Notes under the pieces: generated by a model
What the model was told of the DNA's origin: nothing
The model's input: only the letters and a program-made list of their open reading frames with translations
The model's database searches: none
Part shown: positions 1-64,000 of the stretch, piece by piece
Numbering within the stretch: position 1 is the first letter of the stretch
How the letters are laid out: each line of letters begins with the position of its first letter
Program-made: the position numbers and the translations under genes
Source of the DNA: an uncultured Gammaproteobacteria bacterium
Lineage (GTDB): Bacteria; Pseudomonadota; Gammaproteobacteria; Ga0077536
Reading direction: 5' to 3'
DNA length: 64,000 bases
NCBI GenBank assembly: GCA_938082545.1
Contig: CALKCL010000019.1
Coordinates: 3,914-67,913 of the forward strand

Positions 1-426
1 AATAGAGCCTCCACCAGATGATTTCATTCTGGAGCCGACTAAGGCCATAAGTCTGAAGGGTGCTTTCAAATTAATTGCGATAACTTTGTCGAATAAATCT
101 TCGGACACGTCTTCCAACGATGGATATAAAGGAGACATCCCCGCGTTATTTACAAGGATGTCTATTTTTCCTAAAGCACTTTCAACTTGATTAACCATCG
201 GTTCAAGTTGGTCCCATTTTCCCACATGGCATGCAAAGGGGAATGCCCTTGTTCCAATGTCTCTGATTTCGGCAGCGACCGACTCACAAGACTCAATCTT
301 CCTACTGACAATGGCTATGTTAGCCCCTTCTTTCGCAAATGCTAGTGCCATAGTGCGACCCAGTCCCCTACTCCCCCCTGTGATTAAGACAGTTTTACCT
401 GCTAATTGTTTGCTAATCTCAGTCAT
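1..426 (-). CDS. SDR family NAD(P)-dependent oxidoreductase (3' end runs off the window)
   Basis: Not in the ORF track. Manual translation from ATG at 426: MTEISKQLAGKTVLITGGSRGLGRTMALAFAKEGANIAIVSRK...GKIDILVNNAGMSP...; TGxxxGxG and NNAG motifs; start overlaps the stop of the upstream ORF by 8 nt. Confidence 0.93.
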   Translation of the reverse strand, partial: MTEISKQLAGKTVLITGGSRGLGRTMALAFAKEGANIAIVSRKIESCESVAAEIRDIGTRAFPFACHVGKWDQLEPMVNQVESALGKIDILVNNAGMSPLYPSLEDVSEDLFDKVIAINLKAPFRLMALVGSRMKSSGGGSI

Positions 427-898
427 TTTTTGGTCGTCCTAATAAAGAATTTATGCCGATCGCTAATAAGACTACCACGACTAAGACGCTCGGGAGTCCA
501 GGGAGAAAACCCAGTACACTTAAAAAACTGCTTTCTCCAAGCGGGTTGTCTCCTAATGTCAGAGCGCGATTGGCGACGGCATTCCCTATCCAGTAAAACA
601 ATGTGAATGACCATGCCGCATAACTGAAGCCGTAAACCATAAACTTGTTTTTCAGCTCTGATAATTCCAACATTGGTAATGATAGAGCCACAACCATTAC
701 CAGCAATCCATTAAGGATCCCACCAGTATGTGCCCGGACCCAACCTTCGGTTGTGCCGTAACTCGGTAGCTCAATAATATACCCAGGCCAGACTTCTAGC
801 CCTCCAACAAGCTGAAATAGCAGCATAAATCCTGCAAGCATTGCTATAAGGATCACAAGCATGCCATTAATCATCATAATCCGTTGTAATTCTTTCAT
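419..898 (-). CDS. styC: Styrene-oxide isomerase (StyC)-like heme b membrane protein
   Basis: Four hydrophobic segments. LVGGLEVWPGYIIEL, EGWVRAHTGGILNG, FY and NRALTLGDNPLG align without gaps to the recalled Pseudomonas StyC (LVGGFEIIPGYIIEF, EGWARAHSGPALNG, FY, NRGLTFGPNQFG). Confidence 0.85.
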   Translation of the reverse strand: MKELQRIMMINGMLVILIAMLAGFMLLFQLVGGLEVWPGYIIELPSYGTTEGWVRAHTGGILNGLLVMVVALSLPMLELSELKNKFMVYGFSYAAWSFTLFYWIGNAVANRALTLGDNPLGESSFLSVLGFLPGLPSVLVVVVLLAIGINSLLGRPKND

Positions 899-975
899 AT
901 TGATAAAGTTCCATCGGTGAGAAATTCGCAGACACTCTTGAGGGCCTCTAACTCCGTTTTCAACCTATTTACTAC

Positions 976-1830
976 TTAGAAAGGAATCGGCATGAGCGGA
1001 TCTGAAGTATCTACTAAGGGCTGCTTCTGTGGGTCGCAAGGTGGATAGGCTTCGACCCACTCGCTAAACCACTGAGGGTCTTTCGAGTTGCGCGGGTCAT
1101 GCCATGGTAGAAGAGCATTTAGAAAATAAGGACCTATATTCCAAATAATCGACCCTACTAAACTAGCAATACCGAGTTGTCCTTTTAAAGTCCAAAGTAG
1201 TCCATCTTTTTTCATGGCGGCGAGCATTCCTGCAAAGGAATATCCTAAAACATGGAAGCTACCGTGGAACACTCCTAAAGCCCTCGTGAAATATGAGCCT
1301 GAGCACGCCATATAGACGTCAAACGCTACGGTTTTATGCTCTGCTTCCTCTATCATGTGCATTAACCAAAAAGAGGAGATATAAGGGCAGGCATTTTTAA
1401 ATAATTTAGTTCTCTTTCCGAGAAGCCACTTGGTGAAGCCCTGAGTCATAGTTTCAAATCCAGCACTATAAGCGAGTTTTACTGGCAAAGATCTTCCGGA
1501 TAGTTTTTGATAGGAATATCGAATTTTGTCTTCAATTTCTTTGAATTCGGGATAACCGTTTTTATTCAGTAAAACGTTTAAGCGCTTATGACATTCGTGG
1601 TGTCGATACTCTTGACCATTGAATTGCTTAATATCGTGTAAAAGCTCGGGGTCTTGTATCAGTTTCCGAGCTTCGTCATTCGTTCGGCACAGATAGGGCT
1701 CTAGGTACGGCATAGTCAGAGAGACGCCGTTGAAAAAATGGGCAAAGACAGGATTATTTGTATTCCATTTTGGATTTAGATCGTTGGGAAAATCAAAGCT
1801 AAATGCCCGAAGTACAATATTACGCTTCAT
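976..1830 (-). CDS. 'Metal-dependent hydrolase' family protein (PF10118-like), probably a ferritin-like diiron protein
   Basis: FFNGVSLTMPYLEPYL, QEYRHH, AGFET, HMIEEAEHKTVAFDVY. Start moved to ATG 1830 (MKRNIVLR), which follows GGGGAG-N6; the ORF track starts at 1878. Confidence 0.75.
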   Translation of the reverse strand: MKRNIVLRAFSFDFPNDLNPKWNTNNPVFAHFFNGVSLTMPYLEPYLCRTNDEARKLIQDPELLHDIKQFNGQEYRHHECHKRLNVLLNKNGYPEFKEIEDKIRYSYQKLSGRSLPVKLAYSAGFETMTQGFTKWLLGKRTKLFKNACPYISSFWLMHMIEEAEHKTVAFDVYMACSGSYFTRALGVFHGSFHVLGYSFAGMLAAMKKDGLLWTLKGQLGIASLVGSIIWNIGPYFLNALLPWHDPRNSKDPQWFSEWVEAYPPCDPQKQPLVDTSDPLMPIPF

Positions 1831-1897
1831 GCCGATCTCCCCCAAACCGTTTTCTGTAGTAGCTGAGGATGACTCCAACTACTCATAGTTCTATTGA

Positions 1898-1931
1898 AAA
1901 ATGTTAGAGATGTTTTCTCAAAAAACATTTT
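1898..1931. promoter_or_regulatory. Imperfect inverted repeat upstream of the putative diiron gene
   Basis: AAAATGTT (1898-1905) ... AACATTTT (1924-1931), with an inner GAGA/TCTC pair. Confidence 0.35.
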
Positions 1932-2012
1932 CGCAGGTGCACTAAAGCTTTCGGGCACAAGAGAGAGATTACACTAATTGTATCACCCGTGCTAGGCTCT
2001 CCCGCTAATGAA

Positions 2013-2876
2013 CTATCTTATAAACGACTGCAATGCATCGTTACAAACCCCTGAGATGTCAGGGCGTCCTATGTCTTGCAATGCCGGTGCAGGAAAGTCC
2101 TTATTTAAAGCTACCGATTCGAGAGCATGCCTTTGCCCTTTAAATATGAGACCTAAAGGCAATCTTTTCTCTTCGCGTAATTCTTGCATACGAGTGAATG
2201 CCGCAGCCCGATTTGTAGGGTCATACCCTTCCTCGGCATCTACATCATAAACGCTGGTCCGCCAATCTCTGTAGGTGTCATTGTACGTTACACAGGGAGA
2301 CAAGACTTCCAGGTATGACATACCTCCACCTTCAGCGGTGTGTTTAAGCGCGGCTAAAGTTAAGTCAAGTAATTGAGCAGGCTGCCCGCTATAAGCTCTG
2401 GCCAGAAAAGTCGAACCGGGAATACTTAATCCCAACATAACCGGGTCAAGATCTTCTTCTAAGTTATCTTGATAGCCAGTAGGGGCTGTTGGAGAAGCCT
2501 GCCCCTTGGTCAAACCATAAGTGCCGTTGTTCATGACTATATAGGTCACTCCCGGATTACGTTTGAAAGCATGTACCAGGTGACCACCCCCGATAGCATA
2601 GCCATCCCCGTCTCCACCGACGCCAACGACGGTCAGTTCAGGGTTAGCCAACTTCGAACCCGTTACAGTCGGTAAGACTCGGCCATGCAAAGTGTGGTAC
2701 CCGTAACAAGAAAGATTATTCTGCAGGGAGCCTGAGCAGCCAATCCCCGCCACAACCATTCTTTCATGAGGAGGGATTTTTAGTTCCTCTAATGCACTGA
2801 CCAATGCCTGTAAGACTCCGAAATCTCCACAGCCGGCACACCAGATAGGTCGTGAGGGAGTAAATGTTTTTGTCAT
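2013..2876 (-). CDS. korB: 2-oxoacid:ferredoxin oxidoreductase beta (TPP-binding) subunit
   Basis: WCAGCGDFG, GIGCS, HGRVLP, GGDGDGYAIGGGH, NNGTYGLTKGQASPT, LSPCVTYN. Confidence 0.9.
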   Translation of the reverse strand: MTKTFTPSRPIWCAGCGDFGVLQALVSALEELKIPPHERMVVAGIGCSGSLQNNLSCYGYHTLHGRVLPTVTGSKLANPELTVVGVGGDGDGYAIGGGHLVHAFKRNPGVTYIVMNNGTYGLTKGQASPTAPTGYQDNLEEDLDPVMLGLSIPGSTFLARAYSGQPAQLLDLTLAALKHTAEGGGMSYLEVLSPCVTYNDTYRDWRTSVYDVDAEEGYDPTNRAAAFTRMQELREEKRLPLGLIFKGQRHALESVALNKDFPAPALQDIGRPDISGVCNDALQSFIR

Positions 2877-4660
2877 GCGACTTCATCCTCTTTGAGATTC
2901 AGCTTACTAATAACGCTATTCACTAAGTCTTGCGCTTGCATTGGAATACCATCATAACGAAGTATATTGTTGATATTTTCTTCTTCACCGCCATGCGCAA
3001 TGATTAACTTAGCTAGTTGAGCCGTAGCGTTATATTCAACAACAAAAATATTAGGGCAGCGTTTCGTGAACGCTGGAGTATCATCTAACATCGGCCATAA
3101 CGTTCTGACCTGGTGATATTGCGCTAAAATACCCTTCTGGGCCAGTAGATCTATTGCTTCAAGAATCACGCCATAACACATGCCAACACCAATAAACCCG
3201 ATATCTGCAGTCTCCACTCCATGGTTTATAGCCAGGGGTAGCTCAGGTTTCATCGACACCATCTTGTGCTGCCGCTTGGCAACCATCTTGTTTCTATTTA
3301 TGGGGTCTGTTGATACGAGGCCAAACTCATCATGTTCATTCCCAGTAACCAACCCCATACCACCAGGTGTGCCTGGCGGTGCAAAGTCGGAGGCACCACT
3401 ATCTGTATGCAAATACCGTTTGTATACTTCTAGCTTAGAAACTTGCTCGGCATCTAATCGCCCGCCTCGATCTATAACTACGGATGAGAGGTCTATCGGA
3501 TCAACCGTTGCAGTATTCTGAGACAAGCCTTGATCCAAGCACATAAAGACTGGAACTTGATATTTTTCAGCTATGTTGCATGCCGTCACGGTTAAGTGAA
3601 AGCATTCTGCAGGATTCCCTGGAGCCAGCACGACTCTTGGAAAATCTCCAGCACCACCATAACAAAGTAAGTTAATATCGCTTTGCTCGGGCTTAGTTGG
3701 CATCCCGGTACTCGGCCCGCTTCGTTGAGCATCAACAATGACCATCGGTATTTCTGCCATTCCCAGTTGACCAATGCCTTCTTGCATTAGCGCTATGCCC
3801 GGTCCACAGGTCGCAGTCATGGTCCTAGTACCGGTAATTGCGGCACCGATAGCCATGTTTATAGCAGAGAGCTCATCTTCGGCCTGCTTTACGACACCCC
3901 CAAACTTAGGAAGCCATTTCACCAACCATTCCATTACATCAGTTGAGGGAGTAATAGGGTAACCTGCAAAGAATCTTCCACCAGCAACTGCAAATCCAAA
4001 AGCAACGGCTTCATTTCCAGTGATTAGCATGTGGGCCTTCGAGTCTGTTGCAACTATTTCGAACAAACCTTCGCCTATCGTCAAGCCTGCGTCGTCAGCA
4101 AGTGTGCAGCCAACGTTCAACGCATCCAAATTATACTTGAGCGCTTGTGCACCTCTTCTTCCAAAACGCTTATCAAAAGCGATCTTCATTTGGCCATCGT
4201 CAAGACCTATCAATCTTCCTATCACCGCAAACGAAATACTATTTTTATAAATATCTCTTCTGAAATTTTTAACAGCATATCTGCTCAGAGGAACACCAAT
4301 CAGCCGGACACCTTCAGGTAATTTAGATTCGGCCGTCAACTCTCCATTTGAACTATCATAAATAACGATACTTTTCGCATTTAATCGGAAGGCATATTTT
4401 GGTATCGCCGCCTGATCAAAGGCCACCATTAAATCGATATGACTACTAATGCACAGTCGCTCTCCATTATAGGCACGCAAAGTAGCAGCTGTGATTCCGC
4501 CTTTGATTCGTGAGAGAACGTCTCTTTCGGTATAAACTCTCAAACCTGATGTACGAAGTACATCAGCAAGAATATTAACTACCGTCAGAGATCCGTCTCC
4601 GCCTTGTCCAGCTACAATTACATTGAGGTCTTCTAACCGAGGCTTCGTACTATTATTCAT
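2873..4660 (-). CDS. korA: 2-oxoacid:ferredoxin oxidoreductase alpha subunit (gamma-alpha fusion)
   Basis: N-terminal GQGGDG gamma domain; GYPITPS, QAEDE, QRSGPSTGMPTKPEQSD, GNEHDE; 4-nt overlap with the beta gene. Confidence 0.9.
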   Translation of the reverse strand: MNNSTKPRLEDLNVIVAGQGGDGSLTVVNILADVLRTSGLRVYTERDVLSRIKGGITAATLRAYNGERLCISSHIDLMVAFDQAAIPKYAFRLNAKSIVIYDSSNGELTAESKLPEGVRLIGVPLSRYAVKNFRRDIYKNSISFAVIGRLIGLDDGQMKIAFDKRFGRRGAQALKYNLDALNVGCTLADDAGLTIGEGLFEIVATDSKAHMLITGNEAVAFGFAVAGGRFFAGYPITPSTDVMEWLVKWLPKFGGVVKQAEDELSAINMAIGAAITGTRTMTATCGPGIALMQEGIGQLGMAEIPMVIVDAQRSGPSTGMPTKPEQSDINLLCYGGAGDFPRVVLAPGNPAECFHLTVTACNIAEKYQVPVFMCLDQGLSQNTATVDPIDLSSVVIDRGGRLDAEQVSKLEVYKRYLHTDSGASDFAPPGTPGGMGLVTGNEHDEFGLVSTDPINRNKMVAKRQHKMVSMKPELPLAINHGVETADIGFIGVGMCYGVILEAIDLLAQKGILAQYHQVRTLWPMLDDTPAFTKRCPNIFVVEYNATAQLAKLIIAHGGEEENINNILRYDGIPMQAQDLVNSVISKLNLKEDEVA

Positions 4661-5982
4661 TTCCCTTCTCCATCATTTGTTTGAGGGATCTTCTTTTTCT
4701 TGCGCGGCGGCGGCGGTAGTGGACGCCAGTTTTTTGCAGAAGCTCCATCTTCCCAACCACGATAGTAATTTTTAGGATCAAGATTTCCTATTTCGGCGCG
4801 CTCCTCTAATGATGGCATCAATGCAGGCAATGGGCGATTGCGTTTATATTCGGACAATCTAATGACTAAGTCTTTGCCTAGAGGAGCTTCTTCAAACTCC
4901 TTCGTCTCTACCCAACCATCATCAATTAAAGCTTGGAAAGCTTTATGCCCCGCCTCAGTCCTTATGATAGTAAAGGTCCATTTATCCATGCCGATACCAC
5001 CCAGTGCTATATCTGCATTGTCAGCAGAATAGTCCATACAGTAAAGGCAAGCTGGTCGAGCGTACTTTCCGAAGGCCTTAAGCGATTTCACTTCCTCTCG
5101 ACCATCTCTCAATTTTATTTCAACTCGGCCCTTGATATTAATGTTCATAATATCTTTTTTAGGAACGTCTAAATCTTGAGCTAACCAGTCAATACCTTCT
5201 TCAGTGAAAGCCTCTGAGCATAACAGCCCTATGACCAAAGAAATATTGTCTTGGTACCACTCTGCAACGTCAAGACGGATGCTAGAAAACTGCTGTTGTC
5301 GCACACCATTGACTTGGCAAGGAACTCCCACAACGGCAAGAGGAGAGAGATCTTTTTTCATAGCTTCGATAAGCGCTAATGTGTTTGGTTGGTAGGTGTA
5401 GCGCGAGCGAGCCCCTTTAATCACCTCTTCAGGAGTTGTCTGCAGCATGGAGCTTCCCATTTGAGGGTTGTCCGCATGCTCCTCTCCTGCAACAGCAGCG
5501 TTAATCGTGCCATTTTTCATCCCATGCAAAAGAAGAGCCGTACAAACGCCACCATCTTGGCCTTGATCAACAGTCGCCTTATCGGTAGCTCTCGCATAGA
5601 CTCCATAATTATAAGGACCGAACCCTTCATCTTTTACGGGCTCTTTTAATTGGATCTGATCTTTCATGTCTCGATCAGTCGGTCTAAGTACTGGACAAAC
5701 GTCGACGCATAATTCACAAAACACACATGCGTTATGTCTAGTGTCTAGGGGAACTTCATCTTTGTAGTCGAAAACGTCCACTGGACATATCGTGACACAG
5801 GCTGCGCACCCAATACATTTTCCTGGATCAACCACTTCTTCCATAAGAAGATCAACTGCTTTGAACCCACCTCGGTTATATTCGGATCTCCAAGCATAGG
5901 CCCATTCGTTCGGATCAGCGCCCTGATCAACCAAACGGTGATAACGACCTTGAACTTCTTTGGTTAAATTATCTAGATCCAA
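4657..5982 (-). CDS. FrhB/FdhB-family Fe-S flavoprotein with N-terminal 2x[4Fe-4S] domain
   Basis: CIGCAACVTICP and CVFCELCVDVCP; QDGGVCTALL, VGVPCQV, IGLLCSE, CLYCMDYSADNADIALG; TTG start after a GGAG-rich RBS; 4-nt overlap with korA. Confidence 0.85.
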   Translation of the reverse strand: MDLDNLTKEVQGRYHRLVDQGADPNEWAYAWRSEYNRGGFKAVDLLMEEVVDPGKCIGCAACVTICPVDVFDYKDEVPLDTRHNACVFCELCVDVCPVLRPTDRDMKDQIQLKEPVKDEGFGPYNYGVYARATDKATVDQGQDGGVCTALLLHGMKNGTINAAVAGEEHADNPQMGSSMLQTTPEEVIKGARSRYTYQPNTLALIEAMKKDLSPLAVVGVPCQVNGVRQQQFSSIRLDVAEWYQDNISLVIGLLCSEAFTEEGIDWLAQDLDVPKKDIMNINIKGRVEIKLRDGREEVKSLKAFGKYARPACLYCMDYSADNADIALGGIGMDKWTFTIIRTEAGHKAFQALIDDGWVETKEFEEAPLGKDLVIRLSEYKRNRPLPALMPSLEERAEIGNLDPKNYYRGWEDGASAKNWRPLPPPPRKKKKIPQTNDGEGK

Positions 5983-6220
5983 CTCCGCTCCCTCCAGCTA
6001 TTTGAAATTGACTGACCAACATAAGGATGATGATCGACGCGAACTAACATTCTCAACCACTCACCTCTCTGTAGGCCGCAATTGATTGCCAGCAAACGGT
6101 ACCTAGTTTATCGGGTCCGGCAACTGTAAATGCTAAAGGACCACGGTGAAGGACAATTTTATTATCTAATGCCAGCAAATACAATAATTTACTGCATAGC
6201 CTAATATGCTGAGAACTTGC

Positions 6221-7447
6221 TTAAAAGAATCTAATTATTTCCAATTGTATCGAGTCATCTTCTCTAACTGGATAAAAAGCATCATGATCTGCCGTGTCGT
6301 AAGTAAAACGTGCCTCTAACTCCATTTTCCAATGATTCCCAAACCGGCGGCTAGCTTCTAAATTTGTAAAATATCCCCCATTATTCATGTCTGCGCCAAT
6401 TCCTCCTAGCAATTGGGTATCAGCGGCATCGTTCATGGCAACTCTCATTCCAGTGAAAATATCGTTGTTAAAAGCACCTGTAGACTTAAAGCCTCTTTCA
6501 TCCCAATGGTATTCACTTAATAGACCTAAATCTATTACGGTACCTCCAATTCCTACAAGCGTGTATTCAAAACCACTTACAGAGGCAAAATACGTCTTAT
6601 CTTGTCCCTGCCGCCTCATAACCTCTAGCTTTAGCAACCAATTTTGAAGCGTGGCTTGCAAATCTAAGCTCGTTTGGTGAATTAGATCGTAATAAGGCAC
6701 CAAACTAAGCTCTCCCTGGGCGGACTTTCGCGCCAAAAACCGAGGCATTCGGCTGGTCCCCCAGAAATGACTTAGACCCAGATCGAGAGGGCCTAAGTAG
6801 CCGGAAAAACGTACCGCGTAATCAATATGCTTCTCCTCCGCAGCAGATTGGTACATGGATGAGCTTTGATCAATCTTTATACTCGAACGAAATCGTGCAT
6901 CTTTATCCGGAAAAGTTCTTTCCCTGAAACCCGGCAAAACAAAAAAGTCAGCAGTACCCCAGTCCCGTACTAGCGTTAAATTGACCATTGGCTGACCCAG
7001 TTTATCCTCCAGGTCTGTGTTTTCGACCGCATCGCTTTGGTTAATAATATCTATTAAGTGGTTCGACTCGGCGACACCCCAGAATACTTTTCCTATTCCC
7101 GCCCTAAGTTCCCAGGATGTGCTGTTGTAATTGTAAATGAATTCCCGCAGATCTACATGAGTGCGCCTTGAGTCGTATTGGTCAAGTCGAGCAAACGGAA
7201 CCAACAGGACGCTATGTCTCTCATCACCCCACGTTTTGTAAAATTCAGGTTGAAAAGCTAATGACACGTTCTCATTTTTCTGATTGTCATGAAGTCCTTT
7301 ATTGGGGAAAGCTCTGAACTCTAAAGACAGATACCCAGATATCTCGGTGGCTTCAGCACCTATTAGATCAGCAACGAAGAAAAAGCTAAAAACAACAACA
7401 GCTACGAAATAGGATAATTTATTACTCAGTACTTGGCTTAATGTCAT
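6221..7447 (-). CDS. Outer-membrane beta-barrel protein of unknown function (DUF1302-like)
   Basis: N-terminal signal-like segment, alternating beta-strand pattern, DLREF / ELRAGIGKVFWG / DIINQSD motifs, C-terminal Phe. Confidence 0.65.
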   Translation of the reverse strand: MTLSQVLSNKLSYFVAVVVFSFFFVADLIGAEATEISGYLSLEFRAFPNKGLHDNQKNENVSLAFQPEFYKTWGDERHSVLLVPFARLDQYDSRRTHVDLREFIYNYNSTSWELRAGIGKVFWGVAESNHLIDIINQSDAVENTDLEDKLGQPMVNLTLVRDWGTADFFVLPGFRERTFPDKDARFRSSIKIDQSSSMYQSAAEEKHIDYAVRFSGYLGPLDLGLSHFWGTSRMPRFLARKSAQGELSLVPYYDLIHQTSLDLQATLQNWLLKLEVMRRQGQDKTYFASVSGFEYTLVGIGGTVIDLGLLSEYHWDERGFKSTGAFNNDIFTGMRVAMNDAADTQLLGGIGADMNNGGYFTNLEASRRFGNHWKMELEARFTYDTADHDAFYPVREDDSIQLEIIRFF

Positions 7448-7724
7448 GCCTTTAATTATACAACGAATGATGGTGAATACTAAAAATAATATTCATTATT
7501 CAGCAAGAATATTTCTAAACATAGAACAAAACTAGGCTTCAAAAGGTAAAGACTTTAAGTGACTGGAACACTTCATCCGCTACCTTTCTGATAGGCATAG
7601 AATCGTGCAGCCGTGGTGAGCGATAGGTAGTGTTTACATTTGTGGATTAGCTATGCAGCAGTGCGCTCTAGACTAGTGTTGATGAAAGGGGTGTAGCTTT
7701 TTTTATTGATCTTCAAATTAAGGC

Positions 7725-8168
7725 TTATATCAAAAGTTCCATAGCGATATGATCTATATTCGCATCCACGAAGACATCTCCAGAGGCTACAAAACCAACA
7801 CGTTCATAAAACGCTCGTGCAGGGAGTTGCGCGTGAAGGTATATTTTGCTCATATTGATTTCATGCGCAAAGTCTAAAACAGCCAAAATTATCATGCGGC
7901 CAATACCCTGCCGGCGATGTTCTTTAAGAACGGCCATACGACCGAAGTGACCGTCATTTAGTAGTCGCGCCGTACCCACTGGACATAGATCGTCACCGTA
8001 AGCTATCCAATGGCTAGCCACTGGATCAAACTGATCAAAATCGAGATCGAAAGGGACATTCTGCTCTTCAACAAAGACAGGAATACGCACAGCTTTTATT
8101 GACATTTCGCTGACACCCCACTCTACTTTTTTGATCTTGGACCTAGGCATAATTAGAGATTTTTCCAA
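7725..8168 (-). CDS. GNAT N-acetyltransferase (YjcF/ElaA-like)
   Basis: IRIPVFVEEQNVP-like segment, GTARLL, GRMAVLKEHRRQGIG, LHAQ...FYERVGF. True start may be MPRSK at 8150. Confidence 0.85.
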   Translation of the reverse strand: MEKSLIMPRSKIKKVEWGVSEMSIKAVRIPVFVEEQNVPFDLDFDQFDPVASHWIAYGDDLCPVGTARLLNDGHFGRMAVLKEHRRQGIGRMIILAVLDFAHEINMSKIYLHAQLPARAFYERVGFVASGDVFVDANIDHIAMELLI

Positions 8169-8180
8169 ACTTAATATTAC

Positions 8181-18315: not shown

Positions 18316-19482
18316 CTAGGAAAGTTCAGCTTTCAGAGAATCAACTAAATCAGTCTTCTCCCAGGAAAACCCTCCGTCGTCTTCAGGGACTCGTCCGAAA
18401 TGGCCGTAAGCGGCTGTACGCTCATAGATAGGCCTGCTCAAATTCAAATGTTCCCGTATGCCTCTAGGGCTAAGATCCATAACGTTCACTAGGGCTTTTT
18501 CCAGAATTGATTCTGAGATGGAGCCAGTCCCATGCATGTCGACATATACCGATAGTGGTTTCGCCACTCCGATCGCATAAGCTAACTGAATCGTGCACTT
18601 ATCAGCATACCCCGCCGCGACCACATTTTTAGCAAGGTAGCGCGCCGCATAGGCTGCAGAACGATCAACTTTAGTAGGGTCTTTCCCCGAAAATGCACCT
18701 CCACCATGAGGAGCTGCTCCTCCATAAGTATCAACAATGATTTTCCGCCCAGTTAGACCCGCATCACCGTCAGGGCCGCCGATAACAAACCGACCTGTAG
18801 GATTCACATAGAATTCGTCCTCAGGGCACATCCAGCCTTCTGGGATAGCATTAATCACGTAAGCTCTAACGATCTCTCTTACTTCCTGTTGGGTTAAGCC
18901 TTCATCATGCTGGGTTGAGACCACAATGGACGCCGCACCGACTGGTTGCCCATTTTCATATTTCAATGTGACTTGGCTTTTCGAATCTGGACCCAGGCCA
19001 CTTATTTCTCGAGAGTGGCGAGCAATAGCTAACGCTTCAAGAATTCGATGCGAGTAATGTATTGGAGCTGGCATAAGCACATCAGTTTCGCGACAGGCAT
19101 AACCAAACATTATCCCTTGATCGCCGGCTCCCTCGTCTTTACTTGAAGAGCTGTCCACACCTTGCGCTATATCAACGGATTGATTGTGCACATAACAGCT
19201 CACTTCTGCGTGTTCCCAATGGAATCCAGATTGCTCATAACCTATACTCTTTACTGCATTTCTAGCAAGGCTTTCTATATGAGCCGCGTCTATGTTTTGC
19301 GGCCCTCTAGCTTCGCCTGCAACAACTATTCGGTTTGTTGTTGTTAACGTTTCCACCGCGACTCTGGAAGCCTTATCAGCTTTAAGATAGGCATCGACAA
19401 CAGCATCAGAGATACGATCGCATATTTTATCTGGATGCCCTTCGGACACTGACTCGCTGGTAAATAAATAGCTAGACCTCAC
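18316..19482 (-). CDS. metK: S-adenosylmethionine synthetase
   Basis: [47 protein letters not shown]. Confidence 0.98.
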
Positions 19483-19558
19483 TTTGGTCCTCCACTTTAA
19501 TAGTTGTTCTATTTTAGATAGAAAAAATCATTATGAATTGCGCAGCATTATACCCTAA

Positions 19559-20569
19559 TTATTGTTCGCTAAGAACTTTTAATGCTATTTTTCCCATGTG
19601 CCTACTGCTTTCCATGAGGATATGGGCGTCTCTTGCACCCGCGAGCGGGTATGTCTTAAAGACATGGCTCTTGATTTTTCCTGAGATCACATGTGGCCAA
19701 ATATCATCTAGCACATTTTTCGCTATGGCCGCTTTATTAGATACGCTCTGTGGGCGTAAAGTACTACCGAGGATAGAAATCCTTTTCCCTAAAACATGTC
19801 CAAAGTTAACTTCTGTTTGCGCACCTCCTAAAAAAGCTATCATCACGTAGCGACCGTCCATCGCCAAAAGCCTAATATTTTTTTTCACATATTCTCCCGC
19901 GACCATATCTAGTACAACGTCAACCGCATTAGCTCCGACAAGATCTTTCACACCCATTTCAAAATCATCAACTTTATAATTGATGGCATGATCTGCTCCT
20001 AAAGATAAGGAATAGTCACATTTCTCGGCACTTCCAGCAGTCGCAATAACTTCTGCTCCAAACATTTTTGCAACTTGAATTGCCGTAGTTCCAATACCAC
20101 TGCTCCCGCCATGGATTAAAACAGTTTGCTCATTTAACAAGCGTCCCCTGTCAAGCAGATTATGGTGCACGGTAAAGCAAGTTTCAGGAAGAGTTGCTGC
20201 TTCCTCAGCGGATAAATTCTCAGGCCAAGGCAGACAATGTCCTTCATGGGCAGTGCAGTATTCGGCGTATCCTCCACCATGCGTCAAAGCAACTACTCTC
20301 TCTCCCAATTGCCACTTAGATGTTCCATGTCCAATTTCTACGACCTCTCCTGCCACTTCCAAGCCAGGTAAGGGACTAGCATCTGAAGGCACAGGGTACA
20401 ATCCAGCGCGCTGGAGACAATCAGGCCGATTGATTCCAGCGGCATGTACTTTAATCAGGATTTCATTTGCCTTACATCGAGGTAACTCAGTCTCACTTTC
20501 AATCAAGACCTCTGGGCCACCAGGACGCTTAACTTCTATACAAGCCATGTTCTTTGGTAATCTAATCAT
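19559..20569 (-). CDS. NAD(P)H-quinone oxidoreductase, PIG3/zeta-crystallin family
   Basis: AAGINRPDCLQRAGLYP, PGLEVAG, HGGSSGIG, GSTLRP, HMGKI. Confidence 0.9.
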   Translation of the reverse strand: MIRLPKNMACIEVKRPGGPEVLIESETELPRCKANEILIKVHAAGINRPDCLQRAGLYPVPSDASPLPGLEVAGEVVEIGHGTSKWQLGERVVALTHGGGYAEYCTAHEGHCLPWPENLSAEEAATLPETCFTVHHNLLDRGRLLNEQTVLIHGGSSGIGTTAIQVAKMFGAEVIATAGSAEKCDYSLSLGADHAINYKVDDFEMGVKDLVGANAVDVVLDMVAGEYVKKNIRLLAMDGRYVMIAFLGGAQTEVNFGHVLGKRISILGSTLRPQSVSNKAAIAKNVLDDIWPHVISGKIKSHVFKTYPLAGARDAHILMESSRHMGKIALKVLSEQ

Positions 20570-20648
20570 CTAACCTGATGCTCCTCTGAATTTAAATTTG
20601 TAGGCTGCCAGCAAAGCCTTTTCCACACAATAGGTTGGTTATCTCTGA

Positions 20649-21620
<972 letters not shown>

Positions 21621-21635
21621 CTGCATCAAACTGTT

Positions 21636-22277
21636 TCACGTCCCTGGATAAAGATTTTCCAGCTCCTGATACAAGATCTCTTTGAAATCTGACACATCGC
21701 TGTCTGCATCCTCCAAAACCGTTGCCAAAATTTCATTGTCCTCTTTGCCGTTCCACACTTTTACATAGCTCCCATCTTTGTACCCGTGATCTTGCCGAAA
21801 AACATTGAGCACATTTTTTGCCACATAAGCCTGATACAAAATATTGAAATCTGCACTGCAATCCTCAAGTAGATTACGTATAGGGCCTATGGAAAAGGTT
21901 TTATCTTTTAATGAACATAAAGCGACACACTCAACTTCTTCTAAGAAAGTGTTTTTCTCAGTTCGGTTCCGCCATTTTTTAGCCATCTCAGAAGACAATG
22001 TCTGTATCGACTCACCTCGGCACAGCTCCATACTCAAGCCGAAATGCCATATATCAACAATCTCAAGAATTACTTGAGGGAGATCAGTCGTTGTATGTTT
22101 CCACCATTTCCATTGCCCGTAATGATCCATTAACTCTCCACATTCGATCCATAGAGCTCGATACCACTCTCGGTCATGCTTTAGCCAATCTTTATCCACT
22201 CTGGAATTCATATCGTTTTGCATGCCAAGCATAATAGTAATTTTCTTCTCGAGTAATCCGTCATCCATTTCTAACAA
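21636..22277 (-). CDS. Dimeric all-alpha dUTP diphosphatase (dUTPase_2 family)
   Basis: ECGELMDH, WKWWK, EIVDIWHF, KNVLNVFRQDHGYK, WNGKEDNE. Confidence 0.88.
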   Translation of the reverse strand: MLEMDDGLLEKKITIMLGMQNDMNSRVDKDWLKHDREWYRALWIECGELMDHYGQWKWWKHTTTDLPQVILEIVDIWHFGLSMELCRGESIQTLSSEMAKKWRNRTEKNTFLEEVECVALCSLKDKTFSIGPIRNLLEDCSADFNILYQAYVAKNVLNVFRQDHGYKDGSYVKVWNGKEDNEILATVLEDADSDVSDFKEILYQELENLYPGT

Positions 22278-22343
22278 TAGTCCTTGATTCCTAATGCAGT
22301 AAATAATAATTGATTTTTAAGGTTCTGACATCACAGTGTATTG

Positions 22344-24260
22344 TTAGGTGAAGAAGATCTCCACATCATCTATATCACTGGTATGCGCCATAGGAGGAAG
22401 GGACCGTATAAATACTTCTCCGTAAGAACTGCTAGTTAACCTATTATCCCCTATCATTAGGACGCCTCTATCTCCAACATCTCTTATTAAGCGCCCTACA
22501 CCCTGCTTCAATACTGTTATGGCATGCGGGATCTGTAGGTCCGTAAACGCATTTTGGCCTCTTTCTATCGAAGCTGCTATTTTAGCTTTAACCAGTGGAT
22601 CACTTGGAACTGCAAAAGGTAACTTATCAATAATTACACACCTCAACTGTGCACCACGTACGTCTACTCCCTCCCAAAATGTTGACGTGCCTAACAACAC
22701 TGCATTTTTCGTCCGTTTAAATTGTTCAAGAAGCTCTCCCCTTGGGGACTCTCCCTGCACAAATAACGGGTACTTTGATTTTTCACGTATAAGGATTGCG
22801 GCCTTGTTTAATGACCGAAAACTTGTGAATAAAAGAAAGGCATGCCCTTGAGTGAAAGCCAGAACTAATAAAGCTTCATCGATTAAGCGCTCTTCATAAC
22901 TCTCATGACTGGGTGGCACCTTAAACTCTGGCGTATACAACACTGCTTGCGTTTTATAGTCGAATGGACTCGCTAACAAGCACTCCGTGGCTTTTTCTAT
23001 ACCCAAACTGGCTTTAAAATAATCAAAAGTAGCATCTACAGCAAGGGTAGCGGATGTCATTATCCACGCAATCTGAATTTTATCCATGTACTTAGAAAAT
23101 TCTGGACCCACAGATACTGGGGTATCATAGAGCGTAAAATTCCGATTAGTCGCGTCAACCCAGTGTATATGTCCGCTAATGGGTTCATTTTTAAAAAGTC
23201 CCCATTTCCCCATTAGCTCAGCTGATCTTTTCAGGCAGTTATCCATCTCAACGCCTCGCCCTTCAGCCACCAAAAAATAATCATTAACTGATTTCAAAAA
23301 AGCTTCTATCGCGTTTACCGATTCATTAACGGAAGGTTGAATTTTTAACGGTAGCCAATCCGCCCGTGAGGCAATCGACCCAAAGCGTGGTCTCAATCCT
23401 TCCGCCACGGCTAAAAGTTGACCAACCATACTTCTTAATTCAACCATATCGGGAGCTTCTTGATCTATCGCATCTATAGCGTCTTGGCAAAAAACAGCAA
23501 TTTGCCGACCTGATATTGAACGGCTGAAAAACAATGAGGCTATGTCCGGGACCCTATGAGCTTCATCCAGTACAATTGTTCCTACATCAGGCAGCAGCTC
23601 GGCAAATCCAGTCTCCCGCAGTACCATATCAGCAAACAGTAAGTGGTGATTAACCACCACGATATCCGAAGATGCCGCTTGTTTTCTCGCGTTCACTACA
23701 TGGCAGTTCTTATAACTAGGACAATCCGCACCCAAACAATTCTCCGCAGTGGATGTTATGGCTTGCCTAATAAAAGAATTATCGGGAAAATTTCGGATCT
23801 CTTCTAGATCTCCTGTTTTAGTCAACTTGGACCAACTTTTTATTTTGTTCTTCCATGGATTGAGGTGCTGTGACATCCGAGGATCGTTCCCATTTACCTC
23901 AAATCGATAGGTACACAAATAGTTTTGCCTACCCTTTAGCAGAGCCACCGTTTTCCGTGATGACAAAGCTGCTTTCACCAAGGGGATATCCTGACGGAAA
24001 AGTTGATCTTGCAGTGTTTTTGTTGCCGTAGAGACGATCGTCTTAGTTTCCGAAAGAAAAACCGGTATCAGATAGCCGAGCGTCTTACCAGTTCCTGTCC
24101 CTGCCTCACAAACAAGCGTTTGTTTGTTCTCTATAGCTGTTGCCACCTCATCTGCCATTATCTGCTGCTCTATTCGAGCTTGAAATCCTGATAATACTCC
24201 GGCGATCGGGCCCGAATTAGACAGCAAGTCAAAAGCAGAAAGCTCGTTTTTATTCGACAT
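22344..24260 (-). CDS. yoaA: DinG/YoaA-family ATP-dependent DNA helicase
   Basis: EAGTGTGKT, LKGRQNYLC, CLGADCP...C (Fe-S), DEAH, FWEGVDV, KQGVGRLIR. Confidence 0.93.
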   Translation of the reverse strand: MSNKNELSAFDLLSNSGPIAGVLSGFQARIEQQIMADEVATAIENKQTLVCEAGTGTGKTLGYLIPVFLSETKTIVSTATKTLQDQLFRQDIPLVKAALSSRKTVALLKGRQNYLCTYRFEVNGNDPRMSQHLNPWKNKIKSWSKLTKTGDLEEIRNFPDNSFIRQAITSTAENCLGADCPSYKNCHVVNARKQAASSDIVVVNHHLLFADMVLRETGFAELLPDVGTIVLDEAHRVPDIASLFFSRSISGRQIAVFCQDAIDAIDQEAPDMVELRSMVGQLLAVAEGLRPRFGSIASRADWLPLKIQPSVNESVNAIEAFLKSVNDYFLVAEGRGVEMDNCLKRSAELMGKWGLFKNEPISGHIHWVDATNRNFTLYDTPVSVGPEFSKYMDKIQIAWIMTSATLAVDATFDYFKASLGIEKATECLLASPFDYKTQAVLYTPEFKVPPSHESYEERLIDEALLVLAFTQGHAFLLFTSFRSLNKAAILIREKSKYPLFVQGESPRGELLEQFKRTKNAVLLGTSTFWEGVDVRGAQLRCVIIDKLPFAVPSDPLVKAKIAASIERGQNAFTDLQIPHAITVLKQGVGRLIRDVGDRGVLMIGDNRLTSSSYGEVFIRSLPPMAHTSDIDDVEIFFT

Positions 24261-24322
24261 TGCACTCTCTCAATCTAATCTCATTTGTAACAATAGTGAC
24301 ATAAATTATTGTATTTATGGGA

Positions 24323-25240
24323 TTACCTAATAATCTCTTCATCTAATACCATCTGCAATCGTTCTAACCCTATCGCTACGCCGGCACAGGCGGGCATTCC
24401 CCTATTGAGAGCAGCTATCCAGCCCTCGTCTATCTTTCTAGGAGTTAACCCTCTTCGTACACGTGTTTCGTTATCAGTTTTGAAACAGTGCTGTTGCTCA
24501 ATTGGATCGATGACTTCATGATATCCATTGGCGACTTCAACGCCATTGATGATCAACTCGAACCGTTGGGCAGAACAATATCTATCGCTAGACAACCGAG
24601 CGTAAGCTCGAAGCTCTTTGGGGAAGTCAGTCAAGAAGAAAGCCCCATAGGCTTTTAATTTAGGCTCTACGCCCGCGACATAGAGACAGGTCAACAAGTA
24701 ATCCCTGTCTTCTTTCTCAGTGTCGTTCAATTTCCAACCAAACCGGGCAATAGCTCGAGAAAGTTCAGAATTGCTGCTCGAATGGGGGTTTAATCCAACA
24801 TGCTCTAAGAACAACTCCATAAACGTGACTCGCCTAAACTCAAATCGTCCACCGCAATAATCGACTAACAATTCGACGTCTCTCATCAACTTTTTGTGAT
24901 CATAACCTAGCCTGTACCACTCTAGCATAGTGAACTCATTTAGATGGATCGGGCTCTCTTCTTCTTTTCTGAAAACAGGCCCAACTTCAAAAATATCTCC
25001 AATCCCTGACGCTACTAGTTTCTTTAGTGAGGACTCAGGCGAGGTTCTGAGATAGCGACATTTTTCACCGTTTTCAATAATGAAATTCTCAATACTTGGC
25101 TCACTGGTTGGATACTCATTAAGAACCGGAGTCTGAACTTCCAGCACATTTTGAAAATCAAAATACTGTCTAATTGAAGCCAACAGTTTTGCACGCCGAC
25201 GAAGGTACCTATTTTTACTTTGTTTTGACTGCTTATACAA
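24323..25240 (-). CDS. epmA: EF-P lysine aminoacylase
   Basis: YLRTSPE, FRKEE, EFTMLEWYR, RFEL...EVANGY, GVAIGLERL; adjacent to efp. Confidence 0.93.
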   Translation of the reverse strand: MYKQSKQSKNRYLRRRAKLLASIRQYFDFQNVLEVQTPVLNEYPTSEPSIENFIIENGEKCRYLRTSPESSLKKLVASGIGDIFEVGPVFRKEEESPIHLNEFTMLEWYRLGYDHKKLMRDVELLVDYCGGRFEFRRVTFMELFLEHVGLNPHSSSNSELSRAIARFGWKLNDTEKEDRDYLLTCLYVAGVEPKLKAYGAFFLTDFPKELRAYARLSSDRYCSAQRFELIINGVEVANGYHEVIDPIEQQHCFKTDNETRVRRGLTPRKIDEGWIAALNRGMPACAGVAIGLERLQMVLDEEIIR

Positions 25241-25272
25241 CGAATCTGACGGAAAGTTCGCCTCGATTGGAT

Positions 25273-25845
25273 TTATGTGTCTTTTGACCGAGACACGTAC
25301 TGACCAGTACGTGTATCAATTTTCAGGAGATCGCCAGTTTCAATAAAAAGAGGCACTTTAACAGATGTGCCAGTTTCTAATAATGCCGGTTTCGTGCCCC
25401 CAGATGCTGTATCTCCCCTAAGGCCCGGATCAGTTTCCGTGACTTCCAGTATGGCAAAGTTAGGCGCGACAACAGCAATCGGGACATCGTTCCAGATAGT
25501 CACATTACACATTTCCTGCCCTTTCAACCACTTACTCGCGTCTCCTACCGACGCCATTGTCGCTGACAACTGTTCGAACGAGGTAGTATCCATGAAAAAC
25601 CAATCGGTACTATCGTTATATAGATACTGTAGCTCTATCTCCATTACATCTGCGGCTTCAATACTTTCTCCGGACTTCAATGTTTTTTCTATGACTCTTC
25701 CGTTTTTTAAATTTCTTACTTTAATTCGGTTAAAAGCCTGCCCTTTCCCAGGCTTCACGATATCGTTAAGCACGATACTGTAGGGGTCGCCATCTATTAA
25801 TATTTTCAAACCCAGCTTAAACTGGCTAGTACTGAATGTGGTCAT
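25273..25845 (-). CDS. efp: Elongation factor P
   Basis: KPGKGQAF (Lys acceptor loop), [20 protein letters not shown]; start moved to ATG 25845. Confidence 0.97.
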
Positions 25846-25880
25846 GTGATTTATGTCGCTCAGCAGGTGATAATGACGAT

Positions 25881-26900
25881 ATGATAACTCAAAAAGACAC
25901 AATAAGGGGGCAACATTCTTGGCAGGCAGAACTAAAGAAGTCGTTTCTTTCCTTGGACGAATTCCTTCATGAGATTGAAATAAAAGCAGACCAATTGTCA
26001 GGGAGTATTTTGAGAGGAGCTGATTTTCAGTTTAGAGTCACCAAGCAGTATGCTTCGAGGATAAAAAAAGGTGACCCGACAGATCCTTTACTCTTACAAG
26101 TTTTACCTACTGTTATCGAAAACTATTCAAGTTCAGCCTATACCTCTGATCCTGTCGGAGAGCTTCTTTTACTTTCACAGCGAACAAAAGTATTAAAAAA
26201 ATATAACGGTCGCGGACTAATTGTTATGACCGGTGCCTGTGCAATTAACTGCCGCTACTGTTTTCGTAAAAATTATCCCTACAGTGGAAATGTAGGACAA
26301 CTGGCAATAGCTGCGGCACTTGCTGAAATTGCCGACGATTCATCTATATCTGAAGTCATATTGAGCGGCGGAGACCCTCTGTTTTTAAATGATGTCCAAT
26401 TAAGCTCAGTTTTTTCTCAGCTTGCTGAGATAAAACATGTTAAACGACTGCGAATACACACCCGTTTACCAGTCGTATTCCCAGAACGTCTAACTAAGAA
26501 ATTCGTAAGCACGCTTTCTGGCTTGCCCTATCGAGCATGCATGGTAATACATGCAAATCATCCAAACGAACTGGACAATGACGTTTTAAAAAAATTATCC
26601 AATTGCAAAAGAGCGGGTATGACACTTCTCAACCAATCTGTCTTACTCAAAGATATCAACGATAGTCCACAGACTTTAGCCGAACTCTCAGAGCGTTTAT
26701 TCGAAGGAGGGGTTCTTCCTTACTATATCCATCTTTTAGACAAAGTTTCTGGAGCAGAACATTTCGACGTCCCCTTAAAAGAAGCTTTAATCATAGAACA
26801 AAAGCTTCGTCAAATATTGAGTGGTTATCTAATGCCGAAGTTTGTTAAAGAAATGGCTGGGGCTGAGTCCAAAACTCCTATTTCAGAGTTACGGTTATAA
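25881..26900 (+). CDS. epmB: EF-P beta-lysylation lysine 2,3-aminomutase (radical SAM)
   Basis: [38 protein letters not shown]; divergent from efp. Confidence 0.93.
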
Positions 26901-26908
26901 TCGTGAAG

Positions 26909-29170
26909 TCAGCGTTTACCGCGAAGAGTACTTAAACTAGCGATAGTGTTATACCCTCGTTTTTTCTCCAGCTTCTTTCCTCTTAATGCCCTATCTCCCA
27001 CATAAGACTCTTGCTCTGTTGGTTTTAAGAGTCGAGTTTTCCCATTACTGTAGTTTACTGACAAAGAATCCTGGGCGGAAAGGATAGCTATACCCACCAA
27101 ATATTCTTCGTTTGTCTGAAATTTTTTCGCCGGGATATTTATAAGCTTTTGACCTTTCCCTTTACTTAGAACAGGAAGCTCTGCGACAGGAAAAATAAGA
27201 AGGTTCCCAATATTTGTCACGCATGCGACCCACTGTTCATCAATGCTGTCGATGAGCACTGGCTTGAGGAGGGACCCCTGCTCAGCTACTGTCATCACAG
27301 CTTTTCCCGCTCGATTTTTTGTCGCAACTTTACCCACGTCCACAACAAACCCGTACCCCTGGGAACTACTCATCATAAGGAAGCATATAGTCTCTAATAT
27401 CGTAACACTTAGGAAATGCGCGCCATCGGGTGGCGACAATCGACTAGAAAGAGGCTCGCCCAATCCTCGAGCCGAAGGCAATGTGTGAGTATTCGTGGTG
27501 TAAGCTCTGCCCGTTGTATCAAAAAATACTGCACTTTGATTACTTTTTCCCTGAGCGAAATCTTGGTACTCATCTCCCGGTTTGAAAGCCATATCTTCTG
27601 GGTTAACTTCATGCCCTTTGGCAGCACGAACCCAACCTTTTGCCGACAAAACCACTGTTATAGGCTCTGTCGTTACAAGTTCGGTTTCTGAAAAGGCCTG
27701 AGCCGTGCCTCTCTCCACGATGGGACATAACCTAGAATCTCCGTGAGCCTCCGCATCAGCTGCTATTTCTTTTTTTATTAGTGTTTTAAGCCGTGCTTGG
27801 GAACCTAAGGTTTTCTCCAGAGCACCGCATTCATCATTTAATGTTTTTTGCTCTTCAACAATCCGGACTTCTTCTAACCGGGCAATAAATCTCAGTCGTA
27901 AATCTAAAATAGCATTGGCTTGAGCTTCAGACAGGGAGAACCTTTCCATAAGCGATGACTTAGGATTGTCCTCATTCCGAATTATCCTGATAATCTCGTC
28001 AATATTAAGGAAAGCGATCAAATATCCGTCAAGAATATGAAGCCTTGCTTTTACTTTAGACAACCGATGCTCTAGACGTCTCGTTACTGTTGATGTTCTG
28101 AATTGAAGCCATTCAACCAACAGTGTTTTCAAATTCTTTACTGCTGGCAAACCGTTTAAACCAATAACATTAAGATTTACCCGGTAGCTTTTTTCCAGGT
28201 CCGTTTTGGCAAAAAGGTGAGACATTAATGCATCGCAATCTACTCTGCTCGAGCGCGGGATGAGAACGATCCTCACAGAGTTTTCGTGATCTGACTCATC
28301 TCTCAGGTCGTCAATCATAGGAAGCTTTTTAGCGTTCATTTGAGATGCAATTTGTTCGAGAATTTTGGAGCTCGCGCTTTGATATGGCAAGGCGTACACA
28401 ATAATATTGCCGTCTTCAATCATATAGCGGGCTCGAAGTTTGACGCTGCCCAAACCATCTTTGTACATTTGCTTCATGTCCGCAGGAGATGACACAATTT
28501 CACTAGCTCCGGGGAAATCAGGTGCTGGAACAAACTCACACAAATCTTCCACAGTTGCCTTCGGGTTTTCGAGCAAATAAATGCAAGCCGACGCTATTTC
28601 ACGTAAGTTGTGAGGAGGAATGTCTGTCGCCATGCCAACAGCAATGCCAGTAGTCCCATTAAGCAGAATGTTTGGAAGTCTAGCCGGAAGGACAACAGGT
28701 TCTTCCAAAGTGCCATCAAAATTAAGCGTCCAATTCACCGTTTCAAAAGGTAGTTCCGACAGAAGTGTGTCCGCATAAGGGGTTAATCTGGATTCCGTGT
28801 ATCTCATAGCCGCAAATGATTTAGGATCGTCAATAGACCCCCAGTTGCCCTGGCCATCTATCAATGGATAACGGTAACTGAAGGACTGAGCCATCAGAAC
28901 CATTGCGTCATAACATGCCGTATCGCCGTGTGGATGAAATTTACCTAAAACATCCCCTACCGTTCTGGCTGATTTCTTGAATTTTGCTGTCGCATTCAAA
29001 CCTAGCTCTGACATGGAGTAGACGATACGTCTTTGCACTGGCTTAAGGCCATCTCCGATGTGAGGTAACGCTCGATCTAATATCACATACATCGAATAGT
29101 CCAAGTAAGCCTGCTCAGTAAACGTGCTTAAGGCTATCTGCTCAGTATCGGAGATATCATTTGAGTTCAT
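26909..29170 (-). CDS. parC: DNA topoisomerase IV subunit A
   Basis: [25 protein letters not shown] (catalytic Tyr). Confidence 0.97.
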
Positions 29171-31074
29171 GTGACAGCATCTCCTCTATGCACTGTAGCT
29201 AAATTACCTTTATTCTCTAACCAATCACGGCGGTCACCTGAACGTCGTTTGGCTAAGAGCATATCCATAAATTTTTCCGTTGCTCCTTCATTATCGATAG
29301 TTAGTTGTACTAAGCGTCGACTGCCTGGCACCATTGTTGTTTCACGCAGTTGCAAAGGGTTCATTTCTCCCAATCCTTTAAACCGTTGCACGTTTACCTT
29401 GCCTTTCATTTTTTCTGACGAAATACGGTTTAACACGCCATCCTTTTCTGCATCATCAAGCGCGTAAAACACTACCTTACCAACATCAATCCTATAGAGC
29501 GGAGGCATCGCTACATAAACATGTCCATGGGCCACTAGCTCCCTAAAATGTTTGACGAAAAGTGCACAAAGAAGTGTCGCAATGTGTAAACCATCGGAAT
29601 CCGCATCCGCTAATATACATATTTTCCCATAACGTAACTTAGATAGGTCCTGATTGCCGGGCTCCATTCCTATCGCTACCGAGATGTCGTGAACTTCCGT
29701 TGACGCAAGAACTTGCTCAGAGTCAACTTCCCACGTATTTAAAATTTTACCTCTTAAAGGTAAAATAGCCTGAAAAACTCTATCTCTAGCTTGTTTTGCA
29801 GATCCGCCGGCAGAATCTCCTTCCACTAAGAAAAGTTCTGTAATATCAATGTTTTGAGAAGAGCAATCAGAAAGCTTGCCAGGTAAAGCCGGACCTGCTC
29901 CAGCTATTTTTTTTCTGACAACTTTAGATGCTTTTAGTCTATCTTGAGCCCTAGAGACACAAATCTCCGCGACTCGTTCTCCAAGCTCCACATGTTGGTG
30001 CAGCCACAAGCTGAAGGAGTCTCGAACCGCAACGGTGATATAATTAGAACAATGTCGCGATGACAACCGTTCTTTCGTTTGTCCCGAGAACTGAGGCTCT
30101 TGAAGCTTTACAGACACAATGTAAGAGCATCTTTCGAATACATCGTCTCCGTTGATCTTCAAACCTCTGGGCAGTAAATTGCGGTTATCACAGAACTCTC
30201 TCATAGCCTCCAACAATCCCTGCCTCAGCCCAGATACATGAGTTCCGCCTTGGGCAGTCGGCACTAGATTGACGTAACTCTCCGTTATTGGATTGCTATC
30301 ATCGGCGACCCAATGAAGAGCCCATGTGACTTGTATCTCATCACTTTCTTGCTCTCCCAGAAACGGTTCATCTGGGATTAAATCTGAGTCGCCCATTGAC
30401 TCCCGAATGTAATTCTTCAATCCATCCGAAAAATACCATTCTTCTTTCTCATTAGTGGGCTCGTCCAGGTATTCAAGCTTAAGTCCGGCACAAAGAACTG
30501 CTTTAGCTTTTAAAACATGCTTAAGTTTAGCTGTGGAAATTTTTACTGTATCGAAATAGGTTTCGTCAGGAAGAAATGTGATAGTGGTCCCCGTCAGATC
30601 TCGCTTAACTTTCCCTACATTAGTCAATTCAGATACTTTGTCCCCTCCACGAAAAGACATTCGATATTGGGCACCCTTTCGATTAACAGTAACATCAAGA
30701 TACTCTGACAAGGCGTTTACTACGGAAACTCCTACCCCATGCAACCCCCCTGAAAACTGGTAATTTTTATCTGAAAATTTACCCCCAGCGTGAAGACGGG
30801 TCATAATCACCTCAACACCTGACACCTGCTCTTCAGGATGAATGTCTACCGGCATCCCTCTGCCATTGTCAGCTACAGAAATGGATCCGTCAGCATGAAG
30901 CGTTACATTAATTTGCGAGCAGTGCCCGGCTAGGGCTTCATCGACGCTGTTGTCTATAACTTCTTGGATTAAATGGTTGGGCCGTGCAGTATCTGTATAC
31001 ATTCCAGGCCGCTTGCGCACCGGATCTAGCCCTGCCAGCACCTCTATAGCAGAAGCGTCATAGTTTTCCGTCAA
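29167..31074 (-). CDS. parE: DNA topoisomerase IV subunit B
   Basis: [44 protein letters not shown]; probable TTG start at 31074 after AGGA; 4-nt overlap with parC. Confidence 0.97.
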
Positions 31075-31166
31075 TGAATCAGTCCTATATGAATAGTTTA
31101 AACGCAATTACAAATTATAGAGACAATTGCGAGTAAAAGCTTGGACCTTTGCCATAGAGTTTTAAG

Positions 31167-31754
31167 TTAATCAAAATCTAACAGCAGAGATTTCTGTTTC
31201 AGATCAGGCAGGCTGTCGATAGAAAATTCGTAATCTTCATGGCATACACCTAATGAAAGCCGTCCACCGCCTCTCAACCTATCGATCTGGCCTAGATTAA
31301 ACTCAAATCTCAAGAAATGCACCGCCGATGTCTTGTTATCGTTGCTTCGTTCAAGGTCGTCATCAGCGAAGCATCTGATTTGTTCTCCGCCATCTACACG
31401 AAAAAATACTTTTTCTTCTATGCCTTTAAGTGTAATTAGAGCTGCCCGTCTCTCTACTTCATCTGTATATTGCAGCATCATAGTTGCTTTAAGGTTCATT
31501 CCATCTGGAATCAACGAATTATAAGTATCTAGTTCATCGGCGATCCCTGCCGAATCAAAAACTTTTTCTATACGGAGCATTTCTTGTATTTGGTACTGAA
31601 CAGTTTGACTGTCTTCAAAGTACAGCCCTAAATGTTCACCTAGAAAAATAGTGCGTAATGCCTTGTGTTCTATGAAACTTTCCCGCAATACTTTCCTTTT
31701 CTCGGAGTATTCTTCTAGGGTATAAAGGTCATCTTTTTTCAGTTTTTTAGACAT
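31167..31754 (-). CDS. DUF3501 family protein
   Basis: FEDSQTVQYQIQEMLRIEK, KTSAVHFLRF; sits downstream of rubrerythrin and the Fe-S oxidoreductase. Confidence 0.88.
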   Translation of the reverse strand: MSKKLKKDDLYTLEEYSEKRKVLRESFIEHKALRTIFLGEHLGLYFEDSQTVQYQIQEMLRIEKVFDSAGIADELDTYNSLIPDGMNLKATMMLQYTDEVERRAALITLKGIEEKVFFRVDGGEQIRCFADDDLERSNDNKTSAVHFLRFEFNLGQIDRLRGGGRLSLGVCHEDYEFSIDSLPDLKQKSLLLDFD

Positions 31755-31757
31755 AAA

Positions 31758-33077
31758 TTATATCTCATATGCATTACGTAATAATGTGAAGGCCGAGCCC
31801 GCATGGGTCGCGTCTCCTAGCCCGTGTTGTATCAATTCCCCAGCCATAGGGCAGTCACTTAAATAGTGGTCCACTTCTCCTGCCTGTATTCTCTGAACAA
31901 CAGGTCGGCAGATCTTCTGAGCGGTATGGTAATGTTCTTTCTTCACAGCATAGGTACCATCATGTCCGGAACATCGTTCAATCACTAGTATTGAGCTATC
32001 TGGAACCAGCTCAAGTAATTGTTTAGTCTTCAAACCAATGTTCTGAACTCTTTGATGACACGGAACATGATAGGCGACTTTACCGATAGGGTTTTTAAAG
32101 CTAGTGTTCAATAAACCTAACTTATGCCTACTCATAAGAAACTCAAACGGATCTACAAATGCCCGCTGCACATCTAGCACCATTTGATCGTTTGGGAATA
32201 ATAAAGGCAGCTCTTGCCTGTACATAAGTACGCAACTTGGTATGGGGGCAGTAATCCTTAACCCTTTGTTCACCAATTCCATAAGATTAGGAATATTGAA
32301 ATTTTTTAATTCTTCGAGCGCTTTAAGATCGCCCAATTCAAACTTAGGCATACCACAACATTTTTCGTTGGTAAGAATCTCAACGCCTACTCCGTTATGC
32401 TCGAAGACTGCAATCATATCTTCAACAATCTGGGGCGAGTTTTTATCACCATAACAAGTCACAAATAATCCTATTTTATCTTCAAAAACAATATCTTGCT
32501 TTCTTTTTCTAATTCTTTTTCTAGCAGTATTGGAGTTGAATTTTGGCAACGGTGCTTCTGCGTGTATTCCTAACAAAGACTCCATCCCTTTGCGGATGGG
32601 TTTAGTTTTGTTTGCCAGATTAACAGCTTGGGCAACCACTGGGATGGCTGCCAGTTTACCGACCGCATCCGTACTAGTAAGTACCCGATCCCTAATGCTG
32701 GCGCCTTTTCTTTCGAACTTTTGTGCTTTCGCTCTAAGCATGAGGTGAGGAAAGTCAATATTCCACTCATGAGGAGGAACGTATGGGCATTTCGTCATAT
32801 AACACAAGTCACACAAATAGCAGTCATCAACGACCTTCTCAAAATCTGCTTTATCAACAGTATCCAGCTCCATACTTGGAGCCTCGTCAATCAAATCAAA
32901 CAAACGGGGAAATGAGTTGCATAGGCTCACACAACGACGACATGTGTGACACACGTCGAATACTCTTTCTAATTCACTAGTGAGAGCGTCAGGATCTTTG
33001 AACTCTTCTGATTTCCAGTCTAGCGCATGCCGAGTCGGAGCCTCAAGACTACCCTCTCGACGTTCAATGTCAGCCAT
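31758..33077 (-). CDS. Rubrerythrin-associated Fe-S oxidoreductase (GlpC/HdrD-like, CCG domains)
   Basis: CHTCRRCVSLC, CYLCDLCYMTKCP, KCCGMP, RCSGHDG; likely start MADIERREG at 33077. Confidence 0.88.
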   Translation of the reverse strand: MADIERREGSLEAPTRHALDWKSEEFKDPDALTSELERVFDVCHTCRRCVSLCNSFPRLFDLIDEAPSMELDTVDKADFEKVVDDCYLCDLCYMTKCPYVPPHEWNIDFPHLMLRAKAQKFERKGASIRDRVLTSTDAVGKLAAIPVVAQAVNLANKTKPIRKGMESLLGIHAEAPLPKFNSNTARKRIRKRKQDIVFEDKIGLFVTCYGDKNSPQIVEDMIAVFEHNGVGVEILTNEKCCGMPKFELGDLKALEELKNFNIPNLMELVNKGLRITAPIPSCVLMYRQELPLLFPNDQMVLDVQRAFVDPFEFLMSRHKLGLLNTSFKNPIGKVAYHVPCHQRVQNIGLKTKQLLELVPDSSILVIERCSGHDGTYAVKKEHYHTAQKICRPVVQRIQAGEVDHYLSDCPMAGELIQHGLGDATHAGSAFTLLRNAYEI

Positions 33078-33106
33078 ATTGTGCGTTCTCACTTAAACAA
33101 AGTATT

Positions 33107-33128
33107 GGGGCTGGTTATTACCAGCCCC
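33107..33128 (-). terminator. GC-rich hairpin between rbr and the Fe-S oxidoreductase gene
   Basis: Perfect 9-bp stem GGGGCTGGT/ACCAGCCCC with a 4-nt loop; on the minus strand it is followed by AATACTTTGTTT, a weak U-tract. Confidence 0.55.
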
Positions 33129-33144
33129 TAGGATCAATTTCTAC

Positions 33145-33561
33145 TTAGGCCATACTATCTAGAGCTTTTTGAAACCGATTGGCATGGGATCTTTCAGCTT
33201 TTGCTAAAGTTTCAAACCACTCAGCGATCTCATCAAAACCCTCTTCTCGAGCAGCTTTTGCCATTCCTGGATACATGTCTGAGTACTCATGAGTCTCACC
33301 AGCGATTGCTGCTTTAAGGTTGAGATCTGTAGTACCTATCGGTTCACCTGTAGCAGGGTCTCCAACAGCTTCAAGGTATTCTAGGTGACCATGAGCATGG
33401 CCAGTTTCACCTTCTGCCGTAGAACGAAATACTGCAGAAACATCGTTGTACCCTTCGATATCAGCTTTCTGGGCAAAATATAGATAACGTCTATTTGCCT
33501 GTGATTCTCCAGCGAACGCCGCTTTTAAATTCTCTTCAGTTTTACTGCCTTTTAAAGACAT
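33145..33561 (-). CDS. rbr: Rubrerythrin, short form without rubredoxin domain
   Basis: [39 protein letters not shown]; no CxxC tail. Confidence 0.93.
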
Positions 33562-33593
33562 AATGGATAGCTCCCTAAATTTAGTTTACAAGT

Positions 33594-33626
33594 TTTTAGA
33601 CCAAGTCTAAAACTAGACTCAGTCTA
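33594..33626. promoter_or_regulatory. Tandem palindromic operators upstream of rbr (Fur-family-like)
   Basis: TTTTAGAC-CAA-GTCTAAAA (33594-33612), immediately followed by TAGAC-TCA-GTCTA (33614-33626). Confidence 0.65.
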
Positions 33627-33677
33627 AATGCTAAGGGAGAGAAAAGTCAATAGTTACACAAGAATTTCGATCTAGCC

Positions 33678-33721
33678 CCGTTTAGTGGATAATATATAAA
33701 AATTATCAACCACCTAAACGG
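33678..33721. promoter_or_regulatory. Long imperfect inverted repeat upstream of xseB
   Basis: CCGTTTAG (33678-33685) / CTAAACGG (33714-33721) enclosing GATAAT-N8-ATTATC (33688-33707). Confidence 0.4.
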
Positions 33722-33735
33722 TTTGCGGAAAATTT

Positions 33736-33978
33736 ATGACCAAAAAAACTGCCCCCTTGTTCAACTTTGAAGATGCCATGAAAGAGCTTGAAGCTATAGT
33801 AGACAACATGGAGCATGGAGAATTTAATCTTGAAGAATCAATTAAACAGTTCGAGCATGGTGTCAACCTAACAAAAAAATGCCAGGAAGCCCTTCGAGAG
33901 GCCGAACAAAAAGTTTCGCAGTTATCAGTAAACGGTGACGATCTAACGCCCTTTGCTGCCCTACCTGATCAAGATTAA
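33736..33978 (+). CDS. xseB: Exodeoxyribonuclease VII small subunit
   Basis: FEDAMKELEAIV...LEESIKQFEHGV...AEQKV; precedes ispA. Confidence 0.95.
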   Translation: MTKKTAPLFNFEDAMKELEAIVDNMEHGEFNLEESIKQFEHGVNLTKKCQEALREAEQKVSQLSVNGDDLTPFAALPDQD

Positions 33979-33982
33979 GGCC

Positions 33983-34873
33983 ATGATGATAGAGAACATA
34001 CTTAAACCATTACAGTCCAGAACAAATACTACTTTGGAAAAATTTTTACCTCTCGAGAATCAGGAGCCTCGCCTCCTCAGCAATGCAATGCGTTATTCTG
34101 TTCTCGCTCCCGGAAAACGTTTACGCCCCGTGTTAACTTATTTGACCGGCCAGGTTTTCGGCGCACCTCTTTCAGTTTCAGACGTCCCCGCTGCAGCAGT
34201 AGAGTTAATACACGCCTATTCTTTGATTCACGACGACCTTCCGGCAATGGATGATGATGACCTGCGACGAGGCAGACCAACCTGTCATAAACAATATGAC
34301 GAGGCTACGGCTATTTTAGCTGGAGATGCATTGCAGGCGTTAGCAGTTGAGGTTTTATTGGAAAACCAAGATATTCCACTTAGTGATGAATCGCGCCTCA
34401 ACATGTTGCGAGTACTCACTAGTGCCAGCGGTTCACAAGGTATGGTTGGTGGGCAAGCACTTGATCTCGCCGCGGTCGGCAGAGTGCTCACCATAGAAGA
34501 GTTAGAGAATATACACAGACACAAAACTGGAGACTTGATCAGTGCTAGCGTAGTCCTTGGATACCTTGCATCAGGGCAAAAAGACTCTACCGTTCTAGAA
34601 CATCTGAAGCGATATGCCATGTGCATAGGTTTAGCTTTTCAAGTGCAAGACGACATTTTAGATATAGAAGGAACAACGGAAGAAATAGGCAAACCTCAAG
34701 GTTCGGATGCCGAGTTAAGCAAGCCAACATATCCCAATATTTTGGGCATGTCCAAGGCTAAAGAAACAGCGCTCAATTTACGAAACGAGGCCATTGCAGC
34801 GCTAGATTTTTTACCTGAAGACACGTCTGTGCTCGCCCAAATCGCAGATTTTATAATTTATAGAAAGAAATAG
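33983..34873 (+). CDS. ispA: Farnesyl diphosphate synthase / geranyltranstransferase
   Basis: GKRLRP, SLIHDDLPAMDDDDLRRG, GGQALD, HKTG, FQVQDDILD. Confidence 0.95.
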   Translation: MMIENILKPLQSRTNTTLEKFLPLENQEPRLLSNAMRYSVLAPGKRLRPVLTYLTGQVFGAPLSVSDVPAAAVELIHAYSLIHDDLPAMDDDDLRRGRPTCHKQYDEATAILAGDALQALAVEVLLENQDIPLSDESRLNMLRVLTSASGSQGMVGGQALDLAAVGRVLTIEELENIHRHKTGDLISASVVLGYLASGQKDSTVLEHLKRYAMCIGLAFQVQDDILDIEGTTEEIGKPQGSDAELSKPTYPNILGMSKAKETALNLRNEAIAALDFLPEDTSVLAQIADFIIYRKK

Positions 34874-34879
34874 AGGCCC

Positions 34880-35674
34880 TTAGCGTGCCATAGGTTCTGA
34901 AAGCTTTACTAACTCCCAAACCGACTCCAGTTCTTCCGCTGAAGCCTGATCAATCGCTGTCCCTCTTTCCGACAATTTATTTTCCACACCACGAATCCGT
35001 CTCTCAAATTTGCCCACGGCCTTTCTCAGCGCAGATTCAGAATCTATACCTAAATGTCTACCAAGGTTTACCAATGTAAACAGCACGTCACCAAACTCTT
35101 CCTCTGCACGTTTTTCACCTTGATTTTGGTCAACAACTTCGATGAGTTCCCCGAGCTCTTCCTCCACTTTTCTCAATACTGGATTGACATCAGGCCAATC
35201 AAAACCAAAACTTGAAGCACGATTTTGTATTTTCTCCGCTCTTAGAAGAGCTGGATAACCGATCGGAATGTCATCAAATTTACTCAAAAGACCCCTACCC
35301 TTGCGCTCGTTACTTTTCAATTTTTGCCAATTTTCTTTTGTGTCATTTGAGGGAGAGTCCAAGTCAAACACTTTCGGGTGTCTACTTTTTATTTTTTCTC
35401 TTAATTTTGAGATTACCAAGTCGATATCAAACTGTCCTTGTTTCTCTCCGATATCGCAATGAAGAAGAACATGAAAAAGCAAGTCGCCAATTTCTTCTGG
35501 AATATGCTCCAGACATTCGCTTTCGATAGCATCAACCAATTCATAGGCTTCCTCTATTGTATACTTAGCCAAAGACTGATGTGTCTGTTCCTCGTGCCAA
35601 ACGGAACCGGTTTCAGCTTCTCTCAACTGCCTTACTAATTTAGATAATTCATTTAGACTAGACATATTTCTCAA
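34880..35674 (-). CDS. mazG: Nucleoside triphosphate pyrophosphohydrolase
   Basis: EEAYEL, EEIGDLLF, RHPKVF, KVEEELGEL, EEFGDVLF; two MazG domains. Confidence 0.93.
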   Translation of the reverse strand: MRNMSSLNELSKLVRQLREAETGSVWHEEQTHQSLAKYTIEEAYELVDAIESECLEHIPEEIGDLLFHVLLHCDIGEKQGQFDIDLVISKLREKIKSRHPKVFDLDSPSNDTKENWQKLKSNERKGRGLLSKFDDIPIGYPALLRAEKIQNRASSFGFDWPDVNPVLRKVEEELGELIEVVDQNQGEKRAEEEFGDVLFTLVNLGRHLGIDSESALRKAVGKFERRIRGVENKLSERGTAIDQASAEELESVWELVKLSEPMAR

Positions 35675-35865
35675 CTACCACCTCATTTTGAGAGTGTTTA
35701 TATCATACAGATAGCGCACCTTCTGCGCTTTAGAACCTCTTGGAATATCCATTCGTAAACAATGCGAAAGACTAACCTTGCGTGTGTGTCTTAAATATAT
35801 CATTATCCTTAAGGTAGAATAAATTTTCGTATATCATAAAGTGACAGCAAGCGGAGCACAGTACA

Positions 35866-36108
35866 ATGTCAAAACCCTTTCTCTTTCTAAAACCTCTAAT
35901 TGCTTTGAGCTTTTGTGTCGTAGCCCTATTTGGGTGTGCCTCACAACCGAGCACATCCGACGCTAAGGCAACTACTGCCATAGCGGAAGCTAGAAAAGCC
36001 TCCAGCGAGGCTACTACTGCATTACGAGCAGCTCAGAAAGCACAAGCAACTGCTGAAGCAAACACTGCCCGTATCGAGCGTATGTTCAAACAAACCATGC
36101 AAAAATAA
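35866..36108 (+). CDS. Lpp/OprI-family alanine-zipper lipoprotein
   Basis: Lipobox LFGC, Ala-rich coiled coil, IERMFKQTMQK with C-terminal Lys; convergent with an L,D-transpeptidase gene. Confidence 0.85.
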   Translation: MSKPFLFLKPLIALSFCVVALFGCASQPSTSDAKATTAIAEARKASSEATTALRAAQKAQATAEANTARIERMFKQTMQK

Positions 36109-36114
36109 ACTCCT

Positions 36115-37095
36115 TTACCTAATAACGTTGTCTCCAATGACGCCTATTGAGGTTGGAATACCGTTTTCCAGCCTCAAAGCCTTTTGGACAGCAAGATACC
36201 TCAGCTTGAACTTGTCACTGCCGAACTGCAGATCAAGTAAGCGCATGGTCTCTGCATATCTAGAAGCTAGATCACCAGGATTCTCTTTCAGGGAAGGATG
36301 AGCCTCTAGGTAAATGATCCCAGCATCTACGCCTACTTTTATAGGTTGATTAACTATTAAAACTTTCGTCCCGCTTTTTGTATTGGCAAATAGCTTTTTT
36401 ATGTGCTTTGGATACATTCGTATGCATCCATGAGTCACTCTCATTCCGATTCCATAGGGCTTATTAGTTCCGTGGATCAAATAGCCTTTTTCACTAAGAA
36501 GCATTGCGAATTTCCCTAAAGGATTTTTAGGTCCAGCCACAACGACTTTAGGTAAAGGGTCGCCGTTCGCCGCGTGTTCAGCTAATATCGAATCTGGCGG
36601 GTACCAAGCTGGATCTTCTAACTTCATAGTGACGGTCATAGCCCCATGAGGCGTGCCCCATTTTTGCCGCCCCACACTTACCGGATACGTGGACATCTCA
36701 AAAGAGTTCTCTCGTGTCGAAGTTCCAAACACGTACATACGCATCTCCGGAATATTTATGACTATTCCATCCGTCTTTACGCTCGGTAGAATATAAAGGC
36801 TAGGGATTATCACGTCGGTTCCTGCTTGAGGCAGCCACGGATCGATTGCTGGATTAGCAAGACGCATTTCTGTATACCCTTGATTATAAGAGCGAGCTAT
36901 ATCAGATAGCGTGTCGCCTTGTTCCACAAAAGCAAGCATCAGTTCGCCCACCAAATCACTTTTCGTATTAGCAGCTACATTGCTATGAAAAACTATTATG
37001 AGTAAAAGCAAAAAGGCAAAAAAGCTGCGGGCAAAGGATCTCAACAACGAAACTAGCGCTCTAGTAGTCGGGGCATAAGTTCCACAAGATTGCAT
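36115..37095 (-). CDS. LysM-containing L,D-transpeptidase (ErfK/YbiS family)
   Basis: GDTLSDIAR...ANPAIDPWLP (LysM), INIPEMRMY, YLIHGT, THGCIRM; real start probably about 48 nt downstream of 37095. Confidence 0.92.
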   Translation of the reverse strand: MQSCGTYAPTTRALVSLLRSFARSFFAFLLLLIIVFHSNVAANTKSDLVGELMLAFVEQGDTLSDIARSYNQGYTEMRLANPAIDPWLPQAGTDVIIPSLYILPSVKTDGIVINIPEMRMYVFGTSTRENSFEMSTYPVSVGRQKWGTPHGAMTVTMKLEDPAWYPPDSILAEHAANGDPLPKVVVAGPKNPLGKFAMLLSEKGYLIHGTNKPYGIGMRVTHGCIRMYPKHIKKLFANTKSGTKVLIVNQPIKVGVDAGIIYLEAHPSLKENPGDLASRYAETMRLLDLQFGSDKFKLRYLAVQKALRLENGIPTSIGVIGDNVIR

Positions 37096-37571
37096 GGTTT
37101 TGTTCGACTATCCAGCTGAAAGGATATTAAAGACTCCCATGCAAGTTTGCATGCGCCGGTTGACCCAGGCAAAGAAAAAACATAGGTCCTATTAGCAACG
37201 CCAGCCACTGCTCTAGACTGCATTGTCGAAGTTTTGATGTCCGCATATGAGAGAGCGCGAAAAGTCTCCCCGAAACCTTCTAAAGTTTTATCAAAAAGTA
37301 CTGAAACAGCCTCTGGTGTTCCATCTCTGCCAGTTACCCCAGTGCCTCCTGATATAAGAACAACATCTAACTTCGCAGTGTCTATCCATCCCGACACAAT
37401 AGCGCGAATAGAATATATGCTGTCTTTGCACATCGCTCTTTCAGCTAAATTGTGTCCTGCCTCAGCAATTTTTCTTACTAATAAGTCTCCAGACCTATCA
37501 TTTTTTAACGTACGTGTATCCGATACAGTCAGAACAGCTATCGACAAAGGAATAAATTCAGAATTCGGCAT
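37053..37571 (-). CDS. moaB: Molybdenum cofactor biosynthesis protein B
   Basis: IAVLTVSDTR, GGTGVTGRDGTPEA, QSRAVAG, LPGSTGAC, KPCN. Confidence 0.95.
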   Translation of the reverse strand: MPNSEFIPLSIAVLTVSDTRTLKNDRSGDLLVRKIAEAGHNLAERAMCKDSIYSIRAIVSGWIDTAKLDVVLISGGTGVTGRDGTPEAVSVLFDKTLEGFGETFRALSYADIKTSTMQSRAVAGVANRTYVFSLPGSTGACKLAWESLISFQLDSRTKPCNLVELMPRLLER

Positions 37572-37637
37572 CCTACTTCTCCGTAACTAAAACAAGTAAT
37601 CAGGTTAATATGCTCTCTTTGGACCTAAACATACAAC

Positions 37638-38042
37638 ATGCGCCCAATTGTGAACACTGAAACTGTAAAAATGCGGCTTGATATTTGGCTTTGGTCCGCA
37701 CGATTTTATAAAACACGTCAAATGGCGAACAGGGCCATACAATTGGGGCGAGTGCTTATCCAGGGCAGCAAAGTAAAGCCATCTAGAATGATAACTCTTG
37801 GCACTTGCCTTAATATCCGCCGAGAACAAATGGTCCAAACAGTAACGATTAAAGATTTGTCTGCAAGGCGAGTGTCCGCGCCATTAGCAGTCCAGCTCTA
37901 TATAGAAGACCCAAGCAGCATTGCACTCAACAATGATATCAAAGAAAAATTAAAACTGAGTGCTTTGTCTACACGCTATACCGAGAAGCCAAGTAAGCAG
38001 GACAGAAAACAGCGTATTAAAATAAAACGGCTTGGCGGCTAA
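37638..38042 (+). CDS. hslR: Ribosome-associated heat shock protein Hsp15 (S4 domain)
   Basis: RLDIWLWSARFYKTR, KPS, KPSKQDRK. Confidence 0.9.
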   Translation: MRPIVNTETVKMRLDIWLWSARFYKTRQMANRAIQLGRVLIQGSKVKPSRMITLGTCLNIRREQMVQTVTIKDLSARRVSAPLAVQLYIEDPSSIALNNDIKEKLKLSALSTRYTEKPSKQDRKQRIKIKRLGG

Positions 38043-38188
38043 GAAGATTGTGTGCCATACTTTTGACAGATATTTACAGGCTGAGAATCAGGCCCTTGAA
38101 CCACGTGGGGAGTAGATATACCTATACGCACTCAATAACGAGAATAGAGGTGTTTCTAATTGATAGCAGTAGCCAATAGAGTAAAGTC

Positions 38189-39067
38189 ATGTACCCAGCA
38201 CCTATAGAACAATATTCTAGACCCTCAACGCTAGAAGAGCTGTACAGCCTTCTAGACTCTAATGAAGAAGATATTTTAGTCCTTGCAGGAGGGCAAAGCG
38301 CGATGCAAGCAGTAAAATCTCGCATGCTTAGACCTGCTCATATCATCGATTTACAAGCACTCTCTGAATTAAAATTCGTTACGTCCGAAAAAGATCTTCT
38401 TACAGTTGGGGCGATGACCAGGTACGCTGATATTGTATCTTCCGATTCAATTCCACTAGAACTCATGGCATTGAAGGATGCGGCGAGTCGCGTTGGTGAC
38501 AGACAAGTTCGTAACAGAGGTACTATCGGGGGAAGCCTGTGCTGGAACTATAGCGCCGCTTGTACCCCAGCTACTGTCTTAGCTTTAGATGGGGCTATGA
38601 ACCTCATATCCCCAGATGGCTCGACTAGACAAGTCGCTGCAGATGATTTCTTTCTAGGGCCATTGGAGACCGCTCGAAACGAATTTGAGATATTACTGTC
38701 TGTTGATTTCAAGTTGAGAGGCTCTAAGTCTGGAAGTGCATATAAAAAATGGGGGTTAGTAACCGATGCGCTGCCAGTCATAGGGATAGCGGCATGCTTG
38801 CACTTCGATAATGCGGACTGTTGCGACTACGCACGAATAACTTTAACGGGTCTATCCGGCGCTCAACGTTGCCTGGAAGCAGAAGCGTCGCTCCTAAGCA
38901 CCAGCGCGAATGCAGAAGAAATTGCAGAGGCCATGATGATTGTGTGTAGTAAAGTATCGACGTATACAGACTCCATGGCGACTGCAGATTATCGCTATCA
39001 GCTTATAAAAACAATCGGCTTAGAAGTGATAGAAATAGCAAAAAAAAGAGCTTTCAGCTTAGGATAA
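38189..39067 (+). CDS. Xanthine-oxidase-family hydroxylase, FAD (medium) subunit
   Basis: LAGGQS, GDRQVRNRGTIGGSL, AYKK. Confidence 0.93.
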   Translation: MYPAPIEQYSRPSTLEELYSLLDSNEEDILVLAGGQSAMQAVKSRMLRPAHIIDLQALSELKFVTSEKDLLTVGAMTRYADIVSSDSIPLELMALKDAASRVGDRQVRNRGTIGGSLCWNYSAACTPATVLALDGAMNLISPDGSTRQVAADDFFLGPLETARNEFEILLSVDFKLRGSKSGSAYKKWGLVTDALPVIGIAACLHFDNADCCDYARITLTGLSGAQRCLEAEASLLSTSANAEEIAEAMMIVCSKVSTYTDSMATADYRYQLIKTIGLEVIEIAKKRAFSLG

Positions 39068-39083
39068 ATGGAGGACTGGCATA

Positions 39084-39563
39084 TTGGCTAAAGTTGCAAT
39101 TGATATCAACGGAAGACTGTTTCAAGAAGAAGTACCAGAAAGAATGCTATTAGTAGATTTCATTAGAGAACGTGCTCATCTCACAGGCACCCATATTGGA
39201 TGCACCTACGAAGGAGTATGTGGCGCATGTACAGTACATTTAGATGGAGAGGCTGTTAAAAGCTGTATGCTACTCGCCGCACAAGCAGATGAACACAAGA
39301 TTACAACAGTGGAAGGCTTGGCACCGGATGGAGAACTCACGCCATTGCAAGAAGCCTTCAAATCTGAACATGGTTTGCAATGTGGATTTTGCACAGCGGG
39401 TATCTTGATGAACATGACTGATTTCTTGAAAAGATATCCCAACCCAAGTGAGCAAGAAATCAGGGAAGGTCTGATTGGCAATTTATGCCGATGCACTGGC
39501 TATGTGCATATCATCAATGCTGTCCGCAAAGTTGTGCAAGAAAACCAATCAAGAAAAACCTAG
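39084..39563 (+). CDS. Xanthine-oxidase-family hydroxylase, 2x[2Fe-2S] (small) subunit
   Basis: GCTYEGVCGACTV, KSC, QCGFCT, NLCRCTGY. Confidence 0.95.
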   Translation: MAKVAIDINGRLFQEEVPERMLLVDFIRERAHLTGTHIGCTYEGVCGACTVHLDGEAVKSCMLLAAQADEHKITTVEGLAPDGELTPLQEAFKSEHGLQCGFCTAGILMNMTDFLKRYPNPSEQEIREGLIGNLCRCTGYVHIINAVRKVVQENQSRKT

Positions 39564-39575
39564 GAGACATAAGAC

Positions 39576-41969
39576 ATGTCCCAGAGAAAAAATGACGACT
39601 GGATGGGAACCCCGCTGCCCCGAAAAGAAGATCGCAGGTTGCTCACCGGGAAAGGAAAATATGTCAGCGACATCGTCATTCCCGGCGCACTTCATGCCGT
39701 TTTTGTCCGTAGCGAATATGCACATGCAAAAATATTATCTATCGATACATCTGAAGCCGAAGAATTGGCAGGTATTGAACGGATATATACAGGGGACCAG
39801 ATCAAACACCTAATAAAATCTATGCCACAACCGATTGTTCAACCCGCTCTTCCTGCTCACTACCCCACTTTTTGGCCATTAGCTGTTGATAAAGTCACAT
39901 TCCACGGAGAGCCAGTAGCACTTGTTGTAGCACGTGATAAATATGTTGCAGAAGATGCTGCTGAATTAGTGTTCGTTGATTACGAAGAACTAAAGCCGGT
40001 TTTAGACCCGGAAGAAGCCCTCAAACCTGAATCGGCGATTATCCATGAAAAAGATGGCACGAATGAAATATTTTCGATGACCTTCACCGGTGGAGATACA
40101 GAAGCAAGTCAAGCCGAAAATGCTGCTGAAGTAGAAAAAATATTCCAAAACGCACCTATCGTGGTCAAAGACAGATTTAAAACCCATCGCACTGGAGTCA
40201 CGCCAATGGAGCCCAGGGCGATCTTGTGTGATTGGGATGATTCCGATGGCTTACTCGCATACATTACGACACAACGGCCCCATATCGATAGATTAGCATT
40301 ATCCGACATACTCGATATCTCTGCAGAAAAAGTCCAAGTCATCGCGCCTCGTGATCAAGGAGGTGGCTTCGGAGTCAAGGCACCCTTCTACAGAGAAAAT
40401 ATAATTATTGCTCACGCGGCACGCGACTTAAAACAGCCAGTGAGATGGGTTGAATCTCGATATGAAAGCTTGATGAATGTAGGGCAAGAAAGAGATCAAA
40501 TTAACGACATGGAAATTGCTGCGGATCTAGAAGGCAATATGCTGGCACTGCGTAATTTTGGTCTCGCAGATAATGGCGTTGGAACGACAGGTGTATACTG
40601 GGGATTCGTCATGCCTTTCTTAGGCGCCATAGAGTTACCAAACGGATACAAATGGCCAAAGGCTGATATCCGTCTCAAAGTCGCAACTACCAATAAGGCT
40701 TGTTTAACACCCTCAAGAGCCTTTGGGCATTTCCCGACCCGTTTCGCAATTGAACGTTGTATCGATATGGTCGCCCACAAGATTGGGATGGAGCCCAGCA
40801 CGTTTCGCAGAAAGAATTTAGTAGCTGACCTACCTTACACCAGCATAACAAATGAATACTTTGACAGTGGCGATTTCCTAAAAGTCTGGGATACACTAAT
40901 GGAAAAAGCCAATCTTCCTGACTTCAGAGTCCAACAGAAAAATGCATTATCAGAAAAAAAATACATTGGAATAGGATTCGGGTGTGGAGTGGAACTGTCA
41001 GGGGTCGCTTCAGAACTATTTGTCCCAATGGAAAATCAACCCGGATACGGGGCTGCGACTGTGCGGCTCGATCCCAGAGGAAAAGTCCAAGTCTTTGGTG
41101 GCGATGCGCCTGGAGGGCAAGGTCATGAAACAACGACCGCACAAGTGGTCGCTTCCGAATTCGGTATTTCTCCCGAAGATGTCATCATAACAACGGGGAA
41201 TACAGGTAGTACTCCTTTTGGCTCTGGTTCGGTTGGAGCCCGCATGGGGTCCTATTTCATCAGCGCGGTGGCTGAGGCCTGTAGAGAATTAAAAACCAAA
41301 ATTGCTAAGTTCTTAGCACATGACTTACAACTAGAAGCATCAGTTGAACATTTTGAGTTCAAAAATGGAGAGGTTGTCTATTTAGGCGACGATTCCCAGC
41401 GTAGCTCTTTCATGTCTATTGTTGAACGTATCATCATGTTTCCGATCAACATGCCAGAGGGGGAAACCGGTGGATTGGACGCAACGACTTTTTTCGAGGC
41501 CGCCAAGCCTATGATTTGCTTTAACGCTGATTGTTGCGTGGTTGAAGTGTCGTTGGAAACCGGTGACTTCAAAATATTAAAGTGGATAACAGCCGAAGAT
41601 GTAGGAAACGTAATAAATCCATTAATTGTTAACGGACAAATGCACGGAGCTATTGTTCAGGGCATATCTAACACTGTGTTCGAAGAATTTGTTTACGACG
41701 AACAAGGCCAACAATTGACTGCTGATTTTGAACATTACAAAATGGCTAATGCCGCAGATGTCCCCAACATTGATCTCAACTATGCCACCACGCCTTGTCC
41801 TCATACGCCTTTAGGGACTAGAGGTATTGGGGAAGGAAGACCTAGCTCTGTGCCAGGCGCGCTTACAAATGCGGTTTGTGATGCTCTAAAACCCTTTGGA
41901 ATAGAGATCACCACTTTGCCACTTAGGCCAGATGCTATCTGGCAAAAAATACAAGATGCTACTCAGTAA
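39576..41969 (+). CDS. Xanthine-oxidase-family hydroxylase, molybdopterin (large) subunit; substrate unknown
   Basis: RKEDRRLLTGKG, TQRPH, GGGFGVK, GQGHETT, GSGSVGAR, RGIGEG (catalytic Glu); active-site loop reads PSRAFGH. Confidence 0.92.
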   Translation: MSQRKNDDWMGTPLPRKEDRRLLTGKGKYVSDIVIPGALHAVFVRSEYAHAKILSIDTSEAEELAGIERIYTGDQIKHLIKSMPQPIVQPALPAHYPTFWPLAVDKVTFHGEPVALVVARDKYVAEDAAELVFVDYEELKPVLDPEEALKPESAIIHEKDGTNEIFSMTFTGGDTEASQAENAAEVEKIFQNAPIVVKDRFKTHRTGVTPMEPRAILCDWDDSDGLLAYITTQRPHIDRLALSDILDISAEKVQVIAPRDQGGGFGVKAPFYRENIIIAHAARDLKQPVRWVESRYESLMNVGQERDQINDMEIAADLEGNMLALRNFGLADNGVGTTGVYWGFVMPFLGAIELPNGYKWPKADIRLKVATTNKACLTPSRAFGHFPTRFAIERCIDMVAHKIGMEPSTFRRKNLVADLPYTSITNEYFDSGDFLKVWDTLMEKANLPDFRVQQKNALSEKKYIGIGFGCGVELSGVASELFVPMENQPGYGAATVRLDPRGKVQVFGGDAPGGQGHETTTAQVVASEFGISPEDVIITTGNTGSTPFGSGSVGARMGSYFISAVAEACRELKTKIAKFLAHDLQLEASVEHFEFKNGEVVYLGDDSQRSSFMSIVERIIMFPINMPEGETGGLDATTFFEAAKPMICFNADCCVVEVSLETGDFKILKWITAEDVGNVINPLIVNGQMHGAIVQGISNTVFEEFVYDEQGQQLTADFEHYKMANAADVPNIDLNYATTPCPHTPLGTRGIGEGRPSSVPGALTNAVCDALKPFGIEITTLPLRPDAIWQKIQDATQ

Positions 41970-41989
41970 TTGGGTGTTAGGAGTAACCG

Positions 41990-42556
41990 TTGGAATTAAA
42001 TGATGAAGTGCTTATTAAAGCTGAAAGAGAAAAGGTTTTCCTAGCGTTAAATGATCCAGATATTTTACAAAAAGCGATACCTGGATGCGAGCTGATTGAA
42101 AAGCTATCTGCGGATAAGTACAAGGCTATTATTGTATCAAAAATCGGTCCCTTGAAAATTCGTTTCAAAGGAGAAGCGACGATCTCAGAATCAAAGTTCC
42201 CTTCAAACTATAAAATTACTGGAGAAGGAAGAGGTGGTCCGGCCGGACACGCTAAAGTGGTCGCAAATGTAGTGCTGCGTGAAGAAGAGTCATCCACTCG
42301 CCTAGCATACACTGTGCACGCCGACATTGGTGGGAAGCTTGCTCAACTGGGAGGCCCTTTGGTGGAAAAGACAGCGCAAAAGCTATCGGCTAATTTTTTT
42401 GAGCATTTAAATAAGCTTTTGTCAGCAAACACCTCAATAAAAACAGAGGATGAAACTATCTCTTCGCCGGATAAAGCCCCGTCATACTGGGCCAAAGCTG
42501 CCGCCATTTCAGCTATTGTGGCAATAGGTATTCTGGCCTGGGCAATGCTTAAATAA
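41990..42556 (+). CDS. coxG: CoxG/SRPBCC family protein with C-terminal membrane anchor
   Basis: LNDPDILQKAIPGCE, IGPLK, IGGKLAQLG, hydrophobic C-tail. Confidence 0.88.
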   Translation: MELNDEVLIKAEREKVFLALNDPDILQKAIPGCELIEKLSADKYKAIIVSKIGPLKIRFKGEATISESKFPSNYKITGEGRGGPAGHAKVVANVVLREEESSTRLAYTVHADIGGKLAQLGGPLVEKTAQKLSANFFEHLNKLLSANTSIKTEDETISSPDKAPSYWAKAAAISAIVAIGILAWAMLK

Positions 42557-42626
42557 AGACATATAACAGAGGGGAAATTCTTTGTGGTAAGATTACAAAA
42601 GATCCAAAAAAAAGCTTCAGGAAAAG

Positions 42627-43640
42627 ATGAGTAGAGCGGCAGAAAGATACCCTGAGAAACTCGTCGACAAGTTCGGGCGAACAGTAGATTACGTGCGGAT
42701 ATCTGTGACTGACAGATGTGACTTCCGTTGCGTTTATTGTATGGATGAGGAGATGGAGTTTCTCCCTCGAGACCGCATCCTGACTCTAGAGGAACTAGAG
42801 TTAGTCGGGAAAGCATTTGCAGAGTTGGGAGTAACAAAAATTCGGCTTACTGGTGGGGAACCATTAGTACGAAAAGACGTCATCACGCTAATCGAAAATT
42901 TAGGAACAATACAAAGTCTAAAAGAGTTAGTAATAACCACAAACGGTTCACAATTAGTCAAATTAGCGTTGCCTTTAAAAAATGCTGGCGTGAAAAGAAT
43001 CAATATCAGTTTAGATTCCCTAAATCCAAAAAAATTCAAAGAACTCACAAGAACCGGTGAACTCCAGCAAGTCCTTGATGGAATCAAAGCCGCTAAAGCA
43101 GCTAATTTCGAAAAAATAAAAATCAATGCTGTTATTTTAAAAAATAGAAACGATGATGAAGTTAAAGCATTAGTTGATTTCTCCGCAGACAATGACCTTG
43201 ATATATCCTTCATTGAAGAAATGCCTTTGGGTGTTATAGGAGAACATGATAGGGCCGAGGCATATTACTCTAGCGATAATATTAAAGCGGATTTGGAAAA
43301 GCATTACACATTGATCCCCACCCCAGAAACTACTGCGGGTCCGTCCAAGTATTTCCGCGTCGCAGAAACTGGCGCTCGTGTTGGTTTTATTTCTCCCCAC
43401 AGCCATAACTTCTGTGACGACTGTAATAGAGTCCGTCTAACGGCAGAAGGAAGATTGCTCTTATGTCTGGGGCAGGAACATTCGGTTGACCTCAGGGCTG
43501 TACTGAGAACCTACCCTGGCGATATCAATAAGCTGAAATCCGCAATCGTTGACTCTATGGATATAAAACCCAAAGGACATGACTTCGACCTAAGTGTGCA
43601 ACCATTAATATTCCGTCATATGAGTCACACTGGCGGCTAA
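42627..43640 (+). CDS. moaA: GTP 3',8-cyclase
   Basis: RISVTDRCDFRCVYC, LTGGEP, FCDDCNRVRLT...LC, C-terminal GG. Confidence 0.97.
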   Translation: MSRAAERYPEKLVDKFGRTVDYVRISVTDRCDFRCVYCMDEEMEFLPRDRILTLEELELVGKAFAELGVTKIRLTGGEPLVRKDVITLIENLGTIQSLKELVITTNGSQLVKLALPLKNAGVKRINISLDSLNPKKFKELTRTGELQQVLDGIKAAKAANFEKIKINAVILKNRNDDEVKALVDFSADNDLDISFIEEMPLGVIGEHDRAEAYYSSDNIKADLEKHYTLIPTPETTAGPSKYFRVAETGARVGFISPHSHNFCDDCNRVRLTAEGRLLLCLGQEHSVDLRAVLRTYPGDINKLKSAIVDSMDIKPKGHDFDLSVQPLIFRHMSHTGG

Positions 43641-43716
43641 AAAGTAGAGCAGTGTGACAGCCTCGCCCTCGCCGAGCTGACTAACATTTCCCATAATTTT
43701 TATAGGCTAAAAGGTA

Positions 43717-44409
43717 TTGTTCGACTCTAACTCAGCTCTAATCTCTGCTTTTTCGATGCTCCTAACAGGAGATAGAGAAGTTTGGTCAGCTATCGGTGTT
43801 TCATTTTCGGTTTCTCTACGTGCAATTCTCATTGCGTCACCTCCTGCTATTGCAATGGCTTTTCTTCTCGCATATAAAACTTTTCCTGGCAGAAGATTAG
43901 TTCTAACTATAACCAACACTTTAATGTCAGTTCCTGCAGTCGTTGTTGGCCTCACTGTTTATCTTGCTTTGTCTAAAAATGGCATAGCAGCCGACCTCAG
44001 ATTACTCTATACCCAGCCAGCTATGATTATCGGCCAAGTTATTATTTGTTTCCCGCTGCTAGTTGCTATGGCTCACGCCACTTTTGTGGCAGGAGACAAA
44101 CTTGCGTATGAAACTGCTCGTACCCTAGGTGCTAAACGCATCCCAGCGATGCTCACCGTCTTTCTCGAGTTGCGCTTTGGTTTGCTGGCCGCAGTAATTG
44201 CCGGATTCAGCCGGATAATCGCAGAAATTGGCTGCTCTATGATGGTCGGTGGCAATATTTTAGATCACACAAGAAATATCCCGACAGCAATAGCCTTAGA
44301 AACCAGCAAAGGAGAGTTTGCTATGGGAGTGGCATTGGGGATCGTTTTGCTGTCACTCACTATGCTACTGAACGTACTGCTAGCGATGTTTCAAGGTGAT
44401 GGGCAATGA
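43717..44409 (+). CDS. tupB: Tungstate-type ABC transporter permease
   Basis: NTLMSVPAVVVGLTVY, LLYTQPAMIIGQ, AEIGCSMMVGGNI...TRNIPTAIALETSKG. Confidence 0.85.
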   Translation: MFDSNSALISAFSMLLTGDREVWSAIGVSFSVSLRAILIASPPAIAMAFLLAYKTFPGRRLVLTITNTLMSVPAVVVGLTVYLALSKNGIAADLRLLYTQPAMIIGQVIICFPLLVAMAHATFVAGDKLAYETARTLGAKRIPAMLTVFLELRFGLLAAVIAGFSRIIAEIGCSMMVGGNILDHTRNIPTAIALETSKGEFAMGVALGIVLLSLTMLLNVLLAMFQGDGQ

Positions 44410-45071
44410 GCTTAGCTAATACGGCACAGTCCCTCACAGCGAATAAGTTAACCTTTATACGTGATACTAGATTAATACTTGATTGCAAGAGTTTGACGGT
44501 ACAGAAAGGCGAACTTGTTCTCCTAACCGGGCCAAACGGTTCTGGTAAAACGACCCTACTGAAAATATTGGCCGGACTGATAACAGCGGATACCGGTGAG
44601 TTCATACTAGGAGAGAAAAGCTTTACTAGCTTTGAAGCACCTAAGTACTTAATTGGGACATGTATTTATTTACACCAAACTCCCTATATGTTTTGCGGGA
44701 CAGTCCTCCAGAATCTAAGTTATGGCTTGAGAAGAAAAGGATTGAGAAACAATGATATAAGATCTTTGGTGGACCAAGCCATCAGAAAAAATAAGCTGAC
44801 TCATTTGACTGAAAGAATGGCCTCTACGCTCTCGGCTGGAGAGCAACATCAGGTAGCTTTAGTTAGAGCACAAATATTGAAACCTCCTGTTTTGCTCTTA
44901 GATGAAATCACTGCGCACATGGACCAGAAAGCGCGCGGTAGGACATTCGAAATAATAAAAGCGCTACAGGAAGAAGAAATTTCTATTGTTTTTGCAACCC
45001 ATGACGATGAAACCATTAAAACATTACCCGGCACATTCCTTCATATGGACAGCGGTTGTTTGGCTTTATGA
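44406..45071 (+). CDS. tupC: ABC transporter ATP-binding subunit (TupC-like)
   Basis: GPNGSGKTT, LSAGEQ, LLLDE, ATHD; 4-nt overlap with tupB. Confidence 0.75.
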   Translation: MSLANTAQSLTANKLTFIRDTRLILDCKSLTVQKGELVLLTGPNGSGKTTLLKILAGLITADTGEFILGEKSFTSFEAPKYLIGTCIYLHQTPYMFCGTVLQNLSYGLRRKGLRNNDIRSLVDQAIRKNKLTHLTERMASTLSAGEQHQVALVRAQILKPPVLLLDEITAHMDQKARGRTFEIIKALQEEEISIVFATHDDETIKTLPGTFLHMDSGCLAL

Positions 45072-45682
45072 GCCCGGAACTGAAAAGTGACATTACTGGT
45101 TGTATTTTGGCTGGAGGACAGGGGATCCGTGTAGGGGGAAAAGACAAAGGATTGATAACTCTAAATGGAAGATATTTATCTCAACACTGTATAGAACGTC
45201 TCTCTCCGCAGGTAGGTTCTATCATCATAAGCGCCAACAGGAACATACCTGTTTACGAAAGCTTTGGATGCATTGTGGTACAAGATAAAACAGATAACAG
45301 CAATGGACCCCTAAGCGGCTTTCATGGTGCTTTAGAAGTAGCTACAACGACTTTTGTGGCTTTCACTCCATGCGATGCACCATTTTTCCCGCAAAATCTT
45401 GTTGAGAAACTGATGGAGCCTTTTTCTGATGAAAAAACTGAAATCACAATGGCAATTGTTCGAACCAAACACCAGCCGGTGTTCGCAATGGTTAAAAGCA
45501 GTTTAGAGAATTCATTAGCTTTATTCTTAGAAAACGGTGGGAGAAAAATCCGCTCTTGGTTCGACACCAGAACGTGCGTAACCGTCGAGTTCGATGATAA
45601 GGGCGAGTTCATGAACATCAATAGCCCATCAGACCTTGAAAAAGCTGAACTATGGTCTAAGAAAAATCAAATTACTGCCTAG
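45068..45682 (+). CDS. mobA: Molybdenum cofactor guanylyltransferase
   Basis: ILAGGQG...GKDKGL, SANRN, GPLSG, PCDAPF, QPVF, FMNINSP; ATG 45068 overlaps the tupC stop. Confidence 0.92.
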   Translation: MSPELKSDITGCILAGGQGIRVGGKDKGLITLNGRYLSQHCIERLSPQVGSIIISANRNIPVYESFGCIVVQDKTDNSNGPLSGFHGALEVATTTFVAFTPCDAPFFPQNLVEKLMEPFSDEKTEITMAIVRTKHQPVFAMVKSSLENSLALFLENGGRKIRSWFDTRTCVTVEFDDKGEFMNINSPSDLEKAELWSKKNQITA

Positions 45683-45686
45683 GATC

Positions 45687-47288
45687 TTAAAACTGAAAGA
45701 TAATACTTAGATCAGTTTCATGTCGACTGTTCTCGCTAGTTTGTCCCCAGATATCACCTAATCCCCATGGGCCGGGATCATTATGGAACGCCCGCCAATA
45801 TATGTGTTGCTGAAAGCGCAATAATATATTGTCTGACCAGAAGTAATCGACTTTGAATTTGTTATAGGCTCCCGTTGATCTAGGATCAAATGCCATTAAA
45901 AAACTCGGTTTTAGAAGCCCTGCCGCTCCGTAGGCAGTCGATGCCGAAAACGTCATCACGAACTCATCACGATCGATACGGTCAGTATTTTCGGCAATAT
46001 ATTTCCCAGACACGACTTGTCCGTTAAGCGTTGCTTGCTTTACGGTCGACATGCCTCGGTAGTACTGGTTGTAATCGATATAATGCCGCCAAAATATCTG
46101 CGAAGACAGGAATACAGTTCTTGTCTTATTCAAGGCTCTCATCCATGTTGGTCTATCTGCCGCAATCATAACCACGGTGCGTCTGGCTGTATCATATTGA
46201 TCCCTGTCGGGATCAGCAGTAATAGGAGCATCAGCCGATAATTTCACGGGAATGCCTGTTGTAAAAGTCGTTTCCATGCGCAAGACCGATTGTGTAAATC
46301 GCTCATCCGAATAATTCGCAGTAAACCCTAATACATGCGTTCGCGGATTCACGATATCTTTAACCGTATAAAAAGTATCGTCTATCGTTTGAGACAGTTG
46401 TCTCTGTACCCTAATGCCGGTATCTGCCGAAAAGCCATAAAAATAATTAAGACTAAAGTCGATCTCTCCCCAGATAGCCTTAAACCTCACACCTGCTTGT
46501 CCATTGGTAAGCTTTTTATTTGGCCTACGATTCCTCATTTCAGTATCGAGGTCCAGTAGTAAGCCATCTTTATAAATCACATTAGCCGTTTTATTCAATC
46601 CATTCCCCGTAAATGCCCAAGGTTTTCGAGGATCAGTAGATATGATGTTTTCTCTAAAATCTGTAGGGATCCAGATCCCTTCTACGAACGACTCATCAAA
46701 CCATGCAAACTTTCCAATATCATAAATTCCTCGCGCCATCCAAAGCGGGATTCGTATATCTTCCCAGGATTCCCTACTCCAATGCCAACTCAAATCAAGC
46801 GGATTGATAACGTCCAAAGCTCTAAAACCATCTGTCTCTCCCCAAACAACCTGTTGTCGGCCTAGCCTTAAAGTAACGGGAGGGAGAACAACATCCACGA
46901 ATGCTTCACGAAGGCTTGCTTCGGTGCGACCATAACGCCCGTCAGATTTGCTGAAAGCCTTGTCATAGGAACTTCGCACATCGTAGATGGAATCATAAAC
47001 ACCTCGCCCCGTAACCGTTAAGGTCGCCTCTTCTATAGGCCCCGTATTGAAAAGTCCAAATGCCTGACTGTTCTTCAAAAAATAATACTTGCCTTCCAAT
47101 TGCGCAGTATTACGTTGCATGATCGCTTCGGCATGTTTGAACTTAGGTGTCCGTAAAATATTTTGGAATTTAACAAACCCCTCAAACTCAAGTTCTGTTC
47201 CAACGGAGACAATTGCAGATAGATGAGTAGTGAAAAAAAATAAACAAACGCCGATTGCAGCCAAATAACGCTTAATGTACTTTTCCAT
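45687..47288 (-). CDS. DUF1302-family outer-membrane protein
   Basis: Signal peptide; LREAFVD, LRLGRQQVVWGETDGFRALDVINPLD, RIPLWM; C-terminal FQF. Confidence 0.82.
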   Translation of the reverse strand: MEKYIKRYLAAIGVCLFFFTTHLSAIVSVGTELEFEGFVKFQNILRTPKFKHAEAIMQRNTAQLEGKYYFLKNSQAFGLFNTGPIEEATLTVTGRGVYDSIYDVRSSYDKAFSKSDGRYGRTEASLREAFVDVVLPPVTLRLGRQQVVWGETDGFRALDVINPLDLSWHWSRESWEDIRIPLWMARGIYDIGKFAWFDESFVEGIWIPTDFRENIISTDPRKPWAFTGNGLNKTANVIYKDGLLLDLDTEMRNRRPNKKLTNGQAGVRFKAIWGEIDFSLNYFYGFSADTGIRVQRQLSQTIDDTFYTVKDIVNPRTHVLGFTANYSDERFTQSVLRMETTFTTGIPVKLSADAPITADPDRDQYDTARRTVVMIAADRPTWMRALNKTRTVFLSSQIFWRHYIDYNQYYRGMSTVKQATLNGQVVSGKYIAENTDRIDRDEFVMTFSASTAYGAAGLLKPSFLMAFDPRSTGAYNKFKVDYFWSDNILLRFQQHIYWRAFHNDPGPWGLGDIWGQTSENSRHETDLSIIFQF

Positions 47289-47293
47289 TGAGA

Positions 47294-48577
47294 CTACCTT
47301 CGGCCACTAATCATATTTCGAAGACTGTAAAACTGTTTTGCTCGTGCTTCTGTGAATTCACGTTTTTTAACGTAACAATGCGTCATCGTGGCATGAGGCT
47401 TCTTAGCATTGATATCAGATTCACCCAAATGCAGAAATACGTGATGACCAACATTCTCAGAGAAATCCTGTTTTATATAAGGTGCTTGCTGTGGCATTTC
47501 GTACGCGTAGCTCTCGGAATATTTAAGGTAATGCTGATTCATTCTTAACAAGTGGTCATCTTCCCGATCGAAAGCAAACATCCAAAGAGACCAGTTAGTC
47601 TCGGCATCAATAAAAACGATGCGGCTGCTATAGGGATGATTATCGACTGTAGGATGCATGAGAACTACGTGCGCTTTACGAACCTCCCACCGCGTTTTAT
47701 GTGGCACCCATAAGTGAGGGCCTCCGAATTCCGGATTGTCTGGCACATTAATAGTAGCGAGGACGGATTTAGTTCCAAGATATGTCCATGAGTTTTCGTA
47801 GACTTTACCGCCAAAGCCATTCATGTCTTCCCGAATCATATCCATCCCCATCAATTCGCTGGTGCGCTCCGAGGCAAGCGTCTTCCTGGGCTTCCGTTGT
47901 GAGGGCATATACATCCAGCCAGAGTTTTCTCTATCATGGTCTACGTAAGAAATTGACATGTCTTTCGCCCCAGCCATGTCACGTGGTGACCTAAACTCCA
48001 TGACCCGTTTTGTTTTAACTTCCTCATACCCTTCTACTAAACAGTGATCTCCCCGGCTGTAAGTCGAAGCGATAGAAGTAAATTCCAATTTGCGGTCTAG
48101 CCTTCCCCCCTCGCCTCTTAACCAGGTTGTCATGGGCATTACGTAGTCAACTTGTCCCGGTCTCCAAAGCATATTCCATATCACTTTTTGGCCGGCAAAT
48201 GGGTCTTCGTTTTTTATATCTTGAAAAGGAAATCCTCCCCCTTTGAATCCCACTAAGACGCCTCGATCATCTAAGTGATAGTCGTCGTTCATGTGCTGCC
48301 CCCACTCTGGTGGAGCTGGGTACACACCAGTCGCAGCAATCTCCATATCCATCCCATCGAAAATGTAATACTTCCAAGCAGATTGAGGTATCAAGGCCTC
48401 TAAATGGGAAGATCGATCTTCTAACCCAAGGTGGGTTCCAGTCTCAATAGGTTCAAAAGGGATAGGGTTGGTTATCCAGTCATAGAGACGTTCATAACTC
48501 TGCTCATCGTTAGCCCAAGAAAAATGCGTAAACAAGCAGAAAACTAAAAAGAGTGAAATTTTTAATACGCCAGGCAT
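47294..48577 (-). CDS. DUF1329-family periplasmic protein (LolA-like fold)
   Basis: Signal peptide; GGFPF, KVIWN, WMYMPSQRKPRK, WEVRKA, YSSRIVFIDAE; paired with DUF1302. Confidence 0.82.
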   Translation of the reverse strand: MPGVLKISLFLVFCLFTHFSWANDEQSYERLYDWITNPIPFEPIETGTHLGLEDRSSHLEALIPQSAWKYYIFDGMDMEIAATGVYPAPPEWGQHMNDDYHLDDRGVLVGFKGGGFPFQDIKNEDPFAGQKVIWNMLWRPGQVDYVMPMTTWLRGEGGRLDRKLEFTSIASTYSRGDHCLVEGYEEVKTKRVMEFRSPRDMAGAKDMSISYVDHDRENSGWMYMPSQRKPRKTLASERTSELMGMDMIREDMNGFGGKVYENSWTYLGTKSVLATINVPDNPEFGGPHLWVPHKTRWEVRKAHVVLMHPTVDNHPYSSRIVFIDAETNWSLWMFAFDREDDHLLRMNQHYLKYSESYAYEMPQQAPYIKQDFSENVGHHVFLHLGESDINAKKPHATMTHCYVKKREFTEARAKQFYSLRNMISGRR

Positions 48578-48661
48578 AAATAATTCCTGAGACTTATGGG
48601 TTATGACTAAATTGGAGTTTCCCCCAACCGACCAATTGTTACTTAGACGTCTTACTTTAAT

Positions 48662-48677
48662 TGCATATATATATGCA
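48662..48677. promoter_or_regulatory. Perfect 16-bp palindrome in the DUF1329/moeA divergent promoter region
   Basis: TGCATATATATATGCA. Confidence 0.3.
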
Positions 48678-48789
48678 TATTAGGTATAAAACAGCTCATA
48701 AGCAATGACAAACGTCGTGTTTGAATATTGGTGTAGAATTTAACAAAACACTTATTTTTAACTTGCGGATGAATTAAGGAAGAGGATAA

Positions 48790-50052
48790 TTGAACTTCAT
48801 GACTATCCAACAAAGCTGCAAAGACGATTCTGACCCCACTTCTCTGTCTTGCGAGGAAGCTATAGTTCGTATTCTCGATAGCATGAGTTCCTTGACACAG
48901 ACAGAAATGGTGCCCATCAGGCACAGCCTAGGTCGCGTAATCTCCTTTGATATTATAGCCGCTGCCAACGTGCCACCTCACAAAAACTCTGCTATGGATG
49001 GGTATGCTTTTCGTCAGGAAGAGCTGCAAGGTCTCAATAATCCCGTAATAAAAATAATTGGCACCGCTTTTGCTGGTAAAGCGTTCACTCGCCCCATAGA
49101 AAAAAACGAAGCAGTCCGGATCATGACGGGAGCTTTAGTCCCTGAAAATGCTGACACAATCGTCATCCAAGAGCACGTTAAAGCTAGTGGAAATGATCTC
49201 CAGATCCTAGAAATGCCTAACTTTGGAGAAAACATTCGTGCTGCTGGAGAGGATATTCGCGTAGGCGAAACTATTTTGAAATCCGGTCACACGGTTACGC
49301 CCGCTGATTTAGGGTTGATTGCATCTCTAGGAATAGCCGAGGTGCAAGTATTTCAAAAACCCAGAGTAGCTTATTTTTCTACAGGTGATGAACTGAAGTC
49401 GCTAGGAACCACTTTGGAACCTGGGGAAATTTACGACAGTAACCGATACACGCTGTATGGGATGCTCCAATACTTAGGAGTCGAAATCATAGATATGGGT
49501 GTGGTGAAAGACACTTATGATGCCATAGAGGCTGCGTTACTTGATGCTAGCAAATCTGCCGATATGGTAATAACCTCTGGAGGCGTCTCAGTTGGAGACG
49601 CGGACTTTATCAAAGAAGCTTTGGGCAACGTGGGCCAAGTTAAATTTTGGAAAATCGCTATGAAGCCGGGGCGACCGCTTGCCTTTGGGAAAATAGGAAA
49701 GGCTCACTTTTTCGGCCTACCTGGCAATCCCGTATCTGTCATGGTCGGTTTCCATCAATTTGTTACCCCGGCATTAGAAAAGATTTCAGGCGCTAAAACC
49801 AACAGGAACATAATTCTAGAAGCCGCAGTCACAAAAGCACTGAGGAAGAGGCCAGGAAGAGCTGAATATCAGAGAGGTATTTTAGCTCAAGAAGATGATG
49901 GCTCTTTAACGGTTCAACCAACGGGGGATCAAGGATCAGGGATATTAAAATCTATGTCACAGGCCAACTGCTTTATTTATCTGCCTATTGATGCGTCAGA
50001 TATTCACATAAATGAAGCAGTGAGAGTCATTCCTTTTAACAGTGCTATTTAG
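48790..50052 (+). CDS. moeA: Molybdopterin molybdotransferase
   Basis: NSAMDGYA, IMTGA, STGDEL, TSGGVSVGDAD, KPGRP, GLPGNP, GDQGSG. Confidence 0.96.
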   Translation: MNFMTIQQSCKDDSDPTSLSCEEAIVRILDSMSSLTQTEMVPIRHSLGRVISFDIIAAANVPPHKNSAMDGYAFRQEELQGLNNPVIKIIGTAFAGKAFTRPIEKNEAVRIMTGALVPENADTIVIQEHVKASGNDLQILEMPNFGENIRAAGEDIRVGETILKSGHTVTPADLGLIASLGIAEVQVFQKPRVAYFSTGDELKSLGTTLEPGEIYDSNRYTLYGMLQYLGVEIIDMGVVKDTYDAIEAALLDASKSADMVITSGGVSVGDADFIKEALGNVGQVKFWKIAMKPGRPLAFGKIGKAHFFGLPGNPVSVMVGFHQFVTPALEKISGAKTNRNIILEAAVTKALRKRPGRAEYQRGILAQEDDGSLTVQPTGDQGSGILKSMSQANCFIYLPIDASDIHINEAVRVIPFNSAI

Positions 50053-50065
50053 CCAAGTCCCAGTT

Positions 50066-50992
50066 TCACAGCCTTATATCCATCCCATCTTGAGCAACTT
50101 CCCAACCGGCGTCACTAACAAGTTGTCTTTCCATAGAATCAGAAGCCAGAATGGGATTCGTTGTATTAATATGAATGAAGATTTTACGTTTTACATTTAA
50201 TGAGGCAAAAGATTGTAAAGTCCCTTCTTTCCCAGAAACACTCATGTGCCCCATTCTCCCCCCTGTTTTGATCCCCACCTGCTCTTTAATCATTTCGTCG
50301 TCTACCCATAAAGTCCCATCAAAGAACACCAGCTCTGCATTTTTAAGTCGGTCTGCGAGTGCAACAGTCATTTGTGCGCAGGCCGGAACGTAGAAAAACT
50401 TCGACCCATCACGCGAAGCTATTTCAAGAGCTATAGTATCTTCATCAACGGTTCCAAAGTTATCCCCCGCTGTTTTATCTTCCAACCACAACGCAACTTT
50501 GCCAGGAACAGAAAATGGAGTGATAGTCAGACCTATTTCGCTCCCATCGAAAGCAGAGAGTTCGCAACGATCGTCTAATGTCACAGTTTTTCTAGCTACA
50601 AATTTGGGGTTCAAGACGTTAAAAATAGTGTTGTCCTTTAAGACAGATAAAACTCTGTCTGTCCCATATAGATTTAGAGGTTGAGACTCACGCAAATTTA
50701 GCAGACCGGCAACATGATCGACATCAGCATTAGTTAACACAATCGATTTAATCGGACTGTGTCGTAATCCCGTTTTCGGATGGAGTATTTCATTGTCGTT
50801 TATCTGTTGCCTTAAATCTGGAGACGCATTAAGTAAGACCCAATTCTCGCCATCAGCACTTATACACAAGGAAGATTGTGTCCTAGCAGGAGCTTTGATA
50901 TCGTTAGCCCGTGCACGTCGACTGTTAGGATGATTGCAATTCCATTGGGGGTAGCCTCCTCCTGCTGCAGAACCTAATACTCGTATTCTCAT
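50066..50992 (-). CDS. pqqB: PQQ biosynthesis protein B
   Basis: LGSAAGGGYPQWNCN, RTQSS, NASPDLRQQI, TNADVDHVAGLL, DGTLW, MGH, IHINTTNP. Confidence 0.96.
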   Translation of the reverse strand: MRIRVLGSAAGGGYPQWNCNHPNSRRARANDIKAPARTQSSLCISADGENWVLLNASPDLRQQINDNEILHPKTGLRHSPIKSIVLTNADVDHVAGLLNLRESQPLNLYGTDRVLSVLKDNTIFNVLNPKFVARKTVTLDDRCELSAFDGSEIGLTITPFSVPGKVALWLEDKTAGDNFGTVDEDTIALEIASRDGSKFFYVPACAQMTVALADRLKNAELVFFDGTLWVDDEMIKEQVGIKTGGRMGHMSVSGKEGTLQSFASLNVKRKIFIHINTTNPILASDSMERQLVSDAGWEVAQDGMDIRL

Positions 50993-51016
50993 GAAAACAC
51001 CTCAAAAAAAATCGCC

Positions 51017-51475
51017 TTAAAAATCAGCACTACTGCCGGATGTATTTTTCGTAACCCAACGTTCCCCATCTTCACGTTTCTCTCTCTTCCAAAAAGGAAC
51101 GTTGGATTTCAAAGATTCCATAATGTCCCTACAGGCATCAAAAGAATGAGCTCGATGAGCTGACCATACTGCCACCAACACAATAGGGTCACCCGGATAA
51201 ACCTCACCTATACGATGTATAACTAAAACGTGATCGAGAGACCATCGTTTCTCCGCTCGGTCAGCAATTTTCTCTAGTTCCTTAACAGTCATCTCGGGGT
51301 GATGTTCTAGGTACATTGACTCGACAGAGACACCATCATTAAAATCTCTCATATTTCCAATAAAAATCGAGGATGCACCGATTTTTTTTCTTCTGCCATC
51401 CAACTCTTTTTCGGTTTGCAACAATAGGTCGTATGGCGAAAATGGCTCTTTAGACAACCTAACCGTCATGCTCAA
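51017..51475 (-). CDS. moaE: Molybdopterin synthase catalytic subunit
   Basis: FIGNMR, LEHHPEMT, HRIG, SAHR, LKSNVPFWKRE. Confidence 0.95.
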   Translation of the reverse strand: MSMTVRLSKEPFSPYDLLLQTEKELDGRRKKIGASSIFIGNMRDFNDGVSVESMYLEHHPEMTVKELEKIADRAEKRWSLDHVLVIHRIGEVYPGDPIVLVAVWSAHRAHSFDACRDIMESLKSNVPFWKREKREDGERWVTKNTSGSSADF

Positions 51476-51705
51476 CCTCCTGTTAAAGGAGGGAAATAAG
51501 CAACTTCGTCTCCGTCTTTCAGCAGTTGATCCGGCTCACAATAATCATGGTTGATTGCATAAAGACAACCCGCTGGCATTTGTGCAGTACCACAGACAGA
51601 TTGCCATACATTAATGACGTTCAGCTCGCTCTCAAACTCAATATCTATCTCCTTCATACCAACCAAATCAGTTAAACTAGCGAAAAATTTCACTTTAATA
51701 CTCAT
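51472..51705 (-). CDS. moaD: Molybdopterin synthase sulfur carrier
   Basis: VKFFASL, AIN, DGDEVAYFPPLTGG; overlaps moaE. Confidence 0.95.
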   Translation of the reverse strand: MSIKVKFFASLTDLVGMKEIDIEFESELNVINVWQSVCGTAQMPAGCLYAINHDYCEPDQLLKDGDEVAYFPPLTGG

Positions 51706-51786
51706 ACGTAACCTCTAACAACACTATAAATTTATTCTATTTAGCGCTATTTTAACCTAACCAATGAAAGGATTCATATTAACGAC

Positions 51787-52278
51787 ATGTCAAAGCTAAC
51801 CCACTTAGATGAAGATGGTAAAGCAAAAATGGTTGATGTGGGGGGTAAAACTCCGACCAAGAGGACCGCAATTGCTACAGGAAGAATTTCCATGCGGCCA
51901 GAAACACTTAATTTAGTCATATCTGGGACAAACAAAAAAGGAGATGTCTTAGCTGTCGCTCGAATCGCCGGAATCATGGCGGCTAAGAGAACAGCTGACT
52001 TGATTCCGTTGTGCCATCCATTAAGTATAACTAGGATTGACATTGATCTGGAACTAGACCTAGAAAAATCCACCATAAATTGCACCGCTTTAGTTGAAAC
52101 AATCGGACAAACTGGTGTTGAAATAGAAGCGCTAAATGCGACGCAAGTTGCTTTGTTGACTGTTTATGACATGTGTAAAGCTGCGGACAAGGGAATGGTT
52201 ATTAGTCACGTGATGCTCAAAGAAAAACGTGGTGGGAGATCAGGCCATTGGTCTCGAGACGAAATCCAGGGGATTTAA
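51787..52278 (+). CDS. moaC: Cyclic pyranopterin monophosphate synthase
   Basis: LTHLD...[33 protein letters not shown]. Confidence 0.97.
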
Positions 52279-53042
52279 TGAAGTCGGAAAAAATCAAGAA
52301 CTGGTCTCCACCTTCAACATGGCCGGAAAAACTGAAAGGCATTCTGCCTGGTAGCTGGTATCTTAACCATTTACTTAAAAAGCACCTACGCAAAGGAGAA
52401 CCTGAACTCAAACTACTTCTCTTCTTGGTCGATAAAGGAAAAGATGCAGTTGACGTTGGGGCCAACAAAGGAGTCTATAGTCGAGCTCTCTCTGAACTGA
52501 CAAACACCGTCTATGCCTTTGAACCGAATCCAAAAATATACAAAATACTGTGTTCGGGCAAGACAAAAAAAACAAAAGCTTACCAAGTAGCTTTGTCCAA
52601 CCAATGCGGAATAGCTAAACTCCTCATTCCACATAACTTAAAGAAAAATACTTACTCCAATCAGGGAGCCAGCCTTAGTTCTACAAAGGTGTCTGGTCAC
52701 CACCAGGCAATAGAGGTCGAGTCGAGGACGCTAGACTCTTATGCTCTTAAAAACATTGGCTTCCTGAAAATTGACGTGGAAGGCTTCGAGCTCTCCGTTA
52801 TAGAAGGTGCCTCTCAGACAATTGCCTTCAACAAACCCACTATGCTAGTGGAGCTTGAGGAGCGTCATACCGATATTCCAATAGAAAATCTTGTCGGCCG
52901 TATAGAAAAAATAGGCTATAAAGCCTATTTTCTTATCCACACTAATTTAACCCCTTTTTCACAATTTAATGCTGAAAAAATGCATCGTGGCGCAGCAGGA
53001 ACGAAAAACTATGTTTATAATTTTATATTTCTACCCGTCTGA
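52278..53042 (+). CDS. FkbM-family SAM-dependent methyltransferase
   Basis: VDVGANKGVYS, AFEPNP, LKIDVEGFE; TAATG stop/start overlap with moaC. Confidence 0.88.
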   Translation: MKSEKIKNWSPPSTWPEKLKGILPGSWYLNHLLKKHLRKGEPELKLLLFLVDKGKDAVDVGANKGVYSRALSELTNTVYAFEPNPKIYKILCSGKTKKTKAYQVALSNQCGIAKLLIPHNLKKNTYSNQGASLSSTKVSGHHQAIEVESRTLDSYALKNIGFLKIDVEGFELSVIEGASQTIAFNKPTMLVELEERHTDIPIENLVGRIEKIGYKAYFLIHTNLTPFSQFNAEKMHRGAAGTKNYVYNFIFLPV

Positions 53043-53055
53043 ACAGGGGAAATTC

Positions 53056-53445
53056 TCAGTTCTCTGAATCCCAGTAATCAAAGTTACTACCGGCAGGAAT
53101 ACCTTCCAAAGGAGAATCTGATTCTGTTGCAGGGTTCCAATCAAGTGCCTCATCAATTTTGATCGCAAGCGCAAAATCTTTCCCAGTAACTCCGCCGGCA
53201 TCGTGGTTGGTAATTCGTACACCTACCTTCGCATATGAAACGCTTAAATCAGGATGATGCCAGGCGATTTCAGCAAAATGTCCAATCACACCGACAACCA
53301 TTAAAGTACTCTTCCATCCTGAAGTTTTGTATTCGCGCCACAAGCCATTGTCCCGCAATTCCCACTGCGGCAAGTCAAGCATGAGTCGCTTTCGAATTTC
53401 GACAACAGTCCAGAGAGCGTCAATTCTTTTCGTAGAAGAGCTCAT
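53056..53445 (-). CDS. Pterin-4-alpha-carbinolamine dehydratase, extended form
   Basis: EIAWHHPDL (E-x3-HHP), THD-like NHDAGGVTGKDFALA; acidic/aromatic C-terminal extension. Confidence 0.88.
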   Translation of the reverse strand: MSSSTKRIDALWTVVEIRKRLMLDLPQWELRDNGLWREYKTSGWKSTLMVVGVIGHFAEIAWHHPDLSVSYAKVGVRITNHDAGGVTGKDFALAIKIDEALDWNPATESDSPLEGIPAGSNFDYWDSEN

Positions 53446-53675
53446 GATATTATCTCCTTTTAATTAAGCAGCGACAGTGGTCCTAATTAGACAATTTAGG
53501 TAAAAAAACCCACATAAAGCGTTGATAATAGATACATTATTTTAGATAATTTTTCTAACAAAAAACAATCATTTAACATCCTAAGATGACAAATCTAACA
53601 TATAGAAACACACAAACAAACCAGTCGTATGCTAAGATTGTGTATCACACGAATAGCAAGCCGAGGTTTCACAGA

Positions 53676-54452
53676 TTGGGATTATCTACTATCTATAGGC
53701 CAGCACGAAGTTCGGACGATGCCTGGACTGTACAGGAGTTTGAAGGAAAGCTGCGACAAAAAGAGCATTTTTATCATATAAACCACCCGTATCATGTACT
53801 CATGTCGGAAGGCAAAATGAATAAAGCTGGGATACGAGGTTGGGTTGCTAACCGTTATTATTACCAAAAATCAATTCCAATTAAAGACGCTGCAATACTT
53901 TCTAACTGCAGCGACAGAGTGGCGCGTCGTCTTTGGATACAGAGGCTCATCGACCATGACGGCGACGAAAATGACACCGGCGGCATCAATGCATGGTTAC
54001 AACTAGGATTATCGGTTGGTCTAACTGAGGAAGAGATTCTAGATGAAAGGCATGTCCTTCCAGGTGTTAAATTTGCTGTGGATGCTTACGTAAATTTTGC
54101 TCGGTCAGCAACATGGGAAGAAGCTGCCTGCTCGTCTCTAACTGAAATGTTTGCGCCTAAAATTCACCAAAATCGATTAGACCGCTGGCCGGAACACTAT
54201 CCTTGGATTAAAGATGATGGCTATGTCTACTTCAAAAAACGGCTGGGTGAAGCTAGACGAGATGTTGAGCATGGACTGCGTGTTACGGTGTCTCACTTTG
54301 TCGAGCGGCATGAACAAGAGTTTGCCCTGAATATTTTGCAATTTAAATTAGATGTTCTTTGGACCATGCTCGATGCTATGTGGATGTCTTATGTAGCCGA
54401 CATGCCGCCTTATTTTTCATGCAATAAGAAACCTACACGCAAAGATGATTAA
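53676..54452 (+). CDS. pqqC: Pyrroloquinoline-quinone synthase
   Basis: [52 protein letters not shown]; likely TTG start at 53676 after GAGG (ORF track starts at 53586). Confidence 0.96.
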
Positions 54453-54705
54453 CCAGATGCCCTCTTTATCTTCTATGTACCGCTTTCAGTGGGAAGAAGC
54501 TCAAAGTAGCTATGTGTTGCTTTATCCCGAGGGAATGGTGAAACTGAGCCGTACAGCTGGGGAAATCTTAAAACGGGTTACCGGAAAAACTACTGTCAAA
54601 CAGCTGGTTTCAGATCTAGAAACTGAGTTCCCAGGGTCTGATCTCGAACCCGACGTCCTTAATTTTCTAACGGAGGCAGAAAAAAATGGCTGGATCTCTT
54701 TCTAG
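54445..54705 (+). CDS. pqqD: PqqA-binding chaperone (RRE domain)
   Basis: [23 protein letters not shown]. Confidence 0.95.
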
Positions 54706-55840
54706 TATCTCCGGAAAACCGCTTTGGTTGCTGGCTGAACTTACTTATAAATGTCCTCTCCAGTGCCCCTATTGCTCCAATCCGCTGGAGATCAGTAAAT
54801 ATAGTAATGAATTAACAACCGGCGATTGGTTTCGTGTCTTACGGGAAGCACGAGCTTTAGGAGCTATGCAGCTGGGTTTGTCAGGTGGGGAGCCGCTGGT
54901 CAGGAAAGATCTTGAAGAAATAATTGCAGAAGCACACAGGTTAGGTTATTACAGTAATCTCATTACTTCTGGCGTGGGGATGGATGCTGACCGAGTAGCC
55001 AAGTTCAAAACCTCAGGACTAGACCATATTCAGATAAGCTTCCAGGCAAGTGACAAGGAATTAAACGACTTTCTAGGAGGAACAAGTAGTTTTGCGCATA
55101 AGTTAGAGATGGCGCGGGCTGTTAAAGACCAAGGCTACCCTATGGTTTTAAACATTGTGCTCCATCAAAAAAATATCGAACAATTAGAAGATATCATTAA
55201 GATGTGTGTTGAGTTAAAAGCGGATTTTGTCGAGCTTGCCAGCACACAGTACTACGGCTGGTCCAGATTGAATATCGATTATCTTCTTCCGACTAGAGAG
55301 CAAGTGACTAAAGCCGAAAGCATTGCAAAACGTTATCAAACTGAGTTAGAAGGAAAAATGAAAATTCTTTACGTAGTGCCGGACTATTATGAAAAGCGTC
55401 CTAAAGCCTGCATGAATGGATGGGGCTCTATATTTCTGACAATAGCACCCGATGGACGAGCATTACCTTGCCACGCTGCTGCAACGTTACCTGATATAGA
55501 GTTTCCAAATGTCAGAGATAACTCCATAGAGTCGATTTGGGACGATTCTAATGCCTTCAATAAATTTAGAGGGTTCGAATGGATGGAGGAACCTTGTCGC
55601 TCGTGCCCAGAAAAAGAAAAAGATTTTGGAGGTTGTCGCTGTCAAGCCTACATGATGACAGGGAATGCTGCGGCAGCCGATCCTGTGTGTGATAAATCAC
55701 CTCACCACGCGGATCTTCAAGCAGAGGTGGCATTAATAGAAAAGACTTCTGCCAACAAAAACGAGCCTTTGATTTTTCGAACCATGAAGAATTCAAAAAA
55801 ATACCAGACAGATAAAAAGCTTAATTTATCGCAAAACTAG
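54686..55840 (+). CDS. pqqE: PqqA peptide cyclase (radical SAM/SPASM)
   Basis: [32 protein letters not shown]...[13 protein letters not shown]. Confidence 0.97.
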
Positions 55841-56663
55841 TACAAACGGCTTGAAGATTCGCAGGCACATTGTGTACGCGAAAGATTTGAACGCCAGCCC
55901 TCACTCCTAAAACGGTGGTCGCACATGTTGCGCTATCAAGGTTATCAGGGTTCGGGACATCGCAGAGAACACTTAAGAAGTTTTTCCTACTGGCTCCTAG
56001 TACCACTGTAAAACCAGTTTCAACAAACGTACGTAACATGCTTAAAATCATTACATTGTGTTCCAGAGTTTTCCCAAATCCTATCCCAGGATCAATTGCA
56101 ATTTTCTCTCGAGGGACGCCGTAAGAAATCGCTTGTTTTGTTTTCTCGAGCAAAGCCAACTTTATTTCATCCACAGGAGCTGCATAAGTCGGGTTTGACT
56201 GCATCGTGTTCGGTTCCCCTTTCATATGCATCAAGATGATTGAGGCGCCAGTTTTCGCAACGAGTGGGAACATAGCAGGATCGTTTCCGGCCGAGACATC
56301 ATTTACAATACAAGCACCCGCTTCAATCGCTTTTTCGGCAACTTCAGCGCTGCGGGTATCGACACTAATAAATTTATCTCGAGGCATTTGCTTGCTAATT
56401 TCTGAAAGTGGGCCAATTACTCTCTCCATCTGTTCAGCACTAGTCACGCTGATCGCTCCTGGGCGCGTCGATTCGCCACCAACATCTAATATAGCAGCGC
56501 CACTTCGAAGCATGCATAACCCTTCAGTTATTGCATTTTCCGGCCTAAGGAAACGACCTCCATCCGAAAAACTATCTGGAGTGATATTTAATATACCCAT
56601 GAGCAGCGGCTGCTTAATTCCAACAAAAGGATAGCTGTCTCTAAACTTACCCATTAGCACCAC
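55821..56663 (-). CDS. folP: Dihydropteroate synthase
   Basis: [46 protein letters not shown]; 3' end overlaps pqqE by 20 nt. Confidence 0.93.
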
Positions 56664-57641
56664 TTACCTAGAAGATAGCTCGGCGGCCATTTCATCAGAG
56701 GCCTCGATGAGCCCATAAATCATATCTTTTTCACTTGATAGGTGTCCCGCACTTCTCAAAAAATTGATAGAAGAATTTGGGATTGATTTATGAAGCAACC
56801 AAGCTGACTCCGGCAAACACGTCAGATCTCTAGATCCATGTACGATCTTACAAGACACCTTTGGAAGCTTATCAATGTCTTCGATCAATTGATTTTCCTT
56901 CATGAAATACCCATGCTTCGCATAATGGAATTCAATTTTTGCCTTGACGATAGCCGATTTCATATTAATATTATGCGATTCTCCAAAACCTATTCCATCT
57001 ATTGAGAACATGACCACTGAACCCGACCAAATTTCCCAAGCTCTGGCCGCCGCTTCCATTCGTTCTTGGTCCCCAGACATAATAGCATCGTAGAGAAAGT
57101 CAGAAATATTAGAAATGTCTTCCATATTAAGAGACGATATAAATCTATCCCATTGAGCAGGTAAGAATCGATTAGCTCCGTTTCCAAAAAACCAATCTAC
57201 ATCTTTTCTTCTGGCTAAAAAAGAACCACGAAAAATCATGCCAGAAACACTAGCAGGGAAAGCCTCGGCATAAGCAAGTGCCAATGTGACCCCCCATGAG
57301 CCTGCAAACAAAACGAACTTGTTTACGCTATAAAGTTTTCTTATCAATTCTAAATCTTTAATTAAATGATTCGTAGTGTTGGCAACTACGGAACCGTAAG
57401 GTATAGATCTACCTGAACCACGCTGATCAAGTAAAAATATATGATATTTTTTTGGATTGAAAAATTGACGATGGTCGCTATTACACCCTCCTCCTGGTCC
57501 CCCATGAAGAAAAACGACAGGGATACCTTTTTTATTCCCGCACCTTTCAACATATATTTGATGTCCGTCACCAACAGGTACTAGCTCCTCGGCGTAAGGC
57601 TCAATCTTAGGGTATAAGCCCTTCTTTTTTTCTGAACTCAT
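56664..57641 (-). CDS. pip: Prolyl aminopeptidase (alpha/beta hydrolase S33)
   Basis: LYPKIEPY, HGGPGGG, DQRGSGRS, AGSWG, VHGSRD, AGH. Confidence 0.92.
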   Translation of the reverse strand: MSSEKKKGLYPKIEPYAEELVPVGDGHQIYVERCGNKKGIPVVFLHGGPGGGCNSDHRQFFNPKKYHIFLLDQRGSGRSIPYGSVVANTTNHLIKDLELIRKLYSVNKFVLFAGSWGVTLALAYAEAFPASVSGMIFRGSFLARRKDVDWFFGNGANRFLPAQWDRFISSLNMEDISNISDFLYDAIMSGDQERMEAAARAWEIWSGSVVMFSIDGIGFGESHNINMKSAIVKAKIEFHYAKHGYFMKENQLIEDIDKLPKVSCKIVHGSRDLTCLPESAWLLHKSIPNSSINFLRSAGHLSSEKDMIYGLIEASDEMAAELSSR

Positions 57642-57668
57642 GACAGTCTTTCTAGCAACTTCACCGTA

Positions 57669-57983
57669 CTATCCTCCTCCTTTTTGAAAGCCTTGATGAA
57701 AAGTCTGCATATAGGATTTGATACAGGCTCGATTCATATTCTCAAACGTTAATTGTATGTCGATGATTGGAAATTTAAGGAACCCCAATGCTCGAGTTTT
57801 TTCCTTAGATAAACAGATGTCGACCTTCTCTCCAGTTTTCCAGCTACTATGAGCACCATTAGACTTTAGAGATATATGAGCATCGGGAAATAGCTTTGGA
57901 TAAACTCGAAAGAAATCTGAGTAGCTAAGTCCCATATCACAACAAGAAATGACCGTGGTTTTATTTAATTGTTCACTGTTCAC
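57669..57983 (-). CDS. Conserved-looking hypothetical protein ending in FQKGGG
   Basis: 104-aa ORF at the head of the pip-folP run; MGLSYSDFFR...FPIIDIQLTF...FHQGFQKGGG. Confidence 0.7.
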   Translation of the reverse strand: MNSEQLNKTTVISCCDMGLSYSDFFRVYPKLFPDAHISLKSNGAHSSWKTGEKVDICLSKEKTRALGFLKFPIIDIQLTFENMNRACIKSYMQTFHQGFQKGGG

Positions 57984-58188
57984 TAAGTAACAACGTTATA
58001 GGTCGAATCTAGTGGGGACAAACGACTCTTTAAAATCAAGAGTCCAGCTCTAGTTTGACCAAAATAATTTGTACAGAAAGCGTAAATAGCCACAGAAGAG
58101 AGCTGGAGCCAAATAAGTTCCAGGAGAGGTAAATTGACATTCAAGCTTACCGACACCCTATAGCACTACAAGTATAAATTGTAGCCGT

Positions 58189-58401
58189 CTATTCTTTTAC
58201 AGTACAGACCTCTGAGCGAATCAAGAATCTTTTACCGGTACCATTGTCTAGTGAAAACATACCGCCCATTCCATCTACGAGATCAACAACTAAGTTTGTA
58301 TGCTCCCACCGACTGTACTGATTATGATGCATATAAAAAGGTACATTACATAATGGGGTATCTTCTACAAATCCACCTAGGCTAATTTTCTTGTTATTCG
58401 A
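58189..58401 (-). pseudogene. 5'-truncated DUF779-family gene relic
   Basis: Manual translation: ...KISLGGFVEDTPLCNVPFYMHHNQYSRWEHTNLVVDLVDGMGGMFSLDNGTGKRFLIRSEVCTVKE*. This resembles the DUF779 C-half as recalled (PFY...W.HT.L.IDVV.G.GG.FSL..G.G.RFL.RS). In-frame TGA at 58404-58402; no GGCCDG N-half upstream. Confidence 0.7.
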
Positions 58402-58440
58402 TCAGATTAGCACACAGGTCTAGGGATTAAAATACAATTT

Positions 58441-58463
58441 GCAATAATATTAATTATCATTGC
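58441..58463. promoter_or_regulatory. Fur-box-like palindrome
   Basis: GCAATAATATTAATTATCATTGC; about 13/19 match to GATAATGATAATCATTATC on the reverse strand; AT-rich context. Confidence 0.35.
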
Positions 58464-58514
58464 TATTTAGATTTAATTAAAATAATGTGATTTTGGCGTC
58501 TTTTTACAAACAGT

Positions 58515-58613
58515 GAGATGACCAGAACCTCTGATAGAGCATCCAAAAGACAGCATTAATTAACTTAAGAAGCGTCAACCGCTTAGGGCTCCGTTCAGAG
58601 AAGGAGACATCTC
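58515..58613. ncRNA. Candidate ~100-nt structured element of unknown class
   Basis: Nested complementary pairs GAGATG/CATCTC, CTCTGA/TCAGAG, GAGC/GCTC, AAGCG/CGCTT; no recognised family motif. Confidence 0.25.
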
Positions 58614-58758
58614 GAGCATTTAGGGATAATCGCCCTTAAACGGGCCATTAAGAACTGGGTAGCTGGTAGACGGAGTAAGTTTACCATCAGTCAGACACAA
58701 CTGTTGCCTCTAGGCCAATGACACCCGGTTTTACTCTGCACATCAAATGTCCGTGGCC

Positions 58759-59022
58759 TTACCCCCCCGCGACGGGAGGCCACACTGCTAAAACATCCTT
58801 ATCACTTAGAAAGCTGGTTTTTCTTTTTTCGGGCGGTATGAAAAAACCATTTACTAGCACTAAATGGGCTGACTCCAGTGGAACACTCTGCTGCTCTAGC
58901 ACGCCGACTATTGAACAGTCGCGAGGAATAATGATATCAATTTTATTTTCTACAGCTTCTTTCGGAAGATATTGCGCCAGTGATGCGTATAGTTTAAATG
59001 TAATTGTTATCTTCAAAGGCAT
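58759..59022 (-). CDS. MoaD/ThiS-like sulfur carrier of the AOR operon (AorD-like)
   Basis: KLYASL, LVLVNG, DVLAVWPPVAGG; last gene of the aor run. Confidence 0.88.
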   Translation of the reverse strand: MPLKITITFKLYASLAQYLPKEAVENKIDIIIPRDCSIVGVLEQQSVPLESAHLVLVNGFFIPPEKRKTSFLSDKDVLAVWPPVAGG

Positions 59023-59084
59023 GAACTTTTCGGACCATAAATCGTGAAAAAGCGAAACATATCACACTTTGCGGCCCCAGTTAG

Positions 59085-60353
59085 CTATTTCATCACATCT
59101 GCATTAAAGCCTATAGCTTGAGTTGCACCTAAATATGCTTCCATGATTCGAGTCGGATCTTTCATGAGCCTCTCTTTCCAAACCCCAAGCTTTATCTTAC
59201 TTTGAATAAGGCCGCGCAGCACCCCAACATGTTGGGTCAAACCCAGACTAGTAGCGCCTACCAAAATGTCATCTTGAAACTGCAGATTTATATATTTAAA
59301 TCGTTCTTTATTTAGCAGCTCGGCTGAATCTCCTCCCGTCACCCCCATCCACAAGCCGAAGGAACTCGAAATGAGTCCTAAGGTATCGAGCACATTCATG
59401 TTTACCGATCCTCGATGGGTGGCTTGAGTTTGTCCTGCCATATTTTTTGCAGCAAGCGCTCCGTGCTCTACCGCAGTCGGCTGGATCGCTTGAACAGACA
59501 TCTCTCCAGTAGAAAAATCATAGGCTTGTGCAACATCCCCTGCGGCAAAAATGTTCTCATCACTCGTTCTCATCGCTTTATCTACTAAAACGCCCTCTTC
59601 GATCTTCACGTCGGTCGTGTCAAGCGCGCTCGTATTGGGTTTCACGCCTGTGGCAGAAACCACCATATCAGCAATTAACTTATGACCCGTGCTCAATTCC
59701 ACTAACAAAGAACCGTCATCTTGAGATATAGAATTAACTTTCGTAGAAGTGTGGACATTGACACCGTTATGTTGGCACCAATCCTTTATCATAGTGCCAG
59801 CAATATCGTTCATCATTCTGGGCACCATCCGGTCTTCCATTTCAACTACCGTCAAGTCAGCGCCACTTTTTGCGAGCGCTTCAAGAATAATACACCCGAT
59901 GAATCCAGCACCCATCAGCACCACTTTCGATCCTGGTTTCGCAACCCTCGCGATGTGTCTAGCATCTTCCAAGGTCCAACAACTTGTCACACCAGGTAGA
60001 TCAATGCCTGGTATCGGAGGTGCTAAAGGAGTTGAGCCAGTCGCAATAAGCAACTTGTCGTAATTGATTTTTGTCCCACCCTGTAGACCTACGGTTTTCT
60101 CCGTTTGATCAACTGACACAACCTTGCCTTGGACGATGGCGATTCCGCTTCTTTTATAATGCTCATCGTCTTTACGCAGAAAAGTACCACGTTCATCGAT
60201 TTGATTAATAAGTAAGTACGGAATGGCCATTCTCGAGTAAGGCATTTCAGGCTCATCACCTACCAAAGTTATGATCCCGTCACGGTCTATTTTACGAAGG
60301 TTCTCAGCGGCAGTGACTCCAGCAGGTCCCGCTCCAATGATTACATATTGCAC
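59085..60353 (-). CDS. aorC: FAD/NAD oxidoreductase subunit (AorC-like)
   Basis: GAGPAG, PYSRMAIPY, ATGS, GAGFIG, FAAGDVA, NVLDTLGLISSSFG. Confidence 0.85.
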   Translation of the reverse strand: MQYVIIGAGPAGVTAAENLRKIDRDGIITLVGDEPEMPYSRMAIPYLLINQIDERGTFLRKDDEHYKRSGIAIVQGKVVSVDQTEKTVGLQGGTKINYDKLLIATGSTPLAPPIPGIDLPGVTSCWTLEDARHIARVAKPGSKVVLMGAGFIGCIILEALAKSGADLTVVEMEDRMVPRMMNDIAGTMIKDWCQHNGVNVHTSTKVNSISQDDGSLLVELSTGHKLIADMVVSATGVKPNTSALDTTDVKIEEGVLVDKAMRTSDENIFAAGDVAQAYDFSTGEMSVQAIQPTAVEHGALAAKNMAGQTQATHRGSVNMNVLDTLGLISSSFGLWMGVTGGDSAELLNKERFKYINLQFQDDILVGATSLGLTQHVGVLRGLIQSKIKLGVWKERLMKDPTRIMEAYLGATQAIGFNADVMK

Positions 60354-60389
60354 TTTGGCCTAGCTCCCGTCATGTAATACTTTATAATC

Positions 60390-62240
60390 TTAGAGGCCTA
60401 ATCGGCCCATGGTTTCATTAGTTGGCACACCTTCCTCAGACCAACCTCGCAGCGCATAATACTGAGGCAGCATCTCGTGCAATCGATTCACGGAACCTTT
60501 GGCCGGTCCGGTCTTTGCAGCGTCTTTAAGAAGCCTCGCTGGAAGAGTATCGTCTGCTTTTGTCAGACCAGCATCAAGATTAAACTGTCTTTCCAAGTTC
60601 CAGATTCTTTCGCCAGCTTCCAGCATTGAAGCTGCGCTCCATCCACCCTCGCAAGCAGCATCAACCTGGGGCGCAATATCTTCCAAAGTCCAGGCAAACG
60701 TGGTGAACGAGCATAGACCCGTGCTGTCAACCGCTGCCGCCGCGTCTTGAAAAGCCTTTACAAGTTCCGGCTTCCCATCAGTCGTGAGTGGATCGGTTTT
60801 CACAGGGACGCCCATGATCTCAGATGACACTGTATAGCCTCTTAAGTGACATGCTCCTCTATTTGACGTGGCATAACCGAGTCCCATTCCCTGTATCGCC
60901 CTTGGGTCATAAGCTGGAAACTCTTGCCCTTTTACAGTCATTGAAATCTCAGGGTGGCCGTACTTCTCACACAACCGCTTAGAACCCATAGCCAAGTCTT
61001 TGCCGAACCCTTCGCCAGTAGCCACGAGCTCTGCCGCTTTCGTAAGCGCCTCAGCCGACCCAAAAGACAGGTCGAGACCTTCCGTCGTTTCCAGAGTAAT
61101 AGCTCCCATTTCAAATAGTTCCATGGCGGCTGAGACGGTAGCCCCAAAGGAAATAGGATCGTATCCATCTTCATTACATAGAAAATTAGCGTAAGTTAGA
61201 GCATCTAGATCATCAACCCCTACATTCGAACCTAATGCCCAAGCCGATTCATACTCGAGCCCACCAGACGCTCCAATGTATTCTGGTTTGTTCTCAATAC
61301 TATAGTGTTGTGGATCAATTGTAGAAATCCGACCACAGGCAATAGTGCAACCAAAACACGCTGCGTTAGTAACCAAGTTAGGCTTCCCATCACTTTCTCG
61401 CGGTTCAGCCATAGCTTCGCCAGAAATTTTATGAGCCCCTTCAAATTGAACTTCCTTCATGTTTCTCGTGGGCATAGCCCCTACCTCATTGATGACATTC
61501 ATCAACACTTGGGTACCCATCGCCGGCAAACCTTCTCCTGTTACCGCATTGTCAGCGAGTGTCTTTTTTCCTTCGCTAGTAGCTTTAAAAAATGCCTTAG
61601 GATCTCTTATGTTCCCTACTCCGACTGTTCCTCTTATAACTACTGCTTTCAGGTGCTTCGAGGCCATAACTGTGCCCACACCTGAACGTCCGGCAGCTCT
61701 GTGGCGGTCGTTAACTATTGAGGCATACAGACAACCGCTTTCGGCTGCCCTCCCTACGCAAGCGATCTTAACCAAAGGATCTTGGAATTTCTCGTGAAGC
61801 AATTCATCAGTTGCCCATACTGATTTTCCCCATAAATCATCGGCGGGCATCAGTTGTGCTTTTTCGTTTTCTAAATAAAGGAAAACTGGAGTTTTGGATT
61901 TTCCTTCAAAGATAATCATGTCCCACCCAGCTTGCTTCATTTCTGCCCCGATAAAGCCTCCAGAATTCGAGCACGCGATCGCTCCGGTCAAAGGGCTTTT
62001 GGTAATAACAGAATAGCGTCCGCCTGTTGAAGCCATAGTCCCGGTCAAAGGACCGGTAGCCATGATTAACTTATTCTCGGGAGACAATGCATCCTCTTTA
62101 GGGTCGATTTCTTCCGCAAGGTATTTAGTAGCCAATCCCCTTTGCCCCAAAAAAAGACGAGCCCATTCCATATTCAGAGGCTCTGGCTCACAAGTACCTT
62201 TTGTTAAGTTGACTCTCAGAATTTTTCGTTGCCAAGACAT
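60390..62240 (-). CDS. aorB: Tungsten-dependent aldehyde:ferredoxin oxidoreductase catalytic subunit
   Basis: ATGPLTG, TKSPLTG, RAAGRSGVG, CFGCTIAC, EYE, DGYDPIS, YDPR, NRGACH, GLC; start moved to MSWQRK at 62240 (616 aa). Confidence 0.93.
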   Translation of the reverse strand: MSWQRKILRVNLTKGTCEPEPLNMEWARLFLGQRGLATKYLAEEIDPKEDALSPENKLIMATGPLTGTMASTGGRYSVITKSPLTGAIACSNSGGFIGAEMKQAGWDMIIFEGKSKTPVFLYLENEKAQLMPADDLWGKSVWATDELLHEKFQDPLVKIACVGRAAESGCLYASIVNDRHRAAGRSGVGTVMASKHLKAVVIRGTVGVGNIRDPKAFFKATSEGKKTLADNAVTGEGLPAMGTQVLMNVINEVGAMPTRNMKEVQFEGAHKISGEAMAEPRESDGKPNLVTNAACFGCTIACGRISTIDPQHYSIENKPEYIGASGGLEYESAWALGSNVGVDDLDALTYANFLCNEDGYDPISFGATVSAAMELFEMGAITLETTEGLDLSFGSAEALTKAAELVATGEGFGKDLAMGSKRLCEKYGHPEISMTVKGQEFPAYDPRAIQGMGLGYATSNRGACHLRGYTVSSEIMGVPVKTDPLTTDGKPELVKAFQDAAAAVDSTGLCSFTTFAWTLEDIAPQVDAACEGGWSAASMLEAGERIWNLERQFNLDAGLTKADDTLPARLLKDAAKTGPAKGSVNRLHEMLPQYYALRGWSEEGVPTNETMGRLGL

Positions 62241-62265
62241 TGTTGTTAACTCCCGGTTTCGTGGT

Positions 62266-62733
62266 TTAGTTTTGCGGTATAGATTGAGCAGCGTGAGAGC
62301 GCATTCTCTCAAGTCCCGTATGTTCTGAATCTACGTAAGTTATAGCTTGAGTCGGACAAGCGGTGACACATGCCGGGTCTCCCCCGCACAAGTCGCATTT
62401 CATTACTTTACCGCTATCAGCGTTATAATTTACGGTCCCAAAAGGACAAGCTATAGTACAAACCTTACAACCCACACAAACGTCTTCGATTACTTCCTTG
62501 GCACCCGTCGCCTCATTCACAACTATGGCCTCAACAGGACAAGCATGAAGGCACCAAGCTTCAGAGCACTGGGTACACGTATAAGGAGCGAACCTACCTT
62601 CATCATGAAAATTAAAAACTTTGATACGAGATTTAGAAGGGTTGAAAACGCCTTCATTCTCATAAGAACAAGCCATTTCGCACTGTAAACACCCAGTACA
62701 TTTCTCAGGCTCTAGTTGGAGCGCTTTTAGCAT
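62266..62733 (-). CDS. aorA: 4x[4Fe-4S] electron-transfer subunit (AorA-like)
   Basis: CTGCLQCEMACS, CTQCSEAWCLHACP, CVGCKVCTIACP, KCDLCGGDPACVTACP. Confidence 0.9.
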   Translation of the reverse strand: MLKALQLEPEKCTGCLQCEMACSYENEGVFNPSKSRIKVFNFHDEGRFAPYTCTQCSEAWCLHACPVEAIVVNEATGAKEVIEDVCVGCKVCTIACPFGTVNYNADSGKVMKCDLCGGDPACVTACPTQAITYVDSEHTGLERMRSHAAQSIPQN

Positions 62734-62916
62734 GTCTAGTCTTCCCCCATTAAATACGCTGCGTCATAGTTCATATTCTTATGCAATCTACACAGCATCG
62801 TTCACTAAGAATTATCAACAGGGTCCATCAGTTTTATATAATATACGTCTGCCGATATTGGACCGAGATTAACTGGAATTTGCATGAAATGCTACAGGCA
62901 AACAATTGATCGAAAA

Positions 62917-62974
62917 TAGGAATAATTCTCATAAAGAAATGATTTCTATTTAGATATATAAATGATTCCCATTA
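62917..62974. promoter_or_regulatory. Cluster of Fur-type 7-1-7-like sites in the aor / PQQ-accessory divergent promoter
   Basis: TAGGAAT-A-ATTCTCA (62917-62931), AGAAAT-G-ATTTCT (62935-62947), AAATGATTCCCATT (about 62960-62973). Confidence 0.45.
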
Positions 62975-63051
62975 GTTTAAAGAGCATGTAATTTAAGTCC
63001 AGCAGGCCTACAATAAAGCGGTAACCATCATAGACCGGTCAGCACGAAAAA

Positions 63052-63858
63052 ATGAAAAATAAAAAAGACATACGGGGTCGTTATTTTAACTGTTTTAAAA
63101 TCTCATCATTCCTAATGCTCTGCTTCTTGAGCGCTCTCGCCTCTTCCAAAGACTTACCCTTATATTTCTATGGAGACATGTCTTCCAACGAGTGGCACGG
63201 AGCTATCCAGGGTTTGCTAGAAGCGAATGTTCAAGGTAAATTTCTACGGCTAAACTATAAACTCATGCATAAAACGGACCTGGACGACGTAAAGGCTGAC
63301 AAACCCTATGCTGTCATATCATCCCTGTCGCCAGTAGAACTCAGACAAGCACTTTTAGCAAATCCCCAGATACCCTTTCTAAATGTAGGCTCAATTTCAG
63401 AACACTTTTCAAGTTTATGCGCCCCTAACCTCTTTCATATCAGACCCCATCCCTCCGCCTTGGACGCCGCCGAAGCCGCCTGGAAAACCAAAGACGGGAG
63501 CGGGATCAAAGCGGTCTTATGGCATCGTAGTTTTAAAAAATATGCTGCCGCACAGCTAAACAAACGGTATGAAAAAAATACCGACCGCTATATGACCTCA
63601 GAATCGTGGGCTGGCTGGGCTTCGGTTAAACTTTTCTCCGACACCTTAGCTCGAAATGGTCTCGAATCCGAAATAAGCGCAGTACATTTTTTGAAAAATA
63701 GGCTGGCTTTTGATGGACAGAAAGGCAAAGATCTGTTTTTTGATGATTTAAACTATTTAGCGCAACCTTTATTGCTGATCTCCGGTGACAAAATCGTCGG
63801 AGAAACAAACACAAGTCAGATACTGTCTGCTGAAAGCGGATCATCCTCTTGTAAATGA
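63052..63858 (+). CDS. Periplasmic binding-type protein of PQQ alcohol dehydrogenase systems
   Basis: GAIQGLLEANVQGKFL, VLWHRSF..YAAAQLNKRY, WAGWASVK, FDGQKG...F....LAQPLL. Confidence 0.7.
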   Translation: MKNKKDIRGRYFNCFKISSFLMLCFLSALASSKDLPLYFYGDMSSNEWHGAIQGLLEANVQGKFLRLNYKLMHKTDLDDVKADKPYAVISSLSPVELRQALLANPQIPFLNVGSISEHFSSLCAPNLFHIRPHPSALDAAEAAWKTKDGSGIKAVLWHRSFKKYAAAQLNKRYEKNTDRYMTSESWAGWASVKLFSDTLARNGLESEISAVHFLKNRLAFDGQKGKDLFFDDLNYLAQPLLLISGDKIVGETNTSQILSAESGSSSCK

Positions 63859-63919
63859 GCGGAAAGCTCACAAGTCATTTAAGATACCTACACACTCGTC
63901 ACAACATAGAGGAAAAAAT

Positions 63920-64000
63920 ATGAAGTTGATACTCGCTATAACTGCCGTAATTTTTGCGACAAACGCCATGGCAGCCACGAATCGGGCGTTCGTATCCAAT
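63920..64000 (+). CDS. Secreted YVTN-type beta-propeller protein (5' end only)
   Basis: AGAGG RBS, then MKLILAITAVIFATNAMAATNRAFVSN; the signal peptide plus AFVSN start and the neighbouring gene fit the PQQ-catabolism beta-propeller. Confidence 0.55.
   Translation, partial: MKLILAITAVIFATNAMAATNRAFVSN

What the first reader, a model, noticed from the sequence alone, without database searches (positions are those of the whole stretch)
419..898. StyC homologue keeps the heme/catalytic residues but has a changed pocket
Ungapped alignment to the recalled Pseudomonas StyC gives H57=H58 (heme axial), N63=N64 and Y102=Y103 (catalytic). Nearby positions differ: P61->G, D95->A, N99->F. This suggests an active heme b epoxide isomerase with a different substrate, of biocatalytic interest. 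The reference numbering is from memory and needs checking.
Basis: partly seen in the sequence, partly recalled or inferred. Interest (0 to 1): 0.6.

Follow-up and report, generated by a model that had tools for sequence, protein, structure and literature searches.

The report
Isomerase-like haem protein, diiron-paired
This small membrane protein is a true relative of the haem enzyme styrene oxide isomerase, but it belongs to a widespread aquatic branch that has replaced one essential pocket residue and always travels with a diiron oxygenase-like partner instead of the styrene genes, so it probably acts on an unknown, non-styrene compound.

Summary
The 159-aa ORF at 419-898 (-) aligns along its full length with solved styrene oxide isomerases (SOI). 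All six residue correspondences hold in native Pseudomonas numbering: H57=H58, N63=N64, Y102=Y103, G60=P61, A94=D95, F98=N99.

- **Pocket changes.** P61G and D95A are common across the superfamily. N99 is near-universal, and N99A inactivates Pseudomonas SOI. N99F defines a single clade.
- **Family score.** The protein scores below NCBI's StyC cut-off (121.8 against 150 bits).
- **Context.** No styA was found in the 88.5%-complete genome.
- **Partner.** This clade is inherited together with an upstream PF10118 "metal-dependent hydrolase". That protein models as a ferritin-like diiron protein with an AurF/CmlI-type ligand pattern and a C-terminal tail specific to the SOI-paired clade.
- **Local extras.** In this lineage only, an SDR gene overlaps the SOI-like stop codon by 8 nt, and 2-oxoacid:ferredoxin oxidoreductase genes lie upstream.

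Best reading (about 0.45): an oxygenase plus haem Lewis-acid isomerase pair acting on an unknown lipophilic substrate. Main rival: a haem partner or membrane anchor of the diiron protein.

This scan has already reported the same pair on other genomes. I found no paper describing it.

The parts
419..898 (-). SOI-like gene, 159 aa, four transmembrane helices (stop codon 419-421)
   Evidence: ORF. NCBIfam StyC NF045734 121.8 bits against a cut-off of 150. PDB 30tw and 8pnu E 1e-25 to 1e-22. Model against 8pnu_A gives TM 0.93.
728..730 (-). H57 codon, equivalent to the axial haem ligand H58 of Pseudomonas SOI
   Evidence: Alignments. 39 of 40 F99-clade sequences keep it, and it is the only conserved His.
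710..712 (-). N63 codon, equivalent to N64 (binds the epoxide oxygen)
   Evidence: Invariant in the clade.
593..595 (-). Y102 codon, equivalent to Y103 (hydrogen bond to the epoxide oxygen)
   Evidence: 40 of 40 in the clade.
605..607 (-). F98 codon, replacing N99. This is the defining substitution of the clade.
   Evidence: Phe in every F99-clade sequence in which the position could be read. Asn in nearly all other superfamily representatives. N99A is inactive in Pseudomonas SOI.
617..619 (-). A94 codon, replacing D95
   Evidence: The position holds A/C/I/V/S in the clade and T/A/V in most of the superfamily.
566..568 (-). R111 codon, equivalent to R112 (RoSOI1 R111, haem propionate contact)
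976..1830 (-). PF10118 'metal-dependent hydrolase' gene (284 aa from the ATG at 1830). It is the conserved partner and is predicted to be a ferritin-like diiron protein.
   Evidence: Pfam 179.5 bits. Invariant E44, E74xxH77, E126, H158xxxE162xxH165 and D171. Model pLDDT 91.7. Fold hits are R2lox, RNR R2, CmlI, MMOH and AurF. Directly upstream of the SOI-like gene in about 41 of 51 genome loci.
1..426 (-). 5' part of an SDR gene (full gene 254 aa at L057:3575-4339). Its ATG lies inside the last codons of the SOI-like gene.
   Evidence: Pfam adh_short. Full ORF. Best NCBIfam 213.6 bits, below the cut-off. Present after the SOI-like gene only in L002-L006.
419..426 (-). 8-nt overlap ATGACTGA between the SDR start codon and the SOI-like stop codon (translational coupling)
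   Evidence: Read directly from the sequence.
2013..5982 (-). Lineage-specific upstream genes on the same strand: FrhB-like 4Fe-4S flavoprotein (4657-5982), 2-oxoacid:acceptor oxidoreductase alpha (2873-4660) and beta (2013-2876)
   Evidence: Conserved next to the pair only in L002-L006.

Best explanation
The ORF encodes a four-helix membrane protein of the styrene-oxide-isomerase (SOI) fold. It most likely binds ferric haem b through H57 at a trimer interface, leaves the sixth iron site open, and uses N63 and Y102 to hold an oxygen atom of its substrate on the iron. It is not StyC. It belongs to a monophyletic, mostly aquatic clade in which the otherwise near-universal N99 is always Phe. This clade is inherited as a unit with an upstream PF10118 protein, which is predicted to be a ferritin-like diiron oxygenase with an AurF/CmlI-type ligand set (E, ExxH, E, HxxxExxH). 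Proposed mechanism: the diiron protein oxygenates a lipophilic, non-styrene substrate, most simply by epoxidising a C=C bond. The haem protein then rearranges the oxygenated product to a carbonyl compound by Lewis-acid (Meinwald-type) catalysis in a more hydrophobic pocket (F98, A94, plus new invariant Y93 and Y47). In this lineage only, a translationally coupled SDR then reduces or oxidises that carbonyl, and the adjacent 2-oxoacid:ferredoxin oxidoreductase may feed electrons to the diiron centre. Shown: homology, fold, residue pattern, clade structure, gene pairing and co-inheritance. Inferred: haem binding, trimer, the reaction, the substrate class, and the roles of the SDR and the oxidoreductase.
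For: - **SOI fold and first shell.** Full-length homology to solved SOIs. Model against 8pnu_A gives TM 0.93 and rmsd 1.2 A. H57, N63, Y102 and R111 are kept.
- **Open distal site.** There is only one conserved His and no second candidate axial ligand, which fits a substrate-binding haem rather than a bis-His electron carrier.
- **Distinct clade.** The F99 clade is monophyletic (44 rows, SH-aLRT 98). It sits inside the group that also holds canonical StyC (63 rows, SH-aLRT 98).
- **Gene pairing.** PF10118 lies directly upstream in about 41 of 51 loci from Gamma- and Alphaproteobacteria, Binatia and a MAG filed under Myxococcota, and no other neighbour is conserved.
- **Partner clade.** All SOI-adjacent PF10118 proteins form one clade (SH-aLRT 99), separate from 22 mainstream ones.
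- **Co-inheritance.** Pairwise identities of the two genes correlate with r = 0.87 (Mantel, 0 of 2000 permutations reach it).
- **Partner is diiron-like.** Invariant carboxylate and His pattern, confident all-helical model, and top fold hits that are all diiron or dimetal carboxylate proteins (RNR R2 Z 11.8, CmlI 11.7, MMOH 11.2, AurF 10.8, R2lox 10.5).
- **Oxidative context of the wider family.** Mainstream PF10118 genes sit beside FMO/Baeyer-Villiger-type monooxygenases, SDRs, aldehyde dehydrogenase and AraC/TetR regulators. This is a lipophilic oxidation context.
- **SDR coupling.** The SDR start overlaps the SOI-like stop by 8 nt.
Against: - N99A abolishes activity in Pseudomonas SOI, and here the residue is Phe.
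- A divergent PF10118-paired branch (L063, L065, L067, L099) keeps the His but has also lost Y103. The pairing therefore does not require the SOI catalytic Tyr.
- No dedicated reductase is conserved with the pair.
- Fold-search Z scores of 10-12 for a helical bundle are not decisive on their own. A profile search of the partner against PDB sequences gave only spurious hits.
- No substrate, haem or metal data exist.
- Some F99-clade genes stand alone. The L008 genome has no PF10118 hit.
Confidence: 0.45

Rival explanations
1. The SOI-like protein is not an isomerase. It is the membrane haem b subunit of the diiron protein: an anchor, an electron conduit from the quinol pool or another donor, or a substrate or product channel in the membrane.
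For: The two genes are co-inherited as a unit. Tail-bearing PF10118 partners carry a conserved C-terminal tail PL[VIL]DTxxPxMPVPF that mainstream PF10118 proteins lack; it occurs with the F99 and HxEG SOI-like clades but not in the L045 partner, and it could be a docking peptide. A divergent paired branch has lost Y103 but keeps the His. No reductase is conserved with the pair. N99, which is essential for isomerase activity in Pseudomonas SOI, is lost. SOI has been proposed as a membrane anchor for the styrene enzymes (PMC12502698 abstract).
Against: In the main clade N63 and Y102 are invariant, and there is only one conserved His, so the distal site stays open as in a catalytic haem. PF10118 proteins mostly occur without any SOI-like gene: 27 of 400 genomes of the class have PF10118 against 6 of 401 with an SOI-like gene. 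Some F99-clade genes are unlinked from PF10118 or lack it.
Confidence: 0.22
2. It is a catalytic haem protein that performs a different rearrangement or cleavage of the partner's product, for example a hydroperoxide, peroxide or N-oxygenated intermediate. This would resemble CYP74 enzymes or aldoxime dehydratase, which also bind substrate directly on the haem iron, rather than an epoxide-to-carbonyl shift.
For: The partner's ligand pattern HxxxExxH matches the N-oxygenases AurF and CmlI, by my own knowledge of their ligand sets. Fold hits to CmlI (Z 11.7) and AurF (Z 10.8) agree. The second shell around the haem is remodelled (F98, A94, new invariant Y93 and Y47) while the first shell is kept.
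Against: There is no direct evidence. The nearest characterised relatives all catalyse the Meinwald rearrangement. The clade sits close to canonical StyC in the tree.
Confidence: 0.18
3. It is an ordinary styrene oxide isomerase (StyC) used in styrene or phenylacetate catabolism.
For: The best family hit is the StyC model. Some source databases label relatives 'styrene-oxide isomerase'.
Against: The score is below the equivalog cut-off (121.8 against 150). It falls in a separate clade from StyC genes that lie with styA/styB. No StyA homologue was found in the 88.5%-complete genome. None of the loci searched for StyA and StyB held them beside an F99-clade gene (L061, L064 and L097-L100), and no shared neighbour other than PF10118 appeared at the 51 genome loci. 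N99 and D95 are replaced.
Confidence: 0.03

Closest known systems
Styrene oxide isomerase StyC/SOI (Pseudomonas sp. VLB120, PDB 8PNU/8PNV; Rhodococcus opacus 1CP RoSOI1; PDB 30tw; NCBIfam NF045734; Pfam PF26512)
   Same: Same length class and four-helix fold (TM 0.93 to 8pnu_A) at 35-41% identity. The axial His, N64, W97, F102, Y103, N111 and R112 are kept, so the haem site and first-shell oxygen-binding residues are the same.
   Different: - N99 is Phe, D95 is Ala, G96 is Ala, P61 is Gly and V100 is Thr. New invariant residues are Y47, Y93, M25 and W37.
- It scores below the StyC equivalog cut-off.
- There is no styA, styB or styD context.
- Its conserved partner is a PF10118 diiron-like protein.
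- It is found in uncultured marine, lake and groundwater bacteria rather than soil styrene degraders.
AurF / CmlI arylamine N-oxygenases and R2-like ligand-binding oxidases (ferritin-like diiron or Mn/Fe carboxylate proteins). These are comparators for the partner gene.
   Same: Helical-bundle fold hits (CmlI Z 11.7, AurF Z 10.8, R2lox Z 10.5; Foldseek probability 0.99 for R2lox). The ligand pattern is E, ExxH, E, HxxxExxH.
   Different: There is no detectable sequence similarity: the profile search against PDB sequences was empty. It belongs to a different Pfam family (PF10118, labelled hydrolase). It has a clade-specific proline-rich C-terminal tail. Metal content and substrate are unknown, and it is paired with a membrane haem protein.
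styABCD side-chain oxygenation pathway (epoxidase, then isomerase, then aldehyde dehydrogenase)
   Same: The gene logic of the window's lineage is similar: a putative oxygenase, then an SOI-like protein, then a dehydrogenase (SDR), all on one strand, with start-stop overlap between the last two genes.
   Different: The oxygenase is diiron-like rather than the flavin enzyme StyA/StyB. The dehydrogenase is an SDR rather than an ALDH-family StyD. Only the first two genes are conserved outside this lineage.

Membership tests
SOI superfamily (fold and haem site; Pfam PF26512, PDB 8PNU) | Full-length sequence and fold homology to a solved SOI (four transmembrane helices) | tested here: met
   E 6.8e-25 and 1.3e-22 over residues 4-152. 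TM 0.93/0.96 and rmsd 1.2 A to 8pnu_A.
SOI superfamily (fold and haem site; Pfam PF26512, PDB 8PNU) | Axial haem ligand His (H58) and propionate-binding Arg (R112) | tested here: met
   H57 and R111 align to them and are conserved in the clade.
SOI superfamily (fold and haem site; Pfam PF26512, PDB 8PNU) | Actual haem b binding at a trimer interface | not testable with these tools
   Only monomer prediction is available. This needs expression, a Soret spectrum or haem stain, or an oligomer model with haem.
Catalytically competent styrene oxide isomerase (Meinwald catalyst as in Pseudomonas SOI) | First-shell residues N64 and Y103 that hold the epoxide oxygen | tested here: met
   N63 and Y102. 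Invariant in 40 of 40 clade members.
Catalytically competent styrene oxide isomerase (Meinwald catalyst as in Pseudomonas SOI) | N99 of hydrogen-bond network 1 (the N99A variant is inactive) | tested here: not met
   The window has F98. Phe is invariant in the clade. Asn is near-universal elsewhere. Mutant data are in PMC11374702.
Catalytically competent styrene oxide isomerase (Meinwald catalyst as in Pseudomonas SOI) | D95 of network 1 (the D95A variant is impaired) | tested here: not met
   The window has A94. This feature is weak: D95 is confined to the canonical clade, and RoSOI1 D94A remains active.
StyC equivalog (NCBIfam NF045734) | Score at or above the curated cut-off of 150 bits | tested here: not met
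   121.8 bits and 121.4 bits in the genome search.
StyC equivalog (NCBIfam NF045734) | Genomic association with styA/styB (epoxidase) and a phenylacetaldehyde dehydrogenase | tested here: not met
   No StyA homologue in the own genome at 88.5% completeness. None in the F99-clade loci that were searched. Canonical loci do have them.
Ferritin-like diiron carboxylate oxygenases, AurF/CmlI type (partner gene 976-1830) | Ligand pattern E, ExxH, E, HxxxExxH on the helices of the predicted bundle | tested here: met
   Invariant E44, E74/H77, E126, H158/E162/H165 in 37 sequences. They fall on separate predicted helices. The comparison with the AurF/CmlI ligand sets rests on my own knowledge.
Ferritin-like diiron carboxylate oxygenases, AurF/CmlI type (partner gene 976-1830) | Ferritin-like helical-bundle fold | tested here: inconclusive
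   All top hits are diiron or dimetal proteins (Z 10.5-11.8; Foldseek probability 0.99 but E about 0.1). The tool warns that Z below about 13 is common for helical bundles. I could not inspect the ligand geometry in the model.
Ferritin-like diiron carboxylate oxygenases, AurF/CmlI type (partner gene 976-1830) | Binds two metal ions and activates O2 | not testable with these tools
   Needs metal analysis and activity assays.

The most novel reading that the evidence does not exclude
The PF10118/SOI-like pair is an undescribed two-protein membrane system in which a diiron oxygenase and a haem b Lewis-acid catalyst act in sequence on a lipophilic natural substrate, such as an alkene, isoprenoid or membrane lipid. 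It would be common in uncultured marine, lake and groundwater bacteria. The F99 pocket would represent a natural SOI variant with non-aryl substrate specificity or a new haem-catalysed rearrangement.
Probability: 0.4. Interest if true: 0.7.

Novelty: new variant of a known kind. Interest (0 to 1): 0.5.

Why it matters
SOI is the only known enzyme that uses haem iron as a Lewis acid for the Meinwald rearrangement, and it is sought after in biocatalysis. All characterised members act on aryl epoxides from styrene catabolism.

- **A natural pocket variant.** A large clade keeps the first shell but replaces an essential second-shell Asn with Phe. This could widen the known substrate range, or show that the fold supports other chemistry.
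- **A misnamed partner family.** The strict pairing with a PF10118 protein suggests that this "hydrolase" family is really a family of diiron oxygenases.
- **An unrecognised route.** The pair may mark an oxidation route for hydrophobic compounds in abundant uncultured aquatic bacteria.

All of this is untested.

Tried and rejected
I took gene context from the search for related loci and the genome search instead.
- **Fused forms.** A search for longer proteins found no SOI-like fusion (weak evidence).
- **P0254.** This 3017-aa protein scored 107 bits in the representative search. It is a 53-aa tandem-repeat artefact with only 14-16-residue matches, so I rejected it.
- **Partner against PDB sequences.** Neither the single sequence nor the profile gave a real hit; the LeuO and S15 hits are spurious.
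- **Literature.** Searches for PF10118, COG3687 and DUF2265, for a link between a "metal-dependent hydrolase" and almA/Baeyer-Villiger enzymes, and for SOI family surveys found nothing on this pair.
- **ESM Atlas.** It only returned the protein's own family name.
- **Promoter and terminator scan.** Counts were at chance level.
- **SDR orthology.** The window's SDR is not orthologous to the SDRs beside mainstream PF10118 genes (25% identity).
- **Canonical StyC and pseudogene readings.** Rejected, as set out under rival explanations. The ORF is intact and conserved across phyla.
- **Not done.** I could not inspect model coordinates, build a trimer with haem, or model the two-protein complex with these tools.
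Full report
**1. The observation**

The window holds an intact 159-aa ORF at 419-898 on the minus strand. It matches only styrene oxide isomerases among PDB sequences. The hits are 30tw (E 6.8e-25) and 8pnu (E 1.3e-22), covering residues 4-152 with one single-residue gap near the C-terminus.

I fetched the native StyC of Pseudomonas sp. VLB120 from plasmid pSTY, where it follows styA and styB. Its 169-aa sequence carries H58, P61, N64, D95, N99, Y103 and R112 at exactly those numbers.

The alignment puts window H57, G60, N63, A94, F98, Y102 and R111 on those positions. I confirmed the codons in the raw sequence. An AlphaFold2 monomer built on 42 family members has pLDDT 95.8 and four long helices. 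It superposes on 8pnu_A with TM 0.93/0.96 and rmsd 1.2 A, and this is the only significant PDB match.

**2. What the changed positions mean**

The cryo-EM paper on Pseudomonas SOI (PMC11374702) reports the following:
- H58 is the axial ligand of a ferric haem b at the trimer interface.
- Y103 and N64 hold the epoxide oxygen.
- N64A and D95A are strongly impaired.
- N99A and Y103A are completely inactive.

The Rhodococcus study (PMC12502698) adds that H57A loses haem and activity. It also finds that R111A has weakened haem binding and that D94A stays active in whole cells.

I searched 1.84 billion cluster representatives. Only 164 clusters match at E <= 1e-3, so this is a small superfamily. I aligned the 72 full-length representatives:
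- H58, N64, W97, N99, F102, Y103 and R112 are near-universal.
- D95 is confined to the canonical StyC clade; elsewhere the position is mostly T, A or V.
- G at position 61 is common.

The third (N99F) replaces a residue that is both near-universal and experimentally essential.

**3. The protein belongs to a distinct clade**

In 46 SOI-like genes aligned from the 51 loci recovered from species-representative genomes, the signature is constant. It comprises G61, a small or hydrophobic residue at 95, A96, F99, T100, Y103, W104 and R112. Further loci read by tblastn agree.

A maximum-likelihood tree of 111 sequences gives this F99 clade SH-aLRT 98 (44 rows). It lies within a group (63 rows, SH-aLRT 98) that also contains the canonical StyC clade (SH-aLRT 99). 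Its nearest neighbours still have Asn at 99 (L044, P0248).

Compared with canonical StyC, the clade has gained invariant Y47, Y93, M25 and W37. It keeps a single conserved His. That fits an open distal haem site better than a bis-His electron carrier.

The window protein scores 121.8 bits on NCBI's StyC equivalog model, below the cut-off of 150.

Carriers are uncultured Gamma- and Alphaproteobacteria (Parvibaculales, Rhodobiaceae, PS1), Binatia and a MAG filed under Myxococcota. They come from sea water, lakes and groundwater. The family is sparse: 6 of 401 sampled genomes of the class have any SOI-like gene. The nearest public record is MAG UBA4457 at 99% identity.

**4. Gene context**

No StyA homologue was found in the window's own genome, which is 2.03 Mb and 88.5% complete. 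The gene directly upstream (976-1830, minus strand) is a PF10118 "predicted metal-dependent hydrolase".

A homologue of this gene lies directly upstream of the SOI-like gene in about 41 of the 51 loci. All-against-all clustering of neighbouring ORFs found no other gene shared by more than 10 loci. Canonical sty loci have no PF10118 gene.

In a PF10118 tree, all SOI-adjacent copies form one clade (43 rows, SH-aLRT 99). The 22 "mainstream" copies from other genomes fall outside it. Pairwise identities of the two genes across 36 loci correlate with r = 0.87, and 0 of 2000 Mantel permutations reach that value. The Binatia sequences nest among gammaproteobacterial ones in both trees. The two genes therefore move as a unit.

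Tail-bearing PF10118 partners also carry a conserved C-terminal tail, PL[VIL]DTxxPxMPVPF. Mainstream PF10118 proteins lack it, and so does the divergent L045 partner described below.

There are exceptions. Three Pseudomonadales MAGs carry a stand-alone F99-clade gene among unrelated neighbours (TonB-dependent receptors, HAAS, GLF, PGM):
- L008's genome has no PF10118 hit.
- L010's genome has a tail-bearing PF10118 gene elsewhere, unlinked.
- L016's genome has only a divergent PF10118 without the tail.

**5. What the partner is**

The name "hydrolase" is probably wrong. Thirty-seven homologues share invariant E44, Q73-E74-x-x-H77, E126, H158-x3-E162-x2-H165 and D171. This is an E / ExxH / E / HxxxExxH pattern. 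By my own knowledge, it matches the ligand sets of the diiron N-oxygenases AurF and CmlI.

The AlphaFold2 model is confident (pLDDT 91.7, pTM 0.91) and all-helical. Foldseek's best hits are R2-like ligand-binding oxidases, NrdB, CmlI, AurF and acyl-ACP desaturases (probability up to 0.99, but E about 0.1 and TM about 0.48). An exhaustive structural search ranks RNR R2 (Z 11.8), CmlI (11.7), methane monooxygenase hydroxylase (11.2), AurF (10.8) and R2lox (10.5) on top.

These Z values are not decisive for a helical bundle, and sequence profiles find no PDB relative. The assignment therefore rests on fold and ligand motif together. I rate it likely, not proven.

Mainstream PF10118 genes occur in 27 of 400 sampled genomes, often in several copies. 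They sit beside FMO/Baeyer-Villiger-type monooxygenases, SDRs, an aldehyde dehydrogenase and AraC/TetR regulators. That is an oxidative, lipophilic-substrate context.

**6. Features specific to the window's lineage**

Only in the window and its five closest relatives (L002-L006) is the pair extended.

Downstream, an SDR gene starts with an ATG that lies inside the last codons of the SOI-like gene. The overlap is ATGACTGA at 419-426. The full SDR is 254 aa and its best NCBIfam hits are below their cut-offs.

Upstream on the same strand lie the alpha and beta subunits of a 2-oxoacid:acceptor oxidoreductase and an FrhB-like 4Fe-4S flavoprotein. A gap of about 135-180 bp separates these from the PF10118 gene. 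Whether they belong to the same operon is not established.

**7. A complication**

A much more divergent SOI-like branch is also adjacent to PF10118 genes of the same partner clade, tail included. Its members are L063, L065, L067 and L099, and its motif around the haem His is H-[LM]-E-[GA] (called the HxEG clade here). This branch has F or I at position 99 and has lost Y103 (A or S).

One genome (that of L010) carries both systems, so they are probably not redundant.

A sister sequence with N99 (L045) has a very divergent PF10118 neighbour that lacks the tail.

The pairing is therefore older than, or independent of, the catalytic Tyr. This keeps alive the reading that the haem protein is a partner subunit rather than an isomerase.

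**8. Weighing the explanations**

For the window's own clade the first shell is invariant: His, Asn, Tyr and the propionate Arg. There is a single conserved His. The closest characterised relatives are all Meinwald catalysts.

On that basis I favour, at about 0.45, a two-step module. The diiron protein oxygenates a lipophilic substrate, most simply to an epoxide. The haem protein then rearranges the product to a carbonyl in a more hydrophobic pocket. The SDR acts on that product in this lineage.

The rivals are:
- a haem anchor or electron-transfer subunit of the diiron enzyme (about 0.22);
- a different haem-catalysed rearrangement of a peroxide or N-oxygenated product (about 0.18);
- ordinary StyC (about 0.03).

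The substrate is unknown, and nothing here identifies it.

**9. Novelty**

I found no paper describing this pair or this clade. Earlier notes from this scan describe the same pair on other genomes and reach the same general reading. I saw them only after my own analysis, and they are not independent evidence.

This report adds the following:
- the superfamily-wide status of N99 against D95;
- the monophyly of the F99 clade;
- the separate PF10118 partner clade with its own C-terminal tail;
- the AurF-type ligand pattern;
- the correlation of the two gene trees;
- the BVMO and SDR context of mainstream PF10118 genes;
- the SDR coupling specific to this lineage.

I class the finding as a new variant of a known kind, with moderate interest.

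Noticed in passing
L063, L065, L067 and L099 (other genomes): A very divergent SOI-like branch keeps the haem His in an H-[LM]-E-[GA] motif. It has F or I at position 99 and A or S at position 103. It is also adjacent to PF10118 genes of the same partner clade. In L099 the gene order is reversed (SOI-like first).
   Followed up: partly
L068-L096 (PF10118 loci in 27 of 400 genomes of the class): Mainstream PF10118 genes are often multi-copy, with up to 6 matches per genome. They sit beside FMO/Baeyer-Villiger-type monooxygenases (6 loci), SDRs (6 loci), AraC/TetR regulators and an aldehyde dehydrogenase. This suggests the whole 'hydrolase' family is oxidative.
   Followed up: partly
L085:2307-3734 (+): A mainstream PF10118 gene is followed by a POR_N/TPP_enzyme_C (2-oxoacid:ferredoxin oxidoreductase-like) gene. 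This echoes the oxidoreductase genes upstream of the pair in the window and may mark a recurrent electron-supply link.
   Followed up: no
L007:6001-6486 (+): One F99-clade member has Asn in place of the haem-ligand His (VRNSGG), although its PF10118 neighbour is intact. This could be a sequencing error or a haem-free variant.
   Followed up: no
L051:1247-1626 and L052:41-205: SOI-like genes with in-frame stop codons, and in L051 a frame break. They are either decayed copies or MAG assembly errors.
   Followed up: no
L028, L029, L050 and L043: MAGs labelled Klebsiella pneumoniae or Enterobacteriaceae carry the pair at 55-68% identity to the window's SOI-like protein. The 14 named control genomes gave no SOI-family match. 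The taxonomic labels of these MAGs look doubtful.
   Followed up: no
L057:2554-3420 (-), just outside the window's start: A 288-aa ORF with a signal-peptide-like N-terminus lies downstream of the SDR on the same strand. It has no Pfam or NCBIfam match.
   Followed up: partly
window 6221-7447 (-): A 408-aa ORF with a signal-peptide-like N-terminus and a C-terminal Phe, which looks like an outer-membrane protein. It has no Pfam or NCBIfam match.
   Followed up: partly
L054 (Rhodococcus opacus 1CP plasmid pR1CP1): One annotated StyC copy lies next to a nitric oxide synthase oxygenase gene and an IS1380 transposase, not next to styA/styB.
   Followed up: no

Follow-up and report, generated by a model that had tools for sequence, protein, structure and literature searches.

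A conserved supercluster of redox-cofactor and aldehyde-oxidation genes in an uncultured gammaproteobacterial family

Between position 37053 and the end of the window (the whole stretch of 64,000 nucleotides analysed here) lies a conserved supercluster of genes for redox cofactors and aldehyde oxidation, which is not a complete alcohol-to-acid unit. The neighbourhood, 25-30 kb long, has long been conserved in an uncultured gammaproteobacterial family. An earlier note on this DNA had described an alcohol-to-acid superlocus; the conserved co-localisation, the true tungsten aldehyde oxidoreductase (AOR) and the stump of a DUF779 gene hold, but the alcohol dehydrogenases (ADHs) are encoded elsewhere. 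The layout suggests that tungsten, rather than the usual NAD enzyme, may process the aldehydes from alcohol oxidation. The best explanation, in our judgement a moderately probable one, is a conserved aor/Moco/PQQ/ped neighbourhood with a route from PQQ-ADHs to AorABC, in which ExaC was inserted, was then lost and is dispensable.

COFACTOR GENES

Pfam and NCBIfam scans, together with reading of the open reading frames, gave 31 genes or gene remnants from 37053 to the window end. About 24 of the 31 make, import or use a redox cofactor, much as the earlier note had said of almost every gene from moaB on; hslR, DUF1302, DUF1329, the prolyl aminopeptidase, the FkbM methyltransferase and u104 have no cofactor link. 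The moaB/mog-type molybdopterin-binding protein (37053..37571, −; PF00994, 96 bits) has one genomic copy. Beyond it is a Mo hydroxylase of the coxM-coxS-coxL-coxG type (38189..42556, +), for which Pfam gives FAD, 2Fe-2S and Moco subunits and CoxG. Its CoxL-type large subunit misses every NCBIfam cut-off (glyceraldehyde dehydrogenase alpha, 495 versus 790; CODH, 472 versus 950); the closest solved structures are a CoxL and quinoline oxidoreductase, and the genes are syntenic in G003, G061 and G067.

The plus strand then carries moaA (42627..43640; Radical_SAM and Mob_synth_C), a tupB-like permease with an ABC ATPase (43717..45071; NF038017, 192 versus a cut-off of 100; TupB, 160 versus 320), mobA (45056..45682; PF12804) and moeA (48790..50052; MoeA_N, MoCF and MoeA_C domains). 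Between the last two stands a DUF1302/DUF1329 outer-membrane pair (45687..48577, −; Pfam), which occurs in the cluster of none of 10 other genera and is a genus-specific insertion without a cofactor role. The co-directional genes moaD-moaE-pqqB (50066..51705, −) are joined by a 4-nt overlap and then a 25-nt gap; moaD (51472-51705, −) encodes 77 aa with a C-terminal GG, and pqqB scores 391 bits against the TIGR02108 cut-off of 245. A PQQ gene, pqqB, thus sits directly behind the MPT synthase genes moaD-moaE. Next are moaC (51787..52278, +; PF01967), an FkbM-family methyltransferase (52248..53042, +; profile match) confined to this genus, a pterin-4a-carbinolamine dehydratase homologue (PCD; 53056..53445, −; PF01329) and pqqC-pqqD-pqqE (53586..55840, +; Pfam/NCBIfam scans). 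No pqqA was found in the window or upstream of pqqC-pqqD-pqqE; it lies just past pedA2, on contig C3 at about 50371(−). Finally, folP and a prolyl-aminopeptidase-type alpha/beta hydrolase (55821..57641, −; TIGR01496, 284 versus 163; TIGR01249, 283 versus 260) lie 3' of the aor genes and co-directional with them, and adjoin aor in about 20 loci. The folP gene is single-copy, and no other DHPS was found in the genome.

Each of the Moco and pqq genes that tblastn found is single-copy and on this contig; the genome's sole Moco/W-co gene set (moaABCDE, mobA, moeA) lies within 37-64 kb. Because these genes are single-copy on one contig and their order is kept in 10 of 10 genera, their clustering is far above chance expectation. 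The genome also encodes two further AOR-family and two further CoxL-type enzymes, which the sole Moco gene set must also serve. This shared demand for Moco counts against our preferred explanation, as do two apparent housekeeping genes in mid-cluster, folP and the peptidase-like gene.

The tupB-like permease shares 59-65% identity with the TupB proteins of complete tupABC operons that adjoin aorABC in Thiolinea and other lineages. No binding-protein gene (tupA) lies beside the permease and ATPase in the cluster; a TupA-like gene with the TTTS motif is on another contig (C9:8536-9345). The system thus differs from TupABC in being split, and all three proteins fall under the NCBIfam equivalog cut-offs. 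Most genera likewise have tupBC without tupA in the cluster, whereas genus g18 has tupA plus the Ped pair described below.

THE ALDEHYDE OXIDOREDUCTASE OPERON

The minus-strand operon comprises aorA, a poly-[4Fe-4S] subunit (62266..62733; E = 3e-75 to 8C0Z chain C), aorB, the tungsten-pterin catalytic subunit (60390..62240; AFOR_N and AFOR_C; E = 3.7e-296 to 8C0Z chain A, aligned end to end), aorC, the FAD/NAD subunit (59085..60353; E = 1.2e-131 to 8C0Z chain E), and aorD, a MoaD/ThiS-like gene with a C-terminal GG (58759..59022; PF02597, 26.5 versus 22.5). AorB most likely starts at Met25 of its long ORF (62240), giving 616 aa as in 8C0Z. A 109-aa plus-strand ORF at 58718-59047 was rejected as a gene, being a shadow of aorD. 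The reference 8C0Z is the AorABC(DE) of Aromatoleum aromaticum EbN1, a Class III WOR of clade 87; the end-to-end alignments of AorA, AorB and AorC bear out the earlier note's tungsten AOR operon, and AorABC is, judged by sequence, a true orthologue of the Aromatoleum enzyme. Both have these three subunits, encoded in one and the same order with a MoaD-like gene behind them, and aorD follows aorC in nearly all of 80 loci.

There are also differences. The second accessory gene is a MoaD-like AorE in Aromatoleum; here it is u104 (57669..57983, −), a small conserved aor-linked protein that ends in GGG and has a predicted non-MoaD fold. Its homologues directly follow aorD in at least 35 of the 80 loci, R64, F95 and the C-terminal GGG are invariant in the alignment, and the AlphaFold2 model (pLDDT 89.6) lacks a beta-grasp fold; comparison with the PDB by fold and sequence gave zero significant matches. 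Aromatoleum is a denitrifying degrader of aromatic compounds, whereas the host here, a marine gammaproteobacterium, has a small genome with many PQQ-ADHs, its enzyme is known from sequence, and pqq, moa and ped genes surround its operon.

Within the stretch, assembled-contig depth in four marine metatranscriptomes peaks at aorABC, at 3-10 times that of its neighbours, such depth being a weak proxy for expression. These contigs are about 99.5% identical to the window and stop at 62813, 80 nt upstream of aorA. The Aromatoleum AOR is NAD+-linked, accepts a wide range of aldehydes and forms filaments (PMC6365974; bioRxiv 10.1101/2023.01.23.525143). Its activity has a half-life of about 1 h in air (PMC13328260), and such air sensitivity, by analogy, would count against the route that we prefer.

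CONSERVATION OF GENE ORDER

The earlier note had proposed a survey of pqq/aor/tup co-localisation; we included ped-type and moa genes, and found it conserved across the family and beyond. All 10 genera sampled from the family have the gene order moaA-(tupBC)-mobA-moeA-pqqB-moaE-moaC-PCD-pqqACDE-folP-pip-u104-aorDCBA-pedA1-pedA2, and it extends to at least one further taxonomic order (L040/L092 and L042/L093 lie outside the host's order). PCD stands between moaC and pqqC in 9 of 10 genera, and the moeA / pqqB-moaE order also occurs in G037, G046, G061, G067, L091, L092 and L094. Three of the 10 genera keep aor and ped but have no pqq genes in the cluster, which counts against the preferred explanation.

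AorB was found in 68 of 81 family genomes. On the AorB tree, aor and ped are linked in 29 (28 fetched loci and the window) of the 68 rows with scorable flanks. Most linked loci form one well-supported clade; the tree needs at least 3, parsimoniously 8, changes in linkage, as few as in none of 500 label shuffles. The adjacency has also been kept through an inversion.

THE PED PAIR AND THE ALCOHOL DEHYDROGENASES

Across a divergent gap from aorA (62734-63051) begin a short PedA1-like periplasmic binding protein (63052..63858, +; TIGR03863, C-terminal part only) and the 5' end of a PedA2-type seven-bladed beta-propeller (63785..64000, +; TIGR03866, 315 bits versus a cut-off of 287), which runs past the window end to C19:68777. 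Both are exported. The earlier note had PQQ-ADH accessory genes diverging from the AOR operon across 318 bp: the gap is exactly that and PedA2 passes its cut-off, but the Ped genes are trimmed, PedA1 scoring 65 bits against 413.6. The PedA1-like homologues form a family of 255-300 aa that carries Peripla_BP_6, and adjoin aorA in at least 25 loci. No PedC was found in the genome; this and the trimming of PedA1 count against our preferred explanation.

In Pseudomonas putida and P. aeruginosa, the ped/exa clusters for ethanol oxidation comprise PedE/PedH or ExaA, PedF/ExaB, PedI/ExaC, PedA1A2BC and PedS2R2, and in P. aeruginosa the pqq operon adjoins exaC (PMC6839425, PMC12997753). The locus here shares with them the PedA2-type propeller, the PedA1-like binding protein and adjacent pqq genes, in a sister genome also exaC with DUF779, and in larger relatives a MoxY/PedS2-type kinase and a LuxR-type regulator. 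It differs in having no ADH, cytochrome c550, PedB or PedC, in a PedA1 trimmed to about 270 aa, and in giving the aldehyde step to a predicted tungsten enzyme, exaC being optional and on its way out. A TonB receptor joins the MoxY-type sensor kinase and the LuxR-type regulator after pedA2 in the larger relatives. In an unrelated Thiolinea locus, aorABCD is enclosed by a full ped cluster, which encodes PedF cytochrome c550 and full-length PedA1, PedA2 and PedB.

The earlier note expected a PQQ-ADH in the next window and had tied its proposal to one nearby. Downstream, followed via contig C3, are DUF1244, pqqA, cytochrome b561, tilS, accA and dnaE; in this genome and in nearly all relatives, the cluster and its immediate surroundings hold neither a PQQ-ADH nor a cytochrome c. 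The closest ADH in complete relatives is 160-450 kb off, and of about 28 linked loci a single one has an ADH beside it. The genome has at least four (four or five) PQQ-ADHs, all on other contigs, two of them with the lanthanide DYD signature (WDYD motif).

GAIN AND LOSS OF ExaC

Between aorD and u104 lies a DUF779 relic (58189..58401, −) that keeps the C-terminal half only; its PF05610 match (58207-58353(−), 58.9 bits, profile positions 46-94 of 94) is the genome's only DUF779 match. The sister genome L010 (96% identical) has, directly after aorD, an intact exaC-type NAD-aldehyde dehydrogenase (NF050026, 889 bits) and DUF779. Relative to L010, a clean deletion of 1,964 bp, with its junction at 58351-58355, has removed exaC and the 5' 60% of DUF779 here; the site has three alleles among seawater metagenome populations. 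Since further species in the genus and the family carry aorD-u104 without an aldehyde dehydrogenase (ALDH), exaC-DUF779 was a recent insertion behind aorD in the species' recent ancestor that is now being lost. The same arrangement rules out ExaC as an ancestral partner displaced by AOR. The earlier note's view of AOR in place of an NAD-ALDH, with DUF779 as a relic, therefore stands as to the exaC-DUF779 stump, but not as to ExaC being the ancestral partner. No general NAD-aldehyde dehydrogenase was found in this 88.5% complete genome, whose sole full ALDH is succinate-semialdehyde dehydrogenase, although one may lie in the missing part. Because ExaC is deleted here and polymorphic in nature, we infer that it is dispensable beside AOR.

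INTERPRETATION

Coupling of PQQ-ADHs to the tungsten AOR is plausible. Periplasmic PQQ-ADHs, two of lanthanide type, would turn alcohols into aldehydes, which would pass into the cytoplasm; there AorABC, as the organism's main general aldehyde oxidiser, would oxidise them to acids with reduction of NAD+. Such a route has already been proposed for uncultured Cycloclasticus, where short-chain alkanes pass through pHMO, PQQ-ADH and tungsten AOR (PMC12510462, citing Rubin-Blum et al. 2017). The shared idea is that in marine Gammaproteobacteria a tungsten aldehyde oxidoreductase takes over from a periplasmic PQQ-ADH; that work, however, is a metabolic reconstruction without a conserved supercluster with cofactor genes, a Ped pair or ExaC loss.

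Alternatively, though we think it unlikely, the locus could be an island of redox-cofactor biogenesis held together by descent, with aor the main client of the W/molybdopterin genes, and pqq and ped historical neighbours without any aldehyde hand-over. This would account for a cluster without an ADH that holds the genome's sole moa/mob/moe set and the only DHPS found, and for the departure of pqq in 3 of 10 genera; the single AorB clade with most linked loci fits vertical inheritance. It sits poorly with the insertion of exaC-DUF779, the aldehyde step of exa/ped systems, exactly in the aor operon, with the Ped-type regulators and TonB receptor beside pedA2 in relatives, with the independent Thiolinea locus and its PedF, and with linkage found outside the family and kept through an inversion.

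We give a still smaller chance to AorABC acting, apart from alcohol catabolism, in general aldehyde detoxification or as a reversible redox valve between acids and aldehydes; the trimmed Ped pair would then serve AOR specifically in the periplasm, for instance by capturing metal or by sensing, instead of PQQ-ADHs or the handling of lanthanides. The pair does stay by aor where the pqq genes have left, PedA1 is shortened, PedB and PedC are absent, tupBC mostly lacks tupA, and the Aromatoleum AOR is broad-range and able to reduce acids (PMC9295118). But tupA in g18 and the TupA-like gene elsewhere in this genome indicate that the pair is no TupA replacement, PedA2 exceeds a curated cut-off, and the lanthanide signature of the ADHs fits lanthanide handling by the pair.

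That the juxtaposition or deletion is an artefact of metagenome assembly, a chimeric contig in a bin of 40 contigs, can practically be dismissed: closed chromosomes and 10 genera show this order too, a 10.6-kb contig assembled independently from run X1, which may be the source sample, shows 0 differences to the window across the junction, and the GC content of the window is even.

Gene content of the supercluster

The source genome of the window (G000) comprises 2.03 Mb in 40 contigs and is 88.5% complete; GC content across the window is even, at 41-48%. For the gene map, every long open reading frame (ORF) was scanned against Pfam and NCBIfam, and the short ORFs were read in addition. At its left end, the 37-64 kb stretch starts with moaB (minus strand), hslR and coxM-coxS-coxL-coxG, followed on the 3' side by moaA, a tupB-like permease gene, an ABC ATPase gene and mobA. 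Next are a DUF1302/DUF1329 pair (45687-48577, minus), moeA, the minus-strand genes pqqB, moaE and moaD, then moaC, an FkbM methyltransferase gene (52248-53042), a pterin-4a-carbinolamine dehydratase gene (PCD, minus) and pqqC-pqqD-pqqE. The minus strand then carries folP (55821-56663), pip (a prolyl-aminopeptidase-type hydrolase gene), u104 (57669-57983, for a 104-aa protein), a DUF779 fragment, aorD, aorC, aorB and aorA. On the plus strand, 318 bp beyond aorA, a gene for a short PedA1-like binding protein is followed by one for a PedA2-type beta-propeller. The latter gene runs past the window end, and the contig itself (C19, of which the window is 3914-67913) stops 1,086 bp further on. About 24 of the 31 genes concern a redox cofactor according to the domain scans and ORF reading, which bears out an earlier note that nearly all genes here are cofactor-related. 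Both fkbM and the DUF1302/DUF1329 pair are insertions peculiar to the window's genus; in metatranscriptomes the contig depth of the pair is moderate.

Conservation of gene order

A single family, with 81 species in 18 genera, makes up the taxonomic order of the window. In 35-kb stretches from 10 further genera, aorDCBA-pedA1-pedA2 is present in all 10, and most have the whole order (coxMSLG) moaA (tupBC) mobA moeA pqqB moaE moaC PCD pqqA pqqCDE folP pip ... u104 ... aor; the pqq genes are missing from the block in three. The same gene order is found in closed chromosomes outside the taxonomic order (loci L040/L092 and L042/L093). Neighbouring proteins are by now only 40-75% identical, which makes this an old arrangement under selection. 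The supercluster is real and conserved, and the co-localisation of aor, pqq, ped and moa genes described in the earlier note holds beyond this genome.

Scanning one genome per species with aorB gave 80 loci with 72-98% identity, including 28 with PedA1/PedA2-like genes beside aorA, about 20 with pip and folP, and 14 with pqqE. On the AorB tree, the aor-ped linkage is shared throughout one well-supported clade with 20 members, and several other branches have it too; it changes at least three times, parsimoniously eight, and no shuffle of the labels gives as few changes. In one subclade the ped pair is inverted and still adjacent to aor. In a distant Thiolinea sp. metagenome-assembled genome (L056:3484-21165), aorABCD is embedded in a full ped cluster that also includes pta-ackA and an aldehyde dehydrogenase (ALDH) gene, in the order ALDH, ackA, pta, pip-like hydrolase, aorABCD, NosR-like, MoxJ-like, PedF cytochrome c550, full-length PedA1, PedA2, PedB.

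Downstream of pedA2, relatives with larger genomes also encode a TonB receptor and, for regulation, a MoxY-type histidine kinase and a LuxR-type regulator, an arrangement comparable to those in ped and mxa systems. In two family genomes (G067 and G046), u104 and aorD are separated by a TPR-sulfotransferase gene, and pip and u104 by porin-like and SHOCT-domain genes. All of these additions are absent from the window's streamlined genus.

The tungsten enzyme and its cofactor genes

Each chain of the Aromatoleum aromaticum AorABC structure (PDB 8C0Z) has a counterpart among the window proteins: chain A by AorB (E = 3.7e-296, residues 25-640 versus 1-615, with AFOR_N and AFOR_C domains), chain E by AorC (E = 1.2e-131) and chain C by AorA (E = 3e-75). 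AorA is the poly-ferredoxin subunit and AorC the FAD/NAD subunit; the genes are in the same operon in the order aorA-aorB-aorC, and AorB most likely starts at Met25 of its long ORF. As in A. aromaticum, a MoaD-like gene is downstream: aorD encodes 87 aa of the ThiS/MoaD family (26.5 versus 22.5 bits) with a GG C-terminus. Judged by these matches, the window enzyme is a true AorABC orthologue, with predicted tungsten use and NAD+-linked aldehyde oxidation. The operon type was described by Arndt et al. (PMC6365974) and corresponds to Class III WOR, clade 87 (PMC13328260).

Within the family, 68 of the 81 species have an AorB match. Most of these include an orthologue with at least 79% identity, a few of the 68 best matches are weaker (56-71%) or partial, and many genomes add a paralogue with about 61% identity. 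With the weaker and partial matches included, the sequences indicate that an AorABC orthologue is nearly universal in this uncultured gammaproteobacterial family, and the streamlined marine genus of the window (2 Mb) keeps it. The 61% paralogue is on another contig in most larger family genomes; the window's genus has one orthologue only. Two more AOR-family paralogues in G000 share 25-31% identity with AorB, and one of them comes with a ferredoxin-like subunit of its own. Together with two further CoxL-type Mo hydroxylase sets, they are located at C21:17230-18951, C15:23533-26181, C15:43021-46765 and C21:58349-61987, several of them sharing a contig with the lanthanide-type alcohol dehydrogenase (ADH) pair.

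The molybdopterin genes moaA, moaB, moaC, moaD, moaE, mobA and moeA are all present in the window, and each is single-copy in G000. The GG-terminated moaD (77 aa) was added to the map by short-ORF reading. In the co-directional series moaD, moaE and pqqB (50066-51705, minus), the first junction is a 4-nt overlap and the second a 25-nt gap, spacing that suggests a PQQ gene may share a transcript with the genes for MPT synthase. Several genera, and genomes outside the taxonomic order, keep the moeA / pqqB-moaE order.

For the permease, the best named match is TupB (160 bits, cut-off 320), and the ATPase is TupC-like; a TupA-like gene is on contig C9, again with TupA as its best named match (222 bits, cut-off 400). 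Where tupABC operons are complete and flank aorABC, in Thiolinea and other lineages, their TupB shares 59-65% identity with the permease; the Tup-like proteins of G000 look like orthologues of those encoded beside aor elsewhere. The CoxL large subunit scores 457-472 bits against the CODH equivalog, below the cut-offs of 950-991.

PQQ genes and alcohol dehydrogenases

Contigs C3 (43523-50888) and C19 (62264-68999) adjoin each other: compared with the locus of the sister genome SI072_bin20 (L010), their ends share about 140 bp. Contig C4, which has a quinohemoprotein ADH near its end, was considered as the continuation of C19 and rejected, as C3 is the continuation. Downstream of pedA2, the joined sequence has DUF1244, pqqA, cytochrome b561, four further genes, of which one is weakly LdtF/YafK-like and the others are unnamed, and finally tilS, accA and dnaE. 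The PqqA peptide, MAWEAPTYQDIRLGFEVTMYINNR, is encoded at about C3:50371 (minus), near the C19 end; pqqA was not found upstream of pqqC or of pqqB in the window. Thus pqqABCDE is complete in G000, with pqqB identified by TIGR02108 (391 bits) and pqqC, pqqD and pqqE by Pfam. In most other genera pqqA is immediately 5' of pqqC.

The check named beforehand in the earlier note was a PQQ dehydrogenase beside the cluster, and here the expectation failed: the window and the joined C3 contain no PQQ-dependent ADH or cytochrome c550. Twelve relatives with the same aor neighbourhood have 3-18 ADH genes per genome, and in their closed chromosomes the nearest to the aor locus is 160-450 kb away; an ADH adjoins pedA2 in a single locus (L023). 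With no PQQ-ADH nearby, the locus falls short of a complete alcohol-to-acid unit. The main rival explanation for the supercluster is that it is a cofactor island kept by descent, without metabolic coupling between its parts. G000 itself is rich in PQQ-ADHs, with two tandem genes on C21, a quinohemoprotein on C4, and C11 as the third contig with a PQQ-ADH. Both C21 enzymes carry the lanthanide-type WDYD motif, and their genes flank a MoxJ-like gene.

The propeller beside aorA reaches 315 bits against TIGR03866 (cut-off 287). The PedA1-like protein scores 65 bits against TIGR03863 and falls short of full-length PedA1 (cut-off 413.6), and PedC (TIGR03861) has no match anywhere in G000. The window shares the PedA2 propeller with Ped/Exa systems but differs from them in having no ADH, cytochrome c550, full PedA1, PedC or ExaC/PedI. 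The Ped pair may serve the maturation of lanthanide or PQQ-dependent ADHs. The aorA/pedA1 gap has no sigma-54 consensus match. Sigma-70 and terminator scans gave nothing above chance level, and no 10-mer is common to the divergent intergenic regions of the 10 genera.

Recent loss of exaC

The sole PF05610 (DUF779) match in G000 is at 58207-58353 (minus) and covers profile positions 46-94 of 94; stop codons are upstream and the N-terminal half is missing. (A 109-aa plus-strand ORF at 58718-59047 was also considered as the relic, and is a shadow of aorD.) Between aorD and u104, the sister locus L010 (95-97% nucleotide identity) has an intact gene for a 525-aa ExaC-type acetaldehyde dehydrogenase (NF050026 889 bits, cut-off 900) and a 145-aa DUF779 gene. 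Exactly L010 13964-15927 (1,964 bp) is missing from the window, with a 5-bp overlap at the junction; exaC has been lost in this genome. In other species of the genus and family, aorD is beside u104 with no ALDH between, so exaC-DUF779 is a recent insertion. The earlier note had read the DUF779 stump as the relic of the partner of an NAD-ALDH whose place the tungsten enzyme takes; the stump is real and the sister has the gene pair, but exaC-DUF779 was not an ancestral feature displaced by AOR.

Seawater metagenome assemblies contain three alleles. One is the window's deletion, which a 10.6-kb contig matches with 0 differences. Another is a larger deletion in which 58207 to 58527 is skipped, and the third is represented by contigs that continue into the DUF779 N-terminal half, like L010. 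The only other full ALDH in G000 is a succinate-semialdehyde dehydrogenase (TIGR01780 694 bits, cut-off 646). After the loss of exaC, AorABC appears to be the sole general aldehyde oxidiser left in the 88.5%-complete genome, and the presence/absence polymorphism provides a ready-made natural test.

Possible coupling of three metals

Aldehydes made by the PQQ-ADHs would be oxidised by AorABC, with formation of NADH. If this coupling is true, marine oxidation of alcohols and aldehydes, of which ethanol and acetaldehyde are abundant volatiles, would need three trace metals together, and tungsten availability would matter for carbon cycling. Tungsten enzymes are still seen mainly as tools of anaerobes and thermophiles. 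A wider reading, which we regard as rather doubtful, is a relay across this widespread family of marine and sediment Gammaproteobacteria, with periplasmic lanthanide/PQQ dehydrogenases, cytoplasmic tungsten AorABC and Mo hydroxylase side entries, hard-wired by the interleaved and possibly co-transcribed (moaD-moaE-pqqB) PQQ/W-pterin supercluster, and with NAD-ALDH dispensable. In that case, the picomolar tungsten of seawater would be a micronutrient that controls how volatile organic carbon is oxidised in the ocean. With their interleaved order, the moa and pqq genes provide a new case of pathways for two unrelated cofactors being organised jointly. An earlier paper on Cycloclasticus contains the proposal that a PQQ-ADH is followed by a tungsten AOR (PMC12510462); only this pathway proposal was found in the literature, with no account of the interleaved moa/pqq/aor/ped supercluster or of the exaC polymorphism.

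Words of aorB are present in more than 20 marine metatranscriptomes, and some metatranscriptome contigs match the window with about 99.5% identity. In four metatranscriptomes, assembled-contig depth within the 44.5-64 kb region peaks at aorABC (10-50, versus 0-7 for most neighbours), which is weak evidence, as such depth is a poor measure of expression. Two of the contigs stop at 62813, 80 nt upstream of aorA.

Small neighbours of aor

No second MoaD-like gene is by aorD; a GGG-ended protein without a beta-grasp fold occupies that position. Proteins of the u104 family have about 100 aa and an invariant C-terminal F-x-[KR]-G-G-G, and a homologue follows aorD in at least 35 of the 80 loci, ped-less lineages included. 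The AlphaFold2 model of u104 is confident (pLDDT 89.6) and has a sheet and two helices. Searches for relatives gave no significant PDB match (profile search E >= 0.3; best Foldseek E 0.028) and nothing in Pfam or NCBIfam; with these results and a fold other than beta-grasp, u104 is rejected as a second MoaD-like AorE. The pip-like alpha/beta hydrolase is beside aor in distant lineages too, and so may not be a housekeeping peptidase. Finally, folP belongs to the gene string on the aor side and is the sole dihydropteroate synthase gene found in G000; it is thus an essential folate gene within the supercluster and not a specialised paralogue.

What the first reader, a model, noticed from the sequence alone, without database searches (positions are those of the whole stretch)
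38189..42556. coxMSL-G-like Mo-hydroxylase with a novel active-site loop (PSRAFGH)
Seen: the order M-S-L-G mimics CO dehydrogenase loci, but the loop at 40710-40730 reads PSRAFGH-FPTRF where form I CODH has AYxCSFR and form II has AYRGAGR; the catalytic Glu (RGIGEG) is retained and coxDEF are absent. Inference: an uncharacterised membrane-anchored hydroxylase (N-heterocycle, aldehyde or CoA-ester substrate) that automated pipelines would likely mislabel as coxL.
Basis: partly seen in the sequence, partly recalled or inferred. Interest (0 to 1): 0.65.

Follow-up and report, generated by a model that had tools for sequence, protein, structure and literature searches.

The report
Uncharacterised CoxMSLG-like molybdenum hydroxylase, not CODH
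This is an intact four-gene molybdenum hydroxylase that resembles aerobic CO dehydrogenase in gene order but belongs to a conserved, uncharacterised branch of the xanthine-oxidase family, whose substrate is unknown and is probably a small aldehyde or an oxygen-ring compound, not CO.

Summary
Four tightly spaced genes, M-S-L-G, lie at 38189-42556. PSRAFGH is exactly at 40710-40730 and RGIGEG at 41820-41837.

The loop aligns without gaps to the AYRGxG loop of quinoline oxidoreductase. It keeps the Arg and Gly but has no Cys. No curated CODH, xanthine dehydrogenase or glyceraldehyde dehydrogenase model reaches its cut-off. It is therefore not a form I or form II CoxL.

The large subunit belongs to a tight clade in which LTPSRAFGHFPTRFA is nearly invariant. 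An ortholog is present in 69 of 81 genomes of one uncultured gammaproteobacterial order and was not found in about 398 genomes of other families. Looser PxRxFG..PxRFA relatives occur in Bacillota, Alphaproteobacteria and Nitrososphaerales. None of the solved enzymes tested falls inside the clade.

Loop diversity in this radiation is large, so a new loop alone is unremarkable.

The best-conserved partner is a divergent SMP-30-type lactonase gene. A link to pyridine degradation is not general: the NicX ring-cleavage gene is in only 17 of 81 genomes. CoxG carries a conserved C-terminal membrane tail. xdhC and a mocA-like gene lie 28 kb upstream.

The substrate remains unknown, with an aldehyde or lactone-forming substrate favoured. 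Interest is moderate to low.

The parts
38189..39067 (+). M: FAD-binding medium subunit (292 aa)
   Evidence: Pfam FAD_binding_5 at 1e-37 and CO_deh_flav_C. The AGGQS and TIGGS motifs are visible. Its best NCBIfam hit, glyceraldDH_beta, scores 188 against a cut-off of 350.
39084..39563 (+). S: small subunit with two [2Fe-2S] clusters (159 aa, TTG start)
   Evidence: Pfam Fer2_2 at 3e-29 and Fer2. Both four-cysteine motifs are present. A GGAGGA site lies 7 nt before the TTG start.
39576..41969 (+). L: molybdopterin-binding large subunit (797 aa)
   Evidence: Pfam Ald_Xan_dh_C, MoCoBD_1 and MoCoBD_2. No NCBIfam equivalog cut-off is met. Best PDB matches are 8uem CoxL at 425 bits, 1t3q Qor at 408 and 7dqx Kdh at 377.
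40272..40274 (+). Gln233 (TTQRPH), equivalent to the Mo-oxo-contacting Gln of CODH and Qor. It is followed by a clade-specific Arg.
   Evidence: Alignment. The role of the Gln rests on established knowledge of XO-family structures.
40710..40730 (+). Active-site loop PSRAFGH (residues 379-385)
   Evidence: Coordinates. It aligns without gaps to Qor GAYRGVG, with R381 and G384 conserved. It is nearly invariant across 119 relatives.
41820..41837 (+). RGIGEG motif carrying the catalytic Glu753 (41832-41834)
   Evidence: It aligns to the G(E) of Qor, CoxL, Kdh and HcrA.
41990..42556 (+). G: CoxG/SRPBCC protein (188 aa, TTG start)
   Evidence: Pfam COXG at 4e-29.
42485..42553 (+). C-terminal hydrophobic tail of G (YWAKAAAISAIVAIGILAWAMLK), a predicted tail anchor
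   Evidence: Sequence. A comparable tail, with 19-residue Kyte-Doolittle hydropathy of about 1.3-2.5, is present in 19 of 20 family CoxG proteins.
9854..10861 (-). XdhC/CoxI-family maturation chaperone, the only one in the genome. Its link to MSLG is inferred.
   Evidence: XdhC_CoxI plus XdhC_C. NCBIfam XdhC_rel_AOR scores 133, below its cut-off.
9265..9882 (-). MocA-like nucleotidyltransferase, the candidate MCD synthase. The link is inferred.
   Evidence: It is the best TIGR03310 hit in the genome at 114 bits, against a cut-off of 186. Pfam NTP_transf_3.
42627..43640 (+). moaA, 70 nt downstream of G. It is part of the surrounding Moco biosynthesis cluster: mog 37053-37571(-), mobA 45056-45682, moeA 48790-50052, moaE 51017-51475(-) and moaC 51787-52278.
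   Evidence: TIGR02666 at 366 bits, above the cut-off of 284.

Best explanation
Shown or strongly supported: M, S, L and G encode an intact xanthine-oxidase-family molybdenum hydroxylase of the CoxL/Qor type. Its predicted cofactors are FAD, two [2Fe-2S] clusters and a molybdopterin, probably the cytosine dinucleotide form. It is not a CO dehydrogenase. It belongs to a conserved, uncharacterised clade that is near-core in one uncultured gammaproteobacterial order.

Inferred mechanism: Glu753 acts as the base and the Mo-OH attacks an sp2 C-H carbon of an organic substrate. Two electrons then pass from Mo through the two [2Fe-2S] clusters to FAD. From there they go to a membrane acceptor, probably quinone, with the complex held at the membrane by tail-anchored CoxG.

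Clade-specific pocket changes probably set the specificity. Relative to the AYRG motif, Tyr is replaced by Ser and Gly by Ala. Phe383 sits at the position of the substrate-stacking Phe of xanthine dehydrogenase. Val replaces the Tyr or Trp that precedes the GxR motif. An Arg follows the Mo-contacting Gln.

Most likely substrate class (inferred, about 35-40%): a small aldehyde such as glycolaldehyde, glyceraldehyde or lactaldehyde, or a related carbon whose oxidation belongs to a pathway that also uses an SMP-30-type lactonase. That lactonase gene is the enzyme's best-conserved neighbour.
For: - Domains and motifs are intact, and L and S are under strong purifying selection.
- There is no Cys in the loop. 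TIGR02416 scores 457 against a cut-off of 991, and NF040766 scores 472 against 950. The genome holds no form I loop.
- The clade is well supported in both trees. The family has support of 100, joins P0126 at 100, joins P0127 and P0130 at 97-98, and has an NRPxG sister group at 99-100. No solved enzyme lies inside it (FastTree; IQ-TREE LG+C20).
- A match at E<=1e-100 occurs in 72 of 81 genomes of the order. 69 of these are orthologs at 64% identity or more, and 16 of 18 genera have a match. None of about 398 genomes from other families of the class has one at E<=1e-180.
- The SMP-30/regucalcin-like gene is divergent and directly upstream of M in 17 of 26 loci, including loci with no Moco genes nearby. 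Its best PDB matches are regucalcin and the entry 7plb (SMP-30/Cgr1 family), which I recall as the xylonolactonase XylC.
- The lactonase and L co-occur: 59 genomes have both, 10 have L only, 1 has the lactonase only and 11 have neither (Fisher p=3e-7, not corrected for phylogeny).
- Other recurrent neighbours fit aldehyde or sugar-acid chemistry. These are a threonine-aldolase-type lyase, a GFA-family protein, and a hydrolase like 2,4-didehydro-3-deoxy-L-rhamnonate hydrolase.
- An archaeal loop-sharing relative sits among GFO/IDH/MocA sugar dehydrogenases and a sugar ABC transporter.
- All three subunits have glyceraldehyde dehydrogenase subunits as their top NCBIfam hit, though below cut-off.
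- The CoxG tail is conserved. A separate SRPBCC subunit with a transmembrane segment is essential in 3-hydroxypyridine dehydrogenase HpdA (10.1101/2020.01.08.898148).
Against: - No biochemical datum exists for any clade member.
- In the window's own genus the lactonase gene is not adjacent. It sits on contig C2.
- Co-loss of adjacent genes may reflect physical linkage or assembly gaps rather than shared function.
- The glyceraldehyde dehydrogenase hits are non-specific. The CODH models score almost as high. PGAP applies that name to an AYRGAGR form-II-type protein.
- Other contexts point elsewhere. An isochorismatase-family gene replaces CoxG beside Rieske, NicX or Amidohydro_2 genes in one genus. 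A BKACE gene lies between L and G in five loci. Paralogs sit beside enoyl-CoA hydratases.
- The deep branching order of the tree is unresolved.
- The type of pterin cofactor and the electron acceptor are inferred only.
Confidence: 0.55

Rival explanations
1. It is an N-heterocycle hydroxylase, such as a nicotinate, picolinate or hydroxypyridine dehydrogenase. It would feed the 2,5-dihydroxypyridine (maleamate) pathway or another ring-amide pathway.
For: In one genus (g17) the operon reads FAA-hydrolase<- M S L isochorismatase-family hydrolase. Rieske oxygenase, NicX, alpha/beta hydrolase or Amidohydro_2 genes lie within a few kb, which resembles the pic/nic clusters (pic pathway in 10.1101/530550). 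The window's own genome has a Rieske-NicX-hydrolase-amidase-racemase-like module on C21. The active-site segments are almost identical between the g17 variant and the query. HpdA offers a four-component precedent.
Against: NicX orthologs occur in only 17 of 81 genomes (4 of 18 genera), while the L ortholog occurs in 69. The two show no association: 15, 54, 2 and 10 genomes in the four classes, p=1.0. In the own genome the NicX module is on another contig and lies nearer to a different XO-family enzyme, on C21. No isochorismatase or PicC-like homolog was found in the own genome.
Confidence: 0.2
2. It is a hydroxylase of an O-heterocyclic or unsaturated acyl-CoA, or of a pyrone, in the manner of furoyl-CoA dehydrogenase. 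Its product would tautomerise to a lactone. The SMP-30 lactonase would open that lactone, and in some genera the BKACE enzyme would cleave the resulting beta-keto acid.
For: The lactonase is a conserved neighbour. A BKACE gene lies between L and G in five loci. It passes the equivalog cut-off for 3,5-dioxohexanoate:acetyl-CoA acetone transferase at 534 bits against 430. Loop-sharing relatives and paralogs sit with CoA ligases, CoA transferase, thiolase and enoyl-CoA hydratases. The Trudgill pathway has exactly such a lactone step after Mo-dependent hydroxylation (PMC3223595). An Arg at the PxRFA position is shared only with 4-hydroxybenzoyl-CoA reductase among the solved enzymes.
Against: No CoA ligase or CoA transferase lies next to the near-core operon in any of the 26 loci. 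BKACE is absent from the window's genome and from most loci. These genomes are very rich in enoyl-CoA hydratase genes, so adjacency is weak evidence. JGI names for clade members never mention furoyl-CoA dehydrogenase. HmfA itself could not be compared.
Confidence: 0.2
3. It is an aerobic CO dehydrogenase, a divergent form of CoxMSL.
For: The gene order M-S-L-G matches, and JGI names its relatives as CODH large subunit. The best PDB hit by score is Mycobacterium CoxL.
Against: The loop has no Cys, so no Cu ligand. The two-residue CS insertion of form I is missing. The scores of 457 and 472 bits fall far below the cut-offs of 991 and 950. There is no coxD or coxE at the locus. The clade is separate from the branch holding form I and AYRGAGR sequences. 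The literature defines true Mo-CODH by (A/S)YRCS(F/L)R (PMC13240472).
Confidence: 0.03
4. It is the lineage's xanthine or purine dehydrogenase.
For: It is a near-core gene. The genome has no canonical XdhAB. Phe383 aligns with the substrate-stacking Phe of xanthine dehydrogenase; that residue's role is recalled from memory.
Against: The position after GGGFGxK is Ala rather than the substrate-binding Glu (role recalled from memory). All xanthine dehydrogenase models score far below cut-off. The genome has no OHCU decarboxylase and no HIU hydrolase.
Confidence: 0.03

Closest known systems
Aerobic CO dehydrogenase CoxMSL, form I (Oligotropha carboxidovorans 1n5w; Mycobacterium smegmatis 8uem)
   Same: Three-subunit architecture, M-S-L gene order and a CoxG accessory protein. 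The Mo-contacting Gln and the catalytic Glu are conserved. It is the highest pairwise score to a solved structure, at 425 bits and about 35% identity.
   Different: It lacks the AYxCSFR loop and so has no Cys for the Cu ligand. It also lacks the two-residue loop insertion and has no coxDE at the locus. It falls below all curated cut-offs.
Quinoline 2-oxidoreductase QorMSL (Pseudomonas putida 86, 1t3q) and ketone dehydrogenase KdhL (7dqx)
   Same: The same fold and subunits. The loop aligns without gaps, with its Arg and Gly conserved.
   Different: They are separate clades. The query has SRAFG in place of YRGVG or YRAPG. Val-Gly replaces Qor Tyr-Ala in the GxxxSR segment.
3-Hydroxypyridine dehydrogenase HpdA1-4 (Ensifer adhaerens HP1)
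   Same: A four-component enzyme with a separate SRPBCC/CoxG-like subunit. That subunit carries a predicted transmembrane segment and is essential for activity.
   Different: The gene order differs. No PEP-utilising partner genes were seen here. The maleamate pathway is absent from most genomes that carry the clade.
Furoyl-CoA dehydrogenase HmfABC (Cupriavidus basilensis HMF14)
   Same: A Mo hydroxylase whose product becomes a lactone that must be opened. Here a lactonase is the conserved neighbour.
   Different: No CoA ligase or thioesterase is adjacent to the operon. The sequence was not compared.
Archaeal glyceraldehyde dehydrogenase (NCBIfam NF041018-20; Sulfolobus tokodaii 4zoh)
   Same: It is the top NCBIfam hit for all three subunits. 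An aldehyde-oxidising role in a pathway that also has a lactonase would fit.
   Different: The scores of 495, 188 and 205 fall below the cut-offs of 790, 350 and 290. The entry 4zoh scores only 278 bits. A protein that PGAP names by this model carries AYRGAGR.

Membership tests
Xanthine oxidase / Mo hydroxylase family (three-subunit CoxL/Qor type) | Large subunit with Ald_Xan_dh_C plus MoCoBD_1 and MoCoBD_2 domains | tested here: met
   Pfam E-values of 2.5e-28, 1.7e-56 and 8.1e-67
Xanthine oxidase / Mo hydroxylase family (three-subunit CoxL/Qor type) | Conserved Mo-site Gln and catalytic Glu | tested here: met
   Q233 in TTQRPH and E753 in RGIGEG align with Qor, CoxL and HcrA
Xanthine oxidase / Mo hydroxylase family (three-subunit CoxL/Qor type) | Small subunit with two [2Fe-2S] clusters and a medium subunit that binds FAD | tested here: met
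   Fer2 plus Fer2_2 with eight Cys; FAD_binding_5 plus CO_deh_flav_C
Xanthine oxidase / Mo hydroxylase family (three-subunit CoxL/Qor type) | Bound Mo-molybdopterin (MCD) with a sulfido ligand | not testable with these tools
   Only the maturation genes were seen: XdhC at 9854-10861 and a MocA-like gene at 9265-9882
Form I aerobic CO dehydrogenase (CoxL) | Active-site loop (A/S)YRCS(F/L)R with the Cu-binding Cys | tested here: not met
   The loop is LTPSRAFGHF with no Cys. Motif definition from PMC13240472
Form I aerobic CO dehydrogenase (CoxL) | Curated model score (TIGR02416 / NF040766) | tested here: not met
   457 against 991 and 472 against 950 bits
Form I aerobic CO dehydrogenase (CoxL) | coxD/E/F maturation genes beside coxMSL | tested here: not met
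   G is followed by moaA. The VWA_CoxE hits are on other contigs. XdhC is 28 kb away
Form II CoxL-like | AYRGAGR loop | tested here: not met
   PSRAFGH occupies that position. The AYRGAGR sequences form other clades
Glyceraldehyde dehydrogenase (NF041018/19/20) | Curated equivalog cut-offs for the alpha, beta and gamma subunits | tested here: not met
   495 against 790, 188 against 350 and 205 against 290
Xanthine dehydrogenase (XdhA/PucD/XdhB models) | Curated cut-offs and presence of downstream urate catabolism | tested here: not met
   All models fall below cut-off. The genome has no OHCU decarboxylase or HIU hydrolase
Pyridine-ring hydroxylases feeding the maleamate pathway (PicA/NicAB/HpdA type) | Co-occurrence with 2,5-dihydroxypyridine dioxygenase (NicX/PicD) | tested here: not met
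   NicX is in 17 of 81 genomes and the L ortholog in 69, with no association
Pyridine-ring hydroxylases feeding the maleamate pathway (PicA/NicAB/HpdA type) | Sequence clustering with PicA1, HpdA1, NdhL or SpmA | not tested
   These sequences were not obtainable. The plasmid collection gave a maximum of 37% identity. I expect it to include pAO1 and pHCG3, but did not check
Furoyl-CoA dehydrogenase (HmfABC) | Adjacent furoyl-CoA synthetase (HmfD) and crotonase-type hydrolase (HmfE) | tested here: not met
   None is present in the window or in the 26 family loci. Such genes appear only beside distant relatives and paralogs

The most novel reading that the evidence does not exclude
The PSRAFG clade may be a new functional type of Mo hydroxylase that works with an SMP-30 lactonase. 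One possibility is a quinone-linked oxidase of sugar-derived aldehydes or lactols that is core to an uncultured gammaproteobacterial order. Another is the first step of an undescribed pathway in which an O-heterocycle such as a pyrone or furan is hydroxylated, the lactone is opened by the lactonase, and the beta-keto acid is cleaved by a BKACE enzyme to acetoacetate units.
Probability: 0.15. Interest if true: 0.6.

Novelty: new variant of a known kind. Interest (0 to 1): 0.3.

Why it matters
Genes of this clade are routinely counted as coxL (CO dehydrogenase) in KEGG- or JGI-style annotation. This inflates estimates of CO-oxidising potential in marine and soil metagenomes. Recognising the PxRxFG..PxRFA loop as a non-CODH signature corrects that.

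The clade is near-core in a whole uncultured order and is under strong purifying selection. It therefore marks a physiologically important molybdenum-dependent reaction that is still unknown. Its cultured distant relative in Alteribacillus offers an experimental entry point.

It is nevertheless one of many uncharacterised branches of a very diverse enzyme family, so the surprise for a specialist is modest.

Tried and rejected
- CO dehydrogenase was rejected on the loop, the model scores and the missing coxDE.
- Xanthine dehydrogenase was rejected on model scores and the absence of urate-catabolic genes.
- The picolinate/nicotinate dehydrogenase idea looked attractive from loci L028, L037 and L038. 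It lost support when NicX proved absent from 54 of the 69 genomes that carry the enzyme.
- Closeness to archaeal glyceraldehyde dehydrogenase, suggested by the top NCBIfam hits, turned out to be non-specific. The PGAP-named member P0392 carries AYRGAGR.
- A search of the plasmid collection for characterised relatives gave at most 37% identity. The inspected Phaeobacter hit lies in an unrelated PedF/PQQ context.
- Promoter and terminator scans gave no more hits than shuffled sequence.
- BKACE, isochorismatase and PicC-like partners are absent from the window's genome.
- Enoyl-CoA hydratase adjacency of the paralogs is weak evidence, because the 2-Mb genome has many such genes (at least 20 tblastn matches).
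- A structure prediction was not run. Model coordinates cannot be inspected here, and a fold search would only return the same CODH and Qor structures.

Full report
**1. Observation**

The interval 38189-42556 holds four co-directional ORFs:
- M: 292 aa.
- S: 159 aa, TTG start.
- L: 797 aa.
- G: 188 aa, TTG start.

They are separated by 16, 12 and 20 nt, each gap with a GGAG-type ribosome-binding site. Pfam assigns FAD_binding_5 plus CO_deh_flav_C to M, Fer2 plus Fer2_2 to S, Ald_Xan_dh_C plus MoCoBD_1 and MoCoBD_2 to L, and COXG to G.

PSRAFGH is residues 379-385 of L, exactly 40710-40730. RGIGEG is residues 749-754, at 41820-41837.

Against the same-genus locus L001, dN/dS is 0.027 for L, 0.033 for S, 0.11 for M and 0.46 for G. 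These are functional genes.

**2. What the loop is**

HMMER alignments to solved structures and MAFFT alignments place TPSRAFGHFPTRF without gaps on Qor GAYRGVGFTAGQI and Kdh GAYRAPGRYESTF. Arg381 and Gly384 are the family-invariant Arg and Gly.

The aromatic residue before the Arg is Ser here, and the Gly after it is Ala. Phe383 occupies the position of Qor Val and of the substrate-stacking Phe of xanthine dehydrogenase; that role is my recollection of the structures. Form I CoxL has a two-residue insertion (C-S) that is absent here.

The other cofactor motifs are retained:
- TTQ233RPH.
- GGGFGVK.
- GQGHETT.
- GxxGAR.
- GE753G.

Three clade-specific changes stand out:
- An Arg follows the Mo-site Gln.
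- A GVYWGFVMPFLGA segment is present.
- Val or Ile sits where CoxL, Qor and HcrA have Tyr and Kdh has Trp, before G/A-S-R.

**3. Not a member of any curated or solved family**

No NCBIfam equivalog cut-off is reached:

| Model | Score | Cut-off |
|---|---|---|
| glyceraldDH_alpha | 495 | 790 |
| CODH_aero_grp5 | 472 | 950 |
| TIGR02416 (CODH large subunit) | 457 | 991 |
| 4-hydroxybenzoyl-CoA reductase (HBCR) alpha | 322 | 995 |
| XdhA | 312 | 780 |

The best solved relatives are all around 35% identical: M. smegmatis CoxL at 425 bits, Qor at 408 and Kdh at 377. The plasmid collection gave at most 37% identity.

**4. The clade**

A word-indexed search found more than 100 clusters at 69-100% identity. 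Those with a source name come from Gammaproteobacteria or Proteobacteria MAGs. Those named by JGI are called '(aerobic) carbon-monoxide dehydrogenase large subunit', and those named by NCBI carry the generic family name. In these sequences LTPSRAFGHFPTRFA is almost invariant.

The exhaustive search of 50%-identity cluster representatives shows a sharp drop. Hits fall from 54% (P0126, PSRSFGT) through 43% (P0127, from a cultured Alteribacillus; PGRAFGE) and 39% (P0130, PSRAFGT) to a flat background of 33-37%.

That background displays more than 40 loop variants among the top 150 representatives. A new loop is therefore the rule in this radiation, not the exception.

FastTree on 161 sequences and IQ-TREE with LG+C20 on 52 sequences agree:
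- The family has support of 100.
- It joins P0126 at 100.
- It joins P0127 and P0130 at 97-98.
- An 'NRPxG' trio is sister at 99-100.
- Qor, Kdh, form I CoxL, the AYRGAGR sequences and 4-HBCR all lie elsewhere.

The deep backbone of the tree is unresolved.

A second search seeded with P0130 showed the looser PxRxFG..PxRFA signature in Nitrososphaerales, Alphaproteobacteria and Hyphomicrobiales as well. These also carry only generic or CODH names.

**5. Distribution**

In the window's own order (81 species genomes, one family, 18 genera), 72 genomes have a match at E<=1e-100. 69 of these are orthologs at 64% identity or more. 16 of 18 genera and 49 of 51 high-quality genomes have a match, usually as a single copy. 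About a dozen genomes also hold 43-46% paralogs.

In a sample of about 398 genomes from other families of the class there is no match at E<=1e-180. The gene is thus near-core and, within that sample, confined to this lineage.

**6. Context**

In the window the operon sits inside a molybdenum-cofactor cluster. The order is:
- mog (minus strand), hslR-like, M S L G, moaA.
- An unassigned 230-aa ORF and an ABC ATPase.
- MobA. This is a guanylyltransferase (TIGR02665 at 199 bits, cut-off 152), not MocA.
- DUF1302 and DUF1329, moeA, a metallo-beta-lactamase-fold gene, moaE and moaC.

The genome's only XdhC gene and its best MocA-like gene lie at 9265-10861 on the minus strand.

Mapping a protein panel on 26 family loci from many genera gave these counts:
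- An SMP-30/regucalcin-like gene is divergent and directly upstream of M in 17 loci, including loci without any Moco gene nearby.
- CoxG follows L in 20 loci.
- A threonine-aldolase-type lyase is present in 10 loci, often with a GFA-family gene.
- A BKACE gene lies between L and G in 5 loci. It passes the equivalog cut-off for 3,5-dioxohexanoate:acetyl-CoA acetone transferase at 534 bits against 430.
- In one genus the operon is FAA-hydrolase<- M S L followed by an isochorismatase-family gene, without CoxG. Rieske, NicX or Amidohydro_2 genes lie nearby.

The window's genus has lost the adjacency. Its SMP-30 ortholog, at 64% identity, is on C2 next to hydantoinase A/B genes. The genome has no BKACE.

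**7. Tests of functional links**

- NicX orthologs occur in 17 of 81 genomes, so most carriers of the enzyme lack the maleamate pathway. There is no association (p=1.0).
- SMP-30 orthologs occur in 60 of 81 genomes and track the enzyme: 59 have both, 10 have L only, 1 has SMP-30 only and 11 have neither (Fisher p=3e-7). This test is not corrected for phylogeny. Physical adjacency also makes joint loss, or joint absence from an assembly, likely in itself.
- The genome lacks OHCU decarboxylase and HIU hydrolase, which argues against a purine role.
- The two other XO-family enzymes of the genome are different kinds. One is 4-HBCR-like with an AYRAPGA loop, next to an acyl-CoA dehydrogenase fusion. 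The other is a fused S-L protein with an AYRGYGK loop.
- There is no form I CoxL in the genome.

**8. CoxG**

The 23 C-terminal residues of G are hydrophobic. Equivalent Trp-rich tails follow a low-complexity linker in 19 of 20 family CoxG proteins. This supports a tail-anchored protein.

The literature gives a precedent. In 3-hydroxypyridine dehydrogenase HpdA, a separate SRPBCC subunit with a predicted transmembrane segment is essential. In PicA the SRPBCC domain is fused to the Fe-S subunit.

**9. Interpretation**

Shown:
- This is an intact, selected XO-family hydroxylase of an uncharacterised clade.
- It is not form I or form II CODH.
- It is mislabelled by KO-style pipelines.

Inferred:
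- The usual hydroxylase mechanism applies, with Glu753 as base and electrons passing from Mo through the Fe-S clusters to FAD.
- The electrons are delivered at the membrane through CoxG.

The substrate is unresolved. I rank the options as follows:
- A small aldehyde or lactone-related substrate first. This rests on the lactonase partner, the aldolase and GFA neighbours, the rhamnonate-pathway-like hydrolase, and the sugar-dehydrogenase context of the archaeal relative.
- A furoyl-CoA-like O-heterocycle or acyl-CoA next. This rests on the BKACE gene, the CoA-enzyme contexts of relatives, and the lactone step of the Trudgill pathway.
- An N-heterocycle alongside it, given the same 0.2 confidence, although the phyletic test weakens it.
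- CO and xanthine are unlikely.

**10. Novelty and interest**

This is a new variant within a very well-known enzyme family. Its practical value lies in annotation, because it is not coxL, and in flagging a near-core unknown molybdenum reaction in an uncultured order. The conceptual surprise is modest because uncharacterised loop variants abound.

Noticed in passing
window 9265-10861 (-): An xdhC gene (335 aa, XdhC_CoxI plus XdhC_C) overlaps a MocA-like NTP_transf_3 gene (205 aa). They are the only XdhC and the best MocA candidate in the genome. They presumably mature all three XO-family enzymes.
   Followed up: partly
window 43717-45682 (+): Between moaA and MobA lie a 230-aa ORF with no Pfam hit and an ABC ATPase. 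This trio is conserved in relatives (moaA-u230-ABC). It may be an uncharacterised transporter for molybdate or tungstate. The gene at 45056-45682 is MobA (guanylyltransferase), not MocA.
   Followed up: partly
genome contig C21:58349-61987 (-) and C15:43021-46765 (-): The genome has two further XO-family hydroxylases. One is 4-hydroxybenzoyl-CoA-reductase-like (762 aa, loop AYRAPGA) and lies next to a 779-aa double acyl-CoA dehydrogenase. The other is a fused FeS-Mo subunit (967 aa, loop AYRGYGK) next to a cyclase, a TauD-like dioxygenase and an acyl-CoA dehydrogenase.
   Followed up: partly
genome contig C21:38708-45674 (+): A module like the maleamate pathway: Rieske oxygenase, NicX-like dioxygenase, MetX-like alpha/beta hydrolase, amidase, an Asp/Glu-racemase-family gene (maleate-isomerase-like) and an MFS transporter. 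It is present in only 4 of 18 genera of the order.
   Followed up: partly
L025:12398-13330, also L044, L045, L047, L050: A BKACE gene is inserted between coxL and coxG in several genera. It passes the NCBIfam equivalog cut-off for 3,5-dioxohexanoate:acetyl-CoA acetone transferase. Together with the SMP-30 lactonase it suggests a lactone to beta-keto acid to acetoacetate route.
   Followed up: partly
L028, L037, L038, L053, L056: In one genus an isochorismatase-family hydrolase takes the place of coxG directly after L, and an FAA-hydrolase-family gene is divergent upstream. The active-site segments of L are almost unchanged.
   Followed up: partly
protein P0392: NCBI PGAP names an alphaproteobacterial 780-aa protein 'glyceraldehyde dehydrogenase subunit alpha'. 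It carries the classic form II AYRGAGR loop. The NF041018 model therefore appears to capture form-II CoxL-like proteins.
   Followed up: no
whole genome (tblastn): A 2.0-Mb genome carries at least eight hydantoinase/oxoprolinase A-B paralog pairs and many enoyl-CoA hydratase genes (at least 20 tblastn matches). This is unusual enrichment for its size.
   Followed up: no
L036:13056-22400: Downstream of coxG in one relative lie an SDR, hydantoinase A/B, a glutamine-synthetase-like gene, an isochorismatase-family gene and a DAO-GCV_T (sarcosine/dimethylglycine dehydrogenase-like) gene. The set resembles the creatinine/N-methylhydantoin pathway.
   Followed up: no
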